Assembly: GCA_039799905.1 (NCBI GenBank)
Contig: JBDLRP010000019.1
Span: forward strand, 32,001-96,000
Reading direction: 5' to 3'
Length of the DNA stretch: 64,000 bases
Source: Pseudomonadota bacterium
Lineage (GTDB): Bacteria > Bdellovibrionota_B > Oligoflexia > Silvanigrellales > Silvanigrellaceae
Each line of letters starts with the position of its first letter. Position 1 is the stretch's first letter. Both the position numbers and the translations under genes were made by a program. A model generated the notes under the pieces. The model was not told the origin of the DNA. It was given only the letters and a program-made list of their open reading frames with translations, and did not search any database. This document shows, piece after piece, positions 1 to 64,000 of the stretch.

Positions 1-1990
1 ATTGCCGCTCGGCTTCTTCCTCATCCTGAAGTGCGGCGAGTGCCCTCACAATCGCCTCCTGAGTATCGTCGATTCCTGATTCCATTTGCTGTTGCTGGCC
101 GGATTGTGCTCCCTGACGCGCCTTTTGATTGCCCTTTTGTGCATCCTGGGCCGCTTCCTGAAATTCATTGGAAATGTCGGGAAGCGAATCGAGGTCCTGC
201 TGCGATTTTCCGAGTGAATCCTTCGCAGATTTTTGATCGCGTTTTGCATTCTGAAGTTCACTGTCCGCCCGAGTGAGTCTTTCACGGGCTTCGCGCATGG
301 CCCGTTGACGCGCCTGCTGCAGCATAGAGAGAACGCCGCCCAAATGCTTTTGCGCGTGCTCCAGCGTCGACTGTGATTTGTTGATGGCTTCTGTCTGGTT
401 CTTTTCGCTGAGTGTTTTTCCGAGATCCTTGAGGTTCTCGGGAGTGTTGTCGAGTTTAAGCGCGTCCAGTGCGGTCTGCCGTTCCTGCAGAGAAAGCCCT
501 GAGTTGGGTTTTTCAATCATCGATGACAGTTGCTTTTTAAGTGAATTGGCAGCCCCTCGCAGCTCGTCGGCATCTTTGTTGAGCTGGCTCAGCTGTTCAG
601 GATTGGAACGCTGTATCGACTGCTTGAGGTTTTGCAGTCTCGCCAGCAGGTTTTGCACCTGATTAGAGGTTTGCTCGCGCTTAAGACGCTCGAGCAGATT
701 TTTGATTTTCTTTTCAGTTTGCTGCGCGGCCTTGTCGCGTGGCGAATTGATATTTTCTGCAGACTGGGAAATCTGCTCGGTTTGCTTGGCCGCCACACTC
801 TGTGAACCCATCTGACCAGCAGCCTCGCGCGCCTTGGCGAGTTCGTTGCGCAGGGTTTCCTTGAGAGCATCTGCCGAGATGGATTTATTCTGCAATGCCT
901 GCAGTGATTTCTCCAGGGACTGAATAAGGTCCTGTCGCAGGCTTTCGCGTGTCACGATTTCAAATTTTAATTCTTCCGATTCACCGAAGAGATTTTCAGC
1001 GACTGTCTTTGCAACGGCCTTGATGTACAAAGTGTCCTTTGCAGTAAAGGGAATTCCTACGGTGTTGAACGGAATCCGTTTGCCGTCGAAACTTTGTTCA
1101 TTCGCATTTGCAAATTCGGCAACGGGTTTGACCATGCGGTAGCCAGACTCCGTGCGGACATGAAATTCAACACTCGCAAGCGGTATCTTTGAACGTGCAA
1201 GGACGTCGAGAGCAACGCTGCCCTCGCGCTCGGGGCCGCCGGCCGATTTGCTGAGTTCGACCTGCGGGCGCGGACGTGGAGTGATTTTCAATTTTTGTTT
1301 TGCAAATACTGAAGCGTTTTTCAGAATGTTCAGTTCAACTGTGTGCTCGCTTTGCGGGTCAAGGGCGAGTTGAGTCAGAACGCTGCGCGCACTGTTACCG
1401 AAGTTTGCGGTCGGTGGAACTGCATGAAGCTCGGGCGCGGCAGATGAGCCGACTGCAGTCAGCCCCACGGACCATTTTGTCTCGGCTTTCCTGTAACGAA
1501 ATGAAACCGAAAAATACGCGTCGGTGTCGACTTCAGGCATCACATCGGCGTCACCCTTCAGGCGTATTTCTTGAGCCGGAGTATCGACGTAGCTCGGATA
1601 TTCTATCCGCAGAAAAACCTGTTCGCTGCGCAGATTTCTTTCGAGCCATCCGTAGGCTTGTCTGGCGTGCGGTGTGACCGGCGGGATAACACCCGCAAGC
1701 CAAACGGCGAGAAATCCTCCAGCAAAAATCAACCTGCGGTGCCTGAGTGTGCTGGCTTGTAGACCTTGGGTTGTTAGATTGAGTTGGAGCCGCTCACGCC
1801 CGATTTGATCGGACACGTCGGCCGGAAGCAGCACAAAGCGCACCCACGCGGCGGCAATCAAAAGTCCCGCCAGCGCACCGACGAACGCAAGTTCGGTGCG
1901 TCCTGCTGTGGTCATTGCCAGTGAAGTAAAACCGACAAAAAAACATGACCAAAGTAACACGCGTATGTTCAGTTTGAATTGATATTTCAT
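1..1990 (-). CDS. Membrane-anchored coiled-coil protein, DUF4175/TIGR02302-like (3' end runs off window)
   Basis: Not in the ORF track; read manually from ATG at 1990 (AAGGAG upstream) and open to base 1. MKYQFKLNIRVLLWSCFFVGF... has N-terminal hydrophobic segments, a beta-rich middle (IEYPSYV, PRPQVEL) and a long Q/E/K-rich helical C-terminal region. Confidence 0.6.
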   Translation of the reverse strand, partial: MKYQFKLNIRVLLWSCFFVGFTSLAMTTAGRTELAFVGALAGLLIAAAWVRFVLLPADVSDQIGRERLQLNLTTQGLQASTLRHRRLIFAGGFLAVWLAGVIPPVTPHARQAYGWLERNLRSEQVFLRIEYPSYVDTPAQEIRLKGDADVMPEVDTDAYFSVSFRYRKAETKWSVGLTAVGSSAAPELHAVPPTANFGNSARSVLTQLALDPQSEHTVELNILKNASVFAKQKLKITPRPRPQVELSKSAGGPEREGSVALDVLARSKIPLASVEFHVRTESGYRMVKPVAEFANANEQSFDGKRIPFNTVGIPFTAKDTLYIKAVAKTVAENLFGESEELKFEIVTRESLRQDLIQSLEKSLQALQNKSISADALKETLRNELAKAREAAGQMGSQSVAAKQTEQISQSAENINSPRDKAAQQTEKKIKNLLERLKREQTSNQVQNLLARLQNLKQSIQRSNPEQLSQLNKDADELRGAANSLKKQLSSMIEKPNSGLSLQERQTALDALKLDNTPENLKDLGKTLSEKNQTEAINKSQSTLEHAQKHLGGVLSMLQQARQRAMREARERLTRADSELQNAKRDQKSAKDSLGKSQQDLDSLPDISNEFQEAAQDAQKGNQKARQGAQSGQQQQMESGIDDTQEAIVRALAALQDEEEAERQ

Positions 1991-2013
1991 CGGCCCTCAC
2001 ACTCCTTTGCGAG

Positions 2014-2697
2014 TCAGAGCTGAGTCATGGGTTCCTGATAAGGACTCAGATCGGCCAAGGTCTGCAGCTCCGGGTGCTCCCTGAGCATGTTCCAAAGGAC
2101 TTCGGCAGTGACAAGAATATCGCCGATGGAGCGGTGGCGCGACTCGAATGTCAGATTATAGTGTGCAGCCAAAGCATCGAGGTTCTTTCTTTCAGACTGG
2201 ACCAATGCTCTTGCCATCTTCAACGTACAAAGCACATGATAGTGGCAGCTCATGCCTAATCGTGCACTTTCATGAAGCATAATGTTGCAGTCGAATTCTG
2301 CATTGTGCGCGATGCCTACGCATCCACGCATGAATTCGTGAAAATTGTAAAATACATCCTGCAGCAGAGGGGCATCGACGAGCATCTCGTCATTGATACC
2401 GGTCAGGCCAAAGGTTTCCGGAGGAAGTTTTTGGTTTGGATTCACCAGAGTTGAAAAACGTGCGATTTCTTTTGCGTTGCGGTACTTGATGGCACCAATT
2501 TCGATGATACGCGCCGATTTGACGTCAAGACCGGTCGTTTCGAAGTCGAAGATGACGACCGGAAGGTCGGCGAGTCGCTCCTGAAGTGCAAAGGTCGACC
2601 CGCTAACTCCGCCCATAATTGCAATCGGGGCGGCTTGGCGGGATGTTCTTCCGCTGAGCAGTTGGTGAAAAATGCTATTTTGAAAAGACGTCGCCAT
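2014..2697 (-). CDS. DEDDh 3'-5' exonuclease (DnaQ/PolC-epsilon-like)
   Basis: Motifs VIFDFETTG, IIEIGA, AHNAEFD, HRSIGD. Start chosen at ATG 2697; the ORF extends to 2748. Confidence 0.9.
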   Translation of the reverse strand: MATSFQNSIFHQLLSGRTSRQAAPIAIMGGVSGSTFALQERLADLPVVIFDFETTGLDVKSARIIEIGAIKYRNAKEIARFSTLVNPNQKLPPETFGLTGINDEMLVDAPLLQDVFYNFHEFMRGCVGIAHNAEFDCNIMLHESARLGMSCHYHVLCTLKMARALVQSERKNLDALAAHYNLTFESRHRSIGDILVTAEVLWNMLREHPELQTLADLSPYQEPMTQL

Positions 2698-2811
2698 GAT
2701 TTTTTTTCCGATTCCAGTGCCAGGACGCTTAACATGAATTCGCGGCAAAGAAAAAGCCGTCCCTCCTCTTGCAAAGGCTGGGGCGGCTATTGTACACGAC
2801 GTCTTCGCTAG

Positions 2812-2887
2812 GGGCGGTTAGCTCAGTTGGGAGAGCGCAGCAATGGCATTGCTGAGGTCGTCGGTTCGATCCCGATACCGTCCACCA
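2812..2887 (+). tRNA. tRNA-Ala (anticodon GGC)
   Basis: 76-nt cloverleaf: acceptor GGGCGGT/ACCGTCC with the G3:U70 Ala identity pair, D arm GCTC/GAGC, anticodon stem CAGCA/TGCTG with loop ATGGCAT, TTCGA T-loop and encoded CCA. Confidence 0.97.
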
Positions 2888-2895
2888 TTCCTTCG

Positions 2896-4011
2896 TTACT
2901 GCAATTTATAAATCCTACGTGAATTTCCACTCATCACAGCTCGCGCTTGTTCAACAGAGTAACCTGCGCGGTCCATGCTCTTCAGTGTCAGTTGCACGTA
3001 TTGTGTTGTGGCGCCTGGTTGGCCCGAAACGTCGCTTCCGAAAAGAACACGGTCGGTGAGTCCCATATCTTTCAGGCGTTTCAATGCGCCGTCCATGAAT
3101 TTTCCTTCTTTATCGTACATCGCAAGTCCGAACGCGCTAATTTCAAGATAAACGTTCGGGTATTTGGCAGCGAGTTGGTAGACGTCTTCCGAGAAGTCGA
3201 ATCCTTCTTTATTGAAGTCGAAACCCATGTGGCCCAGAACGAACGGAACGTCAGGATACTTGGCAATGACGCGCTCGAGTCCGAGCGGATCTGCGGCACG
3301 CAGGTAATTGTTGCGCTCGTCGTCGGTTTTGAAGTCCTTCATCTTGCGAATCGGACTTGTGCCGATGTGGTGATAAACCGGCACTGCGAATTCACGTGCG
3401 ACTTTGTAAATATCGTCATATTGCTCGTCATCGAGCGGAAGTTCATTATGAACGAATGCCAGTTTGATGCCCTTCATCGAGCGGTGACCGAGTGCCTTGC
3501 GCAAATTGTTAAGCTCTTCTTGTGCCGCTTCAGGAAAGCGATGAATGTTGAGGCTCGCCATTCCGAAGAAGTAGCTCAGTTCGCCGTTGGGACCACGGTT
3601 TCGCAGGTCATCGAGGATCTTGATGATCTCTTCGTTTCCATAGGTTCCCCACGTCAATGGAGCGTAAACAGCCATCAGGCCGCACATGCTCAGTCCGGCG
3701 CTGTAGCAGCTCTGGCGAGTACCGAAGACGGGCGTGTAGGGTTGCAAAACCAAGTTTGCATAGACTTCGAGGCTCCAGTTCTTAAAACCGAGCGGCAGCC
3801 AATTTGGGAGGTTGCTCAGGACGAATTGTTTGCCTAGGGGGCCCATAGTGCCAGCGTCGCCGACGTGCTGGTGGATGTCGATCACTTCAACGGTTTGCGA
3901 GCGGTACTGAGGCATTCGGAATTCGGCGCGCGCTTCGCTCAAAGGTAGAGCGATACTGACAAATGACGACAGAGCCATGAGAGCAATCAGGGGGCGTGTC
4001 AGGATTTTCAT
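2896..4011 (-). CDS. Amidohydrolase-2 family metal-dependent hydrolase with signal peptide
   Basis: IDIHQH (HxH), KGIKL, PVYHHIG, VLGHMG, NVYLEIS and VLFGSD motifs; Sec-type N-terminus ending ARA-E. Confidence 0.85.
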   Translation of the reverse strand: MKILTRPLIALMALSSFVSIALPLSEARAEFRMPQYRSQTVEVIDIHQHVGDAGTMGPLGKQFVLSNLPNWLPLGFKNWSLEVYANLVLQPYTPVFGTRQSCYSAGLSMCGLMAVYAPLTWGTYGNEEIIKILDDLRNRGPNGELSYFFGMASLNIHRFPEAAQEELNNLRKALGHRSMKGIKLAFVHNELPLDDEQYDDIYKVAREFAVPVYHHIGTSPIRKMKDFKTDDERNNYLRAADPLGLERVIAKYPDVPFVLGHMGFDFNKEGFDFSEDVYQLAAKYPNVYLEISAFGLAMYDKEGKFMDGALKRLKDMGLTDRVLFGSDVSGQPGATTQYVQLTLKSMDRAGYSVEQARAVMSGNSRRIYKLQ

Positions 4012-4120
4012 AGGCGGGTGTTCCTCCGAAATTTGCTGATTGTGCTAAGTTATAACCATCGCTTGGTCAAACTATTTTTATTGCAAAACGGGCAGGTCCC
4101 GCTGATTGTGTGAGGCTTCA

Positions 4121-4810
4121 ATGAGTAGAAATCATTTGGGTTTATCATTAGTTGCGGCTTTCGCTTGCGCTATGCCGGTCCCTCTTGCGTTGGCACAGGA
4201 GTCAATTTTGTTCGCGCAGGCGTCAGACAAGACCGACGCTCAGGCTTCGGCTGCGGGCGATATGCAGGAAAAAAAGGAAGATTTATCTGTCGATGCCGCA
4301 GCGCCTGCCGATATCGATGATCGGTTCTCGACCGAGGGTTACGCGGGTCTCTTTGTAGCCGCATTGCAGAACACAGTTCCGTCGCTCGGCCTGAGCGGCT
4401 CGGTTTATTTGGACGACGACTTCCGCACCGGACTCGACGTCTGGTTGGGCAATTCCAAAGGTGCGTTCAGCTCTTTCAAGACTCAAGGAGCAGGCCTTTG
4501 GACAGCGTGGGAAGTCAGCGAGCGTCTGTGGCTGAAGGGTGGCTTTAGTTACTCCCGCCTCGACAGGCCTTCGGACCAAGAACCGCTTGCCGCCCTGACG
4601 GGTTCAAAGGATACGAGTAAAAAGCAGACGGTGCGTACCGACACCATCCAAGCCGATCTTTCACTCGGTCAGTTGTGGAGCTTCACTGGTTATTCGGTTT
4701 CGGTCGATTACTTTGGTTTTTCGACACCGTTCCTGACGCTCACTGGCCCCAAGCACACGATGTTCAACATCCATGCGTTGCGCGTGGACTTCCTCTACGA
4801 CATTGACTGA
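4121..4810 (+). CDS. Exported protein, probable small outer-membrane beta-barrel
   Basis: Signal peptide (ALA-Q), alternating amphipathic Gly/aromatic strands, C-terminal LRVDFLYDID. Confidence 0.55.
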   Translation: MSRNHLGLSLVAAFACAMPVPLALAQESILFAQASDKTDAQASAAGDMQEKKEDLSVDAAAPADIDDRFSTEGYAGLFVAALQNTVPSLGLSGSVYLDDDFRTGLDVWLGNSKGAFSSFKTQGAGLWTAWEVSERLWLKGGFSYSRLDRPSDQEPLAALTGSKDTSKKQTVRTDTIQADLSLGQLWSFTGYSVSVDYFGFSTPFLTLTGPKHTMFNIHALRVDFLYDID

Positions 4811-4831
4811 GTTGCTGGAGGCGGTTTCGAC

Positions 4832-5524
4832 TCAGAGAAGGTCGAGCAGGTAACTCGTTTTCATTTGAGTCGTTTTGTCTTCGCTGCCGATTTCAAAAGA
4901 AATGCTCTCGAATGACGGTGGGCCGGGCGGAGGAGTCAGGCGCGGCTTTCCATTTTCTGAGAACGAGAGACCTTCCTTAGGAATTCCAAACAGATTGTAG
5001 TTGAGTTTTTTGTCCATGTTTTCGTCGTGCCAACCGGCAATCGCGTATCGTCCGGCAGGAAAATCACTCAATTGAATCGTGAACGACTTTTGAGAGATAC
5101 TAAAGCACTCTGCGAAGATCGCTTTTTCCGCTGAGTCAGGAAAACCGTCCGGTGACTTGAAAATCGACATACAGAAATTTCCGTTGACGTTTTTCAGTTC
5201 GTTGACCGCGACCGTCAGTGTTGGTTTGCGCGGCGCGGGTGGTTGGTTGTCGGAGGGTGGCTGGTTGATGGGTTTAGAGTCGCTTCCATCCTGCGGCTCG
5301 TTGCTGCTCCCACCAGTGTTTGGAAGGGTTGGGGGTGCGTTTGGATCGAGCGCGGGAGGTTGCAGCGGAGATGAATTTGAAGGTTTCGGTTCTCCGACCG
5401 AGATCACGATGCTTGGGTCGCGACCAACGCTTTCGTTTTGCTTTGTTCCGCAACCAATAGCGAACTGTGTCAGAACTAAACAGGGAATTGAAAGAAGCGC
5501 GCGGCGAGTGACGAAAGCTTGCAT
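4832..5524 (-). CDS. DUF2141-family lipoprotein
   Basis: Lipobox-like FAIGC, Pro-rich linker, then GRYAIAGWHDEN...NLFGIPKEGLSFSEN...PPSF, typical of DUF2141. Confidence 0.8.
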   Translation of the reverse strand: MQAFVTRRALLSIPCLVLTQFAIGCGTKQNESVGRDPSIVISVGEPKPSNSSPLQPPALDPNAPPTLPNTGGSSNEPQDGSDSKPINQPPSDNQPPAPRKPTLTVAVNELKNVNGNFCMSIFKSPDGFPDSAEKAIFAECFSISQKSFTIQLSDFPAGRYAIAGWHDENMDKKLNYNLFGIPKEGLSFSENGKPRLTPPPGPPSFESISFEIGSEDKTTQMKTSYLLDLL

Positions 5525-5614
5525 AGCTGGCGATGCCTCCGGAAAAATCAGCAAAATGTCAAAATCGACAAAATTGTTGACTTGCCGTCAACCCTAACAG
5601 TCATTTGGGAAATT

Positions 5615-5656
5615 AAAAAGGAAATGCCGGCACGAGGGCCGACTTTTTTTCTTTTT
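5615..5656. terminator. Probable intrinsic terminator, possibly bidirectional
   Basis: Stem GCCGGC(5626-31)/GCCGAC(5638-43) flanked by A-rich and T-rich tracts, just downstream of the 5683..6984 gene. Confidence 0.55.
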
Positions 5657-5682
5657 ATATTAAATACCTGATGATTAGAAGG

Positions 5683-6984
5683 TCAGTAGTCGTAGCGGAT
5701 GCGCAGACCAAGTGCCTGTTCCGTCTTGCTTGCCTTGCGATCACTGCCCTTTTCAAGTTTTTTGCGGTCGGCAAACACTTCGCCGGTGGTGTTCTTGGTG
5801 TTGGCATGTGAACGGTTTGAGTAATAGTAGTTGTAGGACGGAATGAAGCTGAGTTTTTCATCAAGAAAAATCTGTCCCGCCAAAACGAATGAGGCTTCTC
5901 TTGCTGAGTCTACCTTTGGAAGGTTGGTGTCGGAGTAATTGACAAGACCTTTCGAAGCCAACTTCAGATCGCGGTAGCCGATTTCACCAATCAGCGTGAC
6001 TTCCTTGGGCAGCAGATCATACTTCACACCGGTCAGGACTGTGAGAGCTTTGTTGTTGTCGGCTTCGAGTTTTCCGTCTGAATTCAGCTTGGCAACTGCA
6101 TAAACGTCGTTCGCGATACCAAACTTGATTTTGAGGTCGTCGACTTTGTGTTCAGCAACCACGTGATAGAAGGTGTCCAATTCGTACGACGGCTTGTCGC
6201 TGAGCTCCAGCCATTGTCCTTGCAGACCAAAGCCGGCTTCCAGCGTCGTGTCTTCAATTTTGCTGGTGCCTGTCAGTTTGTGGTACCACGTTGTTTCCTT
6301 GGGTTTGGTTCCCAGAGTGTATTCGTTTAGATCTGGATTGCGCGCCACATGATAGGTGACCTTGTTTTTGTCATCGATTTTGTAGTTGCCGCGGAATCCT
6401 TCGACTCGGCTCATATGGCCGGTGAATGAAGGTGATTCAACGACCGTAGTGCTCTTGATTCGATCGGTGTAGCCAAAAAGGCCTGACTCGAGCTCGCGGA
6501 CGTAGCCAAGCTCAAGGCCCTCGACTGCGGGCACATCAAACAGAAAATGAAAATATTTGAGCGTATCTGTGTTGACCAGCGATTTGCCTTCATCGTTGCT
6601 GTCTACGTACCAGACCTTCTTTTTGCCGTTATCGCGTCTTTCGAATTCACTGAGACGGATTTCAACGTCCGCTCTGCTGTATTCACCGAATTTACGTTCA
6701 ACGAAAAGTCGGAAAGAGTCGACCTTTGGGATTTTGAAGTTTTTCGCGGCGTCGTTGATGTTCTTATAGAACGGGTCAAGGTGGATTCTCATGTTGATTT
6801 TGGTGCCGGAGTCTTTTTTACCATCGGTCGACCCGTAAGAACTTCCCGTAGCAGCTGCTGCCGCCTGAGTTGCTGCCGCCGGGGTTGCTGCCGCCGGTGC
6901 AGCTGCCGCCGGTGCAGCTGCGGTTGACGCAAATGCATATGAGGAAATCAAAGAAAACGCAGATACGGAAAGAAGAGCTTTCAC
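5683..6984 (-). CDS. Outer-membrane porin-like beta-barrel protein
   Basis: GTG start at 6984 after GGAGG; signal peptide (AFA-S); Ala/Pro linker; many amphipathic strands; C-terminal LGLRIRYDY beta-signal. Confidence 0.7.
   Translation of the reverse strand: MKALLSVSAFSLISSYAFASTAAAPAAAAPAAATPAAATQAAAAATGSSYGSTDGKKDSGTKINMRIHLDPFYKNINDAAKNFKIPKVDSFRLFVERKFGEYSRADVEIRLSEFERRDNGKKKVWYVDSNDEGKSLVNTDTLKYFHFLFDVPAVEGLELGYVRELESGLFGYTDRIKSTTVVESPSFTGHMSRVEGFRGNYKIDDKNKVTYHVARNPDLNEYTLGTKPKETTWYHKLTGTSKIEDTTLEAGFGLQGQWLELSDKPSYELDTFYHVVAEHKVDDLKIKFGIANDVYAVAKLNSDGKLEADNNKALTVLTGVKYDLLPKEVTLIGEIGYRDLKLASKGLVNYSDTNLPKVDSAREASFVLAGQIFLDEKLSFIPSYNYYYSNRSHANTKNTTGEVFADRKKLEKGSDRKASKTEQALGLRIRYDY
6857..6921. 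repeat. 15-bp in-frame tandem repeat (~4.3 copies, GCTGCCGCCggtgca) encoding an Ala/Pro linker
   Basis: Units start at 6857, 6872, 6887 and 6902, with a partial unit at 6917. Confidence 0.85.
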
Positions 6985-7172
6985 ATCGCCTCCTGAGGAC
7001 GTTTGTTTTAAGGGACAGTCAAGTAGAGCGTCAAAGTAAAAAAATTTCAACTCCGTCCATGAATGCTGCCTGAGAATTCACGCAAGAGTCACAGAATTGA
7101 ATGACTCTGCTTGTTTTGTATTCAAATTGTTGGAACGATTGTGGCTGTTGGCGCTGCGGAGAATAATATCCC

Positions 7173-8261
7173 GTGCATCTAAAGCTCATAACAATCCTGC
7201 TGCTGTCTTTCGCTCTGCATCCAAGTGCAGCGGCGCTCATGCTTTTGGAAGACGAGCTGACTCCCCGTCCGCGTTTCAGTGAATCTTTGCTTGTTGCGCG
7301 TGGTGGCCATTTTTCTGCCCGACTTATCACCAGTGTCGGACAGGATGTGGTTCATACTCCCATTAATGAACAAACCGAACGTCGGCTGTTTGCTGCATTG
7401 GGAATTGCGTCCCGAGCTGGCGTTGCTTTTTCCGATAAGCTCCGTGTTGATCTCTCGGCCAGCGCAATTCGCGCGATGGCCAGCACTTTGGTTGAGGAAA
7501 ATTCCGGCTGGAAAAAAGATGAAATGCATTCCGAGGTGGTGGGCGGTGGGCAGGCGCGTTTGCTTTTCCGCGATGGAATTCGCGCTGGCGCGGGGGTAAT
7601 CTGGATATCTCGCCCGTCGGCTCAGGAAACGTTTGAGTTTGCGGGGCAAAGCGCCTTAAAGCGACTTTCTGGATATTCGCTGTGGACTCCTGATTTCTCA
7701 CTCATCAAGGAGGGCGGCGCCTGGAGTGCTGGTTTCGGCTGGCGTCCGCGCGCAACGAAGAGCCGGACTTTTTCCCGCGAGGGCGATGACGGGAGAATTG
7801 AGTTGAGTGAGAATGTTACGTTGGACGAGCTTTGGTCAGCCGGTGTGCAGACTCAGTTGCCCTCCAATCGGATTTTACGTTTGGACGTCAATCTGCATGG
7901 TTCAGCAGTAACGGAATCTTCGGAAGAACAAAAGACCCCATCATCCGCCTCTGCGGATTCGACCGACATTGCGCGCAGAAGATATGAGGTCGCGCTTGCG
8001 CTGGGGCTCGGAGATATGGGCGGCCACCGCTTGACAATCGGAGGAGCCTACCAGTCGATTGCGTACAGCGAACAGAGCTATGTATCAGCCCAGACGATTC
8101 CACTCTGGTCGGTTTTTTTTCGTGATGAGTTCAATGCGGGTGGTTTGAATATTTTTGTCGACAGCTCGCTGTCGTACGGCACAGATTTGCAGAGTCTTCC
8201 CGATTTGAATGCAAATTACAGCAGGGTGATGTTTTCCGTTCAGTCAGGTGTTCAATTTTGA
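7173..8261 (+). CDS. Outer-membrane beta-barrel protein
   Basis: Signal peptide (AAA-L), amphipathic strands, C-terminal FSVQSGVQF. Confidence 0.65.
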   Translation: MHLKLITILLLSFALHPSAAALMLLEDELTPRPRFSESLLVARGGHFSARLITSVGQDVVHTPINEQTERRLFAALGIASRAGVAFSDKLRVDLSASAIRAMASTLVEENSGWKKDEMHSEVVGGGQARLLFRDGIRAGAGVIWISRPSAQETFEFAGQSALKRLSGYSLWTPDFSLIKEGGAWSAGFGWRPRATKSRTFSREGDDGRIELSENVTLDELWSAGVQTQLPSNRILRLDVNLHGSAVTESSEEQKTPSSASADSTDIARRRYEVALALGLGDMGGHRLTIGGAYQSIAYSEQSYVSAQTIPLWSVFFRDEFNAGGLNIFVDSSLSYGTDLQSLPDLNANYSRVMFSVQSGVQF

Positions 8262-8271
8262 GGAGTGGACG

Positions 8272-8955
8272 ATGAATCACTCTCGTTCGTTTGCAATGGC
8301 AATCATACCGACGATTGTTTTTTTTGCTGGTATTCTGGTTTTTCCTTCGGCGTGCCGGAAGAAATCAAGCCTTCTTGAAGAGACCGGTGGCAGCGGCACG
8401 GACACAATTCCATTCGAAAAGGCCGGTGATGCAGACACGACCGCTCTGACACTGGTTCATTCGAAATCGTTTGCGTCGGCTCCCGCTCCCGTGAGGCCGG
8501 ATCCTGATTTGTATGCACGGCGGCTCCTGCGACAGTTCCGCAACGACGGCAATACTCTCGCAAGACAGTTGGGATTGGTCGAACAGTACCGGCTCATGCT
8601 GGGCGGAGCAACCGACGACTTTCGCACCGTGCCGCAGGACTCCTATGATGCAACGTCACTTCTGACTCTCCAGAAGGTTGCGCAGGAAATTTGTATCGCG
8701 CTCGTGTCACCCAATCCTTCTGTTCATTCCGGATGGCAAAGCGTTTTGCCGGAAGCTCCTGAGAATGTCACTGCCAATGTCCGCTGGCTGATGCGCAAGA
8801 TGCATGCCGTTCCGGATGCCTCGCTCAACAGCTCAGCAGTCAGTGAACTTGTTGAGATGGTGCAGGCGGATGCCGTCAAGGGAGTCATTGTCGCGTCAAG
8901 CTACATCACCGCATGCACTGCGATGGCCTTGGATGCGGAGGCGCTGCTGTTATGA
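8272..8955 (+). CDS. Hypothetical lipoprotein of the DUF1501 cluster
   Basis: GAGGAG RBS; hydrophobic N-terminus with FPSAC lipobox; ATGA overlap with the next gene. Confidence 0.65.
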   Translation: MNHSRSFAMAIIPTIVFFAGILVFPSACRKKSSLLEETGGSGTDTIPFEKAGDADTTALTLVHSKSFASAPAPVRPDPDLYARRLLRQFRNDGNTLARQLGLVEQYRLMLGGATDDFRTVPQDSYDATSLLTLQKVAQEICIALVSPNPSVHSGWQSVLPEAPENVTANVRWLMRKMHAVPDASLNSSAVSELVEMVQADAVKGVIVASSYITACTAMALDAEALLL

Positions 8956-10649
8956 GACTGTCTGTGCAATTTTTAAAAAGCCGTTTTTTCCAAAGAATTT
9001 TCGCTACGACCTGGCGTTTCAGCTTTTTTTTCGCTCTTGTTTGGCCGATGCAGCACAGTGAGGCCGCGAGTACACGTTCCGTTCGCCGCGCCGCGCAGCT
9101 TTTGGGCGCGCGCATGCCCGATGAAAGTGAAATAAGTGCGGCAATTGCCAGCGATGCCGGTTATCGGGCCTTCGTAAGAAAGCTCGTCACGAGTGACGGA
9201 TTTTATGATGCCATGTTGCGCTATCACGAGCGGGTGCTGGGTGTCGGGCTCCCGTCGGAATATCTGAGTGAGTTGGAGCGTGACGATCTCGACGGGAAGT
9301 CGCAGAAGGTTGCTAAACTGAGTTGTCGCCGTGGATCAAACAACCGTCTCACCTGTGGATGGAAGAGTGCCGACCGAAAAACAACGGCTTCTTGTCTTGC
9401 TGCCGCTCAGCATCCGGTGGCTCCCTTCTGGAAGGAGGGATTGGTCTTATGGGTGTGTCCCAGTGTTTCGCATGCCTGCGGAGCGGACCTCAGCAAGTGC
9501 AGCATTGAGTTTCCCGGCGACGGAAATGAGGCACGAAATTCAGAGCTAGGCAGCAGCGACGTTTTTGACTCGCGGCGCAGCATGCTCAAAAGTCTTAGCC
9601 GGCAGGCTGCTGGTCTTGCGACCGCCGTCGCAGTTGAAAACTACCCCTATACCAAGATTCTTGCTCCCGGAATTACAGCTGTGGATGGCGTCTTGTCGAT
9701 GCTTTTCCGGCAGACATTTCAGTTTGACATCTCAAAATTGCACGCCAACGATTCACTGCTGCGGCAAATTAAATCCATTCCTGCGTCACAGAGAAGATTC
9801 CAATTGGTTTATACCGGCGATGCCTATGAAACCGCTGGAATTCTTTCAACCTTCGGCTGGCTGCGCCGGTACGAAAAGAACCGTACGCGTGCAAATCAGC
9901 TTTACGAAAGGTTGATGTGCCGAAAGTTCACATCGCAACTGCCGCGGGTTTTTCCGCAGGACCCTGGCAACCTGCGCACAACTGAAGGTTGCAGCGGTTG
10001 CCACGCGACACTCGATCCGCTTGCAGACTTTTTTTCAGTGTGGGGTGAGGGCGGCGGACTCTACAACGGCCTCGCGGCTTCGCGTGAAGGGAGTTTTATC
10101 GGCCGTTCCGGCAACAGCCTCGCCGATTTGGCGAACATCATTGTTGCAGATGAGGCGTTTGCCGCTTGCACTGTTAATAATGCCTTTGAATATTTGGCCG
10201 GACGCAAATTCCGCGCCTCCGAATCTGAATTAAGGCAACGCCTGACCGATTATTTTATCGACAGCAAATATAGTTTTCGCGAGCTGATGTACGCGATCGC
10301 CACTCATCCCGATTTCACTGTCAGTGCACGCGGCGACGCCAACGTTACAGACCCGCTCGAGCAGCCTGCCTTGGGCAAAGTTCCGGAGCCCACGTTGCCC
10401 ACTTGCAACACAACTATCGATTTTAATGCCGACATCGTTCCTCTCATGAGTCAATGCACGTCTTGCCACCGCACGGGAGCTCCCCGTCAGGCGCTCGAGA
10501 CCCCGGAACAATGGAAACAATGGGGCAATCAAGCTGTGTCGATGATGTCGGTCGGACAAATGCCGCCGGGTCTGCAAGGAGCTCCTACAGCGGGACCAGT
10601 GTATCAACTCAAAGAAGCCGTGCGCTGCTGGCTAGCACAAAACCCGTGA
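8952..10649 (+). CDS. Exported di-heme (2x CxxCH) protein, DUF1585/1588-like
   Basis: CSGCHATLDP and CTSCH...MPP; AGILSTFGWLRRY; FAACTVNNAFEYLAGR...FRELMYAIATHPDF; lies directly upstream of a DUF1501 gene. Confidence 0.7.
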   Translation: MRLSVQFLKSRFFQRIFATTWRFSFFFALVWPMQHSEAASTRSVRRAAQLLGARMPDESEISAAIASDAGYRAFVRKLVTSDGFYDAMLRYHERVLGVGLPSEYLSELERDDLDGKSQKVAKLSCRRGSNNRLTCGWKSADRKTTASCLAAAQHPVAPFWKEGLVLWVCPSVSHACGADLSKCSIEFPGDGNEARNSELGSSDVFDSRRSMLKSLSRQAAGLATAVAVENYPYTKILAPGITAVDGVLSMLFRQTFQFDISKLHANDSLLRQIKSIPASQRRFQLVYTGDAYETAGILSTFGWLRRYEKNRTRANQLYERLMCRKFTSQLPRVFPQDPGNLRTTEGCSGCHATLDPLADFFSVWGEGGGLYNGLAASREGSFIGRSGNSLADLANIIVADEAFAACTVNNAFEYLAGRKFRASESELRQRLTDYFIDSKYSFRELMYAIATHPDFTVSARGDANVTDPLEQPALGKVPEPTLPTCNTTIDFNADIVPLMSQCTSCHRTGAPRQALETPEQWKQWGNQAVSMMSVGQMPPGLQGAPTAGPVYQLKEAVRCWLAQNP

Positions 10650-10662
10650 GGTGACCCTGCAA

Positions 10663-11970
10663 ATGGATCGGCGTTCGTTTTTACAAAGCAGCATCAGTTT
10701 GAGCGCGTCGTTCAGTCTGGGAGCGTTGTTCCCACAATTGCGTGCTTTGGCGCAGGAGTCATCGGAAGAGTTCCAGGTCAAGCGCAATCTTGTCTGGATT
10801 CACATGACAGGCGGCTGGGATATTCTCGAGACAGTCGACCCCAAACAAAACTCCACGTCCAAACTGGATATGACGTACGACTACGGTCAGTCGCATGTTC
10901 TGAGCGGAGCTTCCTCAGACGTTCGTCTTGGACGATGGTGGCCCAATACGGCCCGCCACGGCAGAGATATTGTCTTGGTGCGCGGTTTGGCCATGGGTAC
11001 AACCTCACACGATGCCGGCAGCGTGTATTCCGACACTGGTGTTCTTTCCAACAGTGGAAACGTCAATGCGGCTTCGATCCCGACGATCATCGCTTCACAC
11101 AGTGCGGCGACGATTCCGCTGATCCAGCTCAACGGTGGTGACAATCCCAGGCTCGATCGTGGTTTATTAAAGCCTGTTTCCGTTGTGCGCGCGGGAGATT
11201 TGAATGTTTATCAAAAACTTTTTCCCGACACTCCCGAGGCAGTCGCCGCGAGGGCGAAAATTCTTGAATACTCGAGGCGCTCGCTGATTCGCTACCAGTC
11301 TGCTGTTGGCGGCACGGATCGCGCAGCGGGAGTGGAAGCGGCGCGCAGCAAAATTCAGGGTCAGATTGATGCCGGTGTTGGCAGCAAGCTGAAACTTGAA
11401 AACACGGATGTTGCTCCTTTTCTGACTGCGCTCGGAAGCGAGACTGCGGGTTCCGCTGTGCGCGGTGCTGCCGACAGTTTTGCATTGGCGGTGAAGTTGC
11501 TCAAGAATAATCTTGTGACGTGCATCAACATGGGAGTTGGAGGATTCGACACCCATACCCAGCAGGAGCGCACGCTTATGCCTATCCTGACTGGCTTTGA
11601 CGCGTTGTTTGCTACCTTTATCGACCAGTTGAAAGCCGCCGGAATTTTGCAAAACACCCTGATAGTTTTGTATTCCGACTTCGGACGTACGCCGAAGGTG
11701 AACAATTCCTCTGGTCGCGATCATTGGCCTGTCGGAGGAGCGTTGATTGCCGGTGGCGGAATTGCAGGAGGCCGCGCTGTTGGTATCACGGACGAAAATC
11801 TTCTGGCTCTTGAAGTCGATCCATCCACCGGCTTGAGAAGTGAATCGGGCATCCAGCTGAGTCCCATTCATTTGGGCGGCAGTATTCTGGAATTGACTCT
11901 GGGGGCGTCGTACCTTTCCAAACGCACATATCTTGAATCCATCCCTGCACTGACAAGGCTGAATAGTTAG
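10663..11970 (+). CDS. DUF1501 domain Tat-exported protein
   Basis: MDRRSFLQ twin-arginine motif; GGWD...DPK, GGFDTH, SDFGRTP, GRDHW, GGGIAGG. Confidence 0.9.
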   Translation: MDRRSFLQSSISLSASFSLGALFPQLRALAQESSEEFQVKRNLVWIHMTGGWDILETVDPKQNSTSKLDMTYDYGQSHVLSGASSDVRLGRWWPNTARHGRDIVLVRGLAMGTTSHDAGSVYSDTGVLSNSGNVNAASIPTIIASHSAATIPLIQLNGGDNPRLDRGLLKPVSVVRAGDLNVYQKLFPDTPEAVAARAKILEYSRRSLIRYQSAVGGTDRAAGVEAARSKIQGQIDAGVGSKLKLENTDVAPFLTALGSETAGSAVRGAADSFALAVKLLKNNLVTCINMGVGGFDTHTQQERTLMPILTGFDALFATFIDQLKAAGILQNTLIVLYSDFGRTPKVNNSSGRDHWPVGGALIAGGGIAGGRAVGITDENLLALEVDPSTGLRSESGIQLSPIHLGGSILELTLGASYLSKRTYLESIPALTRLNS

Positions 11971-11985
11971 CAAAGGAAGAGAATT

Positions 11986-13068
11986 ATGTGGTTTCCGGTT
12001 GATTTGCCCATGCCGAGCGAATTCTTCACCGCACGCACGCAGACTCAGCAGAGCACGACTCCCCGCACTCAGGGCATGCTGCTGCCTTTGGCGTGGCGTA
12101 CTCTCGAGAGCAAGTCGACACTGACGACAACACAAAATGGAACATCTACGCTGCAGACGACGTATGCCAAATTAATTTCACGAAACACTGGTATTGCAGT
12201 TTCGCCTGCCTCCGGATTGTGGTTTTCAGCTCTGTTCAATGAGGATGCCGTGCAGGTGCGCAGTGTGCCTGACAGCGGACGATATTCGATCATGGGTGCG
12301 AGCGAGGAATTTCTCAATCGCGAGTTGCTGGCACGCGTTGCCTTCGACATCAATTCATCGGCAGCAGTCGGATTGGCTCTTCGCGGACAGCGCATCAAGG
12401 GCGACGTGGTCGGGAGCTTCAGTGCTCTGACAACCGATCGCACCATTTACTCTGGTCAGAGAATGGGTATCGCCGCCGCTACAATAGTATCGCTCCAATC
12501 TGTCAAAATCGCGCTGCGTTATGAATCACCGGTGACGGGAAAAGTTTCAATTGGCGGTGAAAGCAAGGTTTCGGCGTCACAGGGGTTGCTCGGAGCTGCA
12601 GTGAATTTTTCACAGAGTGATAGTCTGCATTTGCGCGGTGAGTACATCACATATGAATTCGCAAAAAATGAACTTGCAACGTCCGTGCGGAGCAACGACA
12701 AAACACAGGCGACTACAATCAGTCCGCTCGGACTTGCGGTGGATGCGCGGCTGCTGCCTCTGTCTGTGATGGGAATAGGCCTTCAAAATAAATTCGGCGG
12801 AAACCTTCGTTTCGACGCCGATCTAGTTTTGGGAAAAGTCCACTTTGTCAGCAGCCCTGATTTGGTGCCGGCAAAGACAATTCCTGATGATCAGGTGTTG
12901 CCGATGTATGCCGGTCGTTTTGGCGTCAGTATCGATAAATCCGACTGGGAGTCACAAATATTTGTTGATTACTCCTCGTTTCGTTCGACCCGCAGCGAAG
13001 GCCAGACAAAGCTTTTGAACGCCTCGACTCAATGGGGGGTAGGATTGCGGAGTGGAGTTGAGCTTTAA
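11986..13068 (+). CDS. Probable outer-membrane beta-barrel protein
   Basis: Beta-rich amphipathic strands, C-terminal WGVGLRSGVEL; no clear signal peptide. Confidence 0.5.
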   Translation: MWFPVDLPMPSEFFTARTQTQQSTTPRTQGMLLPLAWRTLESKSTLTTTQNGTSTLQTTYAKLISRNTGIAVSPASGLWFSALFNEDAVQVRSVPDSGRYSIMGASEEFLNRELLARVAFDINSSAAVGLALRGQRIKGDVVGSFSALTTDRTIYSGQRMGIAAATIVSLQSVKIALRYESPVTGKVSIGGESKVSASQGLLGAAVNFSQSDSLHLRGEYITYEFAKNELATSVRSNDKTQATTISPLGLAVDARLLPLSVMGIGLQNKFGGNLRFDADLVLGKVHFVSSPDLVPAKTIPDDQVLPMYAGRFGVSIDKSDWESQIFVDYSSFRSTRSEGQTKLLNASTQWGVGLRSGVEL

Positions 13069-13153
13069 CGGGCTGTTACGAAAAATTTCGAATTTCACTT
13101 TAGAAAAAGTCACGGCTGCCGATCCCGACCTTTAGTCGGTGTGGAGGCTGAAT

Positions 13154-14491
13154 ATGACCTTCAAGTTGAAACCCAGATCGCGCGTTCGACCGGTTTTCTC
13201 GCTCTCTGTTCTTGCCCTGGCTGCCTGCGGAGAAACTAAATCGTCTTTCACAAACATAGAAGCAGTCCCTCAGCGCAAACAAAAGGTCTCCACGGAGTCG
13301 GAGGACGTCAACAAGAGTTCACAGACAACAAAAGCATCTGGCGAAAGTGCAGCAACTTTCAATGCGGTTCCGGGATTCGAGAGTTTCTCGACCGCTGGTG
13401 CAACGCCTCCACCCAACGATTTTGTTTTTGTAGTCGACAATTCGCGTTCCATGCGTCCACTGATCGAAAAATTTGTGAATGGTTTCGAAAGATTGAGCGC
13501 CGACGATTATCCGAAGGACGCAAGGTTGTCGGTGATGAGCACAATGATTGCGATGCCGGATGATTTTAGCAAGCCGATGGAGGCCTCCTCGATTACTTCT
13601 GGCATCTGTGCTGAGGTGGGTAAAAGTCAACAGACTGTGGGCCAGCAGGTGACTCATGAAATCAAAGTGCTTTCAAGCGAGCCGGGGTTCCTGAAGTTCA
13701 TCAAGGCTTCGGAAACAAACGCATTCGCGCAGAGCATCAATGCCTACAAATTGTTCGAAGGCAACAGCAACAGGCACGGTTGCACTTTCAGCCATTCCGA
13801 AATCCGCGCAAATTATTTTACCAGCCCCTTGTGCGCAAGTGAATGGTTTTCGCCATCAGATAAAAACTCTGCAGGCCAGTCGTGCTTGAAGTCTGCAATG
13901 CTCAATATTTCTGGCTTGTCGTTTGTTGAAGCGGGCATGACGGCCATTTCCCAAATGATGGAAAAGAATCGCAGCAATGCACTGTTCCGTGAAGGCGCGT
14001 CAGTTCACTTTGTCGTTATATCGGATACTCACGATCCAGGATTCGAAGATGAAAGTGGCTTAATTGCAATGCCAGTGCCTCCGTCTTTTCGGAAAATCGA
14101 TGCTGCTGTGCGCGGAAATTCGAAAGTTTCATCAGTGAAGCTGCACGGTGTTGTGCCGTTTGCAAAATGTCCAAGTGCCGGCACTGGTGGCGAAGAAACC
14201 TATGGCTTTTCGTATCTGAAAGAAATCAAGGCATCGGCAGGAATACAGAAAGATTCCTGCGTGGCCAATGCCGACTACAAGCAGATCGTCAATCAGATTT
14301 TCAGCGAGGCGAAGAAACTCGCTCCTTTCAGGCTTAAGGCCCGCTCTGTGAAAGATGTTGAAGTCAAAGTGAATGGTACGAAGTGGTCGGACTTCAAAGT
14401 CGTCAATAACAATTCGGTTGAGATTGAGAAATTGGATCCGTCAGAATCTTATAAAATCGACGTCAGTTACGTTGTCACCGAGCCTGAATGA
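13154..14491 (+). CDS. vWA-domain lipoprotein
   Basis: GGAGG RBS; LALAAC lipobox; MIDAS motif DFVFVVDNSRSM and VVISD; paired cysteines. Confidence 0.8.
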   Translation: MTFKLKPRSRVRPVFSLSVLALAACGETKSSFTNIEAVPQRKQKVSTESEDVNKSSQTTKASGESAATFNAVPGFESFSTAGATPPPNDFVFVVDNSRSMRPLIEKFVNGFERLSADDYPKDARLSVMSTMIAMPDDFSKPMEASSITSGICAEVGKSQQTVGQQVTHEIKVLSSEPGFLKFIKASETNAFAQSINAYKLFEGNSNRHGCTFSHSEIRANYFTSPLCASEWFSPSDKNSAGQSCLKSAMLNISGLSFVEAGMTAISQMMEKNRSNALFREGASVHFVVISDTHDPGFEDESGLIAMPVPPSFRKIDAAVRGNSKVSSVKLHGVVPFAKCPSAGTGGEETYGFSYLKEIKASAGIQKDSCVANADYKQIVNQIFSEAKKLAPFRLKARSVKDVEVKVNGTKWSDFKVVNNNSVEIEKLDPSESYKIDVSYVVTEPE

Positions 14492-16337
14492 CAGACTCCG
14501 AGTGCGATACCGAAGACGCGTCGCCGGATTTGCCGGCAGATGCCGATTCGTATTGACGAAGTATCATCTGCCTTGGCCCGAAAGCGTGCACCCGTCCGCT
14601 TTCCATCCACAGAATAAAATCACAATTTTCGAGCGTCGAAAGACGGTGGGCCACGATAATCCGGGTTCTGTCTTTCAACAGTTCCGTCATCGCCCATTCC
14701 AGCTGTTTTTCGGATCCCGGATCAATTGCACTGGTCGCTTCGTCCATGACGATAACAGGGGTGTTTTGCAGGACGGCTCTGGCAAGACAAATAAGCTGCC
14801 GCTGTCCGGCAGAAAAGTTGGCTCCCCGCTCGAACACGACTTGCGAAAGTCCGCCTTCGCGTTGCAGCAGCGACGAAAGTCCGAGTCGGTTGCACAACGC
14901 AATGAGTTCGTCGTCGAGGTCGTCTCGCAGTGTGAGATTTTCCCGCAGCGTGCCGCGAAACAGAGTCGGCTCCTGTGGGATATAAGCGAGAGTCGCGCGC
15001 AGCGAGCTGACGTCGGTTAGTTTGTCGGTGACCGACAATCCGCAGATGTGAATTGAACCTGAATCCACCGGATAAAGCGAAAAGAGTGCCTGAACGAGGG
15101 AGCTTTTTCCGCTCCCCGTGCGCCCAACAATTCCAAGACTGCGGCCTGCCGGAAGCAGGAAACTGACGTCATTCAGCACGAGCGGTTTTCCGCTGAAATA
15201 GCGCATCGACAAATTGCGTACTTCGATGCCCTGAGAAGGATCAGCCTGTTGCGTAAGTCCGCTCGGTTCAACGTCTCTGCGCTTGTAGTCGTCAAGACGT
15301 TCGGCACCGGTCAGTGCCTCCTCGAACTGGACGACGTATTCAAAGTATTGTTGCAGTGTCGTCGACAGCAGCCAGACCTGAGTCAGGATCACCACCAGTT
15401 GTCCGACGCTGATGCTGTTACTCTGTTGCAATAAAACGCCCGTGCCACCAACAACAATCAAGCAAAGTGCGGTTGCAAGGCTCATTTGAAAAGAAAACGA
15501 GGCGCTTGTTCTTTGTTGATTCAGGCGCTCTTCCTGCAGTTGGCCCGAAAGATGATTGAAGCGGCGCGTGAAGAGCGTTTGCCTGCCGTAGACCTTTACG
15601 GTGCGGGCGCCTTGGGTTGTTTCCGCAAAGTGTGCGATCGCGGGCCCGCGTGCCGCAGACACCCGTCTGCGGGCGCTGCGGATAGTCATGCGGTTGCGGA
15701 AATAGACGAAGGCATAAGTAATACCCACAAACACGGCGGCGGGTATTCCCCAGACACCTGTGAGGGCGATGAAAATCAAACTCAATGCCGCATCGAAGCT
15801 CAAGCTGATGAATTCACCCATCGGGCCGCCCGTCATCCGCAGGACACTCTCAAAATCGCTTGAAAATCGCGTGAGTGCCCGACCGACAGGGGTTCTGTCG
15901 AAGAAGCTCATAGGAAATTTGGACACCCGGCGCGCGACAGTATCGTGCAGGTGTCCGGCAGCCCTAGTTCCGAGCCTCGCGATGGCAACACGAAATATGA
16001 GGTTCAAAATCAGTGCGACAACCACCATTGAAATAAGAACACCGGCATAGTCTCTGGACTTCCAGCTGGCGGCAAAAGAGGGGAGTTCTCCGCAAGAGCC
16101 TCCAGAACACTGAGAGTCTATCCACAGTCCGACGAGGCTCGCCGAACCAACAAGGCAAGTGCGGGCAATGAGTCCGATGAGCAAGGTCAGAACCATCGGC
16201 ATCAACCAAGGGGCGTAAGCCTCGCGCAAACTCTCCCACACCTGTGATTTGTAACGGCCCTGAAATTCAACTTCTGATTCGAGAAATCGTCCCGTAGGAG
16301 GCTGCGAAAGATTTTTGGTGTCGGTCTGTGAGGGCAT
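14475..16337 (-). CDS. ABC exporter half (TMD+NBD), ABCC/MRP NBD2-like
   Basis: PMSFFDRTPVGRALTRFSSD, GIVGRTGSGKSS, IPQEPTLFRGTLRENL, NFSAGQRQLICLARA, VMDEATSAID, IVAHRL. Confidence 0.9.
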   Translation of the reverse strand: MPSQTDTKNLSQPPTGRFLESEVEFQGRYKSQVWESLREAYAPWLMPMVLTLLIGLIARTCLVGSASLVGLWIDSQCSGGSCGELPSFAASWKSRDYAGVLISMVVVALILNLIFRVAIARLGTRAAGHLHDTVARRVSKFPMSFFDRTPVGRALTRFSSDFESVLRMTGGPMGEFISLSFDAALSLIFIALTGVWGIPAAVFVGITYAFVYFRNRMTIRSARRRVSAARGPAIAHFAETTQGARTVKVYGRQTLFTRRFNHLSGQLQEERLNQQRTSASFSFQMSLATALCLIVVGGTGVLLQQSNSISVGQLVVILTQVWLLSTTLQQYFEYVVQFEEALTGAERLDDYKRRDVEPSGLTQQADPSQGIEVRNLSMRYFSGKPLVLNDVSFLLPAGRSLGIVGRTGSGKSSLVQALFSLYPVDSGSIHICGLSVTDKLTDVSSLRATLAYIPQEPTLFRGTLRENLTLRDDLDDELIALCNRLGLSSLLQREGGLSQVVFERGANFSAGQRQLICLARAVLQNTPVIVMDEATSAIDPGSEKQLEWAMTELLKDRTRIIVAHRLSTLENCDFILWMESGRVHAFGPRQMILRQYESASAGKSGDASSVSHSESVIQAR

Positions 16338-16564
16338 TTTCTCATCCCAATATTCGATCTTCGGACGATACAGCAAAGCGGTTCAAAGTCCACGGAGCTG
16401 CCTGCGTTGATAAATCAGGCTGCAATATTACTTTCATTTCGTGCGTTCAAAACCCCGAATTTATTGATTTTTGTGGAAACTTTAAAAATCTGAGCGCGAA
16501 AGGTCGATAGCCTTTAATGACCTCGAATCGGTCATCAAAACGCACACTTTTGCGGGGAATTTGG

Positions 16565-18442
16565 ATGTTTTATTTTCGCGCTCTTTTGGGCCTTCTGCCG
16601 ATGTTTGCCTTGTCAACCGCCTGTTCGAAGGATCCGGGCAAGGACGAGACATTCTTCCTGCGGAATCCACCGCTGGATTCCGTGGGCGTAGTCCCACCGG
16701 CGAATCCCGACGACAAATTGCGCGAAAGTGCACTCAAAATTCTCGATGAGTCATGTTCTTCATGCCACTCGGATGTTCAACGATCAGGGAATTTCGGACT
16801 CATCAAGAACGTAACAGCCATGATCGACAGCAACTACTTCATTGTTGCCGGCAAGGCGGATGATTCTGCCATCATCAAGAGAGTCGTGGATAAGTCGATG
16901 CCACCTTCGGCACCGTTGGCACAGGAGAAAATCGACATTCTCAAGCAATGGATCGCGAAAATTCCAGCCCCTAAAAAGAAGGTTCTGTCGTCTGAAGATG
17001 TTGTTTCGTTGGTACGCGGGGATCTCGACAAGGTTAATTCCCGTGCCGAACGGCTCGGAATGCGTTACTTCAGCCTGCATGCCCGCAGCGGCATCGACGT
17101 TGACAGCGCAGCATTGGAAACGATGCGAAAGGGATTCGCGAAGGTCATCAACTCACTCTCAACAGCACCGCGGGTGATCAAACCCAGAGCGGTCGATGCG
17201 GATAAGATCGTCTACGCGGTTTCGCTGACAGACTTTGGCATTGATCCGACAAAATTTGATGCTGTTGTAAAGAAATACAATCCGTTTTGTCAGGTGCCCT
17301 TGGATCCACAGTCCAATCAGCCGTTCGAAGCCAATCACCGTTTCATAAAGGGTGAATTGAATACCGATTGCTACGTGATCCGCATGGACTGGTTTGTGGC
17401 GACGGCGACACTGCCAAAACCCTATCAGGACTTTATGAATCATCCGTCCAACCGCGAGCAACTCGACCAGCGCTTGGGAATCAATCTTCTCGACAACATC
17501 AGAAACAAACGTGTTTACCGATCGGGATTCAAAAACTCAGGCGTTTCATCGCAAAATCGCATTATTGAACGACACACCCAGGGCAACGGTCAGGCGTATT
17601 GGATTAGCTACGATTTTGCTAACAACGAGGGCGATGAAAATTTCTTCGAAAAGCCATTGGGTCCGGTGGGAATCGGCGATGACAATATTGCTTTCAAACA
17701 TGATGGCGGCGAGGTCATTTATCAGTTGCCCAATGGACTTTTCGGTTATTATCTGGCCGATGCGGCCGGAACGAGCATCGACAAAGGTCCGACGCAAATC
17801 GTTCAGCAAAACGGCGCGCCAGAACAGTTTGTTTCCTCAATCGTCAACGGCCAGTCATGCATGAGCTGTCACGGCGGTGGACTCATCAATCGCGACGACC
17901 AGGTAAGAAAGTTTGCAAACGCCGAAGTGGGACGTTTTTCGGCTGAGGAACTTGAAAAGATTAATGACCTGTTTGTTGACAAGGGTGTAATGAAGTCTGC
18001 AATCGACAAAGATAATCAGCCGTATTTTGCCGCACTGCGCGAAATTGGCATCGACCCGAGTGCCGCTGACCCTGTGAATGAATCGTACCGCCTGTACAAT
18101 CGGCGTCTGACCCGTGATGCGGTTCTTGCCGAGTTGTCTTTGAAAAATGAAGTGCTGACGCAGATTTTGCAACTGCCGCCGCTCTCCTCACTTTGGTTTT
18201 CGCTGGGCGAGGCAGCGGGATTCGTGCGCCGCGACGACTTTCAGCGCGGAGTCAACGATCTGCGTGCTTTGCCGGGTGCCTTTAGGTTACTCAACCTCAG
18301 CCGTTCTGAATTTTTGCCACCCGAACTCGGCGACTACGTCGTAACGAATTCATGCATGGCAAAAAATCCTGTTCGCATGGACGAATGTTTTCTGCGTCCT
18401 AGCGGGATCAGCAAAATCATAGGTGGAATTGTCGGGAAATAA
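16565..18442 (+). CDS. Di-heme c-type cytochrome lipoprotein
   Basis: LSTAC lipobox; CSSCH...MPP...LKQWI (planctomycete-type cytochrome c module); second CMSCH site; SGVSSQNRIIERH and HDGGEVIYQLPNG core. Confidence 0.75.
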   Translation: MFYFRALLGLLPMFALSTACSKDPGKDETFFLRNPPLDSVGVVPPANPDDKLRESALKILDESCSSCHSDVQRSGNFGLIKNVTAMIDSNYFIVAGKADDSAIIKRVVDKSMPPSAPLAQEKIDILKQWIAKIPAPKKKVLSSEDVVSLVRGDLDKVNSRAERLGMRYFSLHARSGIDVDSAALETMRKGFAKVINSLSTAPRVIKPRAVDADKIVYAVSLTDFGIDPTKFDAVVKKYNPFCQVPLDPQSNQPFEANHRFIKGELNTDCYVIRMDWFVATATLPKPYQDFMNHPSNREQLDQRLGINLLDNIRNKRVYRSGFKNSGVSSQNRIIERHTQGNGQAYWISYDFANNEGDENFFEKPLGPVGIGDDNIAFKHDGGEVIYQLPNGLFGYYLADAAGTSIDKGPTQIVQQNGAPEQFVSSIVNGQSCMSCHGGGLINRDDQVRKFANAEVGRFSAEELEKINDLFVDKGVMKSAIDKDNQPYFAALREIGIDPSAADPVNESYRLYNRRLTRDAVLAELSLKNEVLTQILQLPPLSSLWFSLGEAAGFVRRDDFQRGVNDLRALPGAFRLLNLSRSEFLPPELGDYVVTNSCMAKNPVRMDECFLRPSGISKIIGGIVGK

Positions 18443-18483
18443 ATCCGCAAGTACTTTGAAACCTAATCGCGGCAGTGTTTGTC

Positions 18484-20169
18484 TTAATGGGCAGCGCTGC
18501 CGTTTTCTTTGTGCAGCCGGCCATCGCTCAATTGCCAGACCTCATGGCAATGGGGCAAAACTGACAATCTGTGTGTCACGAGAAGACGGGTTTTCATATT
18601 CCATTCACCAAAGAGCAACTCATCGATGAGGTGTTTTTCCGTTGCCACGTCGACGGCACTCAGACAATCGTCAAGCAGTAGCAGCTCTCGGCCCATTCCG
18701 CCGGCCCGGGCCAGGCTGAGCCGCTGTCGCTGCCCGCCGCTGAGGTTGACACCCCGTTCGCCTATTTCGGTGTTGAGTCCTTCGCTCATTTTGCTGAGAT
18801 CATATGAAAATGCACTGACCTTCAAACGGTGCAGAGTTTGTGCATCCGAGTCGGGCGGAAGGTTGTAGTCGAAGCCGACGTTGTCGCGGATGTTTGCGCT
18901 CATCACAAACCCGTCCTGCGGTACGAAGCCGTAAAGCGCACGCAGTTCCGACAGCGGCATGGTCAATGCGTTGCGGCCGAAGATCTCGTAACTTTCAAAT
19001 TCGCAGGCAACCTCGCGCAGAAGTGCGTGCAGCATCATTGTTTTGCCTGAGCCTACGGCTCCAGTGATGGCCACACAGCGGCCGGCCGGAATTTCAAAGT
19101 CGATGTTGTCGAGTATGACTTTGCCGTCTTGCTGCAAACGCAAACCGCGCACCTTAATGGCCGGGCTTTGACTTTTTGACGTGACGCTCGTCTCTTTTGC
19201 GGAGGTCGTAGCAGAATGTTCTAAAGGCTCGCGTTCGAGTGCCAGATAGTTTTCGAGGCGGCGTGCCGAGGCAAATGCGTCAAGAGTGTTCACCAATGCC
19301 CACGGAAAACTGCGCAGCGGGCGCACCATGAAAACTCCGCACAGCCAAAGAGCCGCGACAAGGCTTCCGGCTGTAACCTCCGGGCGCGCCGCTGTGTAGG
19401 CGAGGGCGACGGCGTTGAGCATATACGGAGCAACCTGCATGACTCCATTCATGGCTGAGCCGTTGCTGACCTGCCGCAGTCGGGCGTCGGTTTCGTTGCC
19501 GCGCGCTGTAAGTATTTTATCCTCAAAATTTTTGCTCCAGCCGAGCATTCGCACTGCGCGCATATTTTGCAACCACTCGTTTATCACGGCAACACGCGCA
19601 GCTGTTGCTGCTTTCGAACGGCCAAAAAGCAGTGCCTGACGACGGGCCAGAAAAAGGCAAATCAACAGATTCAAGCCAGCGGTGACGAGCAGCGGTAAGG
19701 GCGGAAGGTCATCGAGCCACATCAATGCAAACGGAAAACAGACAAGTGGAACGCCAGCATTGGCAATCAGCGGCAAAACTTCCTCAAAAAGGGAAACGAC
19801 TGCGTTGACGTCCTGAGCATACAGGCTGACGGTCTCTCCGACCGTGAATTTGAATCGTGATTCTCCACGCAATGCCAGGGTTTGTTCATAAATTTTTTCG
19901 GAAATAGCTCGGTGTACGAGAGTTCCCTCGCGGACGAACAGATATTTGCAGAGTGATTGAAGCGCCTGTGCAGTAAAGAGCCCGAATGCGGCACTCAGAA
20001 GCAGAATCCAGAGGGTTGAATCTGTCTGGCCGGCCTTCAGCGAATCGACAAAGAACTTCTGTGCAAAAACGCCCGCCAGTGCAGCAGCAGTGCTCAGAAT
20101 TCCCAAAGAAAAAAGGAACGACCGCTGGATGGGGCGCTGCAGGACTATGGAGGTCACCAAACGTGCCAT
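18484..20169 (-). CDS. ABC exporter half (TMD+NBD), ABCC/MRP NBD1-like
   Basis: GAVGSGKT, EIGERGVNLSGGQRQRLSLARA, degenerate Walker B LLLDDCLSAVD, TRLLVTH; TMD motif INEWLQNMRAVRMLGW. Confidence 0.9.
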   Translation of the reverse strand: MARLVTSIVLQRPIQRSFLFSLGILSTAAALAGVFAQKFFVDSLKAGQTDSTLWILLLSAAFGLFTAQALQSLCKYLFVREGTLVHRAISEKIYEQTLALRGESRFKFTVGETVSLYAQDVNAVVSLFEEVLPLIANAGVPLVCFPFALMWLDDLPPLPLLVTAGLNLLICLFLARRQALLFGRSKAATAARVAVINEWLQNMRAVRMLGWSKNFEDKILTARGNETDARLRQVSNGSAMNGVMQVAPYMLNAVALAYTAARPEVTAGSLVAALWLCGVFMVRPLRSFPWALVNTLDAFASARRLENYLALEREPLEHSATTSAKETSVTSKSQSPAIKVRGLRLQQDGKVILDNIDFEIPAGRCVAITGAVGSGKTMMLHALLREVACEFESYEIFGRNALTMPLSELRALYGFVPQDGFVMSANIRDNVGFDYNLPPDSDAQTLHRLKVSAFSYDLSKMSEGLNTEIGERGVNLSGGQRQRLSLARAGGMGRELLLLDDCLSAVDVATEKHLIDELLFGEWNMKTRLLVTHRLSVLPHCHEVWQLSDGRLHKENGSAAH

Positions 20170-20281
20170 GCGGAGCTCCGGTCAGTTCGAATGCTGTGAG
20201 GGCGTCGGTAATCCGTTTACCCTCTTATATTGCAAGAGAAAAGCGGGTCACGGTGGTTGCGTGGAAGTTTTTTGCCGCGAA

Positions 20282-20310
20282 TTGACCCGCAGAGCCTCAG
20301 ATGGTAGCAA
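20282..20310 (+). promoter_or_regulatory. Possible sigma70 promoter of the sugar operon
   Basis: TTGACC-N17-TAGCAA with an extended TG, about 70 bp upstream of ATG 20381. Confidence 0.3.
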
Positions 20311-20380
20311 ACCCGCTTGAATTACGCGCCAAAACTAATTGAAATTTCACTGCCGCGGGGCGGAACAGAGTGCATCGGTC

Positions 20381-23116
20381 ATGAAACAAAGTCGCTCGGG
20401 AATTGTTGTACCACACACGCATTGGGACAGAGCATGGTACCTGCCGTTTCAGGCGTACCGGCTGCGGCTTGTTGAAATGATGACCGACCTACTCGGATGG
20501 CTGGAAAGCGGTGCGCTGCCTTTGTTTGTTCTCGATGGTCAGACAGTTCTTCTCGAAGATTACTTCGCGGTCAGGCCGCAAGACAAACCACGCGTTCAGG
20601 CGTTGGTTGAGGCCGGAAAAATAAAGGTCGGGCCGTGGTACACGATGCCGGATTGCTTCCTTGCGCGGCCCGAGTCACTCATCCGCAACCTGCAACGCGG
20701 TCTGCAGATGGGCGATGAGTTGGGCGGTGCGTCGCGTGTCGGATACGTTCCCGATTCCTTTGGTCACTTTGCCCAACTTCCGCAAATTTTGTTGGGCCTT
20801 GGCATCGATTCATTTTTATTCATGCGCGGCATGCCCGAGCAACTGCGCGACGATCATGGGGCGGTTTTTCTTTGGCAGTCTCCCGATGGCTCGCAGGTTT
20901 TGTCGACGTTTTTGCGCGAAGGATATTTTCCGCTCGGCGCCCTTGGACAAGAGAGTTTTCATGGCCGCTATGACGGATTGTCAGCGCGCGCTGCACTGGC
21001 TCAGGAGCGTTTGAGCGGCACGCTTGCAAGACTGCTTCCGGTTCACAAGGAGAACGTGCTCGTTCTTCCCGCCGGAGGCGATCACCTTCCCGCGCGCGAT
21101 GATCTTGTAGCTGTCGCCAGTCAGCTCAATCAAGCGCAATCCGAAATCAATTTGCGCTTTGGTTCTTTTGAGGATTATCTGCACGACTTGCGCGCCTCGC
21201 TCGGTTCTCAAAAAATGCCCGTCCATTGCGGCGATCTGCTCGGACAGGCCGATCATCCGCTGTTGCGCAATGTGCTTTCCTCGCGAGTCGATCTCAAAAT
21301 TCTCAACCACCGTGCTCAGGACCTCCTGACGGGTGTGGTTGAACCATTGCTGGCCTGGTCATCGCTCAACGGCTTGCCCTGCGCCGATGCCGCCCTGCTG
21401 CAAATCGCCTGGGACGCTCTGCTCAAAAATCATGCCCACGACGACATCTGCGGTTGCAGTGTGGATGATGTGCATCTGGACGACGTGCAGCGCTTTCATG
21501 AAGTGCTCGCGCTTTCGCAGGAAATCATCACGCGGCAGGTCGAACACATCATCCAGCGGCGATTGTCTGCACCGAATGATGCACGCACCGCGCGTGTTTT
21601 TGTTTTCAATCCGCATCCGTGGCCTGTCGCTGTTTCTGCTCAAGTGCGAATTCTTCTTGCCGACGATGGCGGGGAATTCTCCGAGAAGTCTGCATCGCGT
21701 GCACTGCAGGCTGTTGACTCCGAAGGACATCCGCTTGCGCTTCGCGTGTTGTCGACGGAGTGCAAGGCCATCCGCAACCGGTATCTCGAAACGACATGGG
21801 GCAGAGCGTATGAGCTGTGCGCTGATGTCTCGCTTCCCGCGCTTGGTTTCGAGATCATCACAATCGAGGAAACTTCGGCAAACCTTCGACTTGCCGAGAA
21901 CATGTCCGGCGCAGCCGTTCCGCAGGAATTGACCAGTGGTTTCCGCTTTGAGCTGGATGCAGATTTGGGCGACGGATATTCGCATGGCCCATGTCCGGAG
22001 TTGCCGATGCAGCGGGCCCGTCTGCTGAGCGCAGAATCAGACAGCCGCCTTGACGGCGTTTATCATCTGACGTTTGAGATAACCGGTCCGGCTTACATCC
22101 GGCGCGACGACCTTTCCTCACGGCCGTTAAATGATTGTCTTGGGCCTTCGGTCGGAACGACAATCTGCGTGCGCGCCTGCCGCCGTCCGGTCGTGGACAC
22201 TGCTGCTGCGTTAAAGAACCAGGGCGTTGCAGTAACTGACAACGGCTGCACGTGGGATTTGCAGATTTCTTACACCAACGTCTTCAAAGACAGTCGTCTG
22301 AGAATCGTTTTTGATCCACGAGCAATCGCAGCTACAAAAGAACTCGGCGCGTATACGGATGTGTTGTCGCACGGTCAGGGGCAATGGATTGAATTGCCTG
22401 CCACGCCCGCGGCGCAGGAACTCTGGGAAGGCCCATTGGCCAAGCCCGCGTATCCGGGTGAAAAGGAGTATCCGGTTCATCATACAAACGACGGAGTTGT
22501 TTTGGTCGCCGCACAGGGCAATGTTTTTGCCGGTGGAGTTGGTCTACACGAGTTTGAACTTGTTGGCTCCCAAACAAATTCGCAGCCTTGCGTTGCATAT
22601 ACGCTGCACCGCGCCGTCGGAGATCTTTCGGTTCGCGGTGGCCGCATACGCTCGTGTCAGGCTGGTCCGCAACGTCCCACGCCGGATGCTCAGCTCCAGC
22701 GCCAACTCGATCATCACGTGACTTTTGGTTTTGCTGCAACAACAGCCGCGGCCATGCGCCGCTTGCGCGAGGGCGTACATCCCTGTTGGGTTCAGGAATG
22801 TCCGGTTGTGCCCGTCATTGACTCAAGTGAAACAAACTCAATTCGTGCCTCGGTACTCAATATCGGCAACACGGCATTGGAGATGATGTCATTGCGGCCT
22901 GCTGGCAGAGGAGTTGTTCTGAGACTTTGCAATCCGACCGGCTCTCAGGTGCAATCCGATCTTCTGTTACCGGTTTTTGCCGGTGCGAAATTCAAGGCAC
23001 AGCGCATACAGCTCGATGAACGCACTCCCGTTTCAGCAGCTGCGGTCGCCCAGGAAACACTTTCAGTCAACTTCAAACCTTTTGAAATTCAAACATGGAA
23101 GATTGAACCATGCTGA
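20381..23116 (+). CDS. GH38 alpha-mannosidase (MngB-like)
   Basis: HTHWDRAWY, LDGQ, GPWY, PDSFGH nucleophile, GGDH, NHAHDDICGCSVD; no signal peptide. Confidence 0.9.
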   Translation: MKQSRSGIVVPHTHWDRAWYLPFQAYRLRLVEMMTDLLGWLESGALPLFVLDGQTVLLEDYFAVRPQDKPRVQALVEAGKIKVGPWYTMPDCFLARPESLIRNLQRGLQMGDELGGASRVGYVPDSFGHFAQLPQILLGLGIDSFLFMRGMPEQLRDDHGAVFLWQSPDGSQVLSTFLREGYFPLGALGQESFHGRYDGLSARAALAQERLSGTLARLLPVHKENVLVLPAGGDHLPARDDLVAVASQLNQAQSEINLRFGSFEDYLHDLRASLGSQKMPVHCGDLLGQADHPLLRNVLSSRVDLKILNHRAQDLLTGVVEPLLAWSSLNGLPCADAALLQIAWDALLKNHAHDDICGCSVDDVHLDDVQRFHEVLALSQEIITRQVEHIIQRRLSAPNDARTARVFVFNPHPWPVAVSAQVRILLADDGGEFSEKSASRALQAVDSEGHPLALRVLSTECKAIRNRYLETTWGRAYELCADVSLPALGFEIITIEETSANLRLAENMSGAAVPQELTSGFRFELDADLGDGYSHGPCPELPMQRARLLSAESDSRLDGVYHLTFEITGPAYIRRDDLSSRPLNDCLGPSVGTTICVRACRRPVVDTAAALKNQGVAVTDNGCTWDLQISYTNVFKDSRLRIVFDPRAIAATKELGAYTDVLSHGQGQWIELPATPAAQELWEGPLAKPAYPGEKEYPVHHTNDGVVLVAAQGNVFAGGVGLHEFELVGSQTNSQPCVAYTLHRAVGDLSVRGGRIRSCQAGPQRPTPDAQLQRQLDHHVTFGFAATTAAAMRRLREGVHPCWVQECPVVPVIDSSETNSIRASVLNIGNTALEMMSLRPAGRGVVLRLCNPTGSQVQSDLLLPVFAGAKFKAQRIQLDERTPVSAAAVAQETLSVNFKPFEIQTWKIEPC

Positions 23117-24024
23117 AAATCACCGGAACTTTTCTCGACGAAATCACACATGACATTCCTCCGCAGAATTGGGGCAAGCGCGAATGGGCTGCTGACTTCG
23201 ATGCTATGAAGGCCATCGGGATCGACACCGTCATCCTCATCCGTGCCGGCTACCGCGAGCGTTTGACCTTCGACTCCAAAGTCATTGGCAAGCATCGCAA
23301 ATGTCTTCCCGCGTATCAGGATTTGGTGGACCTCTTTCTGACGCAGGCCGAGCGCTGCGGAATGAAATTCTTTTTTGGCACCTATGATTCCGGTGACCAT
23401 TGGATCAACGGCGATTACAAAAAAGAAAGCGATCTCAACCGCGATTTCTGCAGCGAAGTGATGGATCGCTATGGCCATCGCAAGGCGTTCGCCGGTTGGT
23501 ACATCAGTCATGAAATAAATACATTCAACGCCGGCATGATGCGGGTGTACGACGAATTGTCGGCGCATCTGCGCTCACTCAAGAATATCCCCATATTGAT
23601 GTCTCCCTATGTGAAGGGAGTCAAACAATTCGGTTCTGAGGCCATCTCGCTCGACCAGCACGTCAAGGAGTGGGGCTCTGTTTTCCGCGACCTCGAGGGC
23701 AAGGTCGACATCGTTGCCTTTCAGGACGGGCAAATGTCATTTCTCGAATTGCCGGACTACCTCAGGGTCAACCGAGATCTGGCGCGCAAGCACGGGCTGC
23801 AGTGCTGGAGCAATCTGGAAAGCTTTGATCGCGACATGCCAATCAAATTCCCGCCGACCGACATCCGCAAACTCATGTACAAGGCTGAGCAGGCTTCGGC
23901 CGCCGGAGTCGACAAGCTCATTACCTTTGAGTTTTCTCATTTCATGAGTCCCAATTCGATTTATCCGGCCGCTCATCAACTTTACAAACGCTATCAGGAA
24001 TGGTTGCGCGGCGAGGAGCTTTAA
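23110..24024 (+). CDS. DUF4434 domain glycoside-hydrolase-like protein
   Basis: ITGTFLDEITHDIP.QNWG...GIDTVILIR, GWYISHE, VAFQDG, WSNLESFDRD, ITFEFSHFMSP. Confidence 0.8.
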   Translation: MLKITGTFLDEITHDIPPQNWGKREWAADFDAMKAIGIDTVILIRAGYRERLTFDSKVIGKHRKCLPAYQDLVDLFLTQAERCGMKFFFGTYDSGDHWINGDYKKESDLNRDFCSEVMDRYGHRKAFAGWYISHEINTFNAGMMRVYDELSAHLRSLKNIPILMSPYVKGVKQFGSEAISLDQHVKEWGSVFRDLEGKVDIVAFQDGQMSFLELPDYLRVNRDLARKHGLQCWSNLESFDRDMPIKFPPTDIRKLMYKAEQASAAGVDKLITFEFSHFMSPNSIYPAAHQLYKRYQEWLRGEEL

Positions 24025-24025
24025 A

Positions 24026-25234
24026 ATGAACATGCAGACTGAAAAAAACTTCGCGGTTCCTACCGAGACTTTCGCCCGTTTGCGGCAGGAAATTGAGAGT
24101 GAACTTTTCGAGCGGGTGATTCCCTTTTGGGAGAAGCACTCGTGGGATTCAAAGAACGGCGGGTTCTGGAATTGTCTCGACCGCACCGGCAACGTCTTTG
24201 ACGTCAGCAAATATGGCTGGCTTCAAGGGCGTGAAACGTGGCTTTTCAGCAAGCTCTACCGCACGGTTGAAAAAAAGCCGGAGTGGCTCGCAATGGCACG
24301 CAGCGGCGCCGAATTTCTCCGCTACAAGGCCCTGACCCCCGACAACCGCATTCCCTTCCGCATGACGGCCGACGGCACACCAATATACATCCAGCGCAAA
24401 ATCTTCAGCGAATGTTTTTACATTATGGCGATGGCCGAATACGCGCGCGCCAGCGGCGACGAAAGCTACTTGAAGGAAGCGCAGCGGATGTTTGCGCTTG
24501 TATGGGATTGGGCGTTCGACTGGAGCAAGGTCGGCAGACCTTCCTATGCTGGCGAAACTCCGCTGCAGTCGCTGGCCGTGCCAATGATTTTGATGAACCT
24601 CATCGAAGAGCTCACCGACGGTCACGCCGCACCCTATGAAGCCGAGCTTGCACAATGTCAAAAGGCATTTTTGATGCACGTGAAGGTCGACGAAAAACGC
24701 GTCTATGAATTCGTCCGTCCGGATGGTTCTCTGTGCCGTGAAATTCCCGAGGGCCGTCAGTTGAATCCGGGGCACGCCATCGAAGCAGGATGGTTCCTGC
24801 AGCACTGGGCGCAGCGTCAGCGCAATGCGCAGTTGTCTGCTCTGGCAGTGGATGTAGTGCGTTGGTCGCACGCGGAAGGGTGGGACAAAGAACATGGTGG
24901 ACTGTTTTATTTTCTCGATGCTCAAGGTCATTCGCCGGTCCAGCTTGAGTGGAACATGAAACTGTGGTGGCCGCATTGTGAAGCTCTGTATGCGCATTTG
25001 CTCAACTACAGTGTGACCCGCAGCGAGGGTGACTGGTCTCTTTTCGAATCCACCAAGGAATACACTTTTAAACACTTCCCCGATCGTGAATTCGGTGAGT
25101 GGTATGGGTATCTCGATCGGCAAGGGCGCGTCAGCCAATCGTTCAAAGGCGGCGCCTATAAATGTGCGTTTCATGTTCCGCGTGCGCTGCTGCTGTGCCG
25201 GAATCTGCTCAAAACTCTGGAGGCAGGACAATGA
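24026..25234 (+). CDS. N-acylglucosamine 2-epimerase (AGE family)
   Basis: PFWEKHSWD...CLDR.G, WLQGRETW, NPGHAIEAGWF, KLWWPHCE, GEWYGYLDR, KGG.YK..FHVPR. Confidence 0.92.
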   Translation: MNMQTEKNFAVPTETFARLRQEIESELFERVIPFWEKHSWDSKNGGFWNCLDRTGNVFDVSKYGWLQGRETWLFSKLYRTVEKKPEWLAMARSGAEFLRYKALTPDNRIPFRMTADGTPIYIQRKIFSECFYIMAMAEYARASGDESYLKEAQRMFALVWDWAFDWSKVGRPSYAGETPLQSLAVPMILMNLIEELTDGHAAPYEAELAQCQKAFLMHVKVDEKRVYEFVRPDGSLCREIPEGRQLNPGHAIEAGWFLQHWAQRQRNAQLSALAVDVVRWSHAEGWDKEHGGLFYFLDAQGHSPVQLEWNMKLWWPHCEALYAHLLNYSVTRSEGDWSLFESTKEYTFKHFPDREFGEWYGYLDRQGRVSQSFKGGAYKCAFHVPRALLLCRNLLKTLEAGQ

Positions 25235-27087
25235 ACTGGTTCAACGGCACAAATCTTCTCGGCACCCTCGATTACGCCGTGATCGCTGTGTACCTCATCG
25301 GCATCATGATTTTTGGTTTGTGGCTCGAGCGAAAGGCGCGCGACAACATCGACGCCTACTTCCTCGGCAATCGCAATCTGCCGTGGTGGGCACTGGGTGC
25401 ATCGGGCATGTCGTCCAACACTGACATCGCCGGCACTATGGTCATCACCGCGTTGATTTACTCCATGGGCGTCAAGGGTTTTTTCATTGAAATTCGTGGC
25501 GGCATTGTTTTGATCATGGCTTTCTTCATGATCTTTATGGGCAAGTGGACACGCCGCGCGCAGGTGATGACTCTTGCCGAGTGGATGCGCCTGCGTTTTG
25601 GTGACGGCCGCGAGGGGCGCACCGCACGGCTCATCAGCGCTCTTGCAAACTTGGTTGTTTCAGTATGGATCATCAGTTATTTCGCCGTCGGCGGCGGAAA
25701 GTTTTTCGGAATGCTGATGGGCATCGATGACCGTGTGGCATCAATAGCGCTCATCCTCCTGACGATGATTTATACGGCAGCCAGTGGTTTTTATGGCGTG
25801 GTGTGGACCGACGTCGTACAGGGCGGGCTCATTCTCGTGGCGGTGCTTTATGTGATTTATGTGGCCATGACTCAGGTGGCGCTGCCCGAAGAGTTCATGG
25901 TCTCGGTGCCCAATGGTCGAGGCGGATTCGAGGCCGTGCGCACAACGCTCAACGAATGGGCCAACGTCATTCCCCCCATGAATATCGATCTCCCGGGAGA
26001 GTATTCACGCTACAATATCTTTGGCATCACTGTTTTCTTTTATCTTCTCAAAACCTGTATCGAAGGTTTTGCCGGAGCCGGCGGTTACACAAGTCAGCGT
26101 TACTTCGCTGCCAAATCCGACCGCGAAGCTGGCTTGTTGTCGCTGTTTTGGATCACACTTCTGTCATTCCGTTGGCCGCTGGTCATGGGGCTTGCCATCC
26201 TCGGAATCCACTATGGAATCACAACAGGAAAGGTGATTGATCCTGAGCTTGTTCTTCCGACGGTCATTGCCGAGTACATGCCGGCGGGTATGAAGGGGCT
26301 GGTGATTGCCTGCTTTATGGCAGCAGCCATGTCGACGTTCACTGCGATCATCAACGCAGGTGCGGCATATTGGGTGAAGGACATCTACGAGACGTTCATC
26401 AACCCCAAAGCCAGCAACAAAACACTCATCTGGCATTCGCGGCTGGCCACCGTCGCAATTGTTCTTTTGGGATTGGCCTTCAGCCTCGACAGTATCAATA
26501 TCAACGACATCTGGGGTTGGATCACCATGGCGTTCGGCACCGGTTTGTTCATACCGCTGCTGCTGCGCTGGTACTGGTGGCGTTATAATGGCTATGGTTT
26601 TGCTGCCGGTACTCTGTTCGGCATGGCCTCTGCGATTCTCATCCGCGTTCTGAAGATCGACTTGCCCGAGTACATGAGTTTTCTGGCACCTAGCGCAATC
26701 TCGCTCGTGGGATGCATTTTGGGAACCTTTCTGACGCCTGCCACGCCGCGTGAAACCCTCATCAATTTCGTGAAAGTTACACGACCTTTTGGCTTTTGGG
26801 GCGACATTGCCAAGCAGCTCCCGCAAAGCGAGCAGGATGCAATCCGCACCGAAACGCGCCGCGACTTGGCCGCGATTCTATTTGCGGTTCCATGGCAGCT
26901 GGTTCTCTTCCTGTTGGGAATGGTGTTTGTGCTGCGCCAGTGGGATGTGTTTGCGGGTCTGCTTCTGGCATTCGTTGCACTTTCTGCAGGTGTTTACTGG
27001 TTCTGGTTCCGTCATCTCAGCGCAGGCGAGATGGCCGCAGAATCCGAACAGAAGGTCGCAACGGCGGGTGTGGTGCAGGAGCCCTGA
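25231..27087 (+). CDS. Sodium:solute symporter family protein
   Basis: YFLGNRNLPWW, GVVWTDVVQ, QRYFAAKS, AAAMST; more than 12 hydrophobic segments; ATGA overlap with the epimerase. Confidence 0.92.
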   Translation: MNWFNGTNLLGTLDYAVIAVYLIGIMIFGLWLERKARDNIDAYFLGNRNLPWWALGASGMSSNTDIAGTMVITALIYSMGVKGFFIEIRGGIVLIMAFFMIFMGKWTRRAQVMTLAEWMRLRFGDGREGRTARLISALANLVVSVWIISYFAVGGGKFFGMLMGIDDRVASIALILLTMIYTAASGFYGVVWTDVVQGGLILVAVLYVIYVAMTQVALPEEFMVSVPNGRGGFEAVRTTLNEWANVIPPMNIDLPGEYSRYNIFGITVFFYLLKTCIEGFAGAGGYTSQRYFAAKSDREAGLLSLFWITLLSFRWPLVMGLAILGIHYGITTGKVIDPELVLPTVIAEYMPAGMKGLVIACFMAAAMSTFTAIINAGAAYWVKDIYETFINPKASNKTLIWHSRLATVAIVLLGLAFSLDSININDIWGWITMAFGTGLFIPLLLRWYWWRYNGYGFAAGTLFGMASAILIRVLKIDLPEYMSFLAPSAISLVGCILGTFLTPATPRETLINFVKVTRPFGFWGDIAKQLPQSEQDAIRTETRRDLAAILFAVPWQLVLFLLGMVFVLRQWDVFAGLLLAFVALSAGVYWFWFRHLSAGEMAAESEQKVATAGVVQEP

Positions 27088-27159
27088 CGGGCTTGCTGCA
27101 GCAGGTTGGTCTGCGTTAAATTAAGATTGTTTAATCGATTGTGTCTCAATGAGGTTCCG

Positions 27160-27375
27160 ATGCCGCAGTCTCTTCATGATTCGCTGACCAACCTCCGCCG
27201 CGCAAACGCGTCTTTGCATGCGTCACTCGATTTCACCCCGCGTGACCGCAACCTCACAGTGCACACCTATGACGAAGCTTTCGCATTGCAAATGGCTGAG
27301 CGTATCGAGAAACAGTATACAGCTCTTTTTGACGTGTTTCTTTCCCGTCTTGAGCAGGAAGTCGCTACCACATGA
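27160..27375 (+). pseudogene. HI0074-type HEPN protein with an apparent internal in-frame deletion
   Basis: 71 aa: N-terminal helix SLTNLRRANASLHASL joined directly to DRNLTVHTYDE (Rx4H HEPN motif); the central helices are missing; overlaps the downstream MNT gene. Confidence 0.65.
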
Positions 27376-27668
27376 TGTGTGGTTCTGGGGAAGAAGGCGA
27401 GGTGTTGGCCTGGTTCGTTGAACAGGCGCGTGCGCTTGTGGGTGTCAGGCGGGTTGTGCTGTTTGGCTCGCGTGCGCGTGGCGATGCAGGAGAGCGCTCC
27501 GATTTTGATATCGCAATAGAGACCGAGCATCCGGAGCGCATACAGTTGCTGCGGGCGGCGGTGGATGAAAATCCGTTGACTCTGGTTGCATTCGATATTG
27601 TTGATTTGACTGCCGTGTCTCAAGAGTTTCGAAACCGGATTCTGAGCGAGGGGCGCGATCTTTTGTAA
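27372..27668 (+). CDS. Minimal nucleotidyltransferase (MNT antitoxin-like)
   Basis: VLFGSRARGD...SDFDIAI, FDIVDL, ILSEG. Confidence 0.88.
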   Translation: MMCGSGEEGEVLAWFVEQARALVGVRRVVLFGSRARGDAGERSDFDIAIETEHPERIQLLRAAVDENPLTLVAFDIVDLTAVSQEFRNRILSEGRDLL

Positions 27669-27782
27669 TGCGTCATGCGTGTTTATTTTCTGTGGGCACG
27701 TATTTGGACGACAAAATCTTTGAAATCCGACAAATGGTTTTGGTGAGCGGCCCGCAATTAAAAGTGCCAAAGTCAAACATCA

Positions 27783-28508
27783 TCAACTTTTTGTGTAGTT
27801 CTTGCCACCAATCGACATCTTGCAGTCCGACAGCGAGTAATTCTCGGTATAGGGGCCTTTCGGCGGATTCACGGGGTTGTCATAATCGGATCCGCCGGAA
27901 CCGGTGACCGCAGCGCGCGTGATAAAGTAGGTGATCGATGAGCCGTTGTTTGTGTAGTTAAGATAACTGATCTGCTGCGCACCCGCTGTGTCGGATGATT
28001 TGGTTCTGATGATTGCCGTTGTTTCGGTAAATTCCCAGGAGTGAAATCCGTCGGCGGACAGCCATTTTCCCACCAGCGAACTGCATCCCGAGGAGCCTCC
28101 TCCGGAGGTTGATTTCGTTCCTGTCACGGTGCCCTTTGTTTGCTGTCCGGTTGAATCTGCAAGCCAAAAAGTGCCCGACATTCCATTTGGGTCTTCAACT
28201 GCGTAAATCCAGCCGTCGGAATATTTTTTCCCGTTCTGGAATTGAAGGTTCACCTGCCATGCGGCGCTGCTGCCGCCGGCACTGCCCGTCAGTGTGAACG
28301 TATCATCCAAGACCTGCGCAGTGCCCTGTGCGTTGCCGAACTTGTCGTTGATTGTGATGGAGAATTGTCCGGTGGCAGCAGCCGCCGGCGCGAGCGTTCC
28401 GCTGATCGAGTAGGGAGTGAAGTCTGAATTTTCCTCATCACCGTCGCACGAAAAAAGCAGAGCGCTCAGCGAAATCGAAATGAGGGTGTTTTTGAGTCCG
28501 GATTTCAT
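27783..28508 (-). CDS. Hypothetical beta-rich lipoprotein
   Basis: LLFSC lipobox; T/S/G-rich; C-terminal lipocalin-like SLVGKW module. Confidence 0.65.
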   Translation of the reverse strand: MKSGLKNTLISISLSALLFSCDGDEENSDFTPYSISGTLAPAAAATGQFSITINDKFGNAQGTAQVLDDTFTLTGSAGGSSAAWQVNLQFQNGKKYSDGWIYAVEDPNGMSGTFWLADSTGQQTKGTVTGTKSTSGGGSSGCSSLVGKWLSADGFHSWEFTETTAIIRTKSSDTAGAQQISYLNYTNNGSSITYFITRAAVTGSGGSDYDNPVNPPKGPYTENYSLSDCKMSIGGKNYTKS

Positions 28509-28595
28509 GTTTCCCTGCACTTTATGGTGATGAGCAGTCGGTTGTTCGCTGCGGTGTTCAAAGCTTAAACAGCATTACAGGTCATTCTAAGTTGA

Positions 28596-38344: not shown

Positions 38345-39898
38345 TTAGTGTTCTCCGTAAAAGAGAATACGGATGCCATCAGCCGTCTTTTCGACAATGC
38401 TTGTCGAACGGTTTGAGCGCGAGTATCCAGCCGCACAGTCGCCGGACTCAGAACCCAGACCTGTGTACCATCCTCCGTCCTGACCACGTCCACGCCAATG
38501 TGTCAGCTTACAGGTTGCCGTGGTTTTGCCTGGTACGGGTTGAGAAACAAATAAATCGGTTCCGAGCTGAACAATGCGGGCAGAATTTGGCGCTACAAAT
38601 GCCGTTCGGGGGCCACTTTCCTGGATGACGTTCATCGAACCCTGCGCATCCTGCAGTGCAAAGGTCGAGTCGTCAGCCCAAATTCTCGCTGACTTTGCCT
38701 GTTTGAGCGTGCCCTCATCATTTACACTCCGAACTGTAACAAAACGTTCCGAATCTTCCTCTACGGAGCTGAGAGTTATTTTGCTGTCACTCACAAAACT
38801 CACTATGGTCTTGGCAATGCCGCTTGCATTGCTCCATGCAACCGACGAAGCAACGGCGTTGTTCGGGTATCTGCGCAATTCAAGTGATTTTCCTAACGAC
38901 GACATGCGTGCGGCATTGTTCCAAGAAAGAAAACCATGATTCCACCAGATGCCGGCTAGATTGATGTCCAGAACACGCAAGTTCTGCGTTCCATCCGGCT
39001 GCAGAATATTCTCTCCCGCAGAGCTCCATTCATTACGAGCAAAGACACTCGACAGTGCGAAGTCGGGCTTAGAGAACATCTGCCTTGTATAGGCAAAAGC
39101 TTGTCCTGATCTGAAGTCGAGCATCAGTGCGGCACCACTGCGGTTCTTGAAAAGCATCCGGCCGAATTCATCGGCCTCAAAGCTGCTGAATACGCCCGAT
39201 CGCGCAATCGGCCAAGAAGCCCGGTTCCAGAGTGTTTTTCGTGCGGCATCCACCCACAACAGTTCGCTGTCGGTTTGAATCACAAGCAACTGCTTGGGCA
39301 GCTCTGTACGATTGCCGGCATTGAGTGATTTGGAACGGATGGCCCACGCTGGCCAACTCAGGCGGCAGATGTCCTGCTTGCCGGATGCCGTGGCAATGGT
39401 TTTTTGCAATTGCGATGCAAAGAGCGTGTAGTCGCCCATGTTTCCGCGCAGGTAAACCGTGTTCGGATCGGCGTCTTTTTCGGTAGGCAGCGTGACCACT
39501 GCCTTGCAGACGCTGCCGTGGCATTCATCAAAGCTCACTCCCGCTTTTTCTGTGCATTGCGCACGCAACCATACACTTTCAGCACCGTTTGCATGCAGAC
39601 GAACGCCGCTGAGCTTGGGAAGCTTTGGGTCATCCCACGCTTCGGGCTGTTGCGACACGGGTGTTTCGTTGTTTTGAATATAGAATCCTGTGCGGATGTG
39701 GTCCGGATGAATCGACATCATGTGCAGTTGCTGCTTGGAGACCTGCAGTGCACTGCGGAACGAGGTGTCGCTGCCGGCTGCGTGATGCTGGGTCGCAACA
39801 AGCGCGATGAGTAAAAGCGTTCTGGCTTTGCACGCGAGGGGTGGCCGGCTCCGAGAGCTGGTATTAAAAAGGTATGTATGAGTGAAAGTGTGTGTCAT
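38345..39898 (-). CDS. Exported beta-rich hypothetical protein, last gene of the giant-protein operon
   Basis: ATG 9 bp after the giant gene stop (alternative TTG 39910 overlaps it); hydrophobic N-terminal segment; beta-rich; paired cysteines. Confidence 0.6.
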   Translation of the reverse strand: MTHTFTHTYLFNTSSRSRPPLACKARTLLLIALVATQHHAAGSDTSFRSALQVSKQQLHMMSIHPDHIRTGFYIQNNETPVSQQPEAWDDPKLPKLSGVRLHANGAESVWLRAQCTEKAGVSFDECHGSVCKAVVTLPTEKDADPNTVYLRGNMGDYTLFASQLQKTIATASGKQDICRLSWPAWAIRSKSLNAGNRTELPKQLLVIQTDSELLWVDAARKTLWNRASWPIARSGVFSSFEADEFGRMLFKNRSGAALMLDFRSGQAFAYTRQMFSKPDFALSSVFARNEWSSAGENILQPDGTQNLRVLDINLAGIWWNHGFLSWNNAARMSSLGKSLELRRYPNNAVASSVAWSNASGIAKTIVSFVSDSKITLSSVEEDSERFVTVRSVNDEGTLKQAKSARIWADDSTFALQDAQGSMNVIQESGPRTAFVAPNSARIVQLGTDLFVSQPVPGKTTATCKLTHWRGRGQDGGWYTGLGSESGDCAAGYSRSNRSTSIVEKTADGIRILFYGEH

Positions 39899-39906
39899 AC
39901 TGGGCC

Positions 39907-42900
39907 TCAATCAGGGTCATCGGGGGTCATAAAATAATAAGGATTACCGGCGGAGTCTTTGAGCCACCAAACTCCGCGCAGATTTTTACCTTTTGTATGG
40001 TCGATCTCGACATCAATTTTGCAGGAACTATTATCCGAAACGTTAGTTTTGTTCATGCAGCGGTCCGTATTCGTCGAGGTCGTCGTGACAAAGAAGAAAG
40101 CATTCTGCATTGGGTGGGCGTTGTATCTCCGCGGTTTGATGAATGTATCATTCGCAGGAACAGAGGGGTCTGCCAGCAGAGGAAAGGTTGTAAAGGTTGT
40201 ATCGAGAGTCTCTACAGAGGCTTTTGCAGTTTCACACTTGCCCGTTGCGCAGTCTGCCCAGGTAAAACCACCGTGGGTGTAGTAAAAAATTCGTCTGTCA
40301 GTCGCCACCGTTGGGACAGTTGTGTCCTCAGCTTGCTCCGCTTTTGTGAGATTTGCACCTGCATCGGCAGCTGTTTCTTGTGGCGCGGTTGTCACTGGTG
40401 CTGTAATTGAATCCGACTTTCTCAATGGGACTCGCAGCACGGGCGAATCTGCAACTAGAACTTTGTTGTTCGATGAAGTGAACCGTAATTTAAACTTACT
40501 CGTCATTTTTCCGGCAACGCCCTCAACGATAAACTGCGCGAAGTTGTTGTTTAAGATGTCTGCCGTCATACTGGGCTTGTGAATCAATTCGGGGTGGGCT
40601 TCGGTTGAGTCCAGTGTCTGCGCAGGTGTAAACGCCTCAGCACTGCTCAGCGTAACACCTGTTTCATTCTTAAATTGACAGAGCGATTCCGCCGCTCTTG
40701 TGGACGTATACATCCATGGAGTGCATTCCACGGTAGGAGCGGTGAGTGTCACCGGTGCTGTAATTTGCACAACGCTGCCGCCCAAATGGCTGGCAGAGTC
40801 CGGCTTGCAGCTGACATCGCCTCTCAGGTACTTGTTTGCAGGCGCAGTCACAGCAAATCCATTTCCAGATGCCGCAAAGACGGCACTGCCGCTTGATCCC
40901 GTGGTAGCAGCTGCCACGGTAACGCCTGTGTCTACGTTGGTGAATGTTGCGCTTGCACCACCTGCTCCGCACGACTTTGTATTCGTGCCGGCGGCAATAA
41001 AGTTTCCGGCTTTATCATAATGCCAAGCAAACAAAGCTCCACAACCCGTTCCGGCAGCCGTTCCTGCTGCGTTGGCCGCACAGGTTCGGGTGAATGAGCA
41101 CTCGCGGGTTGTCTGGATGTTGTCTCCTGCAGATACACAGTTGAATACCGAAGGCTGCACATCGTCTGTCGTAAGCAAGGTGCGGCGCACAGCTCCGGCG
41201 GTGATCGTCAGATCCTCAGTCACACTGACACCGCATTTTGAGAACGTCAGATTGTGTGTGCCGGCCTTGTAAATCTTGAGAGCCGCATTGCTTGGGTTGC
41301 TGTTCGTATTGGTGATCGCAATATTGTCTGCATAGGCACCTTGATCGTTTCCTGTTACATTGACGGTACTGCAGTTGCCACCGCTCTTGGGAGTGGTTGT
41401 ACCATTATCAAATTCGTCTTTCGCCGTGATGGTTGTTGCAATGCTGGAGGTTGCGGTTGGATAAAGGGCATCCACGGTTCCTCCGGTCAATCCGCCAATC
41501 ACAAGTTTTGCCGCAGGGCCCGCACTCACACTGGTAATTGTCACTGATGCAGATTTTCCGCGCACGGATGCTGTGAGAGTCCTATCAGTGTTGTGGACTT
41601 TTTTGAAGTTGAAAAGCGCATTGGGCGAGCATTCACCGCTGGTTGAGAATGTGCAGCTCACTGAACCTGTGTGAATGCAGCTGTTAGTTGGAAGATCAGG
41701 ATCGGCACAGACCAGGTTGGGTTGGCCGGATGTGCTGAACGTCACTGTTTGTGCAGTCGCATTGAGTCCAGGCATCGGTACAAGCGAGGTGTCTTTTTGA
41801 CTTTGAAGTGTCAGTTTTGAAATCTGAAAGTTTCCGAATCCAGCAACAAGCGTTGTGGTTGCAGGCGCGGAAGCAATGCTCAGAGTGTGGGGTCCGCCAA
41901 ACAGGCGGATTGAATTTGACGTGAACGTATCTGAACCAACAGTCTTCTGACAAGAGATGAGTTCGTTTATGTGGGGAGTTGTGCTGTCGGATGCTCTTGT
42001 GCGTGTTTGAACGCCGGCGTTCGCGCCCTCAAGAGTTCCCCCAACTTTCCAGTCGCAGGTGTGTGTTGATGCTGCGGATGCAAGTTTGTTTCCAAATGCA
42101 TCGTAGTGATACGAGAACAAATCAGGGCAGCTGACACCGTCGTTCCCGCCATTCAGAGTGGCGCACGCTACCTCACCATTTGCCGCACTGAAGTTGGGTG
42201 CGGTTGTCTCGGAGCTGATGACAATTCTTCCCAACGTTGTGTTCGACTGAACTGTGAGCGGGATCTGCACGCTCAAGCCGCAACCGTTCGCTGTCACAGG
42301 AATACTGTGATTACCGGCCGCTTTGATTATTAAACTGTCAATCGGGATCGTGACGTTGGTAGCCGCATCGAAGGAACCAAACGTAAATACTGATGTGTCA
42401 CCAGCAGGTGAAGTGGGCAAGGCACCCGCAGTGAAACCAGTGCAGGAGCGGAGGCTATCATTGCCAAAGGTGTCGAAACCCCTCACCGAAACAAGTGTTT
42501 TCAATTCAGAGCCCGCGTTCTGGAGGGATGTTGGGGCAGTGACTACCAAAGACGCGGCGTTTGCCGAATTCACAATCATGCTGAGCGTGTTCGATGTGAT
42601 TCCACGAATTCGAACTGCAACGTCATTGCTGCCGCTCGCTCCGCTGCGGGTCAGGCTGAGTTTCTGATTTGCCGCTATGCCAGACAAAAGCGAGACGGCG
42701 CTGTTGTCGCATTTGCCATCTGCAAATGTGCAGGATGGAGTGTTTGGGACGACATTGTTCGGGGTTCCAAACATCGCTTTTTGCGCCGTGGTGACGAACT
42801 CGATAGGTTCCGTGGCGAAATCATAATCGTCTCTGATTGTCGCGTCGGTTGATACGTCCACTTCAGTATTATTTTGTCTCGTAAATAGCGATATTTTCCT

Positions 42901-45900
42901 GATTCCAACATTGTCATTGCCCGCGACAACAGGATTGGAAGCAGCGCTAAGTATGCCGTTAATTGCGGTGGTCGATGTTCCTCGCAATTCAAGAGCAACC
43001 CTCGAAATTCCACCCTGCACGGGAATTGCAGTCGACAGATTCGAGGCGCCAGTCTGCGCAACGCCGTTGACTGTGCGTTGGCATTGTAAATTACCATCCA
43101 AGAATTTTGAGTGTGTGAGTGTGATGCTCCGACCCAGTGGTAATGAGGCCGCTGCGGGACCGTTCGATGTTCCAATCGGTGTGTAGATCCATTTGCATGA
43201 ATTATTTTGCACGTTATTTAGTAGGTTGCCCTGGTTGTCGCGGAAGTAGGCATAAATCGAATCACAGGTCACGCCGCTTCCCGATTCAGCCGTATGCTTA
43301 CAGTTAATTTTAGCTGGCTGAGTTGTCGACTGCACTGTGGCATCATCAACAATGTTGCTGTTCAGGAATTTGAAGTCGCTGAAGACTCCATTGGTTGTTT
43401 TGATGGTATGAGTAAATGAGAAATTACCGCACGCAGCTGGAGCTGCAAACGTCAAAGTCAAACCAGTCGAGTTTGCATTCCGCAAAGCCGTAGAATTGAG
43501 TGCATAGGTTCCCTTGCTGGTGTCGGCAACGCTAATCGCAGTTCCTTTGTTGGCGGCTGTGAGAGTTGTTCCATGGATTGTGGGTGCTGTGCCAATGGCC
43601 GATTTGTGGTTGTCGAACAGGTCAGTCAATTGAGTTGCAGAGATGGTCAAGTCTTCGCTGCACGACGGATTATCAAAGGCATCGGTCAGATTGAATGTGC
43701 CGCTGATTGTAGCATCTGCTGCGACGGTGTCAGGAACTGTTCGCGAAATGACCTTCGTCGGATTACCTTCCGCAACAATAATATTGTTGCGTACGTTGGC
43801 ATTTGCTCCGGTGATATTGCTCACACCGTGCACGTTGATTGTCAGCGCGCGGGCCGTCGCGTCGGCCCGGACGAAGCTGAAGTTGAACGTCGTAGCACAG
43901 GCACCTGTTGCGCTGAAGTTACAGTCGGTGGCGGGAGTTGATGTGAACAGAGTGCCGTCCAAGCCCGCACTTGCAGTTGTCGAGAAACTGATCGGCAACG
44001 TGCCCGCATATTCGGCATTGATGACAGTGTTGTTCTTGCGTCCCTTCAGCTGCAATCCGCTCACTGCGAAATTGCTTGTGCCTGCTGTGATATTACCGCT
44101 GGCAGGAAGGGTCGCATCAACACTTTGCACACCACCAAAGAGCACAACACCAACTGTTCCTTCTTCTGTTGCTCCACCCGCCTTCACGCAGGTGAGTCTT
44201 GCATCGAGTGCGCTATTTGCTGAAACGCTGATGCTGGGAGAGGGTTGGTTGTCCAGCGCTGGAACCGTCAGAGCAGGAGAGCTCACCGCAAGATTTGTGA
44301 GTGCCCATGAATCACAGGTATCTCCTGCACGGTGATTGCCAAATTGGTCGAAGAACCATGCGCGGATTGTGTCGCAACTTGTTCCTCCGCCCGAGAGCAA
44401 CGAACACTTATCCTCGTCCACGTTCGTCTTGGAGGCCGTCGTCGATTTGTTGAGAAAGAACTTGTGAGCAGCACCGGCAGAAATATTCAAGTTGAGGAGG
44501 TGGCTGACCCCGCATGTGTTGATAGTCAGGGTATTCGCTCCCGGACCTGTGAGTTTCATGTCAGTGAGTTTGTAAACCAAGGCCGTAGCATCAAACGAGT
44601 TCAGAGCCGGACCCGTGAACTTCGTTGCGTTGTCGTTGTTTCCGTTCGCCAAGACGGTTGTTTGAGCGATTGTAGAAGAGTTGGTGGTCGCACAGGTGTT
44701 GCCGTTGTCAGCCCTCTTGTCGGTCTTATTTCCGAATTGGTCCAATAGATCGATGTGAAGATTGAAAGTTTGATCGGCTTGTCTGTCCGCATTCGTTTGG
44801 TTGATTGATGGATTGGAATCAATAATTGCGTCTCCGGCAACGTTGACGAGTTTGAATGTCGTTGTGGTTGCAGATGCATTTGCCGGGTTGACGTTAAAGT
44901 TGCCCGAGTTGATGCTCTTGCCTCGGACAAATGCTGTGAACGAGACTCCTGTTTCCTTGCGGGTGAAGTGCAGCGACAGCGCCGTCGTCGGGTTTGGTGA
45001 TGTTCCGCTGGTGCAAACACCATCCACAAAATTGCAAGTCCATGCAGGGTTGACCACCTCATTTGGATTTCCGGTGACGGCCTTCTGCGCAGTCGTTTGA
45101 AGTGTGACCGACTCCTGGTTGAGGTCTTCTTCAATGGCTGGAAATGTCAGAACCCCAGAGTTATCATAGCTGGGACCCTTGAGAGTGAGTGAGGTGAGAC
45201 TGAACGCAGCGCCTGCGACGACGTTTGTCGTGCTGGAGTGCGCCATTGCTAGACTCTCTATGCCGCCGAAGAAATGAATCGAATGACTCTTGTCGTCGTC
45301 GTTGTCTACAACGCATTTAACCCTGCCATCAATCCAGTCGGAGCTTGTGAGTCTCGTGGAGCTTGTTGTTCCTGTATTTGTGAGTGTTGCGGCAGCTTCG
45401 TTGGAGGTCGGGGTTGTTCCACCGGTTTTTGTGTATGTCCACGATGTGCAGTTCTGTCCGTCTCGTACGTTTCCGAATGAGTCGTAAATGAATGCATTGA
45501 GTGTGTTGCAGACGACTCCCGAGCCAGAGCCAGCGAGAGCGCAGCGCTCGCGCAATATATCATTCGAGGTGTTGCCGCTTGGTGCAGCGTTGCCCGTTGT
45601 CACGCGCGCAAATGCACGCTCGGCCTTGGGAACGATACGCAGCTTGTACACCGTTGTTCGTCCGCAGGCTGTGAAGGTTAGGTCGGTGGTTGTTGCCTTG
45701 CGGATGAGAAGGTCTTCAACCTCAAATTCACCAATTGTACCTGCTTTTGCCGCAAAGATATGGTCTGCATCTATCAGTGTAGACGCAGCGCTGTCCACCG
45801 GCGCATTTAGGTTTGCGGAAGATGCTATTGTCATTCCGGCTTGAGTAGCAACACAACCCACGGCTGTTCTGTTATCGAACTGGTCGAATGCGTTGATGGT

Positions 45901-48900
45901 TGCACCAAAGGCATCGCCCGCGCTCAGTGGTGTTGTTTCGTTTTTCAGATTTGCGTCTGTGTTGGCGGTTGTCCAGACCCGAGCCGCGATGCGGCTTGCC
46001 GTGGTCGGTGCGACGTTGAACACTGCCGGCGAAAACACTTTTCCACGAACAAAGACGCTGAACGTGATGCCGTCCTGAGCCTTAGAAAAATTGAGGTTGA
46101 GTGCATCGGCTATACTGGGTGCGGGATCGCCGTCGCACACGCCGGCAACAAAATTACAGGTCCAAGCCGGCTTAACGACTTCGGCAGGGTTTCCAGCCGA
46201 TGCCTTCACAGCTGTCGTTTGCAACGATACAGGTTCGGCATTGAGGTTATCTGGAAGGGCAGCCATGCTGAAGACGTCAGCTGTGTAGGTCGGCCCGGTG
46301 AGTTGCACCGAGTTCAACGCAAAAGCCGATCCTGCGGTCACGGCTGCAGTGCTCGTATGGGTTACGTCAAGCTTGGTTATTCCGCCAAAGAACTGAATTG
46401 AGTGAGTGATGGCTCCGTTTGCGCATGTGACTGTGCCGTCCATCCAATCGGTGCTTGTGATTCGGGTTGTGCGCGCGCCTCCAGTGCTGCTTCGTGTTAC
46501 CTTGTTTCCATCTGACTCAAACAGAGTTCCCGAATGTGTCGTTCCTGTTGTCGCCGCATAAGTCCACGTCGTGCAAGTGTCTCCTTCGCGCAAGTTTCCG
46601 AAGACGTCATACATGAAGGCATTCAGTGGTTCGCAGGTGACACCCGCTCCCGATGCAGCCAATGGGCATCTTTGTTTGAGTGTCGCGGCAGCGGTGTTTG
46701 CCGCCGGTGCTGCTTCGGCCGTGCTCACACGGGTATACGAGTGCGCTGCGGGAACAATCTTAATATCGCGCGTTGTGGTTCGCCCACAGGCTGTGAAGGT
46801 GAGTGTTGTTGTTGTGGCCTTCTTGATGTTCATGTTGTTGTTGACGCTGAACCGTCCGGTAAATCCGGCATCTGCGGCAAAGGCAACACCACCACCGGTC
46901 AACTGCGACGCTCCTCCAAGTGGGTCGTTCAGGTTGACTGAAGATGTGATTGTCATTGCTGCGGCGTTGCAGTTTCCAGATGTATCGTTGCTGAACTGGT
47001 CAACAGCGTTCACTGTCGCGCGGAAGCTTTCTCCTGCGACCAAAGGAGTTGCAACGCTGCGTTGATTCGCTTCGGTCGTCGGATCGGCACCCGTGTAGAC
47101 CCGTGCGGTAATCGAATCGGCGTTGTTTGCTACCACGTTGAAGTTGGGTGTTGTGTAGGTCAAACCGCGCACTTTAACAGTCAAGTTCCTTGCTGTTTCA
47201 ACCTTTGTGAAGCTCGCACTCATCGCGGTTGTGCACTCGGCCTTGCTGTTTTGCGAAAAGTTGCATGTGACTGCTGCTGACGGGATGACAGCATTCGCAT
47301 CTGGATCGTTGGCCCGCGTTGCGTTGCTCGACAGTTCGATGGTTTCATTTGTCAAAACCTGCGGGAGAATGACCGCTGTGTTGTCTCCGGCCGGACCATG
47401 CAGCTGAACCGAGGTAATAGAAAAGTTGCCGTTCAAGGCTGTCAGATTACCTGTCGTGTGGCTTACATTCATGAATGCAATACCGCCATGCATTGGCAAT
47501 GTTCTGTTAAAGGCGCCGCGCGTGCATTTCAATGTTCCGTCAATGAAGTTGCTGTGATTGACTCGCACCGATGCCGTGTTTGCTTCCGCGTTGGTGTTTT
47601 CGGCTGTGAACGGTGTAGGCACGGTGTAAGTTCCAGCAGGAATACTCGCGTTGTAGGCTGGGGCATCGCGTAAGTCGAACTGCCAATGGTCGCATGTGTC
47701 GCCGATGCGTTGGTTGCCATGCGCATCAAAGAAGAACGCATTGACGAATTGGCAGGTGGCACCAGTGCCTGTGGCGTTGAGCGGGCAGTTGAGTGAGGTC
47801 AGGCTCGCTGCGGGTGCAGCGGCACTGGTGTGCAGGCGAATCTCATTAAGCACAGCCGGTTGAACGCGGATGGTCAGGTCTGCTGTCAGGCCGCACATCT
47901 TATAGCGGAGCGTGTGGTCGCCTGCCTTGCGGACATTCAGGCCCGTGCTTGTGCCTGGGGTAGATTCGATAACCCAGTGGCCAAGCGCAGTGTTTTGGAA
48001 AAGTCGGTCGGCAGTCGTCAAAGTCGAATTGGTATTGTCGAGCGTTCCACCCACAACGGTGATGTCATCTGCTGCCGCCGTGCATGCTGTTGAATTGGAG
48101 CCATTGATGAAGTCAGTCGGGTTACCAAACTCATCCACGACACGGATGTTGGCTCCCACGTTGTCGCTTGCCAGCATCGGATTTGCGACTGTGATGCGGT
48201 CGGTGTCGATGGTTCTCCATAGGAACGGAGAGATCTGGTGTGCACCTGCGGGTGTGACCGTCAGTGCCGGTAAAGCTGCAGTGACGTCGCGATAGCTGAC
48301 CGTGATGACGCGGTTGGTTTCCGCACGGCGCAGGCTGAGGTTTGCATTCAGCGCGCAGGCACCACTTGCATTGAACGTACACGAGACTGTGGTGCTGGCA
48401 ACCATTGGCAGTGTCGCATCGGTCAACGATGCTCCGCTGGAGCCACTCGTGGAACCCAGAACAAGATTCTGTGCTCCAAGCCCGCCAATATCGTCCTTGT
48501 TCACTTCGCTCTCAACGAGTGAGCTGTCGATGTTTGAAGTGTCGCTGAGCGCGACTTTTTTCATACGTGCTTGGATGTCGTTGACGGTCAGGTTGTTGGC
48601 TGCAGCTGTTTTGCTTGTGGCAGCAGCCGTGCCGCCAAAGGTGTGGGTGGCTGTCAGGCTCGTCAGACCACCCGACATCAGTGCAATGCCTTTGCTGCCG
48701 CCAGTCGACACACACGCAAGTCTACCGCTCAGGAAGCTGCCGATTGTGTCGGGTGTTTTGATCGATTGGCTCGTGCCGGTGGCTGCCAACGTGAAGCCGT
48801 CGCCATCTGTTTTGCTCGTTGATCCTGAAGCTTTGTCAAAGCTCCACGATGTGCATGTTCCCGCCGGATTGACATTGCCGAATTGGTCCCAGAAGAATGC

Positions 48901-51900
48901 GTTTACCGTGGGGCAATTCACATCCAAGCGATTTCCGAGTGGACAATTCACCAGCGGTGCAGTGGCAGTCGCCGAAGGCGCTGTGTTGCTTGCAGCAAGC
49001 CGCACATGACTTGTCGCTTCGGGCAACACGCTGAAGACGAAATTTCGGCTCAATCCGCAGGCATCCACCGTCAGAGTGACGGCCTGCGTTGCTTTGTAGA
49101 GTTGGAAGGTTAGATTTGTAAACTGTCCGGGACTCGCCGCTGTGAACAGACGAGAGTTGTTTGCGTTGAGAGCGCGGGTCGTAAAGTTTGCTGGGATTCC
49201 GTTGAAGGGAATATTTGGATTGACCGAGTCACATGCCTCATTGTTGCACGCCGGCGGCAGTGTCGATGCTGCTGCAGTGATCGTGAGCGTAGTGCACGCC
49301 GCGCGGTTGCCGGCGTTGTCGAAAACATCCACTGAGCTCAATATCACATCACCGCCGGCCGTCGGAGATTGAGTGTTGAAGTTACCGACGACAATATCGG
49401 TTGCAACACCTGTCGAAACGCGGATTCCCCCAATCACCTTGCTGACATTACGTGTGGTGATTGTGAACGAAGTGTCAGTTGCCGGAGTTGTCGGGAAAGT
49501 CATGTCGAGATCAATTGCGCTTGAGTTGACCCCATTTGCCGCATGATTCACGGTTAGATTTGTCGGCAGAGGATTACTTCCGCCTTGATAGTTGGTTCCC
49601 AAGCCAGAAGCATTCAGAGTGTATTCTTCGCTGCGCTGACGATTGACGGCCTGCAGCTGTCCGCCGCGCCACTGCAAAAGAGCGAGATTGGTAATTGTCA
49701 GCGTTGAACCGGCCGTGATAGCGTTTCTGGTCGCAGGATTGGTGATGGGGTTTGTCGTTACGGTTGTGCCGTCGAAACTGCCCAAATCACCAATGCCGCC
49801 AAATAGCTCAACGGTTCTGACAATTGCATTGCCTGAAGTTGTGTTTGTTCCAGCAAGCGTGCAGGTCAAATCACGATTTATGAAGCTTGCATTGGTGACT
49901 GTTGCAGTTGTGTCGGTCACCGGTACTCCGGCAGGGGTGCCAGATGCTGCAATCGCAGCAGTTTCTCCCGATGGAATCTTTTGCGCTGCAGTCCAATCGC
50001 AGTTACCCGAGTTTCTGCGCCAGCGGTTGCCGTATTCATCCCACATGAATGCAAAAATAGTCGGGCAGGCAATGTTTGCGTTCAATCCGTCGACCGGCAT
50101 ACATTCCTGAGGAGTTGTCAAAGAAGTCGATGGCTCAACAGATGAATTGCTGAGCTGAACCTCATTGGCCTTGAAGTTTTCAATCACGCTGACTACCACG
50201 GCTGCCGATTGCACTCCGCAGCCCTCAAAAAAGATGCTGTTCTCGCTTGCTTGGAAAAAGGTCATGGCCTTTTGAAAAACGCCTATTGATGCAGTTGTGT
50301 TCAACGGGTCTCCGGCACTTGCATTGCTGATGGCATTTGTGACCGAACCGTTGTGTCCACCAGGTGAGGCGAGGTTTGAGCCATCGGTTGCCTTGACAAC
50401 CGGAGGCGTCGCACAGCCGTTTGCTGAGAGATTTCCAAACGCATCGGTTGCGACCACGCGAAGAGTTGTGACAACGCCTGCAACCTGAGCCGGAATATTG
50501 TCGGGAGTGAGGGTGCTGACAGCCGCCGGTACAACATCGTAGCCAGCGGCGTTCGCACCTTTGCGCAGTCCGCTGTTGTTGTCCGTAACAAGCAGTTCAC
50601 CAACTTCAAAGCGTTGCGACTTGCGCAGGACAATTCCATTCTGCACTCCAATTCCGTTGGTGAATGCAAAAGTAGTCGTGAGGGTCGGTGCGCTTGCTCC
50701 GGAACCTTGTACTCCCGAAATTGTGTAGCTTTGAGCCTGCAATGCGGAGTCGAGCGTCGTTCCTGTCGTTACTAGGTTGCCGGCAACGTCGAGGGGTTCA
50801 AGTTTCAGACTGATGGCAGTTCCGGCTGTTGTGTTCGGCCAGGTGTTTGCATCGTTGTTGTCGAGTTTCAACCTGTAGGAGGCGACGGTTTCAATTTGCG
50901 GAAGGTAAACCACATCCACACTGGGCTCGACGCTCACACCGGCCGGCACACCTGTGACTTTCCACTTCACTTTTTGCCCGACCCTGTAAAATAAATCCTT
51001 AAACTCGAATCCGACGCCCGCTTTGAAGGCCGTGTTGATTGCCGGATCCGCCGGCTCAAGATTCAATGCCGCAGCATTAAAAGTAGCATCGGTAGAGCTG
51101 ACGGCTTGGGTTGTGGTCAGAGTGTTGTCGACCGCTTCGGCAGTAAGTGACACGCCGGTATCGCCGGCACGCAGATTGCCGAACGCGTCTAAAGGTTGCA
51201 CTACAATCCTAAAGAGACCATCCGAGGAGCGCGCGTTGCGGTTGCTGTTGTTTGCAAGACTGGTGAGTCCCGTTTGGGAATTGTCTGTCGCAAGAAGACG
51301 ATACTTGTTCAACGTAGCCGGCAACACCCGCAGAGTGTTCCCTGCTGCGGGATGAATTGTAACGGCTTTGCTTTGCGTCGCATTGTTTATGCTGAGTGTG
51401 TCGCGATAGTTGTTGCGTGCTTCAAAGAAGGTGACTTTCACAAGTGCAACACCGTCGATGAATGTGCCGTGGGTGGCACTGTTAAATTTGACCGTTGTAT
51501 TGGTTTGCCCGCTAATCTGCGTGGGTTGTCGTGCAGTGCCATCGGCACCGGTGAGCGATCCGATTCCAGCCCAAGTATAGTCGTCATTGCGGAGAATGTT
51601 GTCGATTCCACGCACCGGATTGCCGTAGTTGTCGACTGCCTCAAAGCGAAGAGTTGTTTCGCTGCCCGCGAATACATCTGTGACTCCCGCGGGAATGGCA
51701 AGACGGAAATCAGCGACCGAAAACAAACCTGCTTCGAAATTGATGAGTGGCGCTGCGGCGATGGTGCTCATGCCGGCATCCGAAGGTCCGAATGCAACCA
51801 CACGGAACTGACCCGGTTCGTCATAGAAGAGATTTGGATAATTGATAAATGTGTTAGTAGCGCCGAACACACCCGTCGTGCCACCCGTCAACACACCACT

Positions 51901-54900
51901 GGGTGCTGACGTCCCGTCTTCGCGGACAATCTTAATTCCGATCACGTCGCTCACGTTTGGAGGCGCAACTTTGTTTCCGAACTGGTCGCGTGCCTCAACA
52001 CGGACCGAGAAATTGCCGCCACTGCCGGATTTGTCAGCGCGGGCTTCAACTGATGTACGATTGGGAATGACACCGTAGTGGTGAAATGCTGCTGGGTTCA
52101 CTTTCAGACCAAACGTTCCGGCGAATTCGGAAGTCGATGCTCCAATAGTCAGGTTTGCACGAACTTCGATTTTACCTGTCGTTGCACCAGTAGCGCCAAA
52201 GTAACGAACCTCATAAATCTTATCGGTGGCAGCGCTCGCCGGGTCTTTGCAGACGCCACCGACCATTTTACAGGTGTTGGGCTGACTGAACGGTGTCGGA
52301 CAGTTTGCGTCCGGACAGCCCGGCAATTGTGCCCGACCGCCCTCGCTTCGGACTGGATAGTCTCCAAAGTCCCAACTCAGCTCAACACCATCCTGTGCGA
52401 TTGTCTCTGCGACGTTGTTCTGCGCGTCGACTGCTTGAATCTTGAAAAAGGCACTTTGATTTGGCAGCAACGGCGGGTTTGTGCTTGTCGTCAGGTTCGG
52501 GTCGTCTCCTGTTCCCGGCATAGCCGTACCGTCGGATTGCACGCGTACGAGACGCAGTTTTGTCGGAGATGCTGCAACGATTCGAACTGGATAATCGACG
52601 GTTGTAGCACCATTGCTGGTCAGTGTCGCACGAAGTGTACCTGTGCCTGCTTGCAAGAGCGGAAGCAATCCGGCGAAGGGCAAACTCGGGTGTTGCTGCG
52701 GGGGGAGCAGCGTGAACCCGGATGCATAGGAGAAGACTGATTGCGGGCTGTCGGTGCTGTTTCCGGCTGCATCGAGCGAGCGAACCTCGACCTGCTGGAA
52801 GTCGTTAGTCGTTGTAAAAATATTGTCTGAGTCGGTTGAAAACGCGCGGTCTTTGTTTGCACCGCTAATATCGGAGAAGAAGATCTGATTGGTGACAGGA
52901 GCGCCTGCAAGGACAGTGAATGTAAGGTCACGCTGTACGGTGGTTGCCGCTCCTGCACCGACAAAGTCTCCCCGCGGTGCGAATGTTGTTCGGATGGTGG
53001 CATTGCCTGTTGCCCTAAGGAGGCGGAAAATATTCGCAGTTGTCGTGCTCGTTGCCGTCACAAAATCGAGCGTCACACTCGTCGGCTTGAGTTGATTGGT
53101 CGTTGAGCCGTTGGGGGCGCCCAATGCGGCGTCGTTCAGGTATGTAAACGCTGCTGTGGGATGGTAACCGGTTCCGTCTTTTGGCAACGATTCTGGCTCT
53201 GTTTCGTTGCCGAACTCATCGAGCAGCTTCACGATGATTCCAAATGCGTCGTCTGTCTTTGGCGAAGTGTTGCGGTTGAGCGCGACGCTGAAGTCAGCAG
53301 CCAGACCCGCTTTGACAGGAAGAGTCAGAAAGGTGTTTACAGGTGTAAATCCTGTCGGAATTCCACTTACCGGCGGACTCCAAGTGGCGGTGAGGTTGCC
53401 TTTTTGGTGTAGGTTTTCGAGCGTCAGGTTTGCTTTTGTCTCGTCACAGGGAGTTCCACCTCCGAAGCAGGTGTTGATTCCCTGTCCCAGAATGTTCGTA
53501 CCTGCAGGCGCACTGACGCTGATCCACTTGCCTACGGGTGCGGGTGTGGAATCAATGAAGTTGCCAACTTTATCGGTCCAGAAACCTCGGATTGCATTGG
53601 CCGTGCTGCTAACCTGCAAGCTTCGGCATGTGGGTACGGCACCGGTGATGACCTTGAAGGCCTCGACGTCGAGAATGTTTGTATAGACCTGAAAGCCAGT
53701 GACAGCGAAGGGCTGCCGGCAGACCTGCTCATCGTCAACATTGCGGTAATCAACTGCAGCTGCAGTATTTGTCCCAATTGTCAGTGGTTGTTCAACTGTT
53801 GTGTCGCCATCGAGTTGAGGTTCTCCGGCAGGAACAATTGAGGCGAAAAACTTGGGACTTCTGCCCGAGTCCATGAGACACACAAAGCGGTCGCGAAGGT
53901 CCAGAACTCCGCCGTTGACAATCCGAGTGCTGCGTTCGCTACCAAAATATTTGATGCTTTTTGAGTCCATCGCTGTCGTGGAGTTAAAAAAGGAATTTGC
54001 GGCGTCTGTCACAGGACTTTGCACGTGCGAAGTGTCGAGTTGCGTTTGTGGAATAAACTGTCCGTCGCTGTTTTGGCGGTACAATCCACCGGGTTGAATC
54101 AACTGTTTTTTCCGCCCTGCCTGAAGCGCGTCAGTGTAGTAATCCGTCAGCCAGAAATCGGCATTCACAGCTTTTGAAAAAGTGTGCACAAGGTTGTTGT
54201 CGGTGTCGCGGACCGTTACGATTGGCGACAAACAAGTTCCAGCGGGTATGACATCGTTTGCAGAACGTTCGACAGGGGCCGAAGTCGTGTCGCTGATTGG
54301 GATTGCATTGGCCAGCCTAACGCGCAGCTTGCTCGGTGTACCGGGTGAAACGACAAGCTTGAACTCTTGCTTAAGCGTGCCTTGAGCCGCCGAAACCAAC
54401 ACAGTTTTATTACTTTCCTGGTCGGTGGCCTTGTTCGCGGCAAACGTGAATTTTTTGTGTGCCACACTGCAGCCTGTGCCAACAGTGCCGGAGAGCGATT
54501 GCGATGTAATCGTGTTCCCGTTGGCACCCGCAATTTCAGTGTTCGTGAGAGAGTTTTTGACCGTGAGTGTTGCGGACAAAGCTTCGCCTTTGTAGTTTCC
54601 GAAGGAATCTGTGATTGCTGGAAAAAGGTTGACCGATTCATCCGCCGTCAGCTTGAATGCTTCCAATGTTTTGTCAAACGGAACTTGTTCGAATTCAGTT
54701 GCCGCCGCAGTGCGCTTCTGCCTGAGGAACCAGGCGACAGCGTCGCCGTTCGCCACTCCTCCGCAGTCACTGGCCAGAACGAGTTCATCGCTGCCAGTGT
54801 TGGGGAGAGGTTTTGCACTCGCAATCACGACACCGTCAATCGTTGAATTCGGGGTCAGGTCGAACATAAAGAAATCGTGCGCACGTGTGGTATCCAACAT

Positions 54901-57900
54901 ACTGAAACGAGCATCAGTTCGAGTGTCTTCGTCCACACCGTCGGGTTTGCTCGCAACTTCGTTGGGTGCGGTTTGATTTACGTTTCGCAGGATACATTCA
55001 GACCCTGCCAGATTTTCGCCGTCTATAAAGGTCGTCGTATATCGCGGTTTCGAGTCCGACGAATTCGTTGGGTCGCGCATTTCTGCGCCTTCGACACGAC
55101 GAAACACACAGATGAATTCGGTCTCTTTGTTTTTGCTGATGTTGTTGGCTTCAAAGAGCGGCAATTCTGTAGGCTTGCCCCATGTTGTCAGCGCTGGATG
55201 CACAAATCGGATTTGCTTTCTGCCGTTATAAGTCTCGATGGGTGTTCCGAATTCGTCAACTGCACGTAGCCGGACGGCAAATTCCATTCCCGCCAGCAAC
55301 TGCGGATTCGTCGGTCCTCCGTCCGAACTGCTCCAGAAAACCGTGGGATTTTCGGAGTCAGGAGAAATGAAGTCGACCTCGAACTTGCGAGCAACTTCAG
55401 AAACAAAGTCGAAAAAGGTCGACTTCACTGTCACACTCGTGTTGTCTTTCAGGGTGGCTGTCACAAAACCGCCACCGCTGTCCAGCTCGGGTCCGTCTGT
55501 GTCGTCCGCACCCTGTTTCTCTGGTGAAACCTCGATGTCGATCACAGAGTTTCCGGCAGCCGACAAATTTTGAATTGTATCCTCAATTTCGTACTGTTGT
55601 ATGCTGCCGATGACGGGTGCGACGTTTGTCCACGTAAAGGTGGCAAGAACGTTGCCCGCATAGTTTTTGAACTCGTCATATCCCGCTACGAACAACTTTT
55701 TTGATTTGCCTTTTGTGATGGCGACGTGACAGCCGTCAATCTCTGGCTTTCCATCACATGTGCCGCTAACAGACAAATCTGCACCATCATTGCTGTCACC
55801 AAGTTCGCCGTTTGCTGCACCACGCAGTTTTATGGAGTTCACAGTTGAGGGATTGATCTGAATCAATGCCTGAACTACCTTTGTTGGAAACCCAGCGAAC
55901 GTTGACTCAACCTTTATCTGCATAACGCATGGAGTCTGATCACCAACTCCTTGAGTCGCACGATTTATTTTCAAGGTCTGTCCAGGGAATTCAAGCAGAC
56001 CGCTTGTAATCTTGCCAGGAGTGTTGAAATCGTCTTTGAATGTTGCAGCATTGAAGGAATCACCGGTAGCATTTTTTGTGTGGCAGCCGTTGCTGAGAAT
56101 ACTTACAGCAGAGTCGCTCGGTGTGGTTGTGAATGCTTTTGCGACTCTGTATGTTTCATTGCTCAACGTAGTCTTGGTATCCAATTGTGTTTCAACTCGA
56201 GCACCACTTGCGTCTCGGACAACTGCACTGACAGGAAAATCGACTCCGGCCGTGATTGTGCTGGGTACTTCGACGGTCAGTGAACTCGGATCTCCTGAAA
56301 CGGCGACATAGTTATACTTGATGAAGATGTTATTTTCTGTGGCGGTAAATCCCATCGCAGTTTTTTCTTCCGGACTGAGGTCAGTTGAAACTGCCTTGGC
56401 CGTGATTTTTCCTGTTCCGGGTTTGTTGACCAACACTGGTGAAAAATCCGTTGCGCTGACTCCCGGAGTCAACGTCAGGTTGGGTGTCCCGCTTAGGCCA
56501 TCAGGTGTGTCAGTCCATTCCACCTTGACATCACGCAGCCAGTTGCCGGCAACGTCGACAAGTCCAAGCCTCAGCTTGTCTGTCGCTAATCCGAACTTGA
56601 AGACGAGACACGGGTCGCCGAATTCCTCGCGTGTGTCGCGTGTACAGACATTTTTGGAGTCGTTGCCGACGTTGCTTGGGTCATTGGCATCCATCACCAT
56701 CAGGCGGTTCGGCTGGTTTTTTGCAATGTCCAGCTCCAGGGCGCCCTGAAATTCAACCTGATTGAGTTCGCTCTTCCCGACGACTTTGATAGTTGGTTTT
56801 TCCGTTGCACCAGCTGGTCTGGTCGCATCATAGAAGCATGCCTTTTCAACGGAGCGCGCAAGACCTTCTGAGAAATTAATCTTCCGGTCGACGATGGTCT
56901 GTGTGAGGTTCACGACGTCGCCCCAGTGCGCACTCTTTGCAAGTACGGGAGCAGTGTCAGTCGACTCCATCGTCAGGGTGAGCGTATGTTCACCCTTGAT
57001 GTTCGGATTGATGTTGCCAAAGTTGTCACTTGCAAAGATGTCGACGTCGACGCAAGTACCGGCCTTGATTGGGGCGATTCCCACGTCCTGACCGTTGATG
57101 CGAAATGCCCATTTGGTTTGGTCGGCTGCTGGCACCGTCACAACAATCGGTGCGATGAGTCCTTTGTTTTCCGCCGAGACTGAGAGTAAACCAGTACCAG
57201 ATTTGGACGGACTGAAGTTGATTAAATTTCCGAATGCGGGACCATCACTCACATTGTTGAGCTTTGGTGTCAGTCCGGACAGAAGACGGTCCGAATCTAT
57301 ATTCCACGTCGCTTCTGCAACCTCTTCGAGGTAGTTGCCGTTCGCGTCGATCCATGCGCCCGTGTACTGTGCGTTTGCACCCGCTGGAAGTGTGATTGAA
57401 GTAATCGGTTTCGAATCGGCAGGCGGCGGTCCTTGGAAATTTTTGACTGCAATGAACGCCCGTTCGCCATCTGCTGTCGCCTCAATATCTCCTTCAATGG
57501 GATTGACGAGATTGTCCGAAAAAGACAGCCGATACTTAACCTTCTCGGGAACCCTCAGGCGAAAAGGTCCGCGCGGAACAAGACACCGACCACCGCTGAA
57601 CTGACAATCGATTTCACCGTTAGGAAATTCGGGTGTGAATCCCGCCCATGACGTTGAAGGAGAGGCTTCGATTTTGAGTTTTCTGAAGCCTTCGAATGTT
57701 GAGGCGACACGCCCTTCGGTGTCGACGATTGTGATTGTCATGTCGAATTCTGTACCAACTTTCTCTTTGTTTCTGTTGGCTGTCTCAAGAACCAGCCGAG
57801 AGCCTTCCTTCAGGTCGGAGGTGCTCAGCAGCGCGAATGAATAGGACGCATTGTCTTCCGGACCTGCTTGCGCCAGAACCGCGATTTTCTTGTTGAAGAG

Positions 57901-58410
57901 AGCCGGCGCAATCACCCAAACCTTGGCTTTGCCTTCTTTGTTGGTGCGCGTATCGAATTGGTCGATACGTCCAACCCGCTCTTCAATGTCGACTTCCGGT
58001 GCCGCCGCTCCCGAGATGGTGTTCTTCTTTGCCGCAATTGCCGCCGTGCGTATGGCTGCGTTCGAAGACGTCAGCGCTGCAGCTTCGTTTTTCCATGCCT
58101 CGACAATTTTTTCGGTGCTGACGTTTTCGGTGCCACCCAAAAGTGATTCTTCAACCAGCCTGAATTCAATAACGCCCTCGATGACAGGCTGGCCGTTGGG
58201 ATCCTTAACTGTTACCTCGACGGGATTCGGAAAGGGGCGTTTAGGCAGAGAAACCTGCTGTGATCCAGCCAAGACGTCGACCTTCCACCCTAGTGGAGGC
58301 ACCTGTTTGACTCCATCTGAACATGAGAGGGTGAAAATGAGCAGGAGCAGCGCCGCCATCAGATGCACGGCGCCGAGATTTTTCCAGTGATTTTGGAAAC
58401 ATCTCAACAT
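39907..58410 (-). CDS. Giant 6167-aa surface lipoprotein/adhesin with tandem Ig-like repeats
   Basis: Lipobox IFTLSC (Cys30); Big_1/invasin-like first domain (PVEVTVKDPNGQPV); dozens of DxxGN turns; T/A/S/N/G-rich; nine Cys-patterned repeats in the C-terminal half. Confidence 0.88.
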   Translation of the reverse strand: MLRCFQNHWKNLGAVHLMAALLLLIFTLSCSDGVKQVPPLGWKVDVLAGSQQVSLPKRPFPNPVEVTVKDPNGQPVIEGVIEFRLVEESLLGGTENVSTEKIVEAWKNEAAALTSSNAAIRTAAIAAKKNTISGAAAPEVDIEERVGRIDQFDTRTNKEGKAKVWVIAPALFNKKIAVLAQAGPEDNASYSFALLSTSDLKEGSRLVLETANRNKEKVGTEFDMTITIVDTEGRVASTFEGFRKLKIEASPSTSWAGFTPEFPNGEIDCQFSGGRCLVPRGPFRLRVPEKVKYRLSFSDNLVNPIEGDIEATADGERAFIAVKNFQGPPPADSKPITSITLPAGANAQYTGAWIDANGNYLEEVAEATWNIDSDRLLSGLTPKLNNVSDGPAFGNLINFSPSKSGTGLLSVSAENKGLIAPIVVTVPAADQTKWAFRINGQDVGIAPIKAGTCVDVDIFASDNFGNINPNIKGEHTLTLTMESTDTAPVLAKSAHWGDVVNLTQTIVDRKINFSEGLARSVEKACFYDATRPAGATEKPTIKVVGKSELNQVEFQGALELDIAKNQPNRLMVMDANDPSNVGNDSKNVCTRDTREEFGDPCLVFKFGLATDKLRLGLVDVAGNWLRDVKVEWTDTPDGLSGTPNLTLTPGVSATDFSPVLVNKPGTGKITAKAVSTDLSPEEKTAMGFTATENNIFIKYNYVAVSGDPSSLTVEVPSTITAGVDFPVSAVVRDASGARVETQLDTKTTLSNETYRVAKAFTTTPSDSAVSILSNGCHTKNATGDSFNAATFKDDFNTPGKITSGLLEFPGQTLKINRATQGVGDQTPCVMQIKVESTFAGFPTKVVQALIQINPSTVNSIKLRGAANGELGDSNDGADLSVSGTCDGKPEIDGCHVAITKGKSKKLFVAGYDEFKNYAGNVLATFTWTNVAPVIGSIQQYEIEDTIQNLSAAGNSVIDIEVSPEKQGADDTDGPELDSGGGFVTATLKDNTSVTVKSTFFDFVSEVARKFEVDFISPDSENPTVFWSSSDGGPTNPQLLAGMEFAVRLRAVDEFGTPIETYNGRKQIRFVHPALTTWGKPTELPLFEANNISKNKETEFICVFRRVEGAEMRDPTNSSDSKPRYTTTFIDGENLAGSECILRNVNQTAPNEVASKPDGVDEDTRTDARFSMLDTTRAHDFFMFDLTPNSTIDGVVIASAKPLPNTGSDELVLASDCGGVANGDAVAWFLRQKRTAAATEFEQVPFDKTLEAFKLTADESVNLFPAITDSFGNYKGEALSATLTVKNSLTNTEIAGANGNTITSQSLSGTVGTGCSVAHKKFTFAANKATDQESNKTVLVSAAQGTLKQEFKLVVSPGTPSKLRVRLANAIPISDTTSAPVERSANDVIPAGTCLSPIVTVRDTDNNLVHTFSKAVNADFWLTDYYTDALQAGRKKQLIQPGGLYRQNSDGQFIPQTQLDTSHVQSPVTDAANSFFNSTTAMDSKSIKYFGSERSTRIVNGGVLDLRDRFVCLMDSGRSPKFFASIVPAGEPQLDGDTTVEQPLTIGTNTAAAVDYRNVDDEQVCRQPFAVTGFQVYTNILDVEAFKVITGAVPTCRSLQVSSTANAIRGFWTDKVGNFIDSTPAPVGKWISVSAPAGTNILGQGINTCFGGGTPCDETKANLTLENLHQKGNLTATWSPPVSGIPTGFTPVNTFLTLPVKAGLAADFSVALNRNTSPKTDDAFGIIVKLLDEFGNETEPESLPKDGTGYHPTAAFTYLNDAALGAPNGSTTNQLKPTSVTLDFVTATSTTTANIFRLLRATGNATIRTTFAPRGDFVGAGAATTVQRDLTFTVLAGAPVTNQIFFSDISGANKDRAFSTDSDNIFTTTNDFQQVEVRSLDAAGNSTDSPQSVFSYASGFTLLPPQQHPSLPFAGLLPLLQAGTGTLRATLTSNGATTVDYPVRIVAASPTKLRLVRVQSDGTAMPGTGDDPNLTTSTNPPLLPNQSAFFKIQAVDAQNNVAETIAQDGVELSWDFGDYPVRSEGGRAQLPGCPDANCPTPFSQPNTCKMVGGVCKDPASAATDKIYEVRYFGATGATTGKIEVRANLTIGASTSEFAGTFGLKVNPAAFHHYGVIPNRTSVEARADKSGSGGNFSVRVEARDQFGNKVAPPNVSDVIGIKIVREDGTSAPSGVLTGGTTGVFGATNTFINYPNLFYDEPGQFRVVAFGPSDAGMSTIAAAPLINFEAGLFSVADFRLAIPAGVTDVFAGSETTLRFEAVDNYGNPVRGIDNILRNDDYTWAGIGSLTGADGTARQPTQISGQTNTTVKFNSATHGTFIDGVALVKVTFFEARNNYRDTLSINNATQSKAVTIHPAAGNTLRVLPATLNKYRLLATDNSQTGLTSLANNSNRNARSSDGLFRIVVQPLDAFGNLRAGDTGVSLTAEAVDNTLTTTQAVSSTDATFNAAALNLEPADPAINTAFKAGVGFEFKDLFYRVGQKVKWKVTGVPAGVSVEPSVDVVYLPQIETVASYRLKLDNNDANTWPNTTAGTAISLKLEPLDVAGNLVTTGTTLDSALQAQSYTISGVQGSGASAPTLTTTFAFTNGIGVQNGIVLRKSQRFEVGELLVTDNNSGLRKGANAAGYDVVPAAVSTLTPDNIPAQVAGVVTTLRVVATDAFGNLSANGCATPPVVKATDGSNLASPGGHNGSVTNAISNASAGDPLNTTASIGVFQKAMTFFQASENSIFFEGCGVQSAAVVVSVIENFKANEVQLSNSSVEPSTSLTTPQECMPVDGLNANIACPTIFAFMWDEYGNRWRRNSGNCDWTAAQKIPSGETAAIAASGTPAGVPVTDTTATVTNASFINRDLTCTLAGTNTTSGNAIVRTVELFGGIGDLGSFDGTTVTTNPITNPATRNAITAGSTLTITNLALLQWRGGQLQAVNRQRSEEYTLNASGLGTNYQGGSNPLPTNLTVNHAANGVNSSAIDLDMTFPTTPATDTSFTITTRNVSKVIGGIRVSTGVATDIVVGNFNTQSPTAGGDVILSSVDVFDNAGNRAACTTLTITAAASTLPPACNNEACDSVNPNIPFNGIPANFTTRALNANNSRLFTAASPGQFTNLTFQLYKATQAVTLTVDACGLSRNFVFSVLPEATSHVRLAASNTAPSATATAPLVNCPLGNRLDVNCPTVNAFFWDQFGNVNPAGTCTSWSFDKASGSTSKTDGDGFTLAATGTSQSIKTPDTIGSFLSGRLACVSTGGSKGIALMSGGLTSLTATHTFGGTAAATSKTAAANNLTVNDIQARMKKVALSDTSNIDSSLVESEVNKDDIGGLGAQNLVLGSTSGSSGASLTDATLPMVASTTVSCTFNASGACALNANLSLRRAETNRVITVSYRDVTAALPALTVTPAGAHQISPFLWRTIDTDRITVANPMLASDNVGANIRVVDEFGNPTDFINGSNSTACTAAADDITVVGGTLDNTNSTLTTADRLFQNTALGHWVIESTPGTSTGLNVRKAGDHTLRYKMCGLTADLTIRVQPAVLNEIRLHTSAAAPAASLTSLNCPLNATGTGATCQFVNAFFFDAHGNQRIGDTCDHWQFDLRDAPAYNASIPAGTYTVPTPFTAENTNAEANTASVRVNHSNFIDGTLKCTRGAFNRTLPMHGGIAFMNVSHTTGNLTALNGNFSITSVQLHGPAGDNTAVILPQVLTNETIELSSNATRANDPDANAVIPSAAVTCNFSQNSKAECTTAMSASFTKVETARNLTVKVRGLTYTTPNFNVVANNADSITARVYTGADPTTEANQRSVATPLVAGESFRATVNAVDQFSNDTSGNCNAAAMTITSSVNLNDPLGGASQLTGGGVAFAADAGFTGRFSVNNNMNIKKATTTTLTFTACGRTTTRDIKIVPAAHSYTRVSTAEAAPAANTAAATLKQRCPLAASGAGVTCEPLNAFMYDVFGNLREGDTCTTWTYAATTGTTHSGTLFESDGNKVTRSSTGGARTTRITSTDWMDGTVTCANGAITHSIQFFGGITKLDVTHTSTAAVTAGSAFALNSVQLTGPTYTADVFSMAALPDNLNAEPVSLQTTAVKASAGNPAEVVKPAWTCNFVAGVCDGDPAPSIADALNLNFSKAQDGITFSVFVRGKVFSPAVFNVAPTTASRIAARVWTTANTDANLKNETTPLSAGDAFGATINAFDQFDNRTAVGCVATQAGMTIASSANLNAPVDSAASTLIDADHIFAAKAGTIGEFEVEDLLIRKATTTDLTFTACGRTTVYKLRIVPKAERAFARVTTGNAAPSGNTSNDILRERCALAGSGSGVVCNTLNAFIYDSFGNVRDGQNCTSWTYTKTGGTTPTSNEAAATLTNTGTTSSTRLTSSDWIDGRVKCVVDNDDDKSHSIHFFGGIESLAMAHSSTTNVVAGAAFSLTSLTLKGPSYDNSGVLTFPAIEEDLNQESVTLQTTAQKAVTGNPNEVVNPAWTCNFVDGVCTSGTSPNPTTALSLHFTRKETGVSFTAFVRGKSINSGNFNVNPANASATTTTFKLVNVAGDAIIDSNPSINQTNADRQADQTFNLHIDLLDQFGNKTDKRADNGNTCATTNSSTIAQTTVLANGNNDNATKFTGPALNSFDATALVYKLTDMKLTGPGANTLTINTCGVSHLLNLNISAGAAHKFFLNKSTTASKTNVDEDKCSLLSGGGTSCDTIRAWFFDQFGNHRAGDTCDSWALTNLAVSSPALTVPALDNQPSPSISVSANSALDARLTCVKAGGATEEGTVGVVLFGGVQSVDATLPASGNITAGTSNFAVSGLQLKGRKNNTVINAEYAGTLPISFSTTASAGLDGTLFTSTPATDCNFSATGACATTFNFSFVRADATARALTINVHGVSNITGANANVRNNIIVAEGNPTKVISRTVPDTVAADATISGTFNLTDAFDNPSCSEDLTISATQLTDLFDNHKSAIGTAPTIHGTTLTAANKGTAISVADTSKGTYALNSTALRNANSTGLTLTFAAPAACGNFSFTHTIKTTNGVFSDFKFLNSNIVDDATVQSTTQPAKINCKHTAESGSGVTCDSIYAYFRDNQGNLLNNVQNNSCKWIYTPIGTSNGPAAASLPLGRSITLTHSKFLDGNLQCQRTVNGVAQTGASNLSTAIPVQGGISRVALELRGTSTTAINGILSAASNPVVAGNDNVGIRKISLFTRQNNTEVDVSTDATIRDDYDFATEPIEFVTTAQKAMFGTPNNVVPNTPSCTFADGKCDNSAVSLLSGIAANQKLSLTRSGASGSNDVAVRIRGITSNTLSMIVNSANAASLVVTAPTSLQNAGSELKTLVSVRGFDTFGNDSLRSCTGFTAGALPTSPAGDTSVFTFGSFDAATNVTIPIDSLIIKAAGNHSIPVTANGCGLSVQIPLTVQSNTTLGRIVISSETTAPNFSAANGEVACATLNGGNDGVSCPDLFSYHYDAFGNKLASAASTHTCDWKVGGTLEGANAGVQTRTRASDSTTPHINELISCQKTVGSDTFTSNSIRLFGGPHTLSIASAPATTTLVAGFGNFQISKLTLQSQKDTSLVPMPGLNATAQTVTFSTSGQPNLVCADPDLPTNSCIHTGSVSCTFSTSGECSPNALFNFKKVHNTDRTLTASVRGKSASVTITSVSAGPAAKLVIGGLTGGTVDALYPTATSSIATTITAKDEFDNGTTTPKSGGNCSTVNVTGNDQGAYADNIAITNTNSNPSNAALKIYKAGTHNLTFSKCGVSVTEDLTITAGAVRRTLLTTDDVQPSVFNCVSAGDNIQTTRECSFTRTCAANAAGTAAGTGCGALFAWHYDKAGNFIAAGTNTKSCGAGGASATFTNVDTGVTVAAATTGSSGSAVFAASGNGFAVTAPANKYLRGDVSCKPDSASHLGGSVVQITAPVTLTAPTVECTPWMYTSTRAAESLCQFKNETGVTLSSAEAFTPAQTLDSTEAHPELIHKPSMTADILNNNFAQFIVEGVAGKMTSKFKLRFTSSNNKVLVADSPVLRVPLRKSDSITAPVTTAPQETAADAGANLTKAEQAEDTTVPTVATDRRIFYYTHGGFTWADCATGKCETAKASVETLDTTFTTFPLLADPSVPANDTFIKPRRYNAHPMQNAFFFVTTTSTNTDRCMNKTNVSDNSSCKIDVEIDHTKGKNLRGVWWLKDSAGNPYYFMTPDDPD
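40700..50700 (-). repeat. Nine diverged ~1.13-kb (~375-aa) intragenic repeat units (bounds approximate)
   Basis: Anchor motif C-x4-[AS]-[FWY]-xx-D-xx-GN near 50050, 48900, 47740, 46610, 45490, 44360, 43250, 42110 and 41020. Confidence 0.85.
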
Positions 58411-58498
58411 TATTGAATTCTCCCGCGAACGCCCTAAACGTCCACAGGTGAGTTCGTCCGATTGTGCAAGAAACTTGAGGACTCAATTACAGCGTCTG

Positions 58499-59089
58499 TC
58501 AAAGGTAAAGAAGTGCACCAAATCGGGGTCTTAGCAATAGACCTGAGAAGTCTGCGACGCTTGTGCCCACGGCAATGGAGGCATCAACGTTGACGTCCAG
58601 CGCCACATTGCCGAACAACTTATAGTGGGTCCCCATTCCAACACCGACCGAAAAGTAATTCGCGCTCACTTCGGCGAGTTTCACTGCACCAAACGTATCA
58701 ATGAGGTAGCGCCCCCAGCCAACCTTGGCGTGCAGGTAGGGTTTGACTGATGACGAGTATCGCAAGGTGCTGGAATCGTGCAGGTCCTCAAAATCAGTTC
58801 CATATTGGAATGGGTAGTATTGTATGCCACCCCGGGTCTCCATGATTTGGGTGAGATTGGCATTTGCAGACTTTCCAGCTTGAAATTCGACAACTGCTGC
58901 CAGAATTCTCGACCTGAACGAAAGCCACCTGATGTCGACATTTTGCACGTTCAGATCTTGTCCGGCTCTGTACCCGCTGATTGAGGAAACAATGGCTCCT
59001 GTCGAGATTCCCAAGGCGGACACGACTTCGGCGTGCGCCATTTGTGGTAACAGAAAAAGCGGGAGAAGTGTCAGAAGTCTTCTCATCAC
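58499..59089 (-). CDS. Small outer-membrane beta-barrel protein (~8 strands)
   Basis: Signal peptide (AHA-E); KPYLHAKVGWG, VGVGMGTHY and C-terminal PRFGALLYL; 4-bp overlap with the upstream gene. Confidence 0.75.
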   Translation of the reverse strand: MMRRLLTLLPLFLLPQMAHAEVVSALGISTGAIVSSISGYRAGQDLNVQNVDIRWLSFRSRILAAVVEFQAGKSANANLTQIMETRGGIQYYPFQYGTDFEDLHDSSTLRYSSSVKPYLHAKVGWGRYLIDTFGAVKLAEVSANYFSVGVGMGTHYKLFGNVALDVNVDASIAVGTSVADFSGLLLRPRFGALLYL

Positions 59090-59703
59090 TTTTTGCCCCG
59101 CGCTTTTCCTTTTCCGCCGGCGGGAGCATCGGGGCTTGCGCCGGTTTCGGCCAGCAGTGCGCGAATTTCTGTATCCGACGGGTCGAGTGCGAGCGCCTTG
59201 TAGAACGCCTCGCGGGCCTTTTCGGCCTGATTTTGCAACATGTAAACAGTTCCTTCGAAAGTATACGCTGCTGCAATGTTTGGGTTTGCCGCTCGTGATT
59301 TTTCGAGTGACTTCAGCGCTTCCTTAAAGTTCTTATCGATGATCTGCCGCTCAGCTTCCAGTAGAAACCGCACTGCGGTGTTGATGTCCGCAGAGTCGTC
59401 GGAACCTATGGGAAGCATATTTGCTTCGATTTCAAGTTTTCCGCCACCCAGATTAGGAATGACGAAGTTTTGATTGCGGTATCCGGCTCTCTTCAGAGTC
59501 AAAACGATTGTGCTCTTGTTAGAGAACTTGCTGAGTTCAGCCATCTCCTGCTGCAACGGTGTCTTGCCCAGCAATTTTCCGTTCTCTTGTCCTGGGACGG
59601 ACATTATCACATCCACTCCGGGAGGTTTGCTGGTGATGCTGACGCTCGCGCAACCAGCAAAGAGTGGAAGCGCAAGACAAAGAGCGGAGAGTCTCAGTTG
59701 CAT
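59086..59703 (-). CDS. PEGA-like + TPR lipoprotein
   Basis: LFAGC lipobox; ITSKPPGVDV...LGKTP...LKRAGY (PEGA-like); TPR helices (AAAYTFEGTVY, AFYKALALDP). Confidence 0.85.
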   Translation of the reverse strand: MQLRLSALCLALPLFAGCASVSITSKPPGVDVIMSVPGQENGKLLGKTPLQQEMAELSKFSNKSTIVLTLKRAGYRNQNFVIPNLGGGKLEIEANMLPIGSDDSADINTAVRFLLEAERQIIDKNFKEALKSLEKSRAANPNIAAAYTFEGTVYMLQNQAEKAREAFYKALALDPSDTEIRALLAETGASPDAPAGGKGKARGKK

Positions 59704-59845
59704 AGATGCGACCTCGAAAAGTGTTCGGCCGTGCAAGTCCGGCAGCAAGAAAAATATGCCTGAGAAGAACGACGGACTCAAAGTTACCTTACCGTGACGG
59801 TCGTCAGCCGTGCCGATGCTCGTGCAATTTTTGCCGCAGTCCCGA

Positions 59846-59872
59846 TGAATCATTTTTCAAATGTTCCGATGA
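59846..59872 (+). promoter_or_regulatory. Possible sigma28-like promoter of the fusion-motAB operon
   Basis: TGAA-N15-TCCGATGA, 55 bp upstream of ATG 59928. Confidence 0.25.
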
Positions 59873-59927
59873 GGTGCGGTGGCAGGAGAGGCGGATGATC
59901 CGCTAGTTCTGCAGAAGGCAGAGGAAC

Positions 59928-62201
59928 ATGAAGCGCTTGAATTTTAAAAATTCAACATACATTGTCGGGTTGCGCCGCGCGTTGGTGCAGTCGCTGGTGT
60001 CTGCGCGGCGTGGTCTTCTTTACTGTTTGCTTTTTTTGACACTGCTCTTGGGCGGAATATGGCCACACTCGCTTTTGGCACAGACAAGTGGTCGCGCAAC
60101 ACTGACGCAGACTCTTGATGCAAAGGTTGCCGAGGCTGAGCAGTTCCTTGAAGAACGTCTCAACAAGCGGTTGGAAGCCGTCACGGATCCGCCTTTCCTG
60201 ACAACTGTCCGAGTCGATTTTCCCGTGACAAAGCTCAATTCGCTGCGACAGTCGGCGGGTGGTAACGTGTCGAAACTCTCGCGCGGTGCTTTGTCAAAAG
60301 GGATCAGCAACGACGACGCGCTCATCAGCCTGCTCAATGCACTGACACCGCTGGAAATCCTCTCCAACGCGCAACGGGTTACAGTTGTTGTCACGTTGGA
60401 CCAAACCTTTCCCAAGGATTCGGTTGCCGATCTCAAAACAACCCTGCAGTCGTACCTGCGTCTGAATTCGAAGCGCGGCGACAAGCTCGACATCAATCAG
60501 AAGGACCTCACAGCCGGCCGTTCGAAGTCGAAGGTGGAGAGGGCCGAAAAGGAAAGTCAGCAATACAAGAGCCAGATTGACAATCTGCAGCGAGAGCTTG
60601 AGGCCATCCGCCGGCGCGAGGGTGATGCACAGCGCGACGTGACCGAAGCACGTCGTAAAGAGCAGGACGCGCAGGCTCAATTGCGCGAGGCACAGCGTGC
60701 GACCGAAGATGCCAAGCAAAAGCAGCGCGAGGAGCAGGACAAAGCAGCAAAGGCGGAGGAAGAACGGCGCAAGCTTTCCGTTGAAATCGACGATCTTAAA
60801 AAGCAGATCACCGAGCTCACTGAAAAGAATAAAGACATTGCTGAAGAGGCAAAAACGCCGATCGGGAGGTTCAAAAAGCTTGTCGCAGGTCTCGAATTGC
60901 CGTTGACGGTTGTACCGGCGGTGCTTATCGGGCTGATAGGAATTCTGGTGATCGTTTTGATTCAAACCTCGCGCGTCAAGTCGGCTAGCACCGACATGAC
61001 ACAGACAATGATCCAGGTTTCAGCAGCTGTGGCAAAAATCGGCGAATCGATTGTTCAGGCCGCCAAGGTACAGGGCAAGCAACAGGGCGATGCAATCAAT
61101 GTATCCGCAGGCGGAGCTGCAGCCCTTCAACAGAACATGCAATCATCCAACGATTCCACCTCCGAGGAGCTCATCGCTCTTGAGAAGGAAGCACAAAGCC
61201 TTCTCGCAGATATGAATCAAAGCCGGTATCCGATGCTCAGTATTCTTAAAGACTGGCTTGCAGACAAGCGCGAGCGCACCAAGTTTGCAGGATTCTCGGA
61301 GGCTGTCGGGCCCAACGCCGCGCGCGAAATCTTCAAAGTCTTTCCCAAGGAAGAGGTCGAGGCTCTTGGCAACGCATTGTATGAGCCACTGGCAAAGGCA
61401 CAGGCTTATAAGGTGGTTCTCCAGCTCTACCGGCTCGCCGGACGCGAAATCAGCCGCAAGCCGAGTTACTTTACAAATCTCGACCTCACATACCTCATTG
61501 GTGCCACCGACATCGAACTCAGCAACGCGTTGTCCGAAGCCGGCACTGTCGAGGCCGCGCGGTTGATGGTTCTGCTCACACCCGAGCGTTGTGCGCGCAT
61601 CATTCCGGGCATCCGTAATCACGACAGCATGGAATTGCTCGAGGCGATGCGGGAGTCGACCGGGATGAGCGAGGACGATGCCAAGGCTGCACTTGCCGAC
61701 GTCAAGGGCAGAATGAACAACGACCGCGGCGGTGACTCCAAGTTCGACGTCACCAACCACCTCATGCTCATGCTCGATGCTCCCAATCCGGAGTTCAGAA
61801 CGGCGGTCAGCCGTGTTCTGCGCGCCGACAAGCAGCTCTCGCAGCAAGTGGGCTCGCGCGTTGTCACCATCGAGGAGGTTCTCCGCTTGGATGATGAAAC
61901 ACTTGCCGAGCTGCTCGCTGAACTCGAGCCTGCCGATGTTGCGACTCTGCTTGTGTCATTGCCAGAGGAGTTGAATGATCGCATCAATCAGTTCTTCACT
62001 TCAAACAAGATCCAGGCCGCCATCCGTCAGGAGCTCGACAAGTTCGAGCGCTCAAAGATGGCACGAAAGCGTGCGGAATTCGAAGGTCAAAAGATACAGG
62101 CTGCACTCATCCGTCAAGTCAAGGACATGCGCGAGCAGGGCCTGATTGAAATGGCGGATGATGGCGAGTCCGGCGGTGAAGAAGAGGCGGAGGCATCCTG
62201 A
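59928..62201 (+). CDS. FliF(RBM3)-coiled coil-TM-FliG fusion protein
   Basis: Signal-like N-terminus; RBM3-like EQFLEERLNKRL...VRVDF / RVTVVVTLD...LNSKRGDKLDI; coiled coil aa ~199-309; one TM; FliF-tail-like ILKDWL; FliG N/M/C-like segments (VGPNAAREIFKVF, LDDETLAELL, IQAALIRQVKDMREQGLI). Confidence 0.78.
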   Translation: MKRLNFKNSTYIVGLRRALVQSLVSARRGLLYCLLFLTLLLGGIWPHSLLAQTSGRATLTQTLDAKVAEAEQFLEERLNKRLEAVTDPPFLTTVRVDFPVTKLNSLRQSAGGNVSKLSRGALSKGISNDDALISLLNALTPLEILSNAQRVTVVVTLDQTFPKDSVADLKTTLQSYLRLNSKRGDKLDINQKDLTAGRSKSKVERAEKESQQYKSQIDNLQRELEAIRRREGDAQRDVTEARRKEQDAQAQLREAQRATEDAKQKQREEQDKAAKAEEERRKLSVEIDDLKKQITELTEKNKDIAEEAKTPIGRFKKLVAGLELPLTVVPAVLIGLIGILVIVLIQTSRVKSASTDMTQTMIQVSAAVAKIGESIVQAAKVQGKQQGDAINVSAGGAAALQQNMQSSNDSTSEELIALEKEAQSLLADMNQSRYPMLSILKDWLADKRERTKFAGFSEAVGPNAAREIFKVFPKEEVEALGNALYEPLAKAQAYKVVLQLYRLAGREISRKPSYFTNLDLTYLIGATDIELSNALSEAGTVEAARLMVLLTPERCARIIPGIRNHDSMELLEAMRESTGMSEDDAKAALADVKGRMNNDRGGDSKFDVTNHLMLMLDAPNPEFRTAVSRVLRADKQLSQQVGSRVVTIEEVLRLDDETLAELLAELEPADVATLLVSLPEELNDRINQFFTSNKIQAAIRQELDKFERSKMARKRAEFEGQKIQAALIRQVKDMREQGLIEMADDGESGGEEEAEAS

Positions 62202-62240
62202 TATGAACGCCAGTCGCCAGTTGCTTGAGAAAGGGCAGTT

Positions 62241-63035
62241 ATGAATTCAACCGTCATAGGTTTCATTCTCGCGTGGGTGTTTTGTTTTTACATCATTCAG
62301 CACTCCGTCAAGGACCTGAAGGTGTTCAACGACATTCCCGGATTTTTGTTGATCGTCGGTTGCACCGTGGCGATGTCGCTTATGGCCAACACATTAGAAG
62401 AAAATAAAAGAATTTTTAAAGCCATGACAGATGGCTTCAAGCGGCGGGTCGACAAAAAACAGGAAATTGTCACCGAGATTGTCACCGTTGCCAAAGTTAC
62501 CAACGGTGATACGCGTATGCTGGAACAACAATTGGGCAGCATTCAGCAGCCGTTCTTCAAAGAAGGCGTCGGTCTCATTTTGGACCGCTTCAAGCCCGAT
62601 CAAATTGAATCGATCATGTCTGACCGTATCGAAAGTCACAAACAATACCTTCACAAAAAAACACATGGCCTGAAAGCTTTGGCTAAGTATCCTCCGGCAT
62701 TCGGAATCATTGCCTGTGTGGTGTCGCTGATTGCGGTGATGCAGCGTCTGGGCGGCGAGCTCAAAGCAGGCGATCTAGGGCCGTCCATGGCGGTCGGGTT
62801 GGTGGGAACACTGATCGGACTGCTGGCAGCAAACTTCATCATCATGCCCTTGGGCGAGAACTCGGAGCATCGAGATAAAATCGAACTCAAGGAACGTGAA
62901 ATTATTTTGCAGGGTGTGTTGATGCTCGCAAACAAGGAAACACCGCTCTTTGTGCAAGAAAAACTCAACTCCTATCTGAAGGAAGACAAACGAGTGGATG
63001 TGCTGGGAGTCGGCGGGGGTGGAAAAGCGGCATAA
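62241..63035 (+). CDS. motA: MotA/PomA-family stator A subunit
   Basis: 264 aa, four TMs; LLIVGCT, PFFKEGVGL, YPPAFGII, MAVGLVGTLIGLLAANFIIMPLG, IILQGVL...P...EKL. Confidence 0.92.
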   Translation: MNSTVIGFILAWVFCFYIIQHSVKDLKVFNDIPGFLLIVGCTVAMSLMANTLEENKRIFKAMTDGFKRRVDKKQEIVTEIVTVAKVTNGDTRMLEQQLGSIQQPFFKEGVGLILDRFKPDQIESIMSDRIESHKQYLHKKTHGLKALAKYPPAFGIIACVVSLIAVMQRLGGELKAGDLGPSMAVGLVGTLIGLLAANFIIMPLGENSEHRDKIELKEREIILQGVLMLANKETPLFVQEKLNSYLKEDKRVDVLGVGGGGKAA

Positions 63036-63053
63036 GAATTGACGAGGTGATTT

Positions 63054-64000
63054 TTGGCGCGCGGCTTGTTCGATAACTCAAGAGATCCATCTTCGCCCGC
63101 AGACAGCGCGGCGGGGAAAACTCTTGACAAAAAAAAGCTGCCGCAGATGCCTCTTCCAAAAAGAAAGAGCAGTTCTGAAGACGAGGGCGGCGGTGGCGGC
63201 GGTCATGAAAGTGATGACACACTCTGGCTCTACAGCTTCAACGACATGCTTTTCAATTTGCTGCTTTTTTTTATCGTGATGTACTCAATTTCACAAGTCG
63301 ACGAAAAGAAATTTGCGGAAGTTCAGCAGGCACTTCAAGGCGATAAAAAGCCGGCGCTGCTCAAAGACGATGACAAGGAAGGCGTTGTGGTCGGTCCACG
63401 CAACGGCGCGCTCGATGCCAAGCAGCTTGCCTCATCCGGTGGTGAGGCAGGCGGTGACAAAAGCGCCGAAATTGCCGCTGCAATCCGCTTTATGCTCGAG
63501 CGTTCGGAAAAATCAAAAGTCAAACTTGCCAAGGGTGCGGGCAAGGAAGATGAAAAGAAGGAAGAGAAAAACAACAAAAAGAGCAAATATATTTCGGGAA
63601 CCAATATCCCGCTTCCGATGAAACTTGTTTTTCCCCACACCGAATTTTTTCAAAAAGGCACTGCCGATTTGAGCCCCGAGGGGGCTGAGAATCTCTCGCG
63701 CCTCGCAGAAGAAATTAAAGCAGTCGAGAAGCTCGGCCGCGCAGATATCGAGGTGCATACCGAATTTTCCCGCGATATGATTGCTAATCTTAAAGGGCAG
63801 TCGCAGCTCAGTACACTCAAAATCGCGACACTGCGCGCCGGTGTGATGTTCGAGTATTTTGTCAAAGGAGGAGTTCCGCACAAGAAGGTGGTGAGCGCCG
63901 GTTATGCCGACGGACGCCCTATTGTTCTCGGTGAGAATCTGACCCCACAGCAGCGCGCTGATTTTTCAGCCAGCAACGATCGTGTCATTGTTAGTCTGTT
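63054..64000 (+). CDS. motB: MotB-family stator B subunit (3' end runs off window)
   Basis: Not in the ORF track; TTG 63054 after GAGGTGA (alternative ATG 63147). WLYSFNDMLFNLLLFFIVMYSISQVDEKKF (TM Asp plus plug), then an OmpA-like domain FFQKGTADL...IEVHTE...LRA...GYADGRP...NDRV. Confidence 0.9.
   Translation, partial: MARGLFDNSRDPSSPADSAAGKTLDKKKLPQMPLPKRKSSSEDEGGGGGGHESDDTLWLYSFNDMLFNLLLFFIVMYSISQVDEKKFAEVQQALQGDKKPALLKDDDKEGVVVGPRNGALDAKQLASSGGEAGGDKSAEIAAAIRFMLERSEKSKVKLAKGAGKEDEKKEEKNNKKSKYISGTNIPLPMKLVFPHTEFFQKGTADLSPEGAENLSRLAEEIKAVEKLGRADIEVHTEFSRDMIANLKGQSQLSTLKIATLRAGVMFEYFVKGGVPHKKVVSAGYADGRPIVLGENLTPQQRADFSASNDRVIVSL

Follow-up and report, generated by a model that had tools for sequence, protein, structure and literature searches.

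Ion-driven machines of the cell envelope

In the Bacteroidota, a GldLM motor works together with a GldKN ring near the outer membrane and the SprB adhesin, and in myxobacteria the Agl-Glt machine carries the adhesin CglB, a lipoprotein, on small barrels of the outer membrane. Flagella are, to our knowledge, the only setting in which MotAB is known to turn a ring of FliG. Here we describe a locus in which homologs of MotA and MotB adjoin a protein that appears to combine parts of FliF and FliG, found in a window of 64,000 nt from a Silvanigrellaceae genome (GCA_039799905.1, contig JBDLRP010000019.1, positions 32,001-96,000). Sequence comparisons and a predicted structure indicate that these proteins very probably form a rotor-stator pair that is not flagellar, and a literature search found no description of such a module.

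Organization of the locus

An ORF check of the window recovered all seven ORFs where the sequence-only reading had placed them (Table 1), and the ATG of the TPR lipoprotein gene leaves the gap that this reading had described between two divergent arms. The right arm had been interpreted as a FliF/FliG-like fusion followed by motA and motB; all three genes are present, but the FliF part amounts to RBM3 only. The four genes of the left arm also lie as described, but the “Ig-repeat” character given to the giant lipoprotein has no Pfam match in the giant itself and comes from its relatives. The TPR/barrel and giant/517-aa gene pairs each share a 4-base stop/start overlap. A promoter scan of the intergenic region returned 2 sites against 0.9 +/- 1.0 expected by chance, which is chance level.

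Table 1. Genes of the locus (window positions) and parts of the rotor fusion (residues)
Feature	Position	Strand	Details
Exported ~517-aa protein	38345-39910	-	no known family
Giant lipoprotein	39907-58410	-	6167 aa
Small outer-membrane beta-barrel	58499-59089	-	196 aa, NspA/OmpA-like size
PEGA-TPR lipoprotein	59086-59703	-	205 aa, ATG at 59703; Pfam TPR
Divergent intergenic region	59704-59927	.	224 bp between the two arms
Rotor fusion	59928-62201	+	757 aa
Fusion, signal peptide	to A51		probable
Fusion, FliF RBM3-like domain	residues 54-195		predicted model
Fusion, coiled coil	residues 195-305		~110 residues, ~16 nm
Fusion, membrane helix	residues ~327-345
Fusion, FliG-like N/M/C region	residues ~412-740		torque helix K694...E702
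motA	62241-63035	+	Pfam MotA_ExbB
motB	63054 to 19 bases beyond the window end	+	321 aa; Pfam MotB_plug and OmpA

Past the window, the right arm continues in the same direction 3' of motB with a FecR-like gene and a gene for a HAMP-SpoIIE phosphatase and with no flagellar genes, so that the ORFs there reject a flagellar operon continuing downstream. Among these ORFs, inspection by eye found no SctV/SctRST gate, ATPase, or secretin. The FecR-like assignment is tentative (Atlas 0.86; 0 FecR Pfam matches in 14 proteins).

A predicted rotor fusion and its stator

Profile searches and structure prediction indicate that the 757-aa protein is a natural FliF-RBM3/FliG fusion in one chain, in the order probable signal peptide, RBM3, coiled coil, one membrane helix, and FliG-like region. 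Its AlphaFold model (pLDDT 83) aligns with the FliF RBM3 of 8z5v_A (Z 14.0, rmsd 1.6 Å, 98 aligned residues) and with the FliG-C of 1qc7_B (Z 11.1) in VIA-align, and a profile search matches FliG 1lkv at E 6.5e-34; Pfam finds FliG_C and MgtE_N, with FliG_N under the cut-off. This is not a complete FliF, as the model holds one RBM and lacks RBM1/RBM2 and the beta-collar. We rejected the N-terminal hydrophobic stretch as FliF TM1, with Ala/Gly/Ser at 51 in 87 and Gln at 52 in 45 of 102 homologs; by sequence it looks like a cleaved signal peptide. The torque helix has a basic residue at 694/695 and an acid at 702 in 82/102 homologs. An EHPQ-like FliM-binding motif was found in 1/102, and the genome's flagellar FliG has this motif. 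The stalk from RBM3 to the membrane measures 135 residues here, with a median of 101 in the 102 homologs (range 13-176) and 26 in the canonical FliF of this genome. Across 100 clusters at 50% identity, the fusion stays intact and conserved.

The module MotA is of the flagellar type, with full-length matches to PomA/MotP/MotA models that all fall under the cut-offs. In a quick tree, 29 module MotA lie outside a clade of 26 flagellar MotA (support 100), and the window's MotA likewise does not group with these genomes' flagellar MotA. By eye, the rotor-contact pair R90/E98 is kept at both positions in 26/26 flagellar MotA versus 7/29 module MotA; the window's MotA has Asn in the place of R90 and Glu at E98. 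MotB has the ion-binding Asp (D64), the plug, and an OmpA-type peptidoglycan-binding domain, and the Asp motif is found in 78/79 related MotB. At 66/90 loci the nearest neighbor of the MotA falls within the three nearest neighbors of the fusion; the correlation of fusion and MotA distances is modest (rho 0.27), a value that shared descent alone could yield.

Separation from the flagellum

The source genome has a normal flagellar gene set elsewhere, including a separate canonical fliF and fliG, which answers a check that the sequence-only reading had proposed. Family searches place its flagellin, FliF, FlhA, rod/hook, and FliM/N genes all on contigs other than that of the window (C19), so none lies in the window, and the claim that fliM/N, rod, hook, export-gate, and flagellin genes are missing from it holds. 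Genome-wide, PF01514 finds only a gene on contig C21, while fliM/N occur only on C36, together with the single FHIPEP gene. Two of the 32 fusion-bearing genomes tested, G034 (96% complete) and G047 (93%), retain the fusion and motAB, and in them flagellin, FliF, FlhA, rod protein, and a second FliG were not detected. The proposal of a non-flagellar rotor-stator module is thus well supported, above all by these two genomes.

Outer-membrane partners and their linkage to the motor genes

The PEGA-TPR lipoprotein accompanies the fusion more constantly than any other partner. Its lipobox Cys18 is invariant (32/32 aligned), and a PEGA domain is found in 10% of the members of two Atlas clusters. The barrel assignment is weak in Pfam (OMP_b-brl, E 0.0029, under the cut-off), and a profile search matches NspA 1p4t at E 0.0026. 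The giant has a lipobox-like Cys30, a position invariant in the N-terminal alignment consensus, a Thr/Ala/Ser/Gly-rich composition, and, by self-comparison, about nine degenerate repeats of ~375 aa from ~2620 to ~5900. A Pfam scan of the whole protein and an NCBIfam scan of its first 3137 aa gave no match, and no binding-tip domain was recognized in it; Big_1 was found in the N-terminal parts of 8/21 relatives, with PDB 4uj7 at E 1.8e-5. One metatranscriptome contains 32 contigs of at least 99% identity in 24/30 bins at depths of 0.3-4.5, mostly on the giant; since these may derive from DNA, we do not use them as evidence of expression.

The exported ~517-aa protein has no Pfam or NCBIfam match and is a genus-level accessory, present in 8/33 family genomes, all of genus g1; in 4 relatives its gene immediately follows that of the giant. 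A 499-aa protein behind the giant of G056 was not accepted as its homolog, the match being weak (E 0.002).

We collected 80 motA loci, a sample that is biased to one MotA clade because only the closer MotA alignment gave usable loci, and that overlaps loci already collected; scans with two divergent alignments gave no usable pattern. The fusion was found at 58 of these loci and not seen at 22, alongside the TPR lipoprotein at 52, SpoIIE at 30, the FecR-like gene at 24, and the barrel at 17. A surface-type ORF of at least 900 aa occurs at 28/80 loci versus 159/5000 random 20-kb windows of G000, an enrichment of about tenfold; 52/80 loci have none, many loci being incomplete. Of 15 large neighbors scanned, 14 have a Pfam match, mostly to FN3, Big_1, TIG, RCC1, NHL, and LamG.

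Homologs of the giant occur in 25/131 genomes, and all 25 contain the fusion, which is common in this phylum, where related genomes are not independent. Giant and fusion are neighbors in 13, and adjacency is absent or not resolvable in 9/25. In G056, the giant, TPR, motA, motB, and fusion genes all run in one direction, and this is one of 7 giant loci with no module gene in the upstream DNA retrieved, the module here lying downstream; in G039, a gap of ~540 kb separates the giant, TPR, and barrel genes from the motor genes. A second divergent giant and a second rotor subtype occur together in four same-genus genomes, the subtype profile having three of six rows chosen beside giants. The C29 and C46 modules of the source genome have other outer-membrane partners and no giant, and in G047 there is no giant beside the module and the PEGA-TPR lipoprotein was not found. 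The giant partner is exchangeable or absent, not obligatory. Linkage of fusion/motAB to the adhesin arm is conserved in other genomes, contrary to an outcome that would have counted against the sequence-only reading, and its coupling of motor to giant stands as far as neighborhood and co-occurrence go, but not as a fixed partnership. A related locus (L186) is present in a strain of Oligoflexus tunisiensis that has been cultured.

A working model and its alternatives

On the sequences and predicted structures, we somewhat favor a one-way ion-driven rotor working an outer-membrane platform that exports or moves large surface lipoproteins. The fusion would build a ring via its RBM3 and FliG domains, and a peptidoglycan-anchored MotA5B2 would conduct ions across the MotB Asp and rotate this ring via the FliG torque helix; true rotation of the module we consider likely. 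A ring of this kind, having no FliM/FliN, would turn one way and ignore chemotaxis. If, lacking RBM1/RBM2 and the beta-collar, the module has neither export gate nor rod, then the ~16-nm coiled coil may instead be a drive shaft, which would raise the RBM3 ring closer to the outer membrane. At that site the ring could be linked to the giant through the PEGA-TPR lipoprotein and the small barrel, either to deliver the giant to the surface or to move it after its arrival, for adhesion, prey, or surface traction; the products of the FecR-like and HAMP-SpoIIE genes may regulate the motor. That the output of the motor falls on a surface lipoprotein we consider slightly more likely than not. An 8-stranded barrel is too narrow for the passage of a folded protein, and no bushing or wall-opening enzyme that would let the ring cross the peptidoglycan was seen. 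The degenerate MotA charges, the non-obligatory giant, and a stalk that in some homologs is too short for the outer membrane all count against this model.

The regulatory genes could be given a larger role in a surface sensor, in which the adhesin and platform load the rotor-stator and the FecR-like and HAMP-SpoIIE proteins read stall or ion flow, with little outward work. Both genes stand behind motB here and recur at the 24 and 30 of 80 loci given above, and PMC11323537 connects stator mutations, concerning motA3 and fliL, with altered lifestyle in B. bacteriovorus; the 50/80 loci without SpoIIE, the C29 and C46 modules with neither gene, the conserved torque helix, and the tentative FecR assignment make us regard a sensor as unlikely. 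Slightly less likely still is a non-rotating transducer in the style of Ton/Tol, where MotAB would pull or twist a small number of fusion molecules, with a stalk that extends to an outer-membrane partner, for transport or envelope upkeep, the giants being neighbors because envelope genes cluster. It would accommodate the degenerate MotA charges, the variable stalk, and the modules that lack a giant and sit with different outer-membrane partners (C29, C46, G047), but it leaves aside that RBM3 and FliG, both retained, are ring-building domains, that MotB has the plug and peptidoglycan-binding domain of flagellar stators, and that surface-type ORFs are so enriched.

Work by Morehouse in 2011 is reportedly to be counted with a flagellar reading of three B. 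bacteriovorus motAB pairs, and motAB here could by extension be an alternative flagellar stator, with the fusion as a dock or relic. In the field all three pairs are taken as flagellar (PMC13689555), Bd3014, Bd3020, and Bd3021 share a time course with the flagellar FliG Bd3403 (PMC12546842), and 30/32 fusion-bearing genomes are flagellated. Against this, G034 and G047 keep the module with no flagellar gene detected, the fusion has stayed intact across its 100 clusters, genomes G016 and G025 of the cultured-type genus g5 carry one MotA only, and MotB3 but not MotB2 is bound by FliL (PMC11323537); we think spare flagellar parts improbable, although some cross-use of stators with the flagellum may occur.

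Returning to the rotary model, its broadest form, which we put forward as a conjecture with somewhat less than even prospects, is that the flagellar lineage has yielded a third machine in addition to flagellum and injectisome: a self-contained rotary engine, made up of a single rotor gene and a single stator pair, whose shaft spins an outer-membrane platform and exports or drives giant lipoprotein adhesins, with several paralogs per genome, each having its own stator and cargo. This would explain the “extra” motAB/fliG of Bdellovibrio and possibly a force for prey attachment or entry.

Comparison with known systems

In B. bacteriovorus HD100, the motAB2 locus (Bd3013-Bd3028) looks, by gene names only, like the same module, and published work treats it as a flagellar stator, unlike our reading. 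It comprises Bd3013 (PP2C), Bd3014 (“FliG protein”, Q6MIY0), Bd3020/Bd3021, and Bd3028 (FN3 protein), and the proteins are made (PMC12546842). Another “FliG protein”, Bd0876 (Q6MPH8), adjoins the invasion adhesin Bd0875, and both are up at 15 min; our literature search found no paper on Bd3014 or Bd0876. If motAB2 is the same module, then the idea can be tested in the model predator, directly since mutants and tools exist, and if it is true, it changes how the multiple Bdellovibrio motAB pairs are read.

By analogy, the module may work like the GldLM/SprB system. Type IX secretion/gliding, described in part in PMC8986121, would share with it an ion-driven 5:2 motor, a periplasmic ring, and a surface adhesin cargo of ~6000 aa; the driven ring of the module is, however, FliF/FliG-derived and in the inner membrane, its cargo is N-terminally lipidated, and the module proteins scanned gave no Pfam/NCBIfam match to Gld/Spr/Por families (GldLM, GldKN, SprA/PorV). 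The likeness to Agl-Glt would lie in an ion motor combined with TPR proteins, small barrels, and an adhesin that is a surface lipoprotein, but AglRQS resembles TolQR and comes without a FliG ring, whereas the module MotB binds the wall. A link to large Glt-like TPR neighbors was dropped, as 20 proteins scanned gave no Glt/Agl NCBIfam match.

The flagellar motor shares the core, namely RBM3, the FliG middle and C-terminal domains, the torque helix, the MotA type, and the MotB plug and peptidoglycan-binding domain. Unlike it, the module lacks RBM1/RBM2, the beta-collar, and the FliM-binding motif, has a long stalk and a probable cleaved signal peptide, has no genes for an export gate, rod, hook, or filament close by, and persists in genomes where no flagellum was detected; unlike engineered FliF-FliG fusions such as PDB 8z4d, its single chain is natural. 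If the model is true, it offers a natural minimal motor for questions about the origin or reuse of the flagellum. The non-flagellar type III secretion system is likewise derived from the flagellar basal body and has RBM rings, and it is the mirror case: it has retained the export gate but not the motor, whereas the module retains the motor and shows no gate. A three-gene motor core with no gate, rod, or switch would, if true, put the flagellar engine to a new use and mirror the injectisome.

The locus and the flagellar set of its genome

The seven open reading frames that the sequence-only reading had placed in the window were confirmed from the sequence, and the rotor among them, a fusion of FliF-RBM3 and FliG domains, is matched at 85% identity by a protein named from a Silvanigrellaceae bacterium. 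The stop codon of motB lies 19 bases beyond the window end. Downstream on the same strand come a 311-aa gene and a HAMP-SpoIIE gene; both prolong the motB operon and belong to the conserved module. For the 311-aa gene, the label FecR-like comes from an Atlas lead (0.86) only, and a Pfam scan of it gave no match. The OmpA-family lipoprotein and the 350-aa protein that flank the locus keep their order beside it in five loci of the same genus. A sugar-use cluster also lies in the window, and a lone FliG-like gene lies further along the contig; similar lone genes occur in L141, L107, L108, L143, L068, and L070.

The earlier reading had found no fliM/N, rod, or hook genes in the window, and family searches of the genome (G000) indeed place FlhA and FliM/N on another contig (C36). 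Canonical FliF (C21) and FliG (C39) exist separately from the fusion, together with 8 flagellin matches, 5 rod/hook matches, and a flagellar motAB (C45).

Features of the module and its surroundings
Feature	Location	Strand	Remark
Window	G000:C19:32001-96000		
FecR-like (311 aa) and HAMP-SpoIIE (751 aa) genes	G000:C19:96016-99203 (L004:16-3203)		just past window
Further module, C29	G000:C29:98087-105805 (L001)		
Further module, C46	G000:C46:78708-88921 (L005)		
PEGA-TPR lipoprotein fused to OmpA-type wall-binding domain	L065:4350-6020		between fusion gene and 2398-aa FN3/RCC1 lipoprotein; stretch lacks motAB
Coiled-coil OmpA-family lipoprotein	window 36285-37205	-	flanks locus
350-aa protein	window 37277-38329	+	flanks locus
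Sugar-use cluster	window 20339-27087		GH38 mannosidase, DUF4434, GlcNAc 2-epimerase family, sodium:solute symporter
Lone FliG-like gene (318 aa)	G000:C19:117561-118517		lacks a membrane anchor; 21 kb beyond motB
Tandem giants	L145 (G006:C235:8001-14370)		both of one family, separated by a 505-aa homologue of the 517-aa protein

The rotor protein

In the structure predicted for the fusion from 102 homologues (pLDDT 83, pTM 0.53), an N-terminal helix (residues 14-42) with a signal-peptidase-like site at its end precedes an alpha/beta domain (54-192). One unbroken helix (195-305) comes next, followed by a membrane helix; the cytoplasmic region is also helical. In structure comparisons, residues 56-195 have the FliF RBM3 (S-ring) fold (8z5v_A, Z 14.0, rmsd 1.6, 98 aligned; the unrelated rows that come next score below Z 8) and residues 645-740 match FliG-C (Z 11.1), and the fusion profile matched FliG 1lkv at E 6.5e-34. 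RBM1 and RBM2, which house the export gate in FliF, were looked for in the fusion and not found, and short helices replace the rod-surrounding beta-collar in the model. Between RBM3 and the membrane lie 26 residues in the genome's own FliF, 135 in the window fusion, and a median of 101 (range 13-176) across the 102 homologues; 110 residues of coiled coil would be about 16 nm long. In the torque helix, 82 of the 102 homologues combine a basic residue at 694/695 with an acidic one at 702; one of the 102 has the FliM-binding EHPQ motif. Equivalence to E. coli R281/D289 here, and to R90/E98 in MotA, was assigned by eye, with numbering from the accessible part of PMC12505986.

Conservation and independence from the flagellum

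The fusion was detected in 11 of 12 same-genus genomes, and its family makes up all 150 best rows of the 50%-identity library. Fetched neighbourhoods hold fusion, motA, motB, PEGA-TPR, FecR-like, and SpoIIE genes in variable order. Among the best 80 of 150 loci from a search with module-type MotA, which come from Oligoflexia, Bdellovibrionales, and Bacteriovoracaceae, motB is present in 79, the fusion in 58 (after one profile iteration), TPR in 52, SpoIIE in 30, FecR-like in 24, and barrel in 17. Two more modules in G000 lack the giant and have other outer-membrane partners; each consists of an outer-membrane protein, TPR, motA, motB, and a rotor-like protein of 848 or 604 aa, the C46 rotor match being weak (E 2.3e-6). 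Large TPR proteins (820-1180 aa) adjoin several modules (L059, L062, L066, L070, L071, L184, L188); we take these to resemble the gliding protein AgmU/GltD, and Glt models gave no match to them.

Flagellin and FliF are present in 30 of 32 genomes chosen for flagellar tests because they carry the fusion. In the other two, G034 (96% complete) and G047 (93%), searches for flagellin, FliF, FlhA, and rod proteins found none, with three flagellated genomes as controls, and the sole FliG-C match in each is the fusion. In drafts such as these absence is no proof, though four families are missing together.

The giant lipoprotein and other possible cargo

The 6167-aa giant bears a lipobox-like Cys30 and contains some nine degenerate repeats of 375 aa. 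Its N-terminal part was matched in 25 of 131 genomes, and the fusion is present in all 25: ten lie within the genus, and 12 of the other 15 have the fusion as a second rotor subtype, which is also present in 5 of 103 genomes that lack the giant and lie outside the genus. For G072, G114, and G056, the fusion was identified by inspection. Giant and motor genes lie side by side in 13 of the 25 genomes; in three, the giant has just TPR and barrel at its side, six show no such adjacency or have contigs that stop short, and three are outside the fetched set. One genome (G006) has two giants in tandem.

Loci without this giant often have unrelated large surface-type proteins in its place (28 of the best 80 of 150 loci vs 3.2% of random windows, by a composition filter of our own with background from G000 alone), and the G047 module has no cargo. 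The cargo is thus exchangeable. One TPR of G006 carries an OmpA-type wall-binding domain in the same chain, an arrangement equally compatible with a fixed envelope anchor and with a rotating coupler.

Stators, mechanism, and alternatives

The ion-binding Asp motif of MotB is retained in 78 of 79 related loci. In a quick MotA tree (73 rows), the 26 flagellar MotA form one clade (support 100) that excludes 29 module MotA, and the R90/E98 pair, as aligned by eye, is intact in 26/26 flagellar vs 7/29 module sequences; the window MotA has Asn and Glu at these places. This loss weakens the idea that the module reproduces the flagellar contact exactly.

The best reading, to which we give slightly more credence than doubt, is that the fusion would form a ring motor turning one way, with a stalk extending towards the outer membrane, and would drive a TPR-barrel platform carrying large lipoproteins; we infer each of these points, from the ring and its rotation to the contacts and the output. 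The same conserved genes, including the FecR-like and HAMP-SpoIIE ones, could instead serve sensing, a role that we consider unlikely, or the complex might act as a transducer that does not rotate, for which we see a rather slim chance; that the module supplies spare flagellar stators is, in our estimate, very unlikely. The one-way motor remains the reading we prefer.

Other MotA groups were seen as well. A separate clade (L104, L105, L106, L121, L123, L131) has motA-motB followed by a helicase of about 1400 aa that weakly matches anti-phage ProA/Hhe models, and these loci could encode a defence system of the Zorya type. Orphan motAB pairs beside a gene labelled ClpA-like by eye (L114, L115, L117, L119, L128, L129, L130, L132, L135) are sister to the C29-type stator, and in their genomes a C29-type fusion sits elsewhere (L139, L140, L266).

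Bdellovibrio bacteriovorus and known systems

Published accounts, cited here from their accessible parts, interpret the three motAB pairs of this predator as driving one flagellum (PMC13689555); FliL binds MotB3, not MotB2 (PMC11323537), and epibiotic predators lack motAB1 and motAB2, whilst motAB3 is present in all (bioRxiv 10.1101/2025.02.19.638989). Among the rows listed, strain HD100 has two extra "FliG" proteins, Bd3014 and Bd0876, known from names alone (PMC12546842, supplement files 3 and 5). By names alone, Bd3014 lies near Bd3013 (PP2C), motB2/motA2, and Bd3028 (FN3), and its time course is that of flagellar FliG (PMC12546842). The Bd0876 gene adjoins Bd0875, and 15 min after prey contact the values go from 7.39 to 8.04 for Bd0876 and from 4.51 to 5.73 for Bd0875 (PMC12546842). 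Bd0875, an adhesin with a lipobox, sits at the site of invasion (PMC11003981); the accessible text of that paper does not mention bd0876. The accessible part of the MotAB phylogeny (PMC12505986) names FliG once and has no such module, and no description was found in the literature searched, subscription journals being outside its coverage.

The module is a real, conserved system built from flagellar motor parts and undescribed in that literature. Set against known systems by tests of membership, it falls outside the flagellum, the T3SS, and Agl-Glt alike.

Follow-up and report, generated by a model that had tools for sequence, protein, structure and literature searches.

The closest described relatives of the locus analysed here are the core of the flagellar motor, composed of the FliF MS-ring, FliG and a MotA5B2 or PomA5B2 stator, and a small number of natural and artificial FliF-FliG fusions. 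In the Chlamydiaceae, FliF and FliG parts are joined naturally in one membrane protein, and the available part of that report describes a protein of about 330 aa with two transmembrane (TM) helices, linked to an injectisome, which keeps RBM2 and only the M domain of FliG, and from which an RBM3-like, FliF-specific domain is absent (Bergeron, 2016; PMC4768692). Artificial Salmonella FliF-FliG fusions, as cited in the available parts of PMC4768692 and PMC6680979, show that rotor parts, once fused, can still assemble and turn, and a PDB profile search also returns the structure of a Vibrio FliF-FliG fusion (PDB 8z4d); both the Salmonella and the Vibrio proteins are engineered or mutant forms placed inside a complete flagellum with FliM and FliN. 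Beyond the flagellum, ExbBD-TonB, TolQRA, the Myxococcus AglRQS and the Bacteroidota GldLM couple an ion-driven inner-membrane motor to outer-membrane parts, and the gliding systems among them couple it to surface adhesins as well (PMC12505986; PMC13104615); the available parts of these sources ascribe neither a FliG-type rotor nor an RBM3 ring to any of the four.

The 64,000-nucleotide stretch of DNA analysed here (the window) contains a gene that shares with the flagellar core the RBM3 fold, the N, M and C domains of FliG and the equivalents of R281 and D289, followed by genes that share with the flagellar stator a four-TM MotA with a large cytoplasmic domain and a MotB with its Asp, plug and OmpA domain. 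Unlike the flagellar core, the rotor-like part is a single polypeptide whose first TM is replaced by a predicted signal peptide; unlike FliF, it has no RBM1 or RBM2, its β-collar is replaced and its linker spans 131 aa, against 22 in FliF; and, unlike FliG, it has no EHPQ motif and a changed MFxF motif. Genes for an export gate, a rod, FliM/FliN or a filament are missing from its surroundings, and outer-membrane and signalling partners are found instead. Unlike the Chlamydiaceae fusion, it keeps RBM3 as its sole RBM domain, has the full set of FliG domains including the torque helix, and is accompanied by a stator of its own, whereas the A and B subunits of the TonB, Tol and Agl systems are of the ExbB/TolQ and ExbD/TolR type and not a PomA-like MotA with a MotB bearing plug and OmpA domains. 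By these feature tests on predicted proteins, the assembly is outside the flagellum, the Chlamydia fusion and the TonB/Tol/Agl group. The literature search, which left out most subscription journals and supplements, returned no description of such a system; these motAB pairs may be among the stators tabulated in the supplements of PMC12505986 and PMC11323537. What appears new is the system and not its parts, the main ones of which all come from the flagellar motor, and this newness rests on the predicted function.

Domain layout of the fusion protein

The original prediction of a FliF-FliG fusion at 59928–62201 (+ strand, as for all features of this gene) matches an open reading frame of 757 aa exactly, and profiles and structure comparison identify its product as a natural one-piece FliF(RBM3)-FliG protein, arranged as signal peptide, RBM3, stalk, TM and FliG N/M/C. 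The signal-like first 51 residues (59928–60080) comprise a hydrophobic stretch and a site of cleavage type that is conserved among 69 aligned relatives (A51 in 49, Q52 in 48), and the N-terminus is likely a signal peptide cleaved before Q52, judging from residue conservation and hydropathy. The anticipated RBM3-like domain (aa 56–195; 60093–60512) is recognised as the ring-building RBM3 of FliF by profile-profile comparison (hhalign, 92.7%, E 4.4e-7), by a PDB profile match (9yh6 FliF, E 0.002) and by structure, with model residues 56–195 matching FliF RBM3 at Z 14.0 (rmsd 1.4 Å, 96 residues aligned; VIA) versus 8.2–8.3 for EscJ/PrgK domains. Neither RBM1 nor RBM2 has a match in the fusion (profile-profile, 0.25% and 0.14%), and there is indeed no room for them, aa 52–195 being filled by RBM3 and aa 196–305 by one helix in the model. 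The β-collar position, expected to hold about 50 residues, holds 51 (aa 99–149; 60222–60374), versus 95 in all 31 Oligoflexia FliF, and the model predicts short helices and disorder in place of a collar. Because the collar is replaced, ring formation cannot be taken as given.

The coiled coil of about 110 aa foreseen ahead of the membrane corresponds to a heptad helix (the stalk, aa 196–305; 60513–60842), modelled as a single helix; in its best register, hydrophobic residues fill 23 of the 32 a/d positions, versus 2–15 in the other six, while half of its residues are charged and its d positions are Ala-rich. It leads to a conserved amphipathic motif (aa 310–323; 60855–60896), whose G321 and E323 are the most conserved positions, and to the single TM helix (aa 324–345; 60897–60962), which gives one hydropathy peak (327–345). 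One TM and a signal-type N-terminus, with cleavage inferred, thus stand where FliF has two TMs. The deduced topology supports placing stalk and RBM3 on the same side of this TM, in the periplasm, where the stalk would measure up to about 16 nm if straight. The RBM3-to-TM linker varies from 20 to 190 aa (median 103) in the fusion subfamily of the host. The idea of a drive shaft is weakened by the Bdellovibrionales-type members that share these partner genes, 22 of 25 of which have a linker of only 16–38 aa; a long shaft is thus a lineage-specific feature.

Beyond the membrane, the segment SLLADMNQSRYPMLSILKDWL had been read as FliF-tail-like, and this part of the prediction was not upheld: profile-profile comparison to the FliF tail gives only 0.3–2.6%, and in a FliF-tail HMM test of the segment the best match falls within the last 25 aa in none of the 22 FliF scored (32 given). 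The model places two helices here (aa 412–445; 61161–61262), at the position of the FliF C-terminal tail and before FliG N, with W443 present in 38/69 relatives, an arrangement consistent with such a tail. The proposed FliG-like domains are all found, in order. The N-like domain (aa 447–510; 61266–61457) covers the first 60 residues of FliG N (hhalign 93.9%; 5tdy_B, Z 7.5, rmsd 2.2), and the M-like (aa 515–600; 61470–61727) and C-like domains (aa 603–742; 61734–62153) reach 98% together, or 99.2% with N over 290 columns; Pfam FliG_C scores above its cut-off, residues 645–740 match the FliG C structure at Z 11.1, and the top Foldseek matches of the fusion are full-length FliG. A Pfam FliG_N match at aa 539–599 was set aside, since it cross-matches the M domain and the genuine N-like segment is 447–510, and MgtE_N matches were read as a fold common to FliG and not as a magnesium transporter.

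The predicted alignments of EHPQ to AGTV (61539–61550), of MFxF to VVTI (61860–61871) and of the torque helix (62004–62051) to SNKIQAAIRQELD were all borne out. EHPQ, which binds FliM in the available account of flagellar FliG (PMC6680979), occurs in 0/69 fusion relatives versus 27/27 canonical FliG; its loss would take away the known FliM route only, and would not by itself establish a non-switching motor. At the MFxF hinge, VVTI keeps the hydrophobic pattern, and the first F is found in two of the 69 relatives. The torque helix carries K694 (E. coli R281) and E702 (D289), with K/R at 694 in 56/69 relatives, D/E at 702 in 58/69, and both stator-contact charges retained in 50/69; among columns 655–739, only two are K/R and only two are D/E in at least 50/69 relatives, 694 and 702 being among them. 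The equivalent of D288 is Q in the host fusion (D/E in 30/69), and that of R281 is N in the fusion of G045, a genome discussed below. In one clade of three loci, which amounts to a single event, the equivalents of rotor R281 and MotA E98 were lost together. Synonymous changes outnumber amino-acid changes by about 2.5 to 1 between the host fusion and three orthologs of its genus. The low identity to FliG and the loss of known motifs could be read as the decay of a duplicated flagellar locus, but a gene that is intact in many genomes of two orders, within a conserved gene set and under a purifying codon pattern, largely refutes such an origin, which we regard as extremely improbable.

Stator genes and outer-membrane partners

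Directly downstream of the fusion lie motA (62241–63035, +; 264 aa) and motB (63054–64000, +; 321 aa, running 19 bases past the window end), with intact channel residues. MotA has four TM helices and a loop of about 100 aa and is assigned to the flagellar (PomA/MotP-like) type by NCBIfam (PomA 3.7e-32 versus TolQ 0.0026, below the equivalog cut-offs), channel residues and TM count. In the MotA tree the reference rows sit on long branches, and the tree is uninformative for them. P173, T209 and P222 are present in 26/26 cassettes. E98 is retained in the host (E/D in 16/26), and R90 is N in the host and L in G045, with R/K in 17/26. MotB keeps the plug, the OmpA-type wall-binding domain and the equivalent of D32, the latter found in 22 of 23 cassettes (one truncated). 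The association of rotor and stator genes is recurrent: motA is near 25 of 33 fusion loci, and the fusion is near 48 of 80 loci chosen by MotA alone. At the other eight fusion loci, some of them truncated, no motA lies within the fetched stretch, and in Oligoflexus tunisiensis motA lies 17 kb from the fusion in the same block.

Divergent from the fusion is a gene for a lipoprotein with PEGA-like and TPR domains (59086–59703, −; likely start 59703), in which the Cys is invariant in all 31 aligned members, Pfam identifies TPR, and PEGA is detected in 3/31. It is followed by a small outer-membrane β-barrel-like protein of 196 aa (58499–59089, −), identified by a family profile and by Pfam OMP_b-brl (E 0.003, below cut-off), and, directly downstream of the barrel gene, by a giant repeat lipoprotein of 6167 aa (39907–58410, −), for which Pfam, PDB and self-BLAST searches returned nothing. 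In the 33 fusion loci the TPR lipoprotein occurs 28 times, the barrel 22, a FecR-like protein 19 and a HAMP-PP2C phosphatase 18, the last two accompanying the host fusion just past the window end. These partners recur across Oligoflexia and Bdellovibrionales and the giant lipoprotein only sometimes, a gene of at least 900 aa following the barrel in 6/22 and 4/19 cases (overlapping sets of related genomes); in the host genus, the giant protein likely belongs to the cassette system. Promoter and terminator scans of the region stayed at chance level, and the GC profile revealed no genomic island.

The outer-membrane partners bear on the possibility that the fusion works as a TonB- or TolA-like transducer that forms no ring, a few copies engaging one MotA5B2 whose rotation would pull on stalk and outer-membrane complex. 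Such a device would fit the presence of the TPR lipoprotein and the small barrel, the modelled helices at the collar position, the partial loss of charge pairs, and a long single helix so rich in charge and in Ala at its d positions. On the other hand, the fusion retains an RBM3 within 1.4 Å of a ring-forming fold, together with the whole set of three FliG domains, whose flagellar counterparts polymerise according to the available part of PMC6680979, and its stator is flagellar-type and not ExbB/TolQ, all of which makes a ringless transducer rather unlikely.

The signalling genes raise a different prospect, compatible with a rotary motor, in which the locus is mainly a sensor: the rotor-stator pair would probe load or surface contact, with movement as the means, and the FecR-like protein and phosphatase would relay its state to the cytoplasm. 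Both genes recur (FecR-like in 19 and PP2C in 18 of the 25 loci with motA; 28/80 and 30/80 at the MotA-picked loci), both are kept in Bdellovibrio sp. HCB185ZH, the PP2C carries HAMP and SpoIIE domains with the expected motifs, and the host has a single copy of the FecR-like gene. The evidence for a FecR identity, however, is indirect (one member matches Pfam FecR at E 0.0004 and 16 aligned members do not; Atlas leads below 0.9; no PDB match), the two paralogous operons of the host have no adjoining FecR-like or PP2C genes, and the host has 13 PP2C-profile matches, so that part of the PP2C linkage could be chance. A primarily sensory role seems possible but unlikely.

A candidate non-flagellar rotary motor

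The host possesses separate canonical fliF, fliG, motAB, flhA, fliM and flagellins, and most fusion carriers are likewise flagellated. The cassette might therefore serve the host's own flagellum as an accessory, providing additional stators together with a rotor-like scaffold or decoy by which stators are stored or tuned, and the title of a report cited in PMC11323537 does attribute three motAB pairs to the one flagellum of Bdellovibrio bacteriovorus. Against this stand the absence of the FliM site and of RBM1/RBM2, the lack of any adjoining export gate, switch or filament gene in the host, and G045 (96% complete), the one flagellum-free carrier examined, which carries the full cassette of seven genes and in which none of five flagellar families (FliF, FliG_N, FlhA, flagellin and FliM) was matched. 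A flagellar accessory is consequently very unlikely. Since the cassette is also kept in a genome in which no other flagellar genes were found, it likely encodes a motor whose load is not a flagellum, and we lean towards the fusion with MotA and MotB forming a dedicated non-flagellar rotary motor of the envelope. Of the non-switching one-piece rotor originally proposed, the one-piece build without RBM1/RBM2 and EHPQ stands, whereas non-switching and ring formation are not established; the rotor reading as such is strengthened by its own intact-looking motA/motB, by the torque charges and by the flagellum-free G045.

The mechanism proposed for this non-flagellar motor starts from the domain content observed, lacking RBM1/RBM2 and EHPQ, and from the linked flagellar-type stator with its intact channel residues. 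By analogy with the flagellar motor, copies of the fusion would form a ring through RBM3 and FliG M-C contacts, and MotA5B2 units anchored to the wall via MotB would push on the torque helix of FliG C (K694, E702); up to this point the proposal is probably correct. Lacking a FliM site, the ring would escape CheY control and probably turn one way only. As the least certain step, the stalk and the RBM3 ring might transmit torque or tension to a complex of TPR lipoprotein and small barrel in the outer membrane that handles the large surface lipoprotein, while the FecR-like protein and the HAMP-PP2C phosphatase may report or regulate motor state. The chain as a whole is at best marginally favoured. 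A bolder version would see a second kind of rotary motor, with a single self-assembling rotor and dedicated MotAB, in which stalks of at most 16 nm bear an open RBM3 ring toward the outer membrane, TPR lipoprotein and barrel couple this ring to the 6167-aa surface lipoprotein to drive surface movement or adhesin deployment, and the phosphatase reads load; we offer it tentatively, as improbable in this full form. If true, no simpler natural rotor-stator pair would be known, and the motor would be a candidate to account for surface motility that lacks an explanation in part of the Bdellovibrionota. If the fusion rotates, a FliG ring and MotAB can function with no export gate, switch or filament, and two long-standing questions become testable: the minimal torque-generating unit, for which three proteins would have to be reconstituted, and a possible existence of rotor and stator outside the flagellum.

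Distribution among cultured carriers and Bdellovibrio

Among the carriers are cultured strains, namely Oligoflexus tunisiensis Shr3, described as non-motile and with no flagella observed (PMC4179278), and Bdellovibrio sp. HCB185ZH. The gliding machinery of Bdellovibrio is unidentified according to the available part of a 2026 review (PMC13104615), and the cassette was considered and ruled out as a general gliding motor of this genus: the Bdellovibrio-type fusion was matched in only 9/44 Bdellovibrio genomes, and so is not the general answer to Bdellovibrio gliding. A paralog of the host (C29) was matched in 0/44 of these genomes, in a single-protein query with no positive control. Five short contigs of one metatranscriptome, a thin signal that may derive from DNA, match the barrel, the lipoprotein, the 5′ end of the fusion and motA at an identity of at least 99%.

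Domain architecture of the fusion

The open reading frame at 59928–62201 (+) proved genuine and encodes 757 aa, with 318–335 silent and 114–134 residue-changing codon changes separating it from three genus orthologs. Among 8000 candidates scored from 5.8 billion proteins, 19 relatives showed 69–97% identity, one of them labelled Silvanigrellaceae, and an exhaustive search of 50%-representatives returned 54 matches. In the AlphaFold2 model (41-row alignment, mean pLDDT 79.5), an alpha/beta domain extends to residue 192 and is followed by a single helix (196–305) and by a transmembrane (TM) helix that continues to residue 383, with helical domains beyond. For this model, full-length FliG took the top Foldseek rank, followed by FliF RBM3 chains. 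Residues 56–195 align with FliF RBM3 in VIA-align (Z 14.0, rmsd 1.4 Å, 96 residues) far better than with EscJ (Z 8.3) or PrgK (Z 8.2), and residues 645–740 align with FliG C (Z 11.1) and residues 448–510, at a middling Z 7.5, with FliG N (5tdy_B). Profile comparisons returned RBM3 (92.7%), FliG N (93.9%) and FliG N-M-C (99.2%), and matched neither RBM1 nor RBM2, the latter being the domain that houses the export gate. The original prediction of an RBM3-like N-terminus, a FliG-like C-terminus and missing RBM1/RBM2 is thus upheld; the FliF-tail identity it gave to the segment preceding the FliG domains found no support. Across 41 family members, Pfam matched FliG_C in 35, FliG_N in 11, FliG_M in 5 and YscJ_FliF_C in 3.

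The collar position of RBM3 is occupied by 51 aa (33–58 in most of 69 relatives, 95 in FliF), modeled as helical or disordered, and the linker between RBM3 and the TM helix spans 131 aa versus 22 in FliF. The proposed coiled coil of ~110 aa corresponds to the 196–305 helix, in which one register puts hydrophobic residues at 23 of 32 heptad a/d positions. Residues A51 and Q52 at the putative signal-peptide cleavage site are kept in 49/69 and 48/69 relatives. With a probably cleaved signal peptide and one TM helix, RBM3 and the stalk would be periplasmic and the FliG part cytoplasmic. In the available text on the Chlamydia FliF-FliG fusion, by contrast, the FliF content is the opposite of that seen here, and there is no stator (PMC4768692).

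FliG binds FliM through its EHPQ motif and makes contact with MotA through R281 and D289 (PMC6680979). Alignment to E. coli FliG places AGTV at EHPQ and VVTI at MFLF, as anticipated, and equates K694 with R281, Q701 with D288 and E702 with D289. EHPQ occurs in 0/69 fusion family members versus 27/27 canonical FliG, and both torque charges in 50/69; judged by these residues, the face that binds the switch is gone, and few charges in the domain are kept as well as those turned towards the stator.

Stator and partner genes

The fusion is directly followed by motA (62241–63035) and then by motB (from 63054), downstream of which, beyond the window end, lie a FecR-like gene and a HAMP-SpoIIE phosphatase (PP2C). 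MotA scores far better against PomA (3.7e-32) than against TolQ (0.0026), still under equivalog cut-offs. MotB D32 is retained in 22/23 cassettes and MotA P173, T209 and P222 in 26/26; the R90 position is N here and R/K in 17/26, and E98 is present here and E/D in 16/26. Four loci (L078, L079, L080, L082) form one cassette group with two tandem TPR/PEGA lipoproteins, and in three of them the equivalents of MotA E98 and of R281 in the rotor were lost jointly.

Divergent from the fusion, a PEGA/TPR lipoprotein and a small barrel are encoded together with a lipoprotein of 6167 aa (39907–58410, −) with 106 Cys and 27 D-x-x-G-N motifs, spaced mostly 120–250 residues apart. The latter has no match in Pfam or PDB, and its N-terminal part is matched in 9/12 genus relatives. 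A gene of at least 900 aa follows the barrel in 6/22 and 4/19 cases versus 90/2606 host genes, and most such genes start with a lipobox-like Cys; most loci have no large gene there. The partners suggest handling of a large surface lipoprotein, and the FecR-like (an indirect label) and PP2C genes point to a signaling role.

Distribution and a putative envelope machine

Among 131 genomes of the phylum, 120 match the fusion, most through canonical FliG only; 11 of 12 other genus genomes match below 1e-100. Of 36 loci picked from the match list, 33 carry a fusion >600 aa; the other three have a FliG-like gene of 330 aa. The 33, several of which are cut by contig ends, include motA (25), motB (23), TPR (28), barrel (22), FecR-like (19) and PP2C (18) genes; like the other counts in this section, these are descriptive and serve as no test, because related genomes are not independent. 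Selection by cassette-type MotA alone, with a second profile iterated on the loci so selected and some loci repeating the first set, gave fusion-like genes in 48, TPR in 47, PP2C in 30 and FecR-like in 28 of the best 80 of 246 loci. All seven cassette genes lie together in Bdellovibrio sp. HCB185ZH; in O. tunisiensis Shr3 the fusion lies opposite a single block of TPR, barrel, three large genes, motA, motB, PP2C and FecR-like genes. Bdellovibrionales fusions align end to end (99.8%), yet their RBM3-to-TM linker measures 16–38 aa in 22/25 members. A ring lifted like a drive shaft, as originally proposed, is possible in the host's lineage, though the family as a whole does not call for one.

The host has a separate flagellum, with canonical fliG (contig C39), fliF (C21), motAB (C45), flhA, fliM and eight flagellin-domain matches. 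Genome G045 (96% complete, 70 contigs) contains all seven cassette genes and has no match to FliF, FliG_N, FlhA, flagellin or FliM; it is the only such carrier among the genomes tested, and it has lost part of its charge pairs. Two further candidates lacking FliF, G019 and G016, turned out to be flagellated.

The fusion itself is real, and its reading as a non-switching one-piece rotor is supported in part. The cassette is a conserved, undescribed putative rotor-stator cassette built from flagellar parts, which a literature search found described nowhere. In the available text of a recent stator survey, flagellar-type stators are treated as a flagellar clade and no FliG-fused partner is named (PMC12505986), and the accessible parts of the Bdellovibrio stator papers treat every motAB pair as flagellar (PMC11323537; bioRxiv 10.1101/2025.02.19.638989). 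The torque-generating parts are retained, and those linking the rotor to export and chemotactic switching are gone; with its persistence without flagellar genes, this leads us to read the cassette as, quite probably, an envelope machine with a rotor and stator dedicated to it. Output from this machine would pass to an outer-membrane complex, and towards that complete chain we lean modestly.

Related operons and neighboring genes

In two further host operons, motA, motB and a TPR lipoprotein accompany a membrane protein whose ends are FliG-like. The first (C29:99813–105805) also has a barrel-like gene, and its 848-aa membrane protein shows clear FliG_M and FliG_C as well as two periplasmic repeats that contain CPxxC; the FliG-like signal of the 604-aa protein in the second (C46:81468–87510) is weak. 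An orphan FliG paralog of 318 aa (C19:117561–118517), which has N, M and C domains and no EHPQ, sits downstream of a priA-like gene, and second FliG_N matches occur in many genomes of the class.

Near-complete genomes G047–G049, with no FliF or FliG_N match, encode 330-aa FliG_C-like proteins without a TM helix or motAB nearby (L070:8631–9623, L071:8475–9467, L072:8510–9511). These genomes and G045 share a conserved four-gene operon (L240:5734–12383, L241, L242, L243:2761–9606) of a 350–365-aa gene, motA, motB and a 1390–1444-aa superfamily-1 helicase-like protein (AAA_11/AAA_12), a layout that we take to resemble Zorya defense systems.

Elsewhere in the window, a lipoprotein that contains a coiled coil and ends in an OmpA/MotB-like domain (36285–37205, −) has no linked motA. 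By sequence reading, 7173–13068 (+) encodes barrel-like proteins, a lipoprotein, a CxxCH-containing protein and a twin-arginine DUF1501-like protein, and 20339–27087 (−) a sugar-use cluster with alpha-mannosidase-like, glycoside-hydrolase-like and AGE epimerase-like proteins and a sodium:solute symporter.
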